DNA of 64,000 bases. It comes from Amoebophrya sp. A120 (taxonomy: Eukaryota; Protista; Dinoflagellata). The position numbers were made by a program, and so were the translations under genes. The notes under the pieces were generated by a model. That model searched no databases. It was not told the DNA's origin and saw only the letters and a program-made list of their open reading frames with translations. Below are positions 1 through 64,000 of the stretch, piece after piece (the first letter of the stretch is position 1; each line of letters starts with the position of its first letter). Location of the stretch: assembly GCA_905178155.1 (NCBI GenBank), contig CAJINV010000011.1:10154-74153 (forward strand), read 5' to 3'.

Positions 1-615
1 TTTGGCCAGGCAAAAATCCCACGGGGTGGAGCCACGCTAAGCAGAACGCCCCACCGGTGGCACGCTCGCAAATTTTCCACGGGGCGGCCCCCAAAGTTCA
101 TTCAGGTCCCCCGGTCCCCCTTTGGCCAGGCAAAAATCCCACGGGGTGGAGCCACGCTAAGCAGAACGCTCCGCCGCTTTTCTTTGGCGACCCACGCAAA
201 AACCCCAAGGGGTGGGGCAACGCTAAGCAGGGCACTCCACCTGTGGTACACGCGGAAACTCATCAAGGGGCGGCCCTCCCAACCCACGGGGTTCGTGTAG
301 GTGCCCAACCCACAGAAAATGGGCCAGGGGTTCTCCCAACCTGCTCCGGGGGTTGCGTGCGTGGGTTTCTGCAGTCGGCGGGCTGCCGAACCCCTTCGCG
401 CCAATTTTCTCGCGGCCTCAAAGAAATTCTTCACAGCAATTCCACAGAAAATGGGCCAGAAATCCTCCCAACCTGCCCCGGGGGTCCTCTGGCTGGGTTT
501 CTGACGTCGGCTGCCGAGCCCTATGGCGCCACTGCAATTTTCTCGGTCGCGGCTTCAAATTCTGGCGAGCCAATCCGCAGGAAATATGCCAAAAATCTCC
601 CAGCCTGCTCCGGGA
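1..615. repeat. Degenerate GC-rich tandem repeat (120-133 bp period), truncated at window start
   Basis: tttggccaggcaaaaatcccacggggtggagccacgctaagcagaacgc at 1-49 and 121-169; ccacagaaaatgggccag...ctcccaacctgc units at about 310, 442 and 575. Confidence 0.75.
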
Positions 616-2040
616 GTTGCCATCGGGCGGCGGCTTCACTGAGTAAGGCCCATGCCCATACTAATGAGAAAGGGGGGGGGAAAGCAAGCTTTGCCGCGGG
701 TGACCGGCTTCCAATTTTTGTACGAGCGCCGGCAGGAATTTTCGCGCCACCGCCACGCCGCCGAGCGATGGCTTCGAGCCCTGCGAGGCAGGGCTTCGCA
801 TAGGGGGGCCTCTGCTCGTAGCCAAAAGGGGGGGCCTTTCCCGGGAATGGCCGGGCCTTAGTTTTTGTCGGAAAAGAAAATTTCCTGCCATACCAGCAGG
901 CGAAGGCGGGCGCCGCATTTACGCGCCCGGCCTCGTGCCATATCGTAGCGCGCAACTAGCGCGGGCACCATCCAAAGCAACCCAGCTGCACACGCTCCCG
1001 AGTGAGTACCTCGCGCGACTGATATGAAGCCGCGAGGTGACACAGCTTGTTTTATCTTGCAATTACTTACCTGACTCATCTGGAGAAATTAACAAAAAAT
1101 ACATACGAAAACCCTGCAAGACAAGGGAAGAGTGCGGGTTTAACGGTGATCGAAACGGGTCTCAAAAAGACGCGTAGCTCGACAACTTTCTCCCTCTGTG
1201 ATTGTGGTTCGCAGGATCTTGCTTGAAGCAGATTATTTCATTGCTATCCGCAGGACCGTTGAAACGCATTTACATTGTAGGCTGGCGGTGTTTCTCCATA
1301 TCCCTTTGGATCAACCAGCAACGATCTGCGATGCTTTCTATGGCACGATCCTGATGTTTAATGACGTAATAATACAGACTAAGGCGTCCACGCCTTGACG
1401 TCACGTAGCATAATCTTTGCACGGTCTCCGTCTGACGAGATCTGAGTGCCAGCTCCTTCGTCGTTTCCTTATGAAGCGACTTTATTTTTTTGAGGCGTGT
1501 ATGATCCAGTCGTGTCGCGAATAGCTGTAACAAAATTTGCGGTGCTACTTGTAGCAGAGAGGTTTGCGCGCGCGGAACGAATTCACCGTGGCTTTTACTT
1601 GACAGCAATTTCAACTAGAGCCAGATCCATTTGAATGAGAACAGTTTCACGCGAGAGGCGATTTTTTTCGCCCACTCAGCCAATCAAAGCTCGGGCAGAA
1701 GCTCGCCTTCCCGTTATTGCGTCAGAAACCATGATATCTGCGTTGAGCTGATTTCGATTACCTAGTTCTGCGCTTAGTGTAGTCTAACAAAAAAATCATT
1801 GAGTGGGTTCATTGTGGGTGTGTGTTGTTTTACCTTCAGTTGCGATTTTCTCTTTATGGAGTAGCTTTCGATCAGATGGTTGTTTTTTATTCCGTCAGGT
1901 CTTGATTTGGTAATGAAAGTAATCAAAAGGTCCTCTTGCAGAGTGCTCACGAAAGTAAGTATACAAGATCAAACAACTAAATATTCGCAACATCGTATCG
2001 TCGTGGCTCTCTCCTGCCAATCACCGGTCATTCTATCCTG

Positions 2041-3550
2041 TTAGCCGGAAGAGAAAGATGCAGCAGCTGCACGCCCGTGCTTCTGCTGTGAGGAGCGGCG
2101 GTATGGTGCGAAACTCTCGTCCTTGCGATGCTCCCCATGGTATTCGTATCTGTTTACATTTCGATTCCGAGTGTTGCGACAGTTACCTACTTCGATAGTA
2201 CATCTTCGCATCACACTCAAATCGGCCAAATTGCTGTAATTCTCCAGAACTCAACAGGGCTATAGTCTACACTTACCTTACGACGTTCGTGCGCTGTCCA
2301 ATGGCTTCGATCCTCGCGAAAGGGTTGCCTGGTAGGTGGTCCGTGCGATCTTCGCCGTCCCCATTTGCATGCAGCTGTCGCGGCACTTCGTACTCGTAGG
2401 ATGAAGAGCCCGTTGGTCCCCCGACTTCCAACGCTGCAGGTCCGCCCCCCGTATTCACTGCAAATATGTCTGGGTCGGGAAATTGAGTGGAGCTTGCATT
2501 CCGTTTGCGGCACGTCTTTGAATGTGTGTTGCATGGCCAGCAAAGGAAGACCCGTACTTTTCATGCAGAAAACGCAATTTGTGTTTCTTATGCGTGCCAT
2601 GCTTCAACGAGCGTTGCAAAACCTTGTCATGCTTCGCTGCAAGTAGAATGCTTCGAAGTGATGTTTTCATCATCCACAATTCAGCTGCATCACAGCCACA
2701 GGTTTCCAGAGCGACACATATTCGTATTTCATACTCCGCTGGCTTCGCGGAAGCAGGAACGGCAGACCGAGAATATGTTTCTATGGTGGGGCGCTCTTGA
2801 TTCCGTCGGCGTGTCCAGTGCAAATATGTCTGGGTCTGGAAGAATGTGAACTTGTATTGCGGAGTCTGGAAAAGCAAGGGAAAATCTGTGCTGCATGGTC
2901 AGCAAAAGATGATCGATTTTTGTCTCCGGAAGAGGGCAAGCCTCATTCAGACTAAGCATGGATAGGCCACCGAAGAATCATTCGTCATGCTCCGTGTGGT
3001 GCATATGCATAACTCCTTTTCCAGACCTACTTGCAGATGCAAAAACTGTGTAAGCACATGTCTGATTTCTTCAGGACCCAGACGTGTTTGCAGTGCGTAG
3101 CGTGCCTGCCACGATCTTTGTGTTGATTTCTCTCCGGCTCGTAATCGCGGTTAGATTATCCAGTGCAAATATGTCTGGCTGCGGAAACTTGTAATGCTGG
3201 GATGGGAATAACAATAGTGAATGCTCTTCGTCTTCAATGCGCAGCCAAGCACGAGAAATATCTGCACTGCTTGGTGCTGCGTTTTATGCATGACAAACTG
3301 CGTTTTTGCATGACAAGTAAAAATGTCTCTTCTTGGACATCACACATCACAAATTTCTCAGTCATGCCAGACAGGCATGACAGATCTTGCATTCATCCAG
3401 ACCCAGACATATTCGCACTTCATATAGATTTCTGTTTCTGCGTATCAAATACAAAATTGCTGCCCCTTCCCTACTTACTCGTTCCCGATGTTTGCGTTGG
3501 TAGGGTTCACCGCGCAAATCTTTGCCTTGCATGCAAAGCAGCTTCGCCAT
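2041..3550 (-). CDS. Multi-exon hypothetical protein (5' end uncertain)
   Basis: SAKPAE|GGPAALE joins in frame across element 2452-2733; canonical GTAAGT...CAG intron 2276-2234 joins in frame to the ORF ending at 2041. Confidence 0.55.
2452..2733. mobile_element. Introner family A
   Basis: tattcactgcaaatatgtctggg...gacacatattcgtatttcata; flanks ccccg/ctccg; frame restored. Confidence 0.8.
2812..3099. mobile_element. Introner family A (ends degenerate)
   Basis: tgcaaatatgtctgggtctggaag...acccagacgtgtttgca; TSD unclear. Confidence 0.7.
3157..3424. mobile_element. Introner family A
   Basis: TIRs; perfect TSD tagat. Confidence 0.85.
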
Positions 3551-3989
3551 GACAAGTCCCGCTTCAACGAGGAGCGTATAGTACGTTTTTCGTCAGTGGT
3601 ACATGCAAAACGATTTTAGAGCAACGAACACAGGCGATTCGGAAATCTCTTTCGGTAGTGGGGTGGCTTGCCAATACCATACTTCTCTTTCTTTTCCTTG
3701 TGGCGAATGGCGTCGTCGTGACGGCTAACATCGTATCAACGCTACAAAAGCCCCCCCTAGGTAAAAAGTGGAATCCACTTCGTGACAGCATGACAGGACA
3801 GGCACAGCGCTACCTACAAGAATGCGAAAACTGGCATTACAAATGGCCTGCAAACGCATCAAAGTCATGAGTTTGAGGAGTGTGTATCTGTATTCTACTT
3901 GTTGCAAGTACTAGGACATCTTTGATGAGTACCTAGTCGAAAACGATGAAGCAGCAGCACGAACTTTTCAACTAACTAGGCGAGCAGGT

Positions 3990-6900
3990 TTATTTTTGTC
4001 TCGATAGGTCGTGCTTCATTTCATGAGTCCGGTCGCCTTGTTCGCGATGGCGGGATTTCGTGGCCTTGTTCTCCTTCTCGTGGTGCTTCATGTTGCGATC
4101 TTGAGTTGCTGCCTCCCGGTGCTCTCTGGCAGGGGGGGCTGCGGTAGGAACAGGTATTTTCATCGAGAGGTGGCGGCTTCGACTGTCCTGTCGCAAACAG
4201 ACCGGGCCTCCACCATCGCCCGCGTCCGCCATGCTGGCGTCATCGTCGTCGTCGCTTTATGCGTTCGCAAATGTCCCTTGACGTCTGGAAGGATGCAAAC
4301 TTGTGATGCGCGTTTCACAATACTACACACAAACCCCTCATTCAGATGCAGCAAAAGTTTGCCCTTTCCTGTCACTGAAATAGCGGATTTGTCATTCGGA
4401 AAAGGCATTGCGAGACCTTCGCACAGCCTGTGAAGATGCTAGGACTTCTTGCATGCCAGACCTTCTGGGTCATGCGAAAGCTGCATCACGAACCTCTGTA
4501 TCCTTCCAGACATCCAGGATCGTTTGCACTGGATACGCTTTCGTGTTGAAAGTCGTCTGCTCGTGCGTGTAAGTCCGCACGATGTCCACTTGGTGGTGGC
4601 ACTGCTCGCACTGCACCTCCTATCCCACGAAAAAGTGTGACAGTCAGTATACACATTTGCTGCAACTTCAGCATCGCATATTTCTCGTCTGCATGTCAGA
4701 GAAAACTAGCAGTGCAAATAGAAATAATATCATAAGGAAAAACACTAACACGTAAAAAAGGAGGCGCGAAAGCCTTTCCTGCATCACAACGGTTTTCGGT
4801 CTTGCCGGTCCTCGTCCAACACAATGTGTATAGTGAAACACTTTTTTCTTGGCATACCAGCGTCTTGCGCCGGAAGCGACCGCGCTGCAGAAGCGGGCTT
4901 CGCCACCTCCAGTCTTGTACAGGTCGTGCTCCGGTAGTTGTTCCGCAGTTGCTCGTTACCACTTCCTATCAATGGCAAATATATGTCTGGGTCTGGAAGG
5001 TTCTAAACTTGTAATGCTGTCAGTGGATTCTACAAAAATTTGTCATGCGGTACCGGTACTATCACAAAGCCTTCTAAAAATCTGTGATGCTACGGCATGC
5101 ATCACAGACATCATGGCTCATGGAAAACATCATGCATGACAAATCTAGAATTCTTCCAGACCCAGACATTTTTGCATTTGATACTTCCGCTGGGAGTCGA
5201 GTCTTCCTCTCCAGGTTCGTTCCCAAAGTGCTCGGCGAGGATCGCATTCTCGACCGTTTTCCACCATGCGACGTTGGGCTTATCGGGAAGATGAGCTTTG
5301 GGTTCCGCCCAGCTGCACTTCCGGCGGTCGCGCACATAGAGTCCGCCCTCGAAGCTATCCTGAGTAGAAACGTCCCCACCCCACCACGTTGGTCATGCAA
5401 ATTATCCGCAGGCCGAAAATCAAATTCTCATTGCATCGCATGCGCAGCCGCATGAGAAGCATTTTCTGTAAGTACTGCGTTTTGCAATTTACCGTGCTGG
5501 AATCAGGCCCAAGGTATAGCCAGTCGATTTGTCATGATCCCACACTAGCTGAAGACGATTACGCGGCGAGTCCAAGTTTGTCATGCGCAACAGCTAAAAC
5601 TTCTTGTTGGCTTGTCGTATAGCAATTGTTTTCTCGTTATCTGGAAAGTGTACTATTCTTTTTCTGTTGGAGTTCGCTCAACGTTGCCACGCCCGCTAGG
5701 TGGCCAAAATGTGCATCTTCAAGATTGTCAGTGTATGACCAAAACTACTTGTCCTTGTCGCCTTGCAGCGGACTTGTCGGCATGCAGCAAAACTTGTGTA
5801 CAGCAAAATGTTTGTCGTGACCAGGGGATGGGGACGTTTTGTTCAGGATAGAAACGTCCCAATTCGAAACGCATCTCCCCAATTTCACCTAGATTGAGTT
5901 ATCAACATATAGTTGGTATACTGTCGTGATCAAGATGCCAAAGAATCGTCCGTCATCTTCATTTGTTGTGGTCTTGCAGCAATACCAGAGACGCAATTGC
6001 ACTACTTGATTAGTAATGATACCTTCATTCCGCCGGCTGAGCCCGCACACTTTTTTATCCTGAGCAAAAACGTCCCCCAGAATTCTCACGCAGTTTTGCA
6101 GTTACAGCAAGATTTGTAATGCGCACCTCCACGAGAGACTGCCATTTTCGATTGTGTTTTTGCATTTGTACTGACGGTGAAAACAGGAAAATCAGATGGA
6201 TTTTTGATACGGCTGTACTTGCCAACCTGCACTGCCCTACAAGTCGTAACTTGTCATGCGTGACTCGCAAAACTTCTGGATTGTGTTCAAGAATCCTCAT
6301 CGTGACTCTGGGGTGGAGACGTTGTTACACAGGATATTTTTCGATGTCGGGAAAGGTGCCGGCACCCTCTTCCTTCTCGTAGTCCAGTTTCAACAATTTG
6401 ACCGGCACAAACCCAGACTTGTCGTTGGCAGCCACGGCGCATGCATTGCAAACATGTCTGGGTCTAGAAACTTGGCATGCTAATAAAGTGTGGATGGCAG
6501 GCAGCCTCCAGTAGCACGCCCTGCATGGCAAGTTTTTCAGGGACTACTTCGTGAGTAAGGAGCATGACAAAGCCCCTTTTTGCAAGACAAACCGACGTCG
6601 CTGTATCGCAACGCGCATGACATCAAGTTTTGTTCTCTTGTCAGACCAGTATCACATGTCTTGCGAGTTCCAGACCCATTCAGATTTGCAGTGGATACGG
6701 TGTTAACGAGCAGGGTAAAGACGACCTCCCCTTCGCTTCCGTATCGGAGCACTTTTCCAAGCTGGTACGAAAAGTCGTTTTCCTGTTGCATTTGAGAAAA
6801 GACATAGGAAGAGCTTTTTCGTCTTGAGGCTTCCTGCTCAAAGAGCAAACTAGCAAAAAGAACATTTCTGTCGGAGCTATATTTTGTACTTAAACAACTT

Positions 6901-7423
6901 ATTCACTGCTCTGCAAACCTCCTGCGTGAGCTCGGCATTCGGCCTGGGCCCGGATCGCCGCCTGCGCCTGCGGCGGTACTGATCGCGGGAACGGTAGCAT
7001 CTTCCATTCTGCTGGTGTCCGTTACCTGGCTGGCCCCTCCCATAGAGATCATACGAAAAACCTATTTCACCAAATGCATGGCGCTTTGGCTCTGCATGAC
7101 CACAGGGGAAACCTAACCTGCCATGCGTTCCTTCCCTGGGAAAAAAAAAAAACACAGAGAACGGCGCCCCGTCTTCAATTTTTTCGAGCAAGACGCCCAC
7201 TTCTGTGCTGCATTCTCACAAGGTCGTTAGAGGGAAACAGGTTTTTTTTACGATAGTGCTGTCGCTGCTTGTATTCCGATCCCCGACCGCCTCCACCAGT
7301 AGATTCCAATCCACTGCCCAGTTCCACAAGATTCGGGTTTTGGCTAACCCGCTGCACACTGTTGTGGGGCTGATTGTCAAACTGAAACCCGCGCCTGCGC
7401 CTGGCACCGCGGTGATCGCTCAT
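3990..7423 (-). CDS. Multi-exon hypothetical protein with 5 introner introns plus canonical introns
   Basis: Reconstructed frame ...LLVNT|VAANDK...PDIEK|VCGLSRRNE(GT-AG intron 6022-5889)GEIGEMRFELGRF|EGGLYV...TPSGS|GNEQ...FQHES|DDDDDASMAD...stop 3990; start is tentative. Confidence 0.7.
4258..4535. mobile_element. Introner family A (variant TIR)
   Basis: Perfect TSD cgctt; frame restored. Confidence 0.8.
4967..5183. mobile_element. Introner family A
   Basis: Perfect TSD cttcc; frame restored. Confidence 0.85.
5356..5850. mobile_element. Introner family B
   Basis: tatcctgagtagaaacgtccccacccc...ggggatggggacgttttgttcaggata; flanks gaagc/gaaac; frame restored. Confidence 0.85.
6056..6336. mobile_element. 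Introner family B
   Basis: TIRs; TSD ttttt; frame restored. Confidence 0.8.
6440..6697. mobile_element. Introner family A
   Basis: Flanks cggcg/cggtg; frame restored. Confidence 0.8.
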
Positions 7424-7857
7424 TTTGGGATAATTGCTGGTCTGAATGATCTTGGAGCGATGTGTGCTTGGTGGTGGTTCTTCTAAGATTGAATCGCAGG
7501 TTTTTTGATGTGGGAAAAAAGAAAAACTCCACCCAGTACCAACCTTTGGGTGCTGTGCATTAGGCTATCAAGTAGTACTTATCAGATGGGAATGATGCTG
7601 GACGTCGGTTCGATTACCCCGGGAGGATTTACTATCGCGTACGGTGTTTTCTAAAAGTAAAATTTCCGCTCTAGCCTACTCTCTACTTCTTGCTACTCAA
7701 ACAGGCCGAGGCTTTTTGATTCTGAAGCCGGGCACTTCTTGACGCTTTTGACGGACAGAAAGACAAAACCATAAAAACAACCGTAGCCACGCGTCCTGGA
7801 AACACCATAATTGGAAAGAAAGGCATGCACAACCAAAACGGAGCAGCTGCAACCACT

Positions 7858-8200
7858 TGTCCTGGTGTTTCGGACTTACAGCAATTGAAAGAAATGATTT
7901 ACTGCTGGGTGTGAGCTAGATCTCCGCACGGGGGGATCCATCGTCTCGGCTAAGATCTTGACTGGAGCATGGGGATGTAAATAAATCTGATTGGTGCTGC
8001 AGATCTTCAGCGTCGATCTCGTGCGCCACTTAGTGATCGCCACGTGCACTTCTTCCAGATTGGGAAGTCATGATGACGTGCAACGGATCCACAATGAAAA
8101 TCACTGCCAGAAATACTATTACAGGATCTTGAGCACCACGGCATGACCGGGACCAACTGCTCGCAGTTTTACGTCTCGACAGACAGCCGCAAGAACATTT
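7858..8200. repeat. Segment paralogous to 15311-17300, lacking the insertions present there
   Basis: Near-identical blocks at 15311-15417, 15670-15723 and 17085-17300. Confidence 0.85.
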
Positions 8201-8367
8201 GGCTGTCGTCCTACAGTATCAGCTTCTTGAAAGGCAGGCTCTTGCGTACTTAGCCCGATAGATCCTTCTAGAAGCACTTCAGAAAAAAAACCTCGAGCCG
8301 ATTGCTCTCGCGCGCGTCTTCTTTGCGTCCCGACGGACTTCTTTGCATGAATTGACTCACCTGAAAG

Positions 8368-8555
8368 GAAATTCAACTTGTCGTAGAAGTCTCTCAGATC
8401 CCGACGCACGGGAATGTAGTGCTCGTAGGGCTGAAAGATCTTGTCGATCTGGTTGTCGTACCGGAAATGTGCGCGAGACAGGACCTGCCCGGCGAGAAAG
8501 GACCAGATATCACGCAGAGACACATTGTCGCTGAAGTTGTACTATGTAAACCACC
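8368..8555 (-). pseudogene. Truncated duplicate of the GT90 C-terminal exon
   Basis: [42 protein letters not shown], near-identical to 17819-18005. Confidence 0.8.
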
Positions 8556-8625
8556 TATCAAATACAAAAATGTCTGGGTCTGGAAGATCGGAACTTGTGA
8601 TGCTACCTCTGGACTCTACATAAAA

Positions 8626-9166
8626 GTCAAGATTTGAGAATTTTTGGGAATACAAAAGTGTCACGCATGCGAACTATTTTATCTAGTTTTATTTTTGGAG
8701 GTGGAAAGTCCTTGGGTGCCTGTCGTTTTTGATTTTGTTATCTTTTTGGATTCGCTTGTAGTTATCTTTTGGCTTTCACTCATAGGGAAATAGCTATGCG
8801 CGCAAACTAGAACAACACTTCGGCCCTTGCCGTCTCACCGTCAAGTACCTCTCTACCCGATGAAGTAGATAAGTAAAAAACCGCCAATCCCATGATCGGC
8901 CTGCGCATTCGGCGTTCCAAAAACATGCCCATTTTTGTTCAGTTCCACTGCATGCGACAAAACGATGAATCGGATTCAAAGGGATAGATCTGACAGCAAC
9001 ACTTAGACTAGGTCTTGGTCGTGGATGTCGAAGATTAGTAAAAAGGCCAAAAACAATACAAAAAAAGGTGTGCAGACTGATGCTGCTTGCGACAAAATCG
9101 AAGGTAAAGGTAAATCTCGACTTGATCCAAAATGGCTACACAGCCTTGAGCCAAAATGGCTACGGA
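8626..9166 (-). pseudogene. Retrocopy of an SL-trans-spliced transcript, flanked by a 15-bp duplication
   Basis: Begins exactly with the spliced leader; ggactctacataaaa at 8611-8625 and 9167-9181. Confidence 0.75.
9121..9166 (-). other. Tandem dinoflagellate spliced leader: exact copy 9166-9145 and relict copy 9140-9121
   Basis: Reverse complements TCCGTAGCCATTTTGGCTCAAG and TGTAGCCATTTTGGATCAAG versus consensus DCCGTAGCCATTTTGGCTCAAG. Confidence 0.95.
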
Positions 9167-9334
9167 GGACTCTACATAAAATTTGTATTGGATGAACAGC
9201 AGAAGAGGCGTAATTTGTGCTACACGGAGAGGGTATGTCTCATACTACGACAGCGGAAAAAATTGATGAGGAAAGAAAAAACGAAACAAGTCGACCACTC
9301 TCACGATTCGGAGTTTCTTACTTTCGCGCTTCTT

Positions 9335-12300
9335 TCATTGACAGGAGCGCGCCGCCTCATCGTGACGCCGTCGGATCATGGCGAGCGCGTCCTTGGCAGG
9401 GAGCTCGTTCGCTATGTGTCTCCTGTAGCCAGCCCCGTTCGTTCGTTCGTCAGCCTCGTAAATCGTCGACGTTTGCTCTGCTCCCAACGGCTCGAGTCCT
9501 TCCCTTTTGTGTCGGCACTTCGGCAGAGGAAGATGGTGGCGGCGGTACATTGGGTGGTCCCACTGTTCCGGGTGGGTGGGCAGCGCTTGTTTGATCACTT
9601 CGCAGCTGTATCCCCGAGAAAAAAGCAGGCAGGTGCTCGCAGCTGTAACGCAGAAATAAACACACAGAAAAATCTGTCATAGGCGGCCCCATAGTGCGCT
9701 ATTTAGGACACGCAAGACAGATTTTTCAGTGTGTTCATTTTTGCATTTACAAAGATGGCCCGCCGGCTTTTTTCTGTGGGATACACCGCAGGCTCTCACC
9801 CGTTCAGCACAGTCGTCCGCGGCCACTCTCTTCCCATGTGCTGGAGGTCCATCCGCTAGACCAAGGGAGACCCGCAATATCTCCGCGTAGGCCTGCTTTT
9901 CATTGTTCAGAAACAACTCCAGCAGCAATTTTCTTTCCGCGCAGTGCGTCCTCATCCGCCAGTCTTTATCCCAGAGAAAAAAGCTGGCAGGGCACATTTG
10001 TAATGCAAAAATCAATACACAGAAAAACTTGTCGTGGGTGGCCCCATAGCATGGGACTTCGGATATGCAATGCAATTTTTTTTGTGTATTCATTTTTGCA
10101 TTACAGAAATGCCCTCCAGCTTTTTTCTGTGTGATAGTCTTCCATTCCGATGAAGGTGCCATTGAGCCTCATGGCCACGTCGACGGACTTATTGTAAGGA
10201 AATATCCCGCCTCCCCATACTAAAAAGGAACAAGCCGCAGAAAATTTGCAATGCTGATGCGCGATCGCAAATCGGCTCCGTCTTGCAAGAAGGCAACTTC
10301 ACAGGCTCCGCCGCAGTATGAAGGCGGTTTGTGATGCTGTTGCACCTACAGTGTGGACATTTGTAATGCTAGGCCCTAGGTCAAAGCCTCGCTCCCCAGG
10401 GTTGACAGATGCCTGCAGTCCTCTAATGCAAGACAAGTGTGATTTGTGTACGAAAATGCAGCATCACAAATTAGCTTTTCGATATGGGGAGGGGTGTTTT
10501 TCCTTTTGATAAAACTGCACAGCACTGTTTTCCCCGCCGACGAGGTTCGCCGGCTGGTCGCGCAACTGTTTGCAGTATGCATGACAAATGTGTCTGGGTC
10601 TGGAAGGATGCGACTTGTGATGCTACCTTTCGAACACTCTACATAAAATCTGTATTGCATGAACAGCAAATCAAGAGGCGCAAACGCAATTGGCGGAGAG
10701 GGCATTTCTCATGCGGCATGAGCACCAGAAAGCCCTCGCAGAATCTCTAATGCTAGGGCATGCATCACAGACCCCATGGGTGATGCAAAATCTGCATGAT
10801 ACACTCCTGCATTCTTCCAGACCCGAACATATTTGCAGTTGATATGCACAGTTTGCGTGGGATCCAGCCGCGCTTTTTCTTTTTTTCTTCGGCTTGGCCG
10901 ACAAGCCGCAACACCAAAATTGGATCGGTTACGGTTAGCCCGAGCTGTTGTCGCGCTTTGCGCTCGGCCTATTACAATGAAACGCCCCCCCTCGTCACCA
11001 TGTTCAAAGGGAGATTTCTTGTCTAGCATGCTTTGTGCAGCTCACAGATTAGTTTGTCACCCTAGAAGGCAACAGATAGAGATGCGGGCTGCAGTGCTTT
11101 CTCCTTCAGCATGGCAGGAAGCAACTGGAAGTAGCGGGAAACAGCATGACAAGTTGCCTGCATACGCAGCTGCAAGTGCGTCTCTTGGCCTTCTAGCAAC
11201 ACAGGTTCATAATTTCTGTGCGCAAATCTAGAGTTCCACATTGACTTTTCGATATGGGGAGAGGGGATTTTTCCTCGCAATACGGTTTGGTTAAGGGTGT
11301 CCGCTCTGTGGATATGGACGCGCGTCCACTTTGCCGTCAGGAATCGGAGCGGCAACGTATTTGTGTGGAGAATATGAAGTGCAAAATTATCGCACTCGTA
11401 GTAATTGCTGTTACGTACCTACAAACCTCTCTCCTAAGGTAAAAAAACAGCATCACAAATTGATTTGTAGTGCTGAGCTAATTCGTATATGCAACTTGTT
11501 GTACTAGGAGCGCGGTAACAATTAAATCAACTAACTCGGATCTCCGAGTTAGTGGCCCGGCCGTCCGAATCCGGGCGGCCGGACGACTAACTCGGGATTG
11601 TAAGTGGGAAAGTTTTTCGATTGTTATAGCGACGCCGGAGCCGACGACTTCGATCAGAGGCGTGCTTTGAAAACGTCCTGGCAACATATGCAATTCGTGC
11701 GGTTTTGTGCATAATTTTTGCGCTTTCATCAAAAAACGCGCTTCAGTCGGAAAGCGTGTAAAACTGTTGCGCTTCGTAAATGTTAGCTTCACGGCAGGGA
11801 ATATTTCGCCATGACAAAACAGGCATCGCCTGCGTTGCAAAGAAAGCGAAAACGTTGCCCCGCCGATTTTCAAAAAAAACCCTAAGAGCACAAATAACAT
11901 GCACAAAAGCACAAATCCGCATAGGGAATTCCGGCAGTCACCGACTGCGCGAGTTGCCTGCTAGCTAGTGGTCGCCACGAGTTACCCTTACCTGGCTAGG
12001 GAGCTCGTGCGTGGCGACCAGTCTCGGCCGCCCGCAAAACTTTCGCACTTACAGGCCCGAGTTAGTCGTCCGGCCGCCCGGATCCGGACGGCCGGGCGAC
12101 TAACTCGGAGATCCGAGTTAGTTGATTTAATTGTTACCGCGCTCTAGTACGACAATTTTGCAATTCATAGGGAAACTCGAAGAACAATTTCGCGTGGAGT
12201 TCGTGCAGGGGAATCCGCAGTGCTGCAGCAGGTTGGTCACTGGTGTAGACGCGGCACATATCCACCTGTGTAGATTGACGTCCACGGCACCCCAGAGAAG

Positions 12301-14648
12301 TTGTCATGCGAATAAACTGGCAGTGTTCATCGAAGTGTGTGTCATGCGGCTCTCCACGAGAGGGACTTTGTAGCCGTGTTTGGAACAACAACAAAGCGCT
12401 CATGCGCTAATCAGGACAAGAAATTGGACTCGCCATCATGCGTTTCAACTAGCTATGCAGGACTACACTGCACCAAAAGTAGCTGCTAAACTACTTGTCA
12501 TGCCGCGCGGGTCCGAGAGCAGGTTCATCTTGCTGACCCTGGGGAACTACAAGGGACGTCTTTGTGTATCCACCGGATAATGCAGGATGCCACTGGCTGC
12601 AGTGCCGAAGTAGTCCACGTATTCCCGGTCCTGAATTTCCGGATTCCGCACCTCGAACGTCATTGAGATCCGGAGCCCGGTCTCTTTTTTTTTCCCAAGT
12701 GCGTCTGCCGGCTCCTGGTGAAGACCACGGTCCTTCGTGAGGAGCAACCGGTTCGCGTTGCTGTAGAAGTCGTCCTATCAACCGCAAATAAGTATGTCTG
12801 GGTCTGGAAGTTTGTAAACTTGTCACGCAGGAGGTCTCCCATGACCCATGACCATGAGGTCTGGAATGAGGGACCTAGCGTGACAGATTCTGTGAGGTCT
12901 CTGCCATGCCTATCCTGCATGAGAAACTCCCTCGCAATTTGGTCGAAAGTGGACAGCTTTCGGCGCTCATGCAACACAGATTTTTGCATGATTCGGATTT
13001 AGCATGACAAGTTGCAATCTTCCAGACCCAGACATGTTTGCAATCCATACGTCTGTATTCTCATCATGGAGAAGCACCGCACGGACGCCGAAGGTGTAGT
13101 TCTCCTGGGTGAATTGCATTTTTTGCTGATGTATCAAATGCAAAAATGTCATCTGGGTCTGCAAGAATGCAAGACTTGTCATGCACGTTTTGAATGGTAA
13201 TTGAGGTTTGAAATGCAAATCCTAGCATGACAGATTTTGTGAGGTCTCCATCATGCCGATTCTGCATCAGAAACTGCTTGTGTACTTGGTCGAAAGTGGA
13301 CAGCTTTGGGTCATCATGCAACACAGATTTTTGCATGATTCTGTAATTACTTTGACAAGTACCACTTTTCCAGACCCAGACATTCTTGCATTTGATATGA
13401 TGTTCCCGCCGTTGTCTGTCGACGGCGTTCTTCTTTTGCACGTCCTTGAGCGACAGGGCATCGGCCTTCTCCTTCATCAGGCGCTCCTTAATCGGTGTGA
13501 CGGGCATACACGGTTCGTTTCCGAGCATCTGAAACAGAGTTCGTTGAGTATGGCGTTCTCAACTGTCACATTCTCCACTGTTATGCGACGAATTTTTTGT
13601 CATGCAAGAACAACAAAAGTGAGATGAGGACCGTTCTTGCGCGTCTCGCATAATACAGATTTGGCAAAGAAGAGTCCAATGGGGAACTTTGTTGTCATGC
13701 GAAGAAGCTTGATCGTGTGTGGCGTGATACTGATTCTGCGCGATAAAAAATTCATGTAACAGTTGCGAGTGTTTATGCTTGAGATGCTTATTCCCATATT
13801 GAATGTCCTCTGGAAGAGTATCCTCTAGAAGAAAGTGCCATCCTCTTTCGTAGCCAGGATTTTTGGACAGCTGTTAATATACCAAAATCCAGAGTTAGTT
13901 CAGGAAAATCCTCATGACCAGGTACTGTAGGTGTTCCGAGGAACAATGACGGACCGTTTTTGAGAAATCTATGTTGCTGCTCTTGTTTTCTTTTCTGCGG
14001 GATGAATTTTTCCAAAGGAAGAACACAGCGATTAGAAGATATACAATGCTTCGTGACATCACAAGTAGATGCTGTGTGAGAGAGATTAGTCCTGGCGCAG
14101 CCGAAAATAATCCAAATCTGCATGACCACAACTACATCGAGGCAGCTACAACTTCATTTTCCACAGGATAAAAGGGCTGGCGCGAGTTTGCGTTCGGGAA
14201 TTTTCTGTCGTAGCTATCATGAGCAAAACGGTCCCCACCCCACAGTGAAGTTGCTAAATCTGCAACACAAGTCTCAAAGTTTTGGGCGGTATGCATGACA
14301 AGTGACCATCTGCAGTGCTGGCTAGCAAGGGAAGCCGCATGAAAAAGCTCCTCTCACTCTAATCCTGTTTACAGCACTACAAATGCCAACACATGACTGG
14401 AAATGCCTCTCATGGACATGCGCATTGCAAATGTCCCTGGCAGTGCAAATCTGCATGACAACGCTGGGGTGGTGACGTTTTTGCCCAGGATAGTAGCAGA
14501 CCACCACCGTGTTGACCGCCTCGGCATGCATGCGACGGACATTTTGGCGCCGAAAATTCGCGAGCTGCTCCTCCTCGGTTGCCTCGAACCAGGTAGCGTA
14601 CGCTGTCCCAGTGTTCTGGTTAGCCATTGCAGCTCTGTTTTTTGTCAC
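9335..14648 (-). CDS. Multi-exon hypothetical protein (may be two genes, split near 12300-12550)
   Basis: Continuous frame FFEFP|HTNTLPLR...NQT|ERKAR...RKLC|KQLRD...VQF|VDVAM...MED|WRMRT...RACG|GEVIKQ...stop 9335; also REH|QQKMQ...NTD|DFYSN. Confidence 0.65.
9609..9783. mobile_element. Introner family D (fold-back)
   Basis: About 70-bp imperfect TIRs tatccccgagaaaaaagc.../...gcttttttctgtgggata; TSD degraded; frame restored. Confidence 0.8.
9967..10136. mobile_element. Introner family D (fold-back)
   Basis: Long TIRs; perfect TSD gtctt; frame restored. Confidence 0.85.
10190..10511. mobile_element. Introner family C
   Basis: tattgtaaggaaatatcccgcctccccata...tatggggaggggtgttttccttttgata; flanks ggact/aaact. 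Confidence 0.8.
10576..10844. mobile_element. Introner family A
   Basis: Flanks tgcag/tgcac; frame restored. Confidence 0.85.
10970..11282. mobile_element. Introner family C
   Basis: Flanks cggcc/cggtt; frame restored. Confidence 0.75.
11373..12169. mobile_element. Introner family E containing a nested MITE
   Basis: tatgaagtgcaaaattatcg...cgacaattttgcaattcata; flanks gagaa/gggaa; frame restored. Confidence 0.8.
11508..12144. mobile_element. MITE with about 110-bp TIRs and 3-bp TSD TAG (possibly PIF/Harbinger-like)
   Basis: gagcgcggtaacaattaaatcaactaactcgg.../...ccgagttagttgatttaattgttaccgcgctc; tag on both sides. Confidence 0.9.
12776..13049. mobile_element. Introner family A
   Basis: Flanks cgtcc/cgtct; frame restored. 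Confidence 0.85.
13132..13397. mobile_element. Introner family A
   Basis: Perfect TSD tgatg; frame restored. Confidence 0.9.
13819..14170. mobile_element. Degenerate family B-like element
   Basis: tatcct...aggata ends; flanks aagag/aaagg; internal gcatgac motif. Confidence 0.45.
14215..14492. mobile_element. Introner family B
   Basis: TIRs; perfect TSD gtagc. Confidence 0.85.
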
Positions 14649-15417
14649 TCTAGTATAAGCTTATCTTTGTATAATTTTGTTCTTCAACAAGAAGTGAGTA
14701 CCCTGAGTACTTCGTTTGTGCATATCAAGTAAAAACGAAATAGCATGTAGTTCTTTCTACTCCCAGCGGAGCGCAAGAGAACAAAGGTAGGAAAATATAT
14801 ATGCGTAAGGATGATCACAGCGAGGGGTTGATAAAAAAGGCGCACTAGACTACAGAAAATGAAATCCTTTGTGCACAAGAAAGGTTCGTTGCTCGTCTTA
14901 CATAACTAATCCAGAAAAGGTGATATGAACGAGGAGGTGAAAGAAATATTCTCAAGACAGCTTGCAACTTCGATTGAAAGAGAAGCATCGTTGCGAATTT
15001 TGCGAAATAAAGCTTTTGATACACGACGAGAGACTCCCTGATCGATGCATTCCGATCATAAAAATTCTGCATGTACACTGAAACATAAGTACTTAGCCGA
15101 GATCGTTGCAGATTATAGCACCGCGTGATCAAAAACATCGCAGATTTGAAGATCGGCAATTTCCTACGGAGAAATAATGATCCAATTGTTCATTTTTCCG
15201 TCGTGGCATCTCAATGGAGAAGCAAATGCAAACCTTACCAGTTAAGTATGATCTTTTCGACGGTACCACTGTCGATCACTAGCCGAGCAGCGTGCGCAAC
15301 GCCACACACAGCTTGTCCTGGTGTTTCGGACTTACAGCAATTAAGAGAAAAGATTTACAACTGCTGGGTCGGAGCTAGATCTCCACACGGGGGGATCCAT
15401 TGTCTCGGTTAAGATCT

Positions 15418-15669
15418 TATCAACTGTAAAAATGTCTGGGTCTGGAAACTTGTGATGCTGGGTGGCGTCTCATGATGAGGCCACAAATGCTGGCTCAGCA
15501 TGACAAGTTTCTGAGCTTCTAGGTGTTGCCTATTCTGCATGACAAACTGCGTTCCTGCATCACAGAAAAACTGAGCTCTTGGGTAACGTGCATGACAGAT
15601 TTAAGAGTCATGCCAGACAAGCATGACAAACATGCATTCTTCCAGACCCAGACATTTTTACATTTGATA
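15418..15669. mobile_element. Introner family A (filled site; empty paralogous site at 7954-7958)
   Basis: Perfect TSD gatct; a single gatct in the paralog. Confidence 0.95.
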
Positions 15670-15682
15670 GATCTTGACTGGA

Positions 15683-17124
15683 GCATGGGGGTGTAAATAA
15701 ATCTGATTGGAGCTGCAGATCTCATGCGGAGAAGGCATTTCTCATGCGGCATTTCTCATGCGGCATGAGCACCAGAAAGCCCTCGCAGAATCTCTAATGC
15801 TAGGGCATGCATCACAGACCCCATGGGTGATGCAAAATCTGCATGATACACTCCTGCATTCTTCCAGACCCGAACATATTTGCAGTTGATATGTACAGTT
15901 TGCGTGGGATCCAGCGCGCTTTTTCTTCTTTTCTTCTCCTTGGCCGACAAGCCGCAACACCAAAATTGGATCGGTTACGGTTAGCCCGAGCTGTTTACAA
16001 ACATATAAAAATCCACCCATTTGCATTGGAACACTTCTGACTCCCCCCTTACTATCGCTTACCACAACTACTACAAATACTGCATGAAGAAATAAAGACG
16101 GTAGGTGGCGCTCATCCTGCTTCGTCGCGTGCAAAGCCAAACAAGTTGGGTGGCATTGCGACGATAAACTCGGCGAGATATTTCTATCTCGGTTGTTCCG
16201 AAAACGGAATTTACCAACTTTTCGGAGACAGGCCGGCGCAGCGGCAGTGACCGAGGAGAACAAGAGCAAACTCTTGAAATTCGGCGACCAATACTACTTC
16301 CTCAAGATCGTGGCCCGGGTGGCAAACAGCATTCGCGCGAACGAGGGGTCGGCGGAAGGCGACGGGCCGGACAAATTCAAGCGTGACGACTTGAAAAAGC
16401 TGAAGAAGGACGCACTCGCATTGTTAGGCGACAACGCGGACGACCTCGCTTTCTTCAAGCTGAAACCCGTCAGAACCGAAATCGCATGGGGGTGTAAATA
16501 AATCTGATTGGAGCTGCAGATCTCGTGCGCCTGCAGCTAGGTTCCTCCCCGCTGCGGGGGCTGGTCGCCCCTGTCTCAGCAAAAATCACGTCCGCAGCCA
16601 GCCCTTCCAAACAGCAAACAGCAGAGGATGATCTTCAGCAAAACCCACGCCGATGTTCTAACGAGGACAGCAAATCCCGGCGGAATCAGCCAAAGTTCGT
16701 GCGTCCGGTCTTCCTATCCATCCCCACTCCAAAATCAGTACAACTCCACACCAGCAGCTTGACGGACATGGTTTTCTCATACCTTGCTACCAAAGACCAG
16801 AAATTCCGGGTGCGGAGACAGAGCGGGAATGAAGACAAGAGGCTATGCAGCGAAGATGAACTTTTAGGATTCTTACAGCTTGAGAGCCCCGACGTAGATT
16901 TCACGATGAACAGCATTCGGGATTTTTGTTTTCTATCAGAACAATCTATATCAATACGACTAGCACTAGCAGGCGAGAACGCCGAGCAGCGGCGCAGGGC
17001 GATTCGGATCGAGCGTGAGGGGCTTGATTCGAAAAGCTTTGCAATACCCCTGCCCGAGCCTGAATGGGCTCAGATTCCGAAGAAGCATGGGGGTGTAAAT
17101 AAATCTGATTGGAGCTGCAGATCT
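15683..17124. repeat. Three copies of a 40-bp direct repeat separated by unrelated inserts of about 760 and 560 bp
   Basis: gcatgggggtgtaaataaatctgattggagctgcagatct at 15683, 16484 and 17085; single copy at 7967. Confidence 0.9.
15748..15995. repeat. Copy of 10701-10949 (right half of an introner plus the adjacent exon)
   Basis: Near-identical sequence. Confidence 0.9.
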
Positions 17125-17647
17125 TCAGCGTCGATCTCGTGCGCCACTTAGTGATCGCAACGCGCGCCTCTTCCAGATTGGGAAGTCATGGTGACGTGCA
17201 ACGGATCCACCATGAAGATCACTGACAGAAATACTATTACAGGATCTTGAGCACGGTATTTCCTGGAACTGATCGCAGTTTTACGTCTCGACAGACAACC
17301 GAAAGAGCATCTGGTTGCATACCGAGTTCAAATCGAAGACCATCTAAAAAAACATCTTCAATCCTTCAGATCCGCATTACAGATTCTCTGTCCCAATTCT
17401 AGTTTTCTCAGTTTCTGATGCTAAAGCCGTATTCGTAAGCGTGCCCGTAGCCGTGGTTCACCTAGTTGAAGATAGGAAAACGGTAGTGCGTCACTCGGAT
17501 TCAGTGGAAATCAGACTTACGTTCCGACGAGTACAAGAAAGGAACACTCAGTTCACAACAGCGGTGCCGCAGAGGATGCTCAGTTGTACATGTACTGAAA
17601 GTTGTACCGAGACCAGGTGGTGGACGTCTGTACATCTAGTCAACGTC

Positions 17648-20600
17648 CTATACTAGCAAAGATTCAACATCTTGTTCCGTGTGCCCGCCTTGAATCAGTG
17701 CAAGTTTCAAGATCAACGTGTGCATGTACCAGTATTTTGTCTCTAAATTGAACACCTCCTGGCCGAGCTTTTTGCCCCTATCTGCAATTTTCTCCGCCCA
17801 GTGGTCATTTGCCACGATGAAATTCAACTTGTCGTAGAAGTCTTTCAGATCCCGACGCACGGGAATGTAGTGCTCGTACGGCTGAAAGATCTTGTCGATC
17901 TGGTTGTCATACCGGAAATGTGCGCGAAACAGGACCTGCCCGGCGAGAAAGGACCAGATATCGCGCAGAGAAACGTTGTCGTTGAAATTGTACTTGTAAA
18001 CCACCTGGTCCAGCTCCGAGAAGTACTTCTCCCCCACAGCAGTTCCTTCGTTCTTCTCGAAGTGTGCTTCAAAGTTCCGGTGCACAAAAGCGTTCCACGC
18101 TTCCCGATTCGCAAAAGACTCCGGTTTATTTTCAAGAATCTGTGGCAAGGCCTTCTCCGCGGACACGCGGCCCGGAAATAGCGCAAAGTCTTCGACTATC
18201 AACTGCAAAAATGTCTGGGTCTGGAAGGTTGGAACTTGTTGTGCTAATTTTAGTTTTTAAAAAAATCTGTATTGCATGAGCAGCAAGAGGAGCCCAGTTT
18301 GTGCTACACGGGGAGCGCATATGTCATGCGGGATTTGCATCAGGAAGGCTTCTAAAAATATTTGATTCTAGATCATGCATTACAGACATCCCGAGTCATG
18401 CAAAATATGCATGACAAACCTGGTAACTCCTAGACCCAGACATTTTTGCATTTGATATCGATCGGGTTGAACTCGAGGCTGCGCGGCCAACTTGTTGCTT
18501 TGATGTTGATCTTGCTTGCAAACCTGCTGTGTCTAGTACGTCTGGCAAGATGCCAAGCTGTTCTGCCTTTTAGTTACACTTCACAGAAGTCGCGATGTGC
18601 CAAGTTTGTCTATGTACTTCTTGCGTGTACTGCAATAGTACTTACCATAAGCCGTCGATGATCACTTTGTTTTCATCCCTCGTTATTCTTTCATGGTCGA
18701 CTAGTAGACTCATTTATTCGACTTCCTACTCGTGCAGAGTACGGCGCAATATTGATGAGGGGCGGTTTTCATCTTCAAAAGACCTGGGCTCAATGCTATG
18801 CTTTGCGTGTGTTTATCCACACCCTCTGTTCTACTGAAGGATGCAGAAACAGCATGTCAAACGAGCCTGCTTTTCCAGACCGAGACATTTTTTTGCAGTA
18901 GATAGTCGAAGGAAAAGGAGGTTTTGTTGGAAAAGAGGAAGGGGTACTTCTGCTCCTTCGTTCCAATTTCCCGGTCTGCATCTAAAAATCGAAACTGCAT
19001 TTGCTGTTTTTTCAAAATCGAAACTGTTCTGCGCCCCCATAATGCTGCTTCGCACTGGTCTGTCTTCGTTCCCCGTCTGTCTTGTTGCCTGCGTTCTTCT
19101 TTCTGGTCCCCCGTGTTCCTGTTCGTGTCGGTGGTCTTTCCTGTGTCGCTTGTTTTCCTTCGCCCCGGTTTCTGTTGTTCCTGCTGCTACCGCTTCTGTG
19201 TCTGTGCCGGTGCTCTAGTGCTGTCCTGGGTTTTCTTCTTGCTGTCCTGGTGTTTTCGCACCTCTGCCCGAGTGTTCTACGTTAGCTTGACTGCTTTTCG
19301 CCAAAATCTGCTAGTGCTAGTGCCTAAAATCCCGAGGCCCGCAGTCAAATCATCGTCATCATCATCACAAGTCTTTCCTGCTTCTTCCCCGAACACAAGC
19401 GGCGATCAGTCTCCAACAGCTAGTCATCCCCGCGACCCGATAGGAACGAAGCCTAAAACTGTGAACGCAAATTTCGAATCCCGAAACTAGTCTCAAATCT
19501 TAAATCCCGGTAGGTCAAATAGGTACTGCTACTGCAAGACGGGTCCGGGGTCAGAACTGCATCGATCGGAATCTTCTATCAGCGAGGGAACACCGTCGGA
19601 GGAAGAAGTTGCAGTCACCGGCAAAGTCGCTACACGACTACACGCCCCCTGACTGGAACTTCTTCTTCGTTTTCGTCTTGAACCCCGACGTTATTTTTTC
19701 AGACGCAAACATACCGACATCAAATCGAACACCATCTAAAGCTACATCTTAAATTCCACAGATACGCATTACAAATCCATAGTCCCAAGTCTAGTTTTTC
19801 CAGTTTCTCATGCTAAATCCGTATTCCTAAACAGCCCGCAGTGACCGTAGCCATGGCTCACCTCCTTGAAAGTAGTAAGAAAGCCAGTTTTTCATGCGGA
19901 TTCAGCGTAAATCAGAGTTAATTTCTTTGCTTTCCTCTTCCTCTCTTTTCCTATTTTCTTCGTCTTTCGATCGTAGCAAGAATTTGCTTGCTTTTCTTCG
20001 GTTTTCTGGCCCTTTTCTTGCTCGATCGATTTCTTTTCCTCTTTCTTATCATCCTGTTCATTTTCTGCATTTCCTAACTTTTGATCTATGAGAAACAGCG
20101 TTCAAAACTAGTTTTCAAATACACACCTTTCCAGACGAAGACACTTTTTTGCAGTAGATACTCGAATATCAAATGTAAAAGTGTCTGGGTCTGGAAGAAT
20201 GCAACTTGTGATGCTATTTTTGGAATCCAAAAAAATCTGTATTGCATGAGCAACAAGAGGCGTCCAGTTTTTGCTCCGCGGAGAGGGGATTTCTCATGCG
20301 GGATAGGCATCAAGATGCCCGCAAAAAAATTGTGATGCTGGTGCATACATCACAGACATCACGGGTCATGCAAAATGAGCACGACAAGCCTTGCAATCTT
20401 CCAGACCCAGACATTTTTACAGTTGATATCGAAGGAAAAGGCGGTTTTGTTGGAAAAGAGGAAGGGGTACTGGCGAATATTCTCTTCGTCGTGCGCAGTG
20501 AGGAGGAGTGAACCTTTCCCGGTTATCCTCAGTAGAAACGTCCGCACGACCCCAGAGTTGTCATGCAAAAGGGCAAAAAACGCACGTGTTTCTTATGCGC

Positions 20601-23600
20601 GGCACCATCAGGAGCACGACTCTCTAATGCTGTTTGAAATTTGTCATGCTAGAATCAGGATACGCTTATCGATTTCTAATGCGTTTCTACTAGCTGAACA
20701 GGATTAAACGTACACTACAAGAAACGTGAATTTGTCGTGCGCAACAGTCACAACCTGTCGACTTGACTCTGGGACGGGGACACTTTTACGAAGGATAACG
20801 GTGTGCTGGATTTCTCCGTTCTTGATCGCGTTGGCCCGGTGTGCTAGCTTCGCCAACACCGCGCGGGGGCTGTTTGTGGACGGCGAATGCACCGCAAGTA
20901 TGTCTGAGTCTGGATCTGTGATGCAGCAAAACTTGAAAAATCATAGTGAAATCTGTATTGTGCACGAATGCGACTGACCACTTTTTTTGTCGTGCTCCTG
21001 CCAGCCAGCGCGTTATGCAAAACACGTCAGTAGAAGAACATTCAATGAGTATATACCAACCAAAGAATTTGTCATGCGTCATTCGGAAGGCGTGCAAACC
21101 ATCGCTCGATCATGCCAGAAGACTCAGCAACACAAATAAGTATGAGGCATCTTTGTCCAGACACAGAAATATTTGATGCATGTGATACGGCAGGAGCTTG
21201 GTCAACTCTGCTTGGTCGTACTGCGTGATGGACCGATTCGTGTTTTTGACAATACCGGCAGCATATCAAATGCAAATATGTCTGGGTCTGGAAACTTGTC
21301 ATGCTGAGTTGTGAGAAGCAAGTGAATTCTTTGTAATGCACAGCCACGCATGACGAGATAAAATATCTTTATTTGCGCGGCTTAGTGTTGCGCTTTCCGC
21401 AGGACTAACTGCGTTTTGCATGACAAGAAAAAGGGTCTCTTCTTCGACACGCATCACAAACTCTTCAGGCATGCCAGACAAGCATGACAAACCTTGCATT
21501 CCTCCAGACCCAGATCGATATTTGCATTTGATACGGCACTCGAGTCTTCGATTTCCAGTTGGAACGTACTGCGCAGCAACGTCCGAAGCTTGACGTAGTC
21601 GTCGGCTTGGGCCACAGGTGTAGGAGGCGTGCGTGGCAGCTTCCTCTTCTTACCATTCCGTCGCGCAGTGTGATCCAGTTTCCGCAGGAAGCTCTCGGTT
21701 GCTCCCTCTGGCCAGTCGCCCGTCTCCCGCACCGTGTCCTGGACTTTTCTCCACAATCGCTCGTCATCCCGCATGAAGCGGCGGAAGTAGACACCACGAG
21801 GGTCACTTGCAGCGGGATCGCTGTCCATTTGCGGAGGCCGGTCCTCCAGCACGCTCGGCCCTGGGCCCCCATCGTCCCTGTGGAATTGCTCATACAAGCG
21901 AGTCCAATTCCACTCGGCGCCCACGACGGCAGGCACGCCCCGAAAGAAGAATTCCGGTCTTCGTTCTTTCCACGGAATGTAGTTCAGCCGCATCTGCATT
22001 TCGTATGACCGGTGCCACCCAGCCAGAAAGTTCTGCACTGTTGGAAGCTGCAGCGCCGTGTCAGAGGCGGTGAACGGAAAGATTGACCGCGTCCACGACA
22101 TATGCACTGCAAATATGTCTGGGTGGTGCGGAAACCTGTGATGCTGAGTGGAGCATGATTGAAGCGCTTGCAATATTGGCAGCCAAGCATGACAAGTTTT
22201 TGAGACAGTTCTGCTGATGCCTAGCACGCATCACAAATTGCATTTATTTTTGCACCATGACAAAGTAAGCTCCTCTTTTGCTGCTCATGCAACACAGATT
22301 TTCAAGGAATGCAAGACACGTATCTTCACAAGTTCCACCTCTCCAGATGCAGACACTTTTGCATTTAGTACGACATAATTGGTAGCTCGAATGAAGGTCG
22401 TGCATTTATTTCCGCGCGGTTTTCGTTTTCATCCACCATGGTACTGGTAGTTTTACCCGTTGCCAGGTCCAAACTTTCCTGGATCATGCTGTGGAAAAGT
22501 TACAAAGAAGAAAATGCGTCCGGCTAGTAGCTCCAATCAGTTCTTACAAGTTCTGGTGCTTTCATCATGATACATGTAATTGTATCCACCACCGGCACCG
22601 AGCTTGTTTTGATATTATTGCTCGAAAAGAACAGGACTAAAGATGGGTAGCTCGAGAAAAATACAGATGAGACGATATTGCCCACTTACTGACAAAAAAA
22701 TCACATCCTGCAACAGACTGATCGCTTAACGGGACGCAAAGAAATTTCCTTTCATATTAAAACCGCACGCCGAGGTGTCCTTGGGCAGAACTCCGTGGCC
22801 GTCCTGCAGCAGCCTCGGAGGCCTTTCGTGCGAAGTGCTCACAGTCGTAGGCCGGCATGTGCCTCGCAACGAGGAACCACGCCTGCAGCAATTTCGCGGC
22901 CTGCCAGCTTTCCGAGTGACGGACCTGCCAGCTGTAAAATTTGCCCGGGTATCGAACGGAAGCATGTCTGGGTCTGGAAATAAGTTCTTGTCATGCTAAA
23001 AATAGTACATGAGTGAAGAACTAGCTGCAAAAGTACGAAGCCAATCATAACAATTTTTTCAGCGGTTCTGTAGTGCGTCACACGAATAATTGCCGCAACA
23101 CTTATCACTATTACAGCCAGAACGTATGAATAATAATTTCAATTTGTGTTCAGCATTACAACTTTCAGACCCAGATCGATCAATTTGCAATGCATACTTG
23201 AGCTGCGGGCGCGCAGCTACGCCCGAGGATTTTTTGCGGACAGAACTGCACGAACAGCTCGCACTGCTCCGGGTGATCCGAGTCGAGTATTCTGTGAATA
23301 ACTTTTCCAACCAAGAGCTGTTATGCAAATTTGCATGCCCAGTTTGTGTCGCATGTGCACCGCCTTGAGGTGAGCAACACCTCATGATGTCTGGAATCTT
23401 GTGATGCTGTAATCTGGATACTCAATGCGCTAGGTCTGTGATGTAACATCAATACGCAATAAACAGGACGACACTACAGACGCAAATTTGTCATGCGCTA
23501 CACACAGAGCTTGTTGGAGTGCGTAGCAATTTCTCTTACCTTGTTATTTTTTTTACACCCGTGGAAAAAACATGTGTCTGGCCGTGCAAAACTGACCCAT

Positions 23601-24456
23601 GTGTCTGGCCGTGCCGGGAAGGGAAAAAACCAAAAATGCGACAAAAAATCGCGGCATCAGCCTAAATCTAAAACCCTGCGCCATAGGATCTTCTTCTCCG
23701 GGGCGGGGTAAAAACAAAATTTAAAAAAAGCGCTTCTCTTCCCGGCAGGGTGGACAAGAGCTCCCGCCCCCGTGTTGCTTCCAGAGTGGCCGGCTATCCT
23801 CCACTGAAACGGCGGCACCAGAGGGAAGGCGCAGAGAGGCAAAGGAAGAAAAAACGCAGCGGGGGCGGAATCGAAGCCCTGGGCTTCATCGCGTTCCGCA
23901 GGTAGCCGCGCTCGAGCACCAACCCGGCTCGCCACTGCCTCGAGGACGTCCACATTGGGAAGAGAAAGTGCAGGACCTGGAAGGTCACCCGAAAATATCG
24001 CTGCTAAAGATACCATACTCGGGAAAAAAGTCGCCCGCAGATGCAGTTTTTTCGCGATATGCTACTGAAATACGCTGGTCTTTCGGCACAAGGAAATAAG
24101 CAGTTGCCGTTTTCACTCAAACCCGAGGGTACTGCGAGAACCGTTACCAATGCACGTCCACCACAGCATGCGGTTTGACTTTTTAACGGCCGGGTCTATA
24201 GACAAGTAAAGTCCTCCATACCATGCTGATTGAGAAACCACTGTTAGTCATGGATTTCATCATGCCATGCGTATACAATGTCTTTGTAAGGAAATTACAT
24301 CATGCCGTGCTGTTTCAAAAAAGGACTTCGAAGCCAGACACAAGCATAACATGCATATTCGCGCTTCAGGGAATAAATCAAATCGATTATACTATGCGGA
24401 TCAAAAAAAATTGTTTACACTTCTCGATTTGTGCGTGTCATCCTTGCGCAGGGGCC

Positions 24457-24488
<32 letters not shown>

Positions 24489-35936: not shown

Positions 35937-38002
35937 GGTCAGGCGGTATTCGCTTCTGTCCTGCTGGAGCTGGAGCGAACAAGCTGCATCTACTCCGTGG
36001 CCGGCAATGGTTACTTTGTCATTTATTTTCCGCCAGTCGCCATCGTGTATTTTTCTGCGCTATTATCGTACAAAAAAACTACACCAGAGCTATACCAGAA
36101 AAAAGTATATCAATGTGCGGACTTTTACTTTTTTATTTTCTTCTAGCATGAAAATTTCCACTGAAGAGTGTTGTCCCTGCATCACAGAGTTTTCTGTGGC
36201 GCGAATTTTGCAACACATCAGGCGTGCCTATGCTTTTGTGGTATAAACGTAGGTGTGGTCGTCATTTTCTGCAGGATATCAGCTTCTGCGTGCCGGTGGT
36301 TGTGCTAGACAGGTGATCAGAGGATGCGGACCGCGGTCGTTTCGCACCGGTTTTCAAGGGATGCGGAATGCTCAGGACGTCTGGCCTGGTAGAACAAACT
36401 GCTCCCATACAATAATCCCGTGGTAGCTCCTCCTGCTGCACTCCCGAAGCAGAACTCGGCTCCTGCACACCCACACCAGGCAGCTGACACATTATTGCAC
36501 TCGCTTTTGGCGTCGCACCGGGGAAGATTCCATTCCTGATCGTCTTGTTCATGGCAACGGCGCTCGTCTCTCCAACCTCGTGCTGTACCCGGCCTTGTTG
36601 TTGTTGGTCCGCAGCTGCACCCACAGATGAGCCCGCGCCCGACCTGCGTCCCGCTGGAAACCGCGCCCCGGCGCCACTGGTTCCCGCCGATCTCATCTTC
36701 GCAAGCGGCGGCAGAGGGAGCAACCCAGGAACGGTCCGCTGCGGTGCGGCTTGTGCACTTGAATGTGTGATGTCATTGAACAACGCACACTTCCCGGCGG
36801 CAAAATCCACAACCGGAGATTGGGACTTTGCAACGGTTGCGGCAAAGAGAAGTAAGCCGGTCATATCGGAACTTGCACTGCTGGTGGTGGAAGACGCGGT
36901 GGGACGAATGGGGCCTGTCGTGCTCGATAACGGCTGTCCACCTCCCTGTTCTTGTTCGCAGGGCCGGCGTTGGTCGTCGATCCTCTCTTCTTCTCTGGGA
37001 ACATGGTCAAAAAGTTAAAATATGGACAGAAAAATTAATGCCACTTTGACGCACATGTACCATCGATCATCCTGAAGCTGTAAATTGGACGAGCATGACT
37101 TTCACCAATTTGTATACGAAGAGGTTGTACTATTAAACGCAAAGCGCTTAGTACTAGGATATCATGATTACACATTAGAAGAGACGAAATCACATTGCGG
37201 CGCAAGTGGTGCCATCTTTTAGCAGCTTTGCCCATTCGACATTTTCTTTTTTTTGGACTTTTGCCCTATCAGTGCCCTGCTACCTGCGATTGTAGGAGAG
37301 TCGGACGAAAACATCGCTCTCGCCAACGACGCACGATAGACTGGCAAAGAAGCATTCGACTGTTGACAAGGACAGACGGAAATGACAAAACACGGACGTT
37401 TAGGCCCAAAGAAAACGAGCTGAGACCAGAAGAGCTGCTGCCCTTGGTCATCTAACTCAGCTCTATACAACAAGAGAAACTTCTCGATTAGTTTACGACA
37501 TGCGCCCGGCAAAATTGTCAGCAGAGCACATCTAAAGCCAATCTACCAGTGGAGTCCCCACATGAACAAGATGCTGCTGACCGACGTTCTACCCGGAGGC
37601 TTAGACAAAGGTGGGCAAGACGACGAAAGACGAGGCGTCGGCGGGATTTGCACGAAACGAAAGGGCAGCCGAAACCCCGCACAGAAGAAAATGCTCCCTT
37701 GGCTGCTGTGGCGCTGCTCCGAGAACATCTTGCAAAGAGGCGGGGCGCACAGATCGACGCTTTGTTGCTAGCTGAGCGCCATAGATAGCTTACTTATTGG
37801 GCGGCTGTTCAGTGGCCTGCGTTGGTATTCATGTTGCGCGGATGCAACGTGCAAAAGTAGCGAAGCTAAGAAGATGCTAAGTTTTCTCTTGATGCATCAC
37901 GAAAGTCGGCTTTCCTCTTCATAGCGACGAGGAAGCTGCTTGTAATATGTAGCGTTCGGGACGTCCTCTTGGATTTAAAAGGCGGCAAAGTGGTTTAGGT
38001 CG

Positions 38003-41000
38003 TTAGTCTTCCATATTTGAATGTGCATCAGCAGTGGCGTCAGAGGGTCCAGGAGCTGCGTTTTCCTCGTGGTCCGCGATTTTTGCCCTCTTCGTAGCCG
38101 GAAGGAGTTCTTGTTCCTCTGGAATACCGCGTGCAGCTGAAGACTTCTTTTTATTCTCTTCGTCGTCCTCGTCCTGCGTCACAACATCGGCGATAGCCGC
38201 GGTCGACGAGGATGATCCACCGATTTGCTCGAACTTGAGTTCCTGTTTTCTCGGATCGTTCGCGGAAATCACTGAAAATGGCGACCCGGCCAAGTCTGAT
38301 ACTACTGCGGGTGGCCCACCTTTCTTCGTGTCGATGTTGGGCGACGCTCTCTTAGCGGTGCCAGTATTCGGAACGAGCTGCATGACATTGGTGCATTCAG
38401 GAGACTCCGCCGGCGCGTGAACCTCGTCGTGGCCTTCGCCGAAGGAACTACTGCTGTTGGGAAGCAGATTTTGCTCCGATAACCTTGGCTCCTTGGGCAT
38501 ATTAATCTGGGTCAGCAGCTGGATCTGCTTCTCATCCGTATTTGCTATTGTAGTTGCGGCCGGAGCTCCTGCTGCTCCGCTAGAAGATGTTGACGCTGCC
38601 GGAGGTGGTGGCGACCGACCCTGGTTATCCGGATTCAGGCGCAGCTCACTCAAGTTCATCATCCTCTCTTGCAGCGACTCATCGTCGAGGCTTTCGTTCT
38701 CCATGTCCAGCATAGGTCCGAAGTGCGGGGTGTTCTGTGTGACTACCGCATTGTCAATCGGCCCAGCCCGACTTGCGGAGGAGCCGCAGGCGGCGGAGCC
38801 TGCTGCTGCTGCTCCAGCTCGTGGCGCTTTACTTGTTTCAACCACCGCCGCGAACAGACCGGTTGTGCCAGCAATTTGTGGTGGTTGGTCAGGGGTGACC
38901 CCAATGAGAGACAGCGCTGAAGGGAGTTGCTGGCTCGCAAGCTGCTCAGCGTCCGTCCCTTCCACGTGGTAAGCAACGGAAGAGTCGCTGCTGCCGGCGC
39001 AGGCAGATTTTATCCCTTCGTTCTCTTCGTCTTCTGGTGGCGGCGAGAGAGCTGGTGCTGTAGTAGTTGTAGATCAGAGGCGGTTTATTTTGAGTTTGCG
39101 CTTGCCGACTACGTCGTCGTGTGAGGTTGAGCTATAAAAATTCTTAGTATGCTGATATCGTGTAGGGCATTTTGCACGATGACACAGATAATACGACAAT
39201 ATACGCGTCCAACGTGACAGCCTCATACAGAATATTATTTACGAGGGCATCAAAGCGACTGTTTCCACAAAATGAAGATTTATCATACTCATTAGCAAGC
39301 GAAAAACAAAGACGTGGCAGCAGTGCTTGAAATGTACTGAAAGAGTCTGCAGATGTAACAAGTACCTGCTCCGGACATAATATCGCCGAGGACATTGGCA
39401 TCTGCTCCCGTGGGTGTACTGGGGCCAACCACATTGCCCGAAGACGACGACGACAAGGAGGCGGAAAAGGAGGATCGCCGCGGCATTGGACTCAGGAAGT
39501 GGCACCGGTCATAGACACTGCGCCAAGGCACGGGCGGCGGCGCGCGAAAAGTTGTCTCTGCTACTGCTGCTGCTGCGTCAACTGCTGCAAGCAGCTGCGG
39601 ACTCTGTTCCGGACCATGCACTGATCGCAACTGTTCCGCAACCACCTCGGTCGGGTTTGGAGGTGTGTTTGGATTCAAAGTCTGCGTGGGGCCCTGAAGA
39701 CAGGAAGACGAGCAAGCAGCTGCGTGCTGCTGCACTGTCTCGGCCGCCCCTGTGCCAGTTTCCTTCGCGGAATCTTCTCCCAAAGCCGTCTCCGCCGCAG
39801 CCTCCACCCTGCCGGTTGTGCTAGAAAAACCCGCGGCGGCTATCCGGAGCGAAAACACCCCCGCCCTAGAGTCAAGATGGGGATCTCGCAACACAAGTCG
39901 AGCACTTTTGGGAGTCAAGCATCACAAGGTCGTCTCTGTATTGTAGTGCAGCTTAGCTAGTACAGCCGCAACACAAGTCCATCTTCCAATTCTGTTTACA
40001 ACATTACACATCAGTCCAAAGTGCGACTGGGAATGCCGCTCATGGGGATGCGCATTACAAATTCTCCTGTAACGGCAAATCTGCATGACAGCTGGGGGGT
40101 GGCGGGGACGTTTTTACTTGGGATAGTGGCTGTGCTAGAACAAGTAGCCGCGTTGTTCATGTTCTGCAGGTGCAGTAGTTGTTGCCCACCAGCATCTTGC
40201 TTTTGGCCGCCGATTTGCTGTTGCGACAACACACCCCTGAGTAAACTTGGGTTCTTTTCTTGGGCGATCTCATGCATTGCAAAAATATCGTGCTAGTACA
40301 AACTGCATCACATCAAATAATTTCTTCACGACCAAAAGGGACACTTTTCATACTATATCAGCTAGAAAGTATAGATTTATAAATCATGCACGATCATGAC
40401 TACCATCAGTAAGAGTGCGATATTTTTGGAATGCATAGGAGACCAGATCGGACAACTCGTTCTTCTTTTTCTTTTTCTCCTTCTCACTGCTAGAGGAATC
40501 CAACGGGGATCTGTTGGGCTTTTCATTTGTTGAATTCTTGGATGTTGAATTCCTGGGTGTTTGATGGTCCCCCGGAGCGGGTTCATGTTTGGCAGGATTT
40601 TTGTGGGGTGAATATTCTTGGTTGAAAACTGCCAGCGTTGGCTCGTCCCGCCGCCCTTCCGGCCCGCCTTTCCCATTTCCAGCGGAAAGAGATGCAGCCG
40701 CTTGTTGCCCAGCGTTAGTATGCATTGCAAATATGCCTGGGTCTGGAAGATTGGAACTTGTAATGCTGGTCTTACATTCATGTGAAAGCTGTAATATTGC
40801 ATGTCCGATATCAAAACCGGAGTGTGTATGAGAATGGAGAAAGCGTTCCGCAAATTTGTCATGCTTTCCTGCGTCAAAGGAGGCGCTTTCATCGTGCACA
40901 TTTTAGCATCACAAATTTGCAGACAGAGACATATTTGCACTTGATAGTTAGAACCACCTGGAAATTCTTGTTGAACAGCCGAAGATGAGGAACTTGAAGC

Positions 41001-43393
41001 TATCCTGGAGAAAAACGGGGCCCACACCCCATAGTTTTGTCATGCAAATCTGCGTTCCTAAAACGTTTCTCATGCGGTGGAACCCCATGAGCAGCTTTCT
41101 CTAGTCGTGTTTTGGAATTGGTGCTGTTGCTACAAACATGTAGAATAAATGAAATATGTCTGTGACGCTGCTGAACTAGTGAAGCTGGCCGGCGTTACTA
41201 CGAGGTCAAACTTGTCATGCGTAACTGCCACAGCTGGTTGAATTATTTAGGAGATTTTCCATCTCGACTCTGGGGTAGGGACGTTTTCGCTCGAGATAGA
41301 AACAGGAGCACCACTCGGCCAACTAAGATTACTGGTGTTCAACATCCTCCTGTCCGCTTCCTCCTGCAATTCCCCAAGCGGTTGCTGCAGCGGCTTCTTA
41401 TGTGCGTTCCTTTGCTCTACTTGCGGCGACGCCTCGCCTGCGGCCAGTTGGTTTTGCACCTTGTCCGCCTTGCGGTCACGGTCTTGCAAGATTTTCAGTT
41501 GGTCCTGCGCCTCCTTCAGTTGTTTCTCTAATGCCATGATCTTCCTGTCCTTTTGGATGCTAATATCCGCAGGGCCGCCCTGCGGAACCGGCTCTCCGTC
41601 TGCGCCAGTAGTAGAACCCTTCTGTTGCGAAGCGGCCTGTTGAAGATGGTGACCTGCGGTCGTTTTGCCTCCTGCGGTTCCGCCCTGGGCGCTCCTTCTG
41701 GCAGCGGTAGACGAGGAGGAGGAAGAAGATGCTGCTGCGCCTTTGCTCGCAGCTCCGCCCTTGGTCGTACTACCCGTGGCATGATTCGCTGCAGCGGTAC
41801 TACTAGCGTGCTGCTGTAACAGCAGCACGCTGTTGCAACAGTGTTGCAGCAGCGCGAGTTTCGCGTTGTTCTCCGGTCGCAATTTCAAAAACTGCAGGCT
41901 CTCTTTCTCCTTCTGTTGCAGATCTTTTTCCAATTTCACGCCCTTCTCCGCAAACACTTGGCGCAGTATTTCCATATAACAATTGGGGCCTATGGCATCA
42001 TACGGGAGCGTGCACATTTGACCCATGTTGCGCCTGTAATGCGTCAGCCTTGTTTTTTGCAAAGTTTCGGAGTTTTGCTGTAGAAGCCGTCTCTGCGTAG
42101 GTGCCTCTGTCAACTTTGCAGGTCTCCTTTTCAGCTTCCTTTTCGTCTCCTTCAGCGGATTCAACTCTTTTTCCACCTCGGCATCATCCAGCAGAGATGA
42201 ACCAGGACCAGCTATCGCGCTTTTCTTGTTGTCCCTTGTAATCGGCAACTTCCCAGCTCCAGCACCCCTGCTAGCGCCGGCAGTTGTCGCTACTTGCTCC
42301 TTCACTTTCGCCAACTCCTTTTCCACCGATTCCAAATGCGCCCGAAGCCTTTCGTTTACCGCCTTCGCTGCGTCCACTTCTTTTCCCATATTGCTTTTCT
42401 GTGCCTGCAGTTCGGATATCTCTCTTTTCTTCTTCCGGTCCTGCCGAATCTGCTCCTCCTGTTTGCGGTGGTAGAGTTGCATCAAGTCCTCCTTATCCTC
42501 CATCTGCTTCGCCTGGAGGGAAAGCTCCTTTCTCCACTTATCGTTCGTGTTCTGTAACTCCGCTTGAAGCAAAGTGATCTGCTCTTCTTTTTCAATCACT
42601 TCTTGATTCGCTTTTTTCTTGTGCTTCTGCAACTCCTCTTCCCTCTTCAGTTCTCGCCTCTGAAATCTCGTCACTTCCATTTGCAACGCCCGGATCTTTT
42701 CCTGCGTGCTCGTCATATCGTTCCGCGAAGAGAGAATTTCCGCCTGTTTCTGTGCCACTTTTTGGTCAAGGGCTTCTACCTTCGGACGGAGTTGTAAGTG
42801 TAAATTCTCGGATGCCAACTTTTTCTTCTCGGAAGTGATTTTATCGCTTTTTGTTTGGATCAACTGGTAGTCGGCTTTGAACTGCTCCGCTTCCAGCTGG
42901 GTTTTGCTCACTGGGGTCAGAAGATTTTCGATCTCGGTGTCTTTCTGCCGCCGTGCTTTGAAGGCTTTGGCAATCACCCCGTCCTGCTGCCGGGAGGTCA
43001 AGTGCAGGGAACCGCCTGTAGGTAGGGATGGTGTGATGTTTAGTTGTTGTTTAACCAAGGAAGAAGATGCTGCTGCGCCCTTGCTCGCAGCTCCGCCCTT
43101 GCTCGTACTATTACCTTTCGCACCGGCATGATTCGCTGCGGCGGCAGTGTCGTGCGGCCGCTTGACTTTCGTGCGCTTCTTTTTTTGCACTTTCGAAACC
43201 TCTTGGCGCTCGTTGTCCTTCTCTTGCATATCAAATGCAAATACGTCTGGTTCTGGAGCCTTGTGATGTTAGTTGGCGAACCCTAAGGACGCCACCGTCG
43301 TCTTTTCATCTGTGCATCGCAAGTTTCCAGACCCAGACATATTTGCAGTTGATATCCCTTGCTAGTGATGGATGCGCTGTTGTTGAAAACCAT
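38003..43393 (-). CDS. Large coiled-coil/low-complexity hypothetical protein
   Basis: 660-aa ORF linked in frame through elements 41001, 40719, 40271 and 39841; probable GT-AG intron about 39365-39133 leading to the terminal exon ending at 38003. Confidence 0.65.
39841..40125. mobile_element. Introner family B
   Basis: Flanks gcggc/gtggc; frame restored. Confidence 0.85.
40271..40437. mobile_element. Introner family E (TSD lost)
   Basis: TIRs; flanks gatct/ggaga; DLVS|AQEKNP in frame. Confidence 0.75.
40719..40946. mobile_element. Introner family A
   Basis: Perfect TSD gttag; frame restored. Confidence 0.9.
41001..41298. mobile_element. Introner family B
   Basis: Flanks gaagc/gaaac; frame restored. 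Confidence 0.8.
43229..43354. mobile_element. Introner family A, minimal 126-bp form
   Basis: Clear TIRs; TSD degraded. Confidence 0.8.
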
Positions 43394-45010
43394 TGAGGAG
43401 GACAAAAGGTTATCGGCCCCGACGGAACAAGAGGACGAACATGAGGGGGCAGGACCCGCGGGAGCAGCGCGAGAAAGACCTCGGGACCGCGGCCTTCCCC
43501 GGGGAATATCCGTTGGCAGTTGACCTGTTTTAGATGATATACAGAAGTAGGGAAGCAGAGAAGTCGTGCAACAAGTGCTTCACTACTTCCAATTGCATCG
43601 TAAAACTAGAGCACGGGAGTGAAGTATTGCTGTGCGTCTGTTTCTCGTTATTATATGAGTATGGATATGCAAGCGCGACAAAAGAAAAATCTTCAAGAAG
43701 AGGACGATCTAGATCGACTTCACTAACAGAGTGGGACTAGGCACAATAAGACCTTTCTCTTTCCCCGTCGCTGCAGTACCCTCAGCGGCTCGATCCGCGT
43801 CATTCTTGTTCCTTTTATCCTTCTTCTTCTGCTGCTTACGGGGCCGCGGCTTCTGCATGCGCTGTAACTGCTGGCGCCTCCTGGCCATGCGTCCGAGTGG
43901 GATGCGTTGCCTTCTGCGCGCCGTCTTCTCTTTTTTCTTTTTTTTTTGTTGTGTCTGCCTTTTGAGTCCGGCGCCATCTTCTCTGCTTTCTTCGTCTTCC
44001 GACGAAAGAAAAAAATGGTGAACCATATTGGAAGGCGAGTGAGGAATACTGTCGTATCTGTAAAAACGCAAAACCTAAACTTACACTTGCCAACTACTTT
44101 ATGTATATTGCAATGTAAAACTAAAATGAAGTTTTTAGTAGATCACTGTAGCCGGTGCGAACCGCGAAGTTGTGTATCTCTGGCCTGTCGTTTTGGTTTC
44201 GGGATGAAGAGAAGAAGAAGCGAAAATAGACCCTAACCAGAGCGGGCGCGGGGCGCGAGTGGATACTTCTGCCCACGGGGTCCCATATATATACTGCAAT
44301 GTAAAATCAAAATGGAGTTTTAGTAGATCACTGTAGCCGGTGCGAACTGCGAGGCTTAGTATATATATAAGAAGCTTACTTGATGAAGAATGACGAAGAG
44401 GCTTGGTTGAATTACTTATGAAAGACGGATCTTGCATAGTCGCAGTCTAAAACCCTTCAGCCTCGGGGTGGAGATCTTAATGTCGATATGACCCAGCGAA
44501 CATGAAAAAGAAAAAGAATCGATTTCAATGCATCAGTGCGGGCTTCAATCTTATGTATTTACGACGATTAGAGAGTCTGAGATCTGCTGTGTTACCCCGG
44601 AGGAAAAAAGGATGTGTTGCAGCAGGCTATGAACACCAATAGAACTCGTGGGGCAAGAACGAAAAACTTCTTGCCACTGAAAAATATCGCATTGCTAAGT
44701 AACAAAGCACACGCGTGAAATCTCTGGACACTTCATAGCGGGTCTGAAAATACAACTCCGGCTTCGTACAGAAAAAATACAACCTATTCCTCCGGACTCG
44801 TACAGATCCAATTCCGGTTTCTCAATTCACAAATGGACATCTTGAGGTCTTCTGCTCTGCGGTAATGCAATTCGCCTTGGTGCGCTTTTGTTTTTTCGGT
44901 TCGGTCGGGGCCGCCGTTTTCCTGATGTTTTAGTGGTTGTCTTCTGCGAGGAACGTGCCACTGACACGGTCCTTCCTTATCCTGGTACCTGCAACAAGTT
45001 TGTTTTTCCG

Positions 45011-47515
45011 CTACCCGCTGGAGGTGGACGAGGAGGCCCGGGACCCCGGCGGAAAAGAGGAGGAGGAAGACGACGTGCCGGCAGTAGAGCGACCGCCTTG
45101 GTCCGCAGCGCGCTTCATCGCTCGCACCTGCCGGCGGAACTCACGCTCGGACTTCGGCGACCGCTGTCCACTCGGAAACACGGCCCTGTAGCCCAACTGT
45201 TCCACCCCGAAGGACATCTGGGACTCGGTCAGATCCTCATTTCGCGGGGACGGGGAGCGCGGCTCGGCAGGTTGCGTAGCGACCCGTGGGGAAGAAAGCT
45301 CTTGGTCCCCTGCGCCGGCAGCAGGTTCGCGAGCACGATCTTCCAATATGAAAGTGCACAACCGGCCCCCCTCCTCACTTGTGCTGCATGAACAGCAACA
45401 GAAGCTACAACACTCCAAATGTAGCGTCCGCACGACAAACCCAGACAAGGAATGGAGTCCGGTTTCCTGGAGTGTTGCAGGGATACGCATCACAAACTTT
45501 TTGGTCATAGTACCAGACCAGCATGCCAGACCTCGCTGTCTTCCAGACCCAGACATAGTTGCACTTGATAAGTCAAAGTCACTTCCTGCAACTTTGCATG
45601 ACATATGAGGTTGGGAAACACGAATTGTGCACTCTCATAACACCCTCGCCAGCAAAAATCGGCTGCGTCTCTGATGCACCACTTCGATCTTGCTGGTGCT
45701 GCGGTGTCATCCTGTGCAAAAGTATCGTGCTCGTACTAATCCAGTTTATTCATTTATACAATAATTTCTCTCAAGGCGAATCCGCGTTACAAATTCAATT
45801 TGTATTGCTACTTATCTCAATTTGTAAAATGCTATTTTTACTAGTGCGATACTTTTGCAATGCATAGGTTGGTTGGTCGCGTCTTCCTCCTCGTCGCTAT
45901 CGTCAAACAAGAGCCAATCGAGTATCAAAAGGAAAAATCCCTTCTCCTTATATCGAAACGCACGCAGATCCGAAGCCTAGGTAAGGGCCTTTTGGTGTAG
46001 GTGCCTAGCATGGTAGACGGCTACCCTGTAGGCGTCACAGCATTACAAATCGCCTGCATAACGTGGCGGACAGCCTGAGCGTGTCTCCTTGAAAGACAGA
46101 CCCGATTTATGTTCACAAATCTGCATCACAAATTCTCAGGAGGATGCGCGTTCAATATGGGGAGGGGGGATTTTTCCTTGCAATATGGTAATATGCGCGT
46201 TTGTGTGTCCTGCAGAAAAGGTCGTGACAACCCAACCATGACAAAAAAAATACGTTAGGACGTTGCTGCATTCGAACTGGTTTCTCGAAATAAAATTATG
46301 TGCTGCGCGGCGACCACAGCCAGAGAGGTAAAATAATACTTCCTCTCGTTCAACATGAGGCTGCGGCCTGCGCCCTCCATTTCGAAGTGGAGAGGTGCCA
46401 TTGACCTCCCGACTTCTAGCGAGTTGGTCCTCGAACAGATTTATTAGCCTCTGCCAATATTGATATTCACCTCTGGTAAATACGTACGAAAACATACAAC
46501 CCTATATATTAGAAATAAAAACATAAAAAGACTTGTGACCGTGGTGTAAGTGCTAGAAGTACTTTCTTTGTGGGGCAGCGCAAATGCTTTTGAAAATGGT
46601 ATTGGCCTCGTCACTTTTCTGCAAGATATCCTCCTCGTTTCGGAAGATCCGCGGTGGGCTCGTGTCTGCAGCTGTATGTAGTGCAAACATGTCTGGTCTC
46701 CTGCAGAATTAAGTACAAGATTTCTCATGCCCTTCCTGACATGAGCCTGCGCAGCTCCGCGATGCAAAGAAAAGGGAACTAAATCCGTTATTTCCCTGTG
46801 GTGCGAAATAAACGCAGACTGCCATGATCCGGAATTATACGCAGTCAAAAGCGGGGTCAAGCTCGGCTGCATATCGCAGCGCAACTACTTATGAGTTCTT
46901 GTCACAAAGAACCAGTTCAAATACGAGTTTCCAGCACACCAGATAGATACTTGCACTGGATAAGCTGCAGCAGCGGCTTGCGGCACGCGCGGCGGGGGCG
47001 ATGCTTCTGGTGTCGCCGCTCTGTTGCTGCTGGAAGGGTTTGCTGCACCGGCGCGGTCTGCCAAGCGGGCACTAGAGGAAGAAGATGCTACCTGTGCCGC
47101 GTTGTTGTTGAGGTCATCTCGGCCTGCACCCAGAAGCGGGCTCTCCTGCGCGTCGGTGTCCATTTTTTCTGCAGCGTTGTTATTAGCGTCAACATCTAGC
47201 CCTTGAACTACAGCCGGGCTGTTCTCTTGCACTTCGGTGTCCATTTCTTCTCGTGCAGCACTGTGCGCGTCGACCTCCCGCTGGTCGGCATGATCTTCGC
47301 GATTTCCCCGAGCGACCTCGCGCTGGTTTCCTCCGACAGACTGCCTAGTGTCCCCCGCGCGCGGGGTCGAGCGCTCGCGCACACGGGCTGCTGGTGCCTG
47401 CCCTGGTTGCTTCGCCTGTTGGTCTTTCTGTTTCTCGACTCTGTTCTGCCATTTCTCCCGGACGCTTTTGACGCGGTCTTTTTGCGACGTCGTCAAAGCA
47501 TCTGTGGTGCGACGC
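45011..47515 (-). CDS. Multi-exon hypothetical protein (structure only partly resolved)
   Basis: ORFs 46885-47607 and 45011-45604 interrupted by elements; PQAAAAA|ADTSPP joins across 46675-46962. Confidence 0.4.
45347..45570. mobile_element. Chimeric element: family F left end, family A right end
   Basis: tatgaaagtgcacaacc...ttccagacccagacatagttgcacttgata; no TSD. Confidence 0.55.
45708..45866. mobile_element. Introner family E
   Basis: tgcaaaagtatcgtgctcgta...tactagtgcgatacttttgca; flanks ggtgt/ggttg. Confidence 0.75.
45923..46185. mobile_element. Introner family C
   Basis: tatcaaaaggaaaaatcccc...ggggatttttccttgcaata; TSD degraded. Confidence 0.75.
46675..46962. mobile_element. Introner family A (diverged)
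   Basis: Perfect TSD agctg. Confidence 0.75.
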
Positions 47516-48385
47516 ATTGTAAAAGACGGGAGGCTTAATATAAAAATACGCGTGCAGCTGTCGTACTGAACGGAGTTGCAGCTGACACAGTCACAGAGCA
47601 GATGCAATAAACTCGAGAATGAGGCTTAGTTTACTGCGTTTTGCGTTCCTTCCAGTACTGTTTAAAAAAGCTGACTTTCTAATCGAGACCGCGGGATGGA
47701 CAACATCCCGAAAGCCAAATTTTTTCTCCTGTTAATAATGTGGGAAAAATAAACCGGAAAATTCAAAAAAAGCACTATGCTATGGCTGTCACGGGAAACA
47801 AGGACAAAAAGTTGCTGCCGGTCTGACACTGATGTAAGAAGCAGCAAGCAGGTGGCGAGTAGAATTGGAAATGAAGGAGTCTGCTGCTAGCAGTGCCAGG
47901 AGCGTTGCTTGGACACCCACAAAAAGAACCGGATCATGTAAAATATGTGTCCACTATTGACAAAATTCGATACTGGTGTTAGTATCCAAGCCGACGCTTA
48001 GGTATGACTCAGGCAGATCTTCTACGCTGCGTGTGATCCTCAATGGACGAAAACAAACCAAGACCCAGATCTCAATGCGCACTGCCACTGGGCGTCTTTT
48101 TGCTCGATTGCTCCTACCGACGGATTGCAAAATTGTTTCTACTTGCGATCAAGTCGATTCAAAAAGGGATCCTGAACAAAAGAGTGAAAGAGAAAATGAT
48201 CTCAGAACTGCACGGGCAAAAAAACTTCTGCGTGTCTTATGAGTACTTTTCTCCACTATATGTACAGTTATCTTTGCAGCACGTGCTGTGACACACACCA
48301 TTGAGTTTTCATCCGAAAAATGCATATTGCAGACGAGTTGATCCTGATATTACCATATTGTCATGATCGACTATGAATTATAATT

Positions 48386-51300
48386 TCATTCTTCATCAAC
48401 ATCGACGTTAAGATCATGTCCATCTTCCTGATCGTCCAATTTCAAGTCTTGGCCTTTTCGGAATTTGTAGAGAGTCTTCTCCACCGCGTCGTCAACAATA
48501 AAGTCATCCTCGTCCTCTGTCGTGTCCATCCTGCATGGACAACGGATCTTCCTCTCCGGAGCCCACGCGAGAATCCGCTCCCAGTTTTTCTGGTCGTCGG
48601 AACTGTGTACGCCGACAGTCGTAGTGAACTGGGATTTATTTCGTCGATCTACCGCCTTCGACGTGCTCCTGGACGCAGATACAAGGACTCCTACGTCACC
48701 TAGTGGTGCAGCTACTAGCAAGGGTCGCTCGATATTGTTCTCGCCACTTATACTTTGCTCCTTTTCATCGCCCATCGAGACGAGATGGTGACCGGGAGCT
48801 ACTCCTCCTCCCCGTCCGACCTCCTCCATTCGCAAGCGAACGCCCGCCTTCCCGGCCGAGCATTTTCCCAGGTAGACGTGCGCGATCGGGTCTTCACAAA
48901 GTGCGCACAGCAGGATGCACAGCTCGCGCTCGGCGGTTCTCGAGGAACTGCTGGCGTTCTTCTCCAACACGGCGTTTGCAGGTGCAACGGGAGCCGCGGC
49001 GGGGAGCTGCTTGTAGTTCGAAGACTTCTTGTTCTCCGCTTCTTTTATTGCAACAACGCTCTCTGCCGACGGGGGTGAGTTTTTTCCTGCGGACGCCGTA
49101 TCGCGTTCCTGCAACAACTTCGTAGCCCGTTTCAACATCATCTGCGGGCGTTGTACTACCGGTCCTTGTTCTACTGGCAAGAGGGATATTGAGGACGTCG
49201 ATCCCCGAGCTGTAGACCGCGCTGCCTGAGTGCGGTGGTATGCTGTGCAAAAGTAATACTTCTTAATATCCCGGTACTCCTCGTAATAATCGCAATGATC
49301 ACCAATGAAAAATATCGTTTTTCAGGTACATCAGCATCACAAATTCCGTTTTTTATGGTCTCAAGCTAATTTTTTGTATGTGAACGCAATGTGGTGCCAT
49401 CAGTATCGGATAAGTAGAAGTACAACTTCATTTGCTGCAATTCTTAACCGAGTAGGCACTGCCGCAGCTTTGGACTTGATCTTCAGCGCCGGCTGCAACG
49501 CCGATGAAGCGGAAGTACTAAACGATGCAGCTACTGAAACAGGTTTTGACAGCGCTCTGTTCTTGTCGGCTTTCTTTATGACGGCAGAAGAAGAGGAGGA
49601 CGAGGGCACTAGCTTCAAGGTTGCTTTCGGTGCGGCAAGGACGGCGTCTTTCCAGTCTTGGTCATTTTTTTTGGATTTGCGAAACTTGCACAGAATCCAT
49701 TCCACGGTGTGTGCGAGCCAGCACAAAGGTTTCCCGTACTGCTGAAAAAGCTCCGTAAGGTCCGCCCGCATCAAATCGCACAGTACCAGCAGGCGCGCAT
49801 CGTCCAGGTCCCGCTCCGCAACCGATCTCGACTTTTTGGCTACCGCCGTGCCATCTTGTTCTTTGCTAATGGGCCAATTTTCACCGGAAACGGCCCACGC
49901 CAACGGAACTACTGTGTATGAACTGCAAATGTCTCTGGGTCTGCAACAAGAATACAGAAATTTGTCGTGCTGGAAGGCTAAGGGCAGGGCGTGCGAATGC
50001 AGAGATTCGCCATGCAATTTTCGGACCTGCTCCTGCAATACGGTCTGGTCTTCATCCAGCGCATGCCTAGCCCGCATGAGAGATGCCCTTTCCAGGAGGC
50101 AAAAAGCGCACGCTTGATTGTTGCTGACTATGCAATACAGATTTTCGTCTACTCCAGGATCAGTATGACAATTTCCTATGTTCGAGACCCAGACGTATTT
50201 GTAATGCATACTGCGCCCAGCCCGACTACTGCTTTGACGTCTTCTAGGACCTCGAAAAAAGGTATGAGAGTGCACAACCCCCCTCCGCTCCCCCCCCATT
50301 TGCATGGCACAAACATCAATACAAACGCCAACACGACAAGTGGAGGTTGTGCGTGACCAGTGCATGAGCGTTTCGGCTTCCGGAAGAAGCACCTGTCACG
50401 CAAACAGGCACGCAAGACAGCATGAGGGATTTTGCATGACAAAAATGCAAGGGGAGGATAGCGGGAGCAGGCGGCGAACTCTCATAAAAGCATCGAAAAG
50501 CTCGCAGAGGTCGATGAAGAACTCGTACAAGTAAAAAGGCATGTCGCGCAACAACTTTCGACCGTCCTTCGGTTTCGTCGTACTGCCGCTTCCCGCCGTC
50601 CACAACGCCCGAAAGAGTTCTGCAGCCGCGTGCAGTCTCGCATCAAGTGACTCCGTTACCGAGGGCGGCTCCCAATGCCGCAGTTCGTTCCAGAATTTTT
50701 GCAGGGTGGCTTCGCTTGCGAGCACCTGCATGCCGCGCTTGTCTCGTTTCCTTTTCTGTTCCAGGAATTGCAGCTCGTCCTCGGTGAAGGGGGGCACCAA
50801 GCCTAGAGGCAGAGGCTCGGACACCCAACTGCCATGGAAACTTGATTTCGTTCCCGGCTGCAAAATTCGCTGGAGAAGCGCTCGGTAGGCCACCTTCCCC
50901 GGCGACCCCTTTCCCCCTGGCGTGGTTTGCGGCAACTTCTGGTGCAAAAATCCGCTTCGGCCGGCGTCCCGCCGAAGCGCCGTAGCGTCCTCGTCCGAGC
51001 CACTCGTGAGCGCGCCCTTGTTCGACTCTGCCTCGCATGATCCACTGCGAATCTATCCGGTTCATCTGGAAAATCTTTACCTGGCTTGTTGTCATGTGTC
51101 GACGAGGACATTAAGAACACCAACAGGAAGGAAAGAATTGTATAAATAAACGAAAGTTCTTGAGCTACAGTTGCATCGGTTTGCTAAGCAGAAACGCAGT
51201 CTGTCATGCGATTTACACAATACCTGGGCGTGGGCACTGAAAACTTTGTCACGCGGCATTAAAAATATTTCCCAATAATTATAACATTGCAGCCTGCTTA

Positions 51301-51566
51301 TGATCCACGCATTTTTAGCGTTACGACTTTCCAGACACGGAAATATTTGCATTGGATACCGCAATCAGCAGCTCTTTGGTGAACTGGAGGAGCAGCCCAC
51401 ACCGTTCGTGCTGCACGTTTCGCAGCTGCATCTCCAGAAATTCGCCCCAGCCATCGCTGACGCTTGTTTCAAACTGCTCGCCGAGGTAGTGAGAGACGAC
51501 TAGCTCCTTGGCTTGGCGCAGCGCCGGGTCTTGCGGAGTGTTGTGAGCGGCGTAGACCAGTGCCAT
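48386..51566 (-). CDS. Multi-exon hypothetical protein
   Basis: ELFDAF|FEVLEDVKAVVGLGA|VVPLAW joins in frame across two elements; terminal ORF 48386-49180; outer linkage tentative. Confidence 0.55.
49917..50210. mobile_element. Introner family A
   Basis: Flanks ctgtg/ctgcg; frame restored. Confidence 0.85.
50263..50486. mobile_element. Introner family F
   Basis: tatgagagtgc...gaactctcata; flanks aaagg/aaagc; frame restored. Confidence 0.8.
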
Positions 51567-51969
51567 CGCCCAGGAGGCCCTTGTTCACACTACTAGATCG
51601 TGGGTCGGGAGGCGCTGTCTTGCATCCGTCATTTAATGTTGCTTGCTGTTCAGAAGTACCGGTAATTTTTGCGCGGAGACAACGCTAATGACGAACAAAT
51701 AAAAATAAGTACATAAAGTCGGAAGTCGTCCAATTCCTAGATCTAGACCAAGGCGCTGAGGGAAAAAAACTAATTGGCAAATGGTTCTACTACAGCGGTA
51801 AAGGACGACCCAAGGGCTCTCGAAGCTTGGCTGTGGCTGGTTGCTGTTTGAAAAAAGCGACAACAATAGAGAAATTCATTGCACACAAAGATGGCGATCG
51901 GATCGATGTTCTTGGTAAATTCTTTTTAGGCCGTGACAGATGCGCTACTGAAGAGATAACGGAACACAA

Positions 51970-53650
51970 GGCGGCCCGTTAGCTACTGGCGCCGCCCGAG
52001 ATATCGAGCAACCGCCAAACGGGTGAAAGATAATATAGACAAACTGCCTGCTCGGCCGCGGGCTTGCCCATCCGCCTCCTCGTCTTGCTGGCTGCCTCAT
52101 TGCTGCCAGCCTAGCTAGCTTAGCAAGCTACCAGGCGGCGGTGGCCAATCTGCACATATGGGCAACCACCCCGCGCCACAACGAGCGCGCCAACCTACCA
52201 CGCTCGGACGGCCGGCCGCCCCACGCGCGCTTTAGGCGGCCGTGCACGCGCGCGGGCGCGCGCCCCCCGTACATTCGGCGGGGGCACAGACGGCAGGACT
52301 ACGCGGCCGGCGGGGAAGGGGGGCAAGGGCCTGGCCGGCTACGCGGCGCGCTGGTAAGTTAGAGAGGACAAGGCCGCGCCGGCCCCTCCCATGCGATTGC
52401 CCAGCGGCATCGCCCGCGCCCCGGCGGGCCGAGCGAGGGGGCCGGCGACCGGCGCCCCGGCAGACATTGGCTGCGTTCGGTGCTCGCTTTTTACTTCCAG
52501 CTTGGGCGGAAGACGAAGATGGCAATCCCGCGCCTATATCTGTTCCGTGGCCAGTCAAGAGTCAGCCCGCCCGCGGGCGGCAGGTGGCGGGCGGCGCCCC
52601 CCCAACAAGTAAAAAACGGGCCGACTAGGCGCGACGGCGCGCGCCGGTGCTCAACTTGCCCGCCGGGCTTCTGCTGTGGGTGGCCCCCGGGAAAAGGCGC
52701 GAAGCTGCGGGCCGCCGAGGTTCCTCGCGATGGATAACTCTCGGCCATGGCCAACGCAAACACCTTCCGGTGGTCGCCGTTTATCAGCCCGGCGCGGCTG
52801 CCCGCCTTCGGGGGGAGGTATTTGCAGCCGCGGCCAGGGCCGCGCCGGCGGGGCTGCGTCTTCGTAAATTCCGGCCGGCGCCCTTCCTTCGACCGTGGCA
52901 ACGGTCCACAGCTTCAGATGCTTGCCCCAAGTCCCTCTCCCTTGCTTGGGCTTTTGTGCTGCGTAATGTAATTCCATGCGGGGGCGCTGACTCGTAGCAC
53001 CCACGGCGGGGCGCGGACACACAGAGTGGCGGGCCCCTCGCTCCCAGATAATGCGCCAGGCGCGCGACCCTCTGGGCCATTTTTGAAAGCCGCTACGTGT
53101 TGTCCCCCCCCCGCTATCGCCCCGACGCAACCCGCTCCGGGCTCATATGCGGGCGGGGTCTTTGGGGCGACACCTTCGGGCATCCGGCCCCATGGTCCGA
53201 TAGCTGCACGCGCCCGGCCGCCACCCTTCTCGCCCCGGCCCTCTGGTTCTCGTCCCGCTTGCTTTCATACTTCACCACAGGGGCGGGCCAACCAAAATTC
53301 ACCCAGGCAGGGGCGGGGCGCGCGCCCGCGCCAGCCCAGCGCGGCCGCCGGCTTTAGTCATGACGCGCGACCTGAAATTCTTCACGAGGGCACGTCGTTG
53401 CGACTACCGAAAACGGACGCGCTTTTGATCTTCCCGACTACGGGCGGGCGCGCTGCCGCACTGGTTCCAGTTGCGGGGCGATCCATCGACAAGGGGCAGG
53501 GCGGCAACACGCCGGGCCGCGTTCGTTTGCCGCACCAAACTGGGCACCTGCGGCAGGCCAGTGCCGGCGCACCACGCAGGGCGCTTGACTCGGGCCACCG
53601 GACGCCAATCGCGCCGGCGGTTTTCCTGTCAATGGATGCGGGGTCTCCTT
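51970..53650. other. Very GC-rich block of unknown nature
   Basis: Abrupt composition shift; overlapping ORFs in all frames with no recognisable protein. Confidence 0.4.
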
Positions 53651-55988
53651 CGCGTTGTGAGTGGCTTCTTGATCCAAGACCCTTGTTGGTGCTCCAGGTC
53701 GTCGCGTCGAAGCGATTTACTCAGAACACAAAACAATCTGACTATGCTTCTACAGCTTCTGAAATCCAAATTCTGTGGGTTAATTTCACCTTCGCAACGA
53801 AGGGCGTTTCTTCATGAGCACGTGATAGTAGATACGAAACGCTTGTGCTTCGCTATTCAAACTGTAGCGCAAGACATCTCGCATTTTCAAAATATTTGCT
53901 CAAGTTTTTCCCCTGAACGCACACGGCGCTGGTGCGTCATTCGAATATCATTCCTCGTCTTAGTAGTTCAACATCTCTTACGACAGATTTGGAACCGCCC
54001 ACGCTAGATGGAGCCAGGCTTCGTTCTCAACCACCTCCTCTCCTATAAAACAACTCGCCTGCTTCTCAATAGCGCAGACGCTCGATCCGGCTTTGCAAGG
54101 CGAAACCTTCTCTACTAACTCGTTTTCATCTTCTCCGAAACAACTTTGAGCCGGTAGTTTCTTTCCCCTCTCGTGAAGATGTCGTGGCTCCGATATTTTT
54201 TGCGCTAGCACGGAAGGCTTCGCAGCAGATTGTTTCTCCTCGCGTTGTTCCTACTCGTTGGCGTGACGCGCCGTTGATTACTTAGACGTTGCGTTGCTCG
54301 CGCCGAAAAAAACTTGTTCATCGTCGATCGTGTGTATAATCTTCACGGCGACAAAAAATGATGTAAATATCGTCCCAATCGTAGTCATCTCACCAGCCTG
54401 ATCTTCTTCTCAGTCGCGTGAAGGCAGCTGCTAATGGAAGATCTTAGTACGCGGCTCCCGTTGTTGATTGTGGTTTTGGTTCAACGAAATGGTATCTCGG
54501 GCCTGGTACCATGAAGACCACGGGTAATAAGCAGCCGATCATGTAGGTGTAGTGGCAGAAATCAAAATCCTGTAGTTCCCTGGTTGTGCCCTCATGACGG
54601 TTCCTCGGTCTCGGTAGCTAAGTATTGTCGTGATGCAAGAAAAGAGTAGAGGAGCCGGTGTTGACACATGGAGGTTGTGCTTCGTACTGCGTGCTGTTGT
54701 TCACGACCTGTCATCGCCAATCTTGATGGTCCCGATGTACAAAACAAACATCTCCTCCTGACTTTCGTTGCCAAACGCGAAGTAGTTGAAAACTAATAAA
54801 TAAGGCGTGGCGAAACTGCGATACCGATATTAATCTCTCGTAAGTGGTGCTGGCTGCAGGAGCTGCCACGTCGTCATCTCCTAAACCACGTCAACTACTA
54901 CAACTTCCAACGGGCATTTTTCCCTCGCGTTATTTTCCCTCGGTTAACATCCTTTTGAAGCAGCGTGGAGTTGTATTTTGCGGTCAGTGCCAGTAGTGTC
55001 GGAGCGATACTGGGTAGGCCGCCTGGGGTCGATTCTGTGTTTGAGTTCGAATTGAAAAATCAGCGCCTTGTTGTTCCTAAACATTAATCAACAAGACCTC
55101 ATCAAGTATGCATTTCACAACTTTTGAAACCACAACAGGAAACAAAAGTCAGTACCTGGCATGATCCACATTGCGTAGCTCATGGAACCTCTTGTAGCCG
55201 GTTGCTGACGTTTATTTTCGTAAGTGATGCAGCCTTTCATAGCCAGTATTTCCAACATGTCGTCTTTAATCGTGGGTGTAATTTAGTTGAAATTGAAGAA
55301 TTTTTCGTAGCAATGTTTTTTCCCCTCGCGGTCGTATCTTTTTGGATGTTGTTGCGGTTAGAAGTAGAAGTCGCAAAGGTGCAGCTCAAATGTAGTCGCA
55401 AGAACATGGCACCCGTCGCCCGCTGTGGTGTAGCTCGCGTGGAGCCGAATCCTCGTTTTGATTGATACGTCGTTGGTGTTGTTGCTGATTTCCGTTCGAA
55501 AAAAAAAATGGGATGACGTGCATTCGAAGAGACGGGACGAGAAGAAGAACTCACCCGTAGCTGTCGCTTCGTAGAGTAAGAGTGCTGGCTTAAATAAAAT
55601 TGTCGGCATTTTTCGGTGGAGGTAATAAGTACTAGCTTTTGCCACCGCTCCTCTTTTCGTCGCAAAACTCTAAATTTAGCTGCCTGGTGGTTTCGCTGTT
55701 GATGTTGTAACGGGTCGTTGTATAAAAATAAATGTAAAAGAAGGTTGTTGAACAATATAGAGTCGTGCCGGATAGAGCGCGAAGGCGTAGAACTGGTGTT
55801 GACGTGGCAAGATTGTTCTCCGTCCTGGTGAATCTACTACGACGTCCACTGCTATTTATTGTTAAGTCATCATCGCCCACCTCCACAAAAATCCTCTGAT
55901 GTGCATTACTAACATTTACCGATGTGGAGAGTGAGCTTCTCCTGCTGATCCTGCTTAGCTCCCGGGTAGCTGTAGTTTAGGCATTTGT

Positions 55989-58900
55989 TTACTGGAACAG
56001 GGCCTTCTTCGTCTTACCGTCTTCCAAGTTAGTGGGAATCGCTCTGCAACCGCTCGTATCGAACGCAAATGTGACTAGGTCAGGAAAAGTGCAATGTTTG
56101 TCATGCATTTCTTTAAAATGACCTATAAGTAAGAGCAACTTCATCTTCAACTTCTGTGATGTATGCTCTAGCATCACAGATTTTCTGTGTATTTCTTGAT
56201 GCCTTTCCAGCAAAAGACATAAAATGCCTCCTCCGCGGAGGAAAAAAATGCGCGGCTCTTGCTGCTGAGGCAAGACAAATTTTTTCAGACTCCAAAACCA
56301 GCATCACAAGCTGCAATCTCGCCGACTCAGACAAATTTGCATCCGATAGCCCTCTTCTTGCTCGTGCTGTTGCTCCCTGGACGATCCTATGCATTGCTAA
56401 CATGTCTGGGTCTGGACGATCGAAACTTCTGGTGCGCGTTTTGGATCAGACAAAAATCTGTCATGCATGGAAAGCAAAAGTCGCCCAGTTGTTGTCACCA
56501 AATCCTCGAACTCCTCATGCGGGGTAGGCATTGAGAAAGCTGCCAGAGCTTCTTGGTCATGCAAAAACAGCATGACAAAGTCCACCGCACATCATTTCCG
56601 GACCCAGACACGTTTGCAATGCATAGATCCGGTGACAGGTGAGTCGTTCCGGTCACACCGCGGGCGGGAGCAAGAAGTGCTTGTTGCACGGCAGCGCGGC
56701 GAACTCGCAGTCTTCGCTCGCTTGTGTTCATCGTCGCAAGAACTTTTGGACGTCGATTTCTTTCGCCTTTTCTGCCCCCCGCTGGCGTCGCCGCTATCGC
56801 ATTCGTTCTCGTTACCACCTATAATTGCGCAGGGTAGACACAATTTCTTCGACGTCGTGCTCATTGTTACTATCTCTGTTCTTGTGCATGTAGTGGTCCC
56901 AGAACACGTCGTGCTCTTCGGCGGAGGAAAAGTCTGATTTCTAACATGCTGGCCGTGGTGAAGCAAATCCTTCAGCGATGAACGTCCCATGTAGTTCTCT
57001 TCGTCCACAAACTCCAGCTCAACATCCGACGTGCTGTCAGCTACCGTGACTGCAGCTGGATGTTGTTTTTGTTTTACTTTTTTGTTTTTGCTCCTCCCTG
57101 GTCCTCGTGCTCGTGCTCCTTGTTGCTGCTCCGCACTCTGTGGTGTACTACAGGAGGAGATCATCTCCCTCGACTCGTGCGCGACAAGCGCAGGTGGAAA
57201 ATGTTCCTTGTGGTGGTTGCTGCTGTGGTTGTCGGGACTTCCACAGCTACTTGAGATGATCCGTGGCTCGCGCGAAAGCGGATGTTGACCACGGTAGTTG
57301 TACGACCCAGGAACAACTTCTGCACAGGAAGTTGCACTACTTCCGAAATTTTTATCGTCCATAATGGACGACGGCCACACGTCTGCCCGCTCGGTCGAAC
57401 GTGGTCGGACGTTGATATTTGATGTTGCGGGAGGCCCGTCTAGCATTGAAGGTTCGCGTTTGTTAATGCAAGAACCTCCTCCCCCTGTGGACGACGAGAG
57501 TACACTTTGCCGATTTTGTGCTGGTCTAGGAGAGCGGCTGCTGGTGCACACTTTTCGATCCGGACCGCCATGCTTATCGGACGAGGAAGAACTAGTTTTC
57601 ATCACTTTGGAGGAGGTAGTAGAAACGAGACCGATGTTTATTTCTGCACCGCTGTCCGTTGCAGTTGTAGCAGTACGACAAGAAGAACCCGTGCTGGAAA
57701 TAAGTCGCATCAGTTGTGAAGATTCTTTCGTCTTGTCCTCTGTAGTTGTACTTTTTGTTATCTGGGCGGATGGTCCTCCCGAGTAAGAAGTTGTTGTAGG
57801 TTGTGGCGTATCCAGTGCAAATATGTCTGGGCCTGGAATATTTTTCAGGGATTTGTCATGCTACTTTGGTACGCTTACATCAATTCACTGACATGCATCG
57901 CAACTTTCCAGACCCAGACATATTTGCAATGCATATAGCATCTTCTTGAGCCCGTTGTTCCACCTTCCCGTGCGAATAAGCTCCTCGTTCCTCCTGCTGT
58001 TAGCCAGTTCGGACATCACGCGCTTCGGGTAGTTCATGTAGCTGCTATCGATTGTCACAGGCTTCTCCTTTATGCATCGCAAAAGTTGTTGTACTATCCT
58101 CCTACTAGTATGAATTGCATTTACAAATTTGTTCACACGGAAAATTAGAATTTGTGATGCTGGTTTAGCTGGTATAGAAAAAAGATTTGTCATATATCAT
58201 TGAATTTTGCAATAAGTACAACGACGATACTTATTTTGCAGCCCATATCCTTCACCTGTTGACAACGAGTGCGACGTCGTGGTTCTGTATGCGGTTTTGA
58301 GGTTGTAGCTGCTGCTGTGGTAACTTTAATATAATCCGCTGTAGTTGCAGTTGCTGTCGGTTTTGAGGTTGTAGCTGCTGTAGTGGTGATTTTAATACTC
58401 GCTGTAGTTGCACTTGCGGTCGGTTTTGAGGTTGTGGGTGCTGCTCTGGTAATTTTAATATCCGCTGTTGATGCAGTCTCTGTCGGTTTTGAGGTTGTAG
58501 CTGCTGTACTTGTGGTACGTTTGATATCCGCTGTAGTTGCAGTTGCTGTCGGTTTTGAGGTTGTAGTTCCTTTAGTCGTTATTTGCAGTTGCTGTGTTGT
58601 AGTTGCAGTTGCTGCGCCGACGCCTTTATTATTTCCCAAGTCCATGTTGATCCGTGGCGTCAAGGTTACGTGGGTCTTGGCTCGCGGAGTAATACTAACA
58701 TTCATGGCCGGGGTCGGCGAGGGAGCTGCACTGGTGCGGCTACGTGGCTTTAGCAGCACTACCCGGTGGACGCCGGATTATACCAACTGAAAACCTGCTC
58801 TTTCCGTACAGTTCTTGTTATAGTATTTCTGTCAAACATTTCGTTTCTAAGTACCACGGACAAAAAATCAAGAATACATGTTGATTTTTTCACAACATAG

Positions 58901-59676
58901 AACCTCCACTCCTACTTCTTAGAAATAGGATACCATGCACGTGTCGCTCCCTCGCAAAATCTTACCGCGGACACCTTCTCCTCTGCATCATGTTCAAAAC
59001 AACCGTTGTATTTATCACAATAAGCCGAGACATCGTTAAACCGAGACGAGTATAGAATCGTTCACAGATGAGACGAGGTAAAAATAAAACCAGCTACTGA
59101 AGAACTGTCGGAAGAACTCGAAAACCGTTCCCTTTCCGTAGTTGATTCGGGTGGCTTGGTCAAGGTGACGGTGGTCTGGTGCGGGGTGTCGTTGGCAAAG
59201 TCCATTTGCACGGCTGCATTCCGCTTCAGATGTACCAGCTTGCCGTCCTTCGGGTCATCGCTGCTCGCGCCAGGGTCTTGATTGGAGTCCGTCTCGCGGC
59301 CGCCAGAGGTATTGAAACCACCACGTGGCGCCCCAGAACCAGAAGACCGCCCTGTAGAAGTTGCTCGCGGCACTAGAACCACAGGCTTGTTAAGTCCCTC
59401 CACTTCAGACGGCCGCTTGAGACTGACGCGAACCTTTTCGGCACGGCACTGGTCCTCGCGCAGGAGTTTGGTCTCGTAGTTGGGCACGAGGCGGACGGTT
59501 TCAGTTTCTGTTGGCCCGCTGGAGGAAATGATCATCATTCCCTGGTCGCCCCTGTGCGGCTGCTCGACCACACGTTGTGCCCGTATCTGCGAGGACGGGG
59601 TGGAAGTCGTTCTTGTGCTCGACGACAGTTGCATCTCCATCGCTGCTGGGCGGAATGCGGCTCTCCGTGTTAGCAA
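55989..59676 (-). CDS. Ser/Thr-rich low-complexity multi-exon protein (both ends uncertain)
   Basis: In-frame joins QQVKE|KPVT, LKKML|QPTT...MRLISS, PVTGS|SREQQHEQEEG|GCRAIP. Confidence 0.65.
56057..56348. mobile_element. Introner family A (diverged)
   Basis: Flanks gctcg/gccct; frame restored. Confidence 0.75.
56388..56625. mobile_element. Introner family A
   Basis: Perfect TSD gatcc; frame restored. Confidence 0.9.
57809..57935. mobile_element. Introner family A, minimal 127-bp form
   Basis: Flanks tggcg/tagca; frame restored. Confidence 0.85.
58071..58247. mobile_element. Introner family E (diverged)
   Basis: Perfect TSD tcctt; frame restored. Confidence 0.8.
58290..58570 (-). repeat. 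Coding tandem repeat, about 60-66 bp x 5 (TTSKPTATATTADIK), mucin-like
   Basis: cggttttgaggttg recurs five times. Confidence 0.85.
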
Positions 59677-62600
59677 AACCTGAGATGAGTTGTTGAATTA
59701 ATCGTAAAACTAAAACCAAATGGTGCAACATCAACTATCACGGAAATAATATTCTCACACCTCGATTATAAAGTTTTTTTTCGGGTTCTCCACTTGGAAC
59801 AGAAATCTCGAAAGATGAAAAGGCGAAGAACTACTGTTCTCTAACCATTGAACATTTGCAGAAATACGCCGTCGGTCTTTTCTTCCTGTAAATTTCGTGC
59901 TGTAAATAAAGTACTTGTGGGCTGCTCCGGCTGCTGCTACGTAGATCGTGTGGCTTCAAATGCCGCCCTGCGGAAATGAAAGCCATCGCTGCACGGCACC
60001 GGCCGTTTTACGGGAAATTTTCTGTGACCGATGTCGACGCAGGTGGAAGTGAACGAGAAAAGCGACCGGTATGAAGCGGTTTGTGGCGCGGGATATCAGT
60101 GATCCCCGGTAGTTCCTGAGCTGCACGACGGAAGCGGGTAGTACCTCGTCTTGAGATTTTATGCGTCAAAAAAAACAAACTCCCGGATCCAAAGTGAATT
60201 TATGGATGGCGACGGCTAGTAGTAACAAAGCTGAATAGGGTGAAATTTTGGTAAAGTAGCTTGCGATCAGACTACTTGACACTGGAATTGTCCCAGCATT
60301 TTCTTTTTCTCAGAAGGTCAGGCTAAAGAAGTACACTACGCTCACTTATGTCTGGTGCCGAGCAAGCGTGTATAGTTTACGTTCACGAAAAACACAAAAA
60401 TTTTTGCATAGCAAAAAAAGGCAGCAAAGAGGAAACGGTTGCTTGACTAAACAGACGAGCCGGTCGCGCGCTCTTTCAGCCTACGCAGCTCATGAGCTTC
60501 TTCCTGTATTGTTCTTCAGCAAGCTGTTGGCAAGTCGAACGATTACTATATCACCACAATTTGCAGTAGAGCTTGAGCTGTCAGATTTTGATTGAAACCT
60601 CTGGAGCCTGTGCTGCAAGCATACTACTTTCAAGTCGACGGCATCAGTCATCTACAGCCGCGCCTAGCACTACTCGGAGCCGCAGACATCACTCGCTTCG
60701 TGAGATCATGCGCAAAATAAAACTACACATGCCGTAACGCTGCAGGACGCGGATCCATTACAAGAAATGTCAGATCGCTTTGGCCTTAAGATCTGCCATG
60801 TTGATTGACCCAGGGTAATTGTGCTTGAAGCGCGAAAGAACTAGCAGAAAGAGAAAAATAATGACCTCGCCTGGATCGACTTCGAAATCGATATGGATCT
60901 TTGTGTCTTATTTTAGTAGAGTAGTCTTTGTGCGATGTAGTTGATGACACTTTGTGCGAGCCCTTAGGTCGCTGTAGGTACTAGTTGCTGTTCTAGTGCC
61001 TGTGGCTTCGATCTTGATGTGGCGCGGCACGAAGGTGGCGCGCAAAAAAAAACTGAGGGGTGTGTCGTGCGTGCTCCTCATTATAGCCATGCTCGTAGCT
61101 TGAGCTTGTTCGGTTCTTGTTTTGATAAAAGTACAACTTCGTTGGTGTTTCACAATTCTGTTGTTCCCTCGGCGTTATTCTTTGGCTTGGTGGCAAAGGT
61201 TCTGCTCTTTTGACGGCCCTGCCAGGCACCAGCAAATTCTTGCTTGAAAATATGCATATTTCAGTCAATCAGATCTAGAACCACTAAAATTGTATCGAGT
61301 CTCGTGGTTATCGGATTTCGACTTGATGATGCTGTTATCTTCAAAGATAGTTGGCTACGACCACACTGCTACTCCACCGCCAAATGTAAAGAAACAGATG
61401 CAGCCACTGAACTTGTGAATAACTACGCTCATTCGAATCTGCTGTCAAAGCTGCTAGCATCTTGGTCACTGCCTCCTCAACGACTGAGGAAGACGTCGCT
61501 GTGAGAACAAGAACAAATCATGATGCTATTTTAATAAACTAACCAGTTGCCACCTTATTCTGCCAGTAGATACGCCATCTCTATTTTGTGTATAGCTGTG
61601 CTTCTTGTATATTATTTTCGTTAACAGATAACATATGTAGAATCGAATTTTATTGTTGGGCGGTTTTCATGCAATCGCTTTCCGCGATGAGAGCACTACT
61701 CCTCCATTCATGTGTGTTGCTATGTAAAATAGAAGTGATATTATTAATGCGCCCGGGCGGCGCGCAGCCGGCTTTTTTCATGTTTTTACCATGTTCTTTT
61801 TTCAATGCGCCTGTATGTTGTAAAGGCGAGTATTAAAGAGTACGGGCAGGTGGAGTTTTTTTCCGTACAAATGAGTCCTTTAAAAGAAGAACCAAGCATG
61901 ACAAAAGAAAGCGTTTCTATTGATGTGAGAGTAAGTAAACGCAAATACATTCTTTTTCTTAAAGATTCAAAGTTTCAGAGCGATTTTCTATTGGGCTCGC
62001 TCATAAGGAGCGGCAGGAGTTTTCCGTGGGATAAAATTTGCAAAACTTCTCATCCCTGAAAGAGTCTGCTGCATCTGATGCTGAACTTCAAACAACCTTT
62101 ATAGACATCAATGCCAGCGTAAGAATAAATATGTATTAACTTGATAAAATTATTGCCTGACGTCCTGCCATTATAGGCAAGCATTAGCGGAAAAATACAA
62201 CCACGAAAAGTAAAAAACACGCTTTGCTCGAAAGCAAGGACTATTAAATCACTTGAGGATGCAACACGGGATTTTGTGCGGAAGGTCCTCTGTGATGTTG
62301 TGGCCGCCCACCTAGCTGTAGTATTATGCACGTGTCCAGCTGGTTTCTTGCTCTTTGTACTGTGCCGCTTGGTACTAACTTGGAAGGCACATAAAAACGT
62401 TCAGAGCTGCACGATGACCATGAGAAGGCTAAATCGGATCTACTTCTCAGTGCTCGTAAAAAATGGTTTGGTTTTTGCGCGACTTACCCCAGGGGGCGCG
62501 TTGATGACGCACATAAATACACTTCAACACGATCGTCGAAATGAATGAAATTGCAAAGTCTAACTACATTCGACGCTTTTGCTTTTTTATTATCAAGATT

Positions 62601-62734
62601 CTGCGTTCACACATCTACACACTTCGAAACCTAGTTCCCAGCAAGTGCACAACAGTTGTCTTGGAAACTTCTTCGTCAAAGTTCGCCGGCCACTTCGATT
62701 GCAAGTCGGAGGTGAGTGTTGAGCGGTTCACAGA

Positions 62735-64000
62735 TCATGAATAGGTCTTGCGTAGGTGCGGTACCACGTCAGGGAAGACGTTCGGAGAAATCTCAATCAT
62801 CGGTGCAGCAGCTGCGTCGGTGCTGTACTGGAAAGGAGAGAAAAGTAGTTCGCGGTTGCTGTACTTGCCGAGAGGCGGATCCTCATCTTCTTCTTTACCT
62901 CCGCCACCACCACAGTCTCCGCACTGCCCCGCCGTCGAACAACCGGCATATTTGTCAACATCTTGCGCTTGAGTCGACATTTTCTGTTCCTGCGAAGATG
63001 TTGTCGCCGCGAAGAAAAGCATGTTCTGCACACGAACACCCGTAGATGATACGGCGTTTATTAATGCGTTGTAACACCCCAGCACTAAGTACGCGTCTAG
63101 TGCCGCGTAGCGCTGGTAAAGCTCGGGCAAAGGGCGTGGTAGAAAGGCCCAAGGACTGCACTCCAGTTGCCTGTTCAGCTGGAACCCTTTGTAAACAACT
63201 TCACACAGCTCGGTCATGGAGGTCCAGCACGACGCGGAGTGGTCCTCTTCCTTCGTGGTGGGTGTGAACATCTTCAAAGCGGGCTCTTCATTTGGTTGGG
63301 TGGAGGAAGCGAACTCGAGCTTTTGGGTGCTGGCACTGGGGACGCAAAATTTTTTTGCGTTTGTGCTGCAATCCGAGTAGTCCGATTCGGCATCACCTGG
63401 GTTGTAGTTCTGGGGCGCCGGGACGGTTTGCAAATTGATCAACTCCGCAAGGTATGGATTGCAAATACGTCTGGGTCTGGAAGATTGCAACTCGTCATGC
63501 TAAATCTGAAGCATGCAGAAAGAGAAATCTGTGTTGCATGAGTGCCAAAAGCTGTCCACTTTCGATCAAGTTGGAAGAAAATTTCTGCCGCAGGATGCTT
63601 AGGCATGGCAGAGAACAACTCACAGAGTCTGTCATGCTCGGTCCCGCATTTGAGACCTCATAGCTCATGAAAACCCTGCATGACAAGTTTACATTCTTCC
63701 AGGCATCCCGGGATTGTATTTGGATTTGATACAAGGTGGTAGGACTTGGATTTCTTCGTTTTGCGGCTCTTGTTCTCCAGTTCATCACCTGGTGTCAAAT
63801 TCCGTCGCAGACCACCTCCGACCGGGTTTATTTTTCCTGCTTCATCTCTACAACTCAATTCTACTTGTTCTTCAGCATCTCCACCATGATGATCATCCAC
63901 GGAAAGACCCAGCCTGGAAAACTCCTCCGTTCCGAAGGCCACAATTTTCTCGGCATACTTTTCCGAAATACTGCGCACCAAATCCAGGGCGTAGTTGCTG
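62735..64000 (-). CDS. 3' part of a hypothetical protein (runs off the window end)
   Basis: KSYHL|AELINLQ joins in frame across 63453-63731. Confidence 0.65.
63453..63731. mobile_element. Introner family A
   Basis: Perfect TSD caagg; frame restored. Confidence 0.9.

Follow-up and report, generated by a model that had tools for sequence, protein, structure and literature searches.

Our main reading, to which we give a probability of about 0.5, is that the MITE-like introners in the 64,000 nucleotides of DNA analysed here (the window) are absent from transcripts at a fixed register, probably through the action of an altered spliceosome that uses A−7, the adenosine at the seventh position from the 3′ end of the intron, as its branch point. 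The elements are the published introner elements of Amoebophrya sp. A120, and the class is thus no new one; in the literature text searched, we came across neither the fixed register nor the three constrained bases.

Three exons of the window gave 100% matches to database proteins, each named Amoebophrya sp. A120 by its source. In the text of Farhat et al. (2021, PMC7789003), A120 introner inverted repeats are described as TAT, seven loose bases and at least three A's, with direct repeats of 3-5 nt, and 29,850 repeated introns are reported with RNA-seq support. Elements of the window start with TAT at 64 of 66 sense 5′ ends and carry A at positions 11, 12 and 13 in 56, 59 and 56 of 66 element ends. 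Since these ends match the published A120 motif, the class is known, and from the same strain, as had been judged probable from the sequence alone. As far as that text describes them, the two sets are also alike in their flanking direct repeat, non-canonical ends, lengths of ~240-280 nt and RNA-seq support. Whereas a figure legend of the same paper calls the intron borders variable or unknown, we find a duplication of exactly 5 nt rather than 3-5 nt, one register and a strand-asymmetric constraint. In article text outside subscription journals, figures excepted, our search found no statement of a fixed register and no lariat or circle test for Amoebophrya.

Element census and the position of the cut

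A scan for inverted repeats with flanking direct repeats returned 38 pairs, compared with 1, 1 and 0 in three shuffles. Pairing of end matches by hand, together with two elements revealed by annotated proteins, gave 67 candidate elements covering 19,506 bp, or 30% of the window, those at 49239-49412, 58071-58196 and 36061-36278 being weak. A perfect 5-nt repeat flanks 20 of the 67 and a repeat with one mismatch 21; the sequence-only reading had counted about 55 elements (20 perfect, 18 with one mismatch), and its observation is confirmed by the recount. Interiors are unrelated between families and lengths run from 126 to >1700 nt, with BLAST of the interiors yielding 7 clusters that cover 26 of 66 elements. 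All modelled host genes lie on the minus strand (Table 1). Relative to transcript direction, related elements have the same orientation in 15 and the opposite in 17 of 32 window pairs, and relatives of element 15418-15669 share one sense in 17 cases and are opposed in 8. Some copies lie outside coding exons, 15418-15669 in a duplicated non-coding fragment and 20167-20428 inside a composite annotated intron. Pairs dropped were 10317-11164 (inner segments of two elements), 9732-10017 from the inverted-repeat scan (false) and, in the additional loci described below, L025 318-5802 (seven inner element ends) and L053 5768-9975 (a chance repeat around host exons).

Table 1. Host genes, elements, introns and empty sites, in positions of the window
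Feature	Position	Strand	Remarks
Gene, annotated A120 protein P0005 (533 aa)	2044..7423	-	12 elements and 3 GT-AG introns
P0005 elements	2452-2733, 2812-3099, 3157-3424, 3443-3681, 3734-4006, 4258-4535	-	annotated protein
P0005 elements, rest	4621-4856, 4967-5183, 5356-5850, 6056-6336, 6440-6697, 7047-7255	-	annotated protein
P0005 GT-AG introns	2150-2276, 5889-6022, 6783-6918	-	annotated protein
Intron of element 2812-3099	2808..3100	-	fixed register is the only placement matching the annotated protein
Intron of element 3734-4006	3730..4007	-	cut exactly at TAT excluded; no GT/AG placement possible
Empty paralogous site (single 5-mer) of element 15418-15669	7954..7958	-	
Predicted 481-aa gene, 11 elements	9335..14627	-	open frame for registers 4 and 5 only; RNA-type contig 9
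481-aa gene elements	9609-9783, 9967-10136, 10190-10511, 10576-10844, 10970-11282, 11373-12169	-	
481-aa gene elements, rest	12259-12579, 12776-13049, 13132-13397, 13564-14170 (degenerate), 14215-14492	-	
Intron of element 12259-12579	12255..12580	-	RNA-type contig edge at 12581
Young element, perfect repeat, outside coding sequence	15418..15669	.	another assembly has copies at 95.6% identity
GT90 gene, annotated protein P0001 (1127 aa)	17651..27869	-	14 element junctions
P0001 junctions	18197-18457, composite 18511-20428, 20524-20797, 20886-21187, 21264-21533, 22101-22370, 22499-22756	-	
P0001 junctions, rest	22950-23196, 23288-24995, 25382-25562, 25629-25908, 25971-26157, 26233-26531, 27085-27397	-	
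Stretch skipped by RNA-type contig 12	18192..18457	-	element 18197-18457 plus 5 nt
Empty paralogous site of element 20167-20428	18905..18909	-	adjoins older element 18510-18904
Element, perfect repeat	20167..20428	.	6 nt from older element end; 5′ end of composite intron
Intron of element 21264-21533	21260..21534	-	RNA-type contig 14 retains upstream repeat position 4
Intron of element 26233-26531	26229..26532	-	fixed register TT…TG; annotated protein P0001
Intron of element 27085-27397	27081..27398	-	fixed register CT…CA; annotated protein P0001
Predicted gene(s)	29100..33466	-	elements 29732-30024, 30097-30313, 30383-30647, 30666-30837, 31895-32141, 32218-32469, 32541-32742
Candidate element, sequence-based	33312-33466	-	within predicted gene(s) 29100..33466, outside frame-tested set
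Candidate element, sequence evidence only	36061..36278	-	
Predicted gene, ~1050 open codons after removal	39300..43580	-	elements 39841-40125, 40268-40437, 40719-40946, 41001-41298, 43229-43354
Gene, annotated protein P0003 (351 aa)	45014..47517	-	elements 45347-45639, 45708-45866, 45923-46185, 46206-46628, 46675-46962
Predicted gene	48386..51575	-	elements 49239-49412 (weak), 49917-50210, 50263-50486, 51036-51358
Predicted gene	55990..58777	-	elements 56057-56348, 56388-56625, 57809-57935, 58071-58196 (weak)
Element, perfect repeat, in open frame	63453..63731	-	

Removal of each element plus 5 nt reproduces 14/14 junctions of the GT90 protein P0001, 5/5 of P0003 and 12/15 of P0005, where the other 3 are GT-AG introns, and 32 further junctions fuse open frames in unannotated gene models; the sequence-only reading had counted about 40 in-frame junctions, 12 of them in the GT90 gene. 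A database protein search with the 481-aa product found no match.

To place the cut, we rebuilt P0001, P0003 and P0005 in each register k, defined as how many bases of the upstream repeat the mRNA retains; the gene models of the three proteins come from transcript alignments, on which the register mainly rests. With k = 4 there were 0 amino-acid differences in the three proteins, at 31/31 element junctions, and k = 0-3 and k = 5 gave 1-10 differences per protein. A cut at TAT (k = 5) is excluded by 5 of the 31 junctions and k = 3 by 8, while 2 admit k = 4 only; were the register uniform over 0-5, log10 P for all 31 admitting k = 4 would be −6.8. Two edges of putative RNA contigs are in independent agreement with k = 4: contig 14 matches without mismatch up to its end at 21534 (k ≥ 4), and contig 9 stops at 12581, so that base 12580 is absent from the transcript (k ≤ 4). 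From this fit and the two edges it follows that the intron is N-TAT…ATA-NNNN, one fixed register, cut one base before the left end and four after the right, that fits all annotated junctions.

In this register 1 of the 31 junctions is GT-AG and 30 are not, and GT/GC…AG ends are available in any register from −2 to 7 at only 2 of 31, so these are not introns with canonical U2 ends. Both examples given in the sequence-only reading hold: on the sense strand, registers 0-5 offer neither GT nor AG at 27085-27397 and never the two together at 26233-26531. The GT…AG that the plus strand shows at 27085-27397 runs antisense to the gene. The nine commonest A120 non-canonical motifs in the text of Farhat et al. 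(2021, PMC7789003) all begin GT, CT, AT or TT, as the fixed register predicts. In A25, TT is the most frequent of the non-canonical 5′ ends. In the loci, a frame test in which one 5-mer is retained fits 21 of 37 informative junctions, a modest result (p = 0.003). An early idea, in which a 3′ cut 1 nt after ATA gave AG, was refuted. Better conservation of repeat position 5 than of position 1 in the window (55 versus 46 of 66, p = 0.10) was not replicated in the loci, where mismatches at positions 1-5 number 20, 18, 17, 16 and 21 of 283.

Target duplication and the search for a mobiliser

For a larger sample we used 136 partly overlapping loci (609,495 bp) of one metagenome-collection assembly, retrieved by a degenerate end motif, in which the identity of elements to copies in the window reaches 95.6%; no region orthologous to the window was found there among the best BLAST matches viewed. 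Element ends were detected from positions 4-27 only, without use of repeats or terminal triplets. A perfect 5-nt repeat flanks 270 of the 372 distinct elements, mean repeat match being 0.88 at length 5 and 0.24-0.31 at lengths 2-4 and 6-9, and only 1 of the 372 has a perfect repeat of length 6. Two paralogous pairs in the window are filled versus empty sites, the empty site having one copy of the 5-mer. The target duplication is exactly 5 bp, and the elements are MITE-like, with TIRs, a duplication of fixed length, empty sites and many copies.

The enzyme that inserts the elements would act in trans and would be a DDE enzyme, probably integrase-like. Long copies with the same TIRs enclosing a transposase frame, proposed earlier as a check, were sought in the window and the 136 loci, and the frames searched held no autonomous copy or transposase. 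A 2.46-kb element in L072 has a 415-codon frame with no match in Pfam or Atlas and a structure model too poor to use (pLDDT 39); Pfam likewise gave nothing for frames from L018, L035 and L036 or from the GC-rich intergenic blocks. In their text, Farhat et al. (2021, PMC7789003) report that A120 has no detected transposase. Among 38 of the 58 A120 table rows of Gozashti et al. (2025, PMC12130899), introner families are mostly entered as 'TIR DNA, superfamily unknown'. Their A120 family 38, of ~810 bp with LTR-integrase-like ORFs, is annotated 'Ginger; 5-bp TSD, TA/TA termini', although per the main text it is without true Ginger termini and TSDs. It shares the 5-bp TSD and TA…TA termini with the window elements, and its kind of ORF was not found in the elements examined here; family 38 is the best published lead to the mobiliser. 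The main end motif had no copy in 13 of the 14 supplements of that paper. Of the superfamilies described in the text of PMC12730594, hAT5 makes 5-bp TSDs, as the window elements do, and IS3EU has ends starting TAY but makes 6-bp TSDs, unlike them; no transposase was found that would link them to either. The earlier statement that no superfamily matches therefore stands for established superfamilies, though as leads the Ginger-like family 38 and hAT5 qualify it.

Removal from RNA and the bases that are held

The read check covered contigs from 4 of 11 runs over 12300-24300, among the joints listed; none of the runs listed is catalogued as RNA, X3 is RNA-like by guess only, and X1 and X4 behave as DNA. 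Contig 12 of X3 joins 18191 to 18458, skipping an element and 5 nt, which is the transcript gap that the sequence-only reading had proposed to look for. In contig 9 of X3 one piece ends at 14493 and another spans 12581-12770. They are separated by 277 nt, the length left when four elements with 5 nt each are taken out of the genomic span, although one degenerate end was fitted with this count. Beyond the contig 12 join, three X3 contig edges coincide with predicted borders. X3 contigs are not all spliced, contig 12 also reaching into the composite intron. Contigs of X1 and X4 pass through intact elements, and among the joints listed over 12300-24300 this is what a check for element-free DNA came to. 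Of the 40 partial reads from raw-read run X9, most were 90-95% alike and fell on element interiors, so that they did not inform on junctions; neither a lariat nor a circle nor an intermediate appeared among them. Precise removal of the element plus 5 nt at the RNA level is supported: the claim of precise excision is borne out by RNA-type contigs and annotated proteins, and of the two routes left open earlier, RNA is favoured and DNA disfavoured.

At the DNA level a TIR reads the same from both ends, and its mirror positions would be expected to decay equally if no process acting on RNA told them apart. We oriented elements by flanking codon usage alone (leave-one-out agreement 206/251); from the 372, 24 with a repeat match below 2 were dropped and 65 were not orientable, leaving 283 of 348 oriented, and removal of 8 with a match below 3 and 4 misregistered left 271. 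In these, changes at TIR positions 1, 2 and 3 number 0, 1 and 8 at the 5′ end and 9, 6 and 1 at the 3′ end (p = 7e-5); in the window, with ends set by hand, the counts are 0, 0 and 2, and 9, 6 and 0. Thus, U+2 and A+3 at the 5′ end and A−7 at the 3′ end are held, the last in 31/31 annotated junctions, and the constraint follows the transcript. With families in both orientations, such asymmetry favours base-specific recognition at the RNA level. Pairing alone does not explain it: with wobble, U-G would be tolerated at positions 2 and 3, and the changes found there are ones that wobble would not permit. Pairing of the ends is predicted for 56 of 62 elements, yet junctions 3734-4006 and 25382-25562 are annotated as removed though little pairing is predicted, and composite 18511-20428 is removed with ends from two different elements; the suggestion of a TIR-guided route thus agrees with the predicted pairing, and less well with these junctions and the strand-asymmetric bases.

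Several other explanations may be weighed against an altered spliceosome. That the cut varies within the repeat, one register being an artefact of the gene models and of anchoring on TAT, we consider improbable: in the published figure legend the sites are given as variable or unknown (Farhat et al. 2021, PMC7789003), annotated ends are scattered within families and the register test covered three genes only, but the fit of all 31 junctions, with its log10 P, and both contig edges speak for register 4, and of the five junctions that exclude the TAT cut, three offer no GT or AG placement that could bias an aligner (two have a GT one base away). Excision from DNA in an expressed genome, in the manner of ciliate internal eliminated sequences, is very improbable. 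A perfect TIR and duplication geometry would suit it, and contigs would drop rare excised alleles; DNA-type contigs nevertheless hold the elements intact, and a symmetric DNA reaction predicts something other than a constraint following the transcribed strand. Least credible of all are self-splicing ribozymes, for despite strong predicted structure the interiors are unrelated between families, lengths vary more than tenfold, both orientations work and an Rfam search of 1-24000 found no match.

A more serious competitor, which we regard as possible but doubtful, is a nuclease that reads the hairpin and the terminal bases and makes its cuts 1 nt and 4 nt beyond the stem, after which a ligase joins the exons and a circle is released, as in euglenids. 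Among the 283 loci elements there is no marked preference for G at +1 (GT 89, AT 70, CT 61, TT 59) and none for AG (24 of 283), as this route would have it; the frequent end pairing, the tolerance of both orientations and the failure to detect U1 in A120 (Farhat et al. 2021, PMC7789003) agree with it, and euglenid introns yield circles, with RNase III-like or tRNA-type routes proposed in the text of PMC11282704 and PMC12621601. Set against this, U+2, A+3 and an A near the 3′ end are bases that a spliceosome reads, and junctions with little predicted pairing are still removed. The stagger of RNase III is 2-nt, whereas the net overhang here is 3-nt.

Slightly short of even odds, in our estimate, is the specific form of the spliceosomal reading: a U1-less A120 pathway needing neither G+1 nor AG, in which one strand of the TIR provides a U-A 5′ site and the opposite strand the branch A, from which the 3′ cut is counted off at 7 nt. 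An end-to-end hairpin would bring the element ends together and replace the undetected U1, U+2 and A+3 would serve as the 5′ signal, A−7 would be the putative branch nucleophile, and the 3′ cut would be measured from it, for which reason no AG would be needed. Because each end would carry both signals on opposite strands, any insertion site in either orientation would restore the exon exactly. Both signals would be buried in the hairpin, which would have to open before a spliceosome could act. Counterpoints to a spliceosome are the nearly free +1 and the rarity of AG, where in the standard machinery the first base of an intron pairs with its last, poor branch matches (about a third of 3′ ends are GCAT rather than the YTRAY-like GAT, a poor U2 match) and the absence of A−7 from two of the three GT-AG introns in P0005. 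U2, U4, U5, U6 and most spliceosomal proteins are reported for A120 in the text of Farhat et al. (2021, PMC7789003).

If the U1-less pathway is true, every insertion would act as a scarless intron from the outset, whichever way it faced, and the gain of tens of thousands of introns by a single genome would be explained. The removal route has been open since 2021, in part because borders were treated as variable, and the choice is now between a spliceosome that dropped GT-AG and a new non-spliceosomal route; the predictions are a branch at A−7, a free first intron base, and a product that is a lariat or a circle. Most introns of A120 are non-canonical, and genes there could be predicted correctly with the fixed-register rule, which also suggests an intron cassette that is compact, scarless and independent of orientation.

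Comparison with other intron systems

Nonconventional introns of euglenids and diplonemids, as described in the text of PMC11282704 and PMC12621601, share end pairing, TSD-like repeats and non-GT-AG ends with the A120 elements. Euglenid introns have a CAG/CTG pairing motif, a tendency to pyrimidine-purine borders and, in Euglena, circles (PMC11282704, PMC12621601), whereas in A120 any base occurs at +1 and the TAT/ATA stem starts at +2 and −5, so that neither the euglenid border nor the motif applies. MITE-derived introns of Fritillaria borealis likewise have TIRs and TSDs and, according to the text of a review (PMC11282704), are removed by an adapted U2 spliceosome; their preferred ends are AG-AC and AG-AT, in contrast to A120, where the first base and the last four are free. 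Yarrowia, Giardia and Trichomonas retain GT, AG and a strong ACTAAC branch motif in the text of PMC2483917, unlike the A120 elements, and share with them a short fixed distance from the branch A to the 3′ end, at −6 and −8 as counted from the printed motifs and −7 in A120.

The composite intron and shuffled duplicates

Within the GT90 gene, the intron at 18511-20428 is composite. It combines an older element with a duplicated piece of exon (18906-18948, corresponding to 20429-20471) and a young element, the last inserted 6 nt from an old element end. The annotated protein is consistent with removal of this whole intron in one step, and a two-step removal via a micro-exon may also be compatible with it. 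The GT90 3′ end and exons of the gene encoding the 481-aa frame recur in the window as shuffled duplicate fragments (Table). These include an element that is truncated and starts at 8556, and at 15891 a right end with no partner.

Features of the window and of L072, an element-bearing locus from another assembly
Feature	Position	Strand	Details
481-aa reading frame	window 9335-14627	-	11 elements; RNA-type contig supports
Shuffled duplicate fragments	window 7856-8556, 15312-15995, 16476-16529, 17084-17317
Nested element	window 11508-12144		637 bp, inside element 11373-12169; long near-perfect TIRs
Cargo-bearing main-family element	L072 476-2934		~2.2 kb cargo
GT-AG intron	window 5889-6022	-	begins GTATC; A at −7 (seven bases before the 3′ cut)
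GC-rich blocks, intergenic or intronic	window 1-960, 23560-24300, 52000-53600		internal repeats
Tandem repeats, 63-66 bp units	window 58292-58612	-	encode Thr/Ala-rich tract

Transcription, element ends and coding content

The contig over the 481-aa gene, classed as RNA-type by guess, measures 4246 nt and is far longer than the gene; a protein database search with the 481-aa frame gave no match. In the raw RNA run X9, 33 reads fall at window 12966-13013. Since these lie in an element interior only and match at just 90-95%, they point to transcription of a related element in a different strain or organism. In many DNA-type contigs a right element end is joined to a left one, with 6 letters between them in one case; such joins would represent either micro-exons flanked by adjacent elements in other parts of the genome or the junctions of circles.

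The frames tested from the GC-rich blocks had no Pfam match. Separately, window 62738-63499 (minus strand) shows a weak match to a 3′-5′ exonuclease domain (PF01612, E=2.5e-4), below the cut-off.

A possible decayed element, and cargo-bearing and nested elements

The GT-AG intron in the Table looks like a decayed element that has turned canonical. The cargo of the L072 element contains a 415-codon frame that could be assigned to no known family. The nested element is flanked by a 3-nt TAG duplication and, going by this type of target-site duplication, is presumably Harbinger-like.
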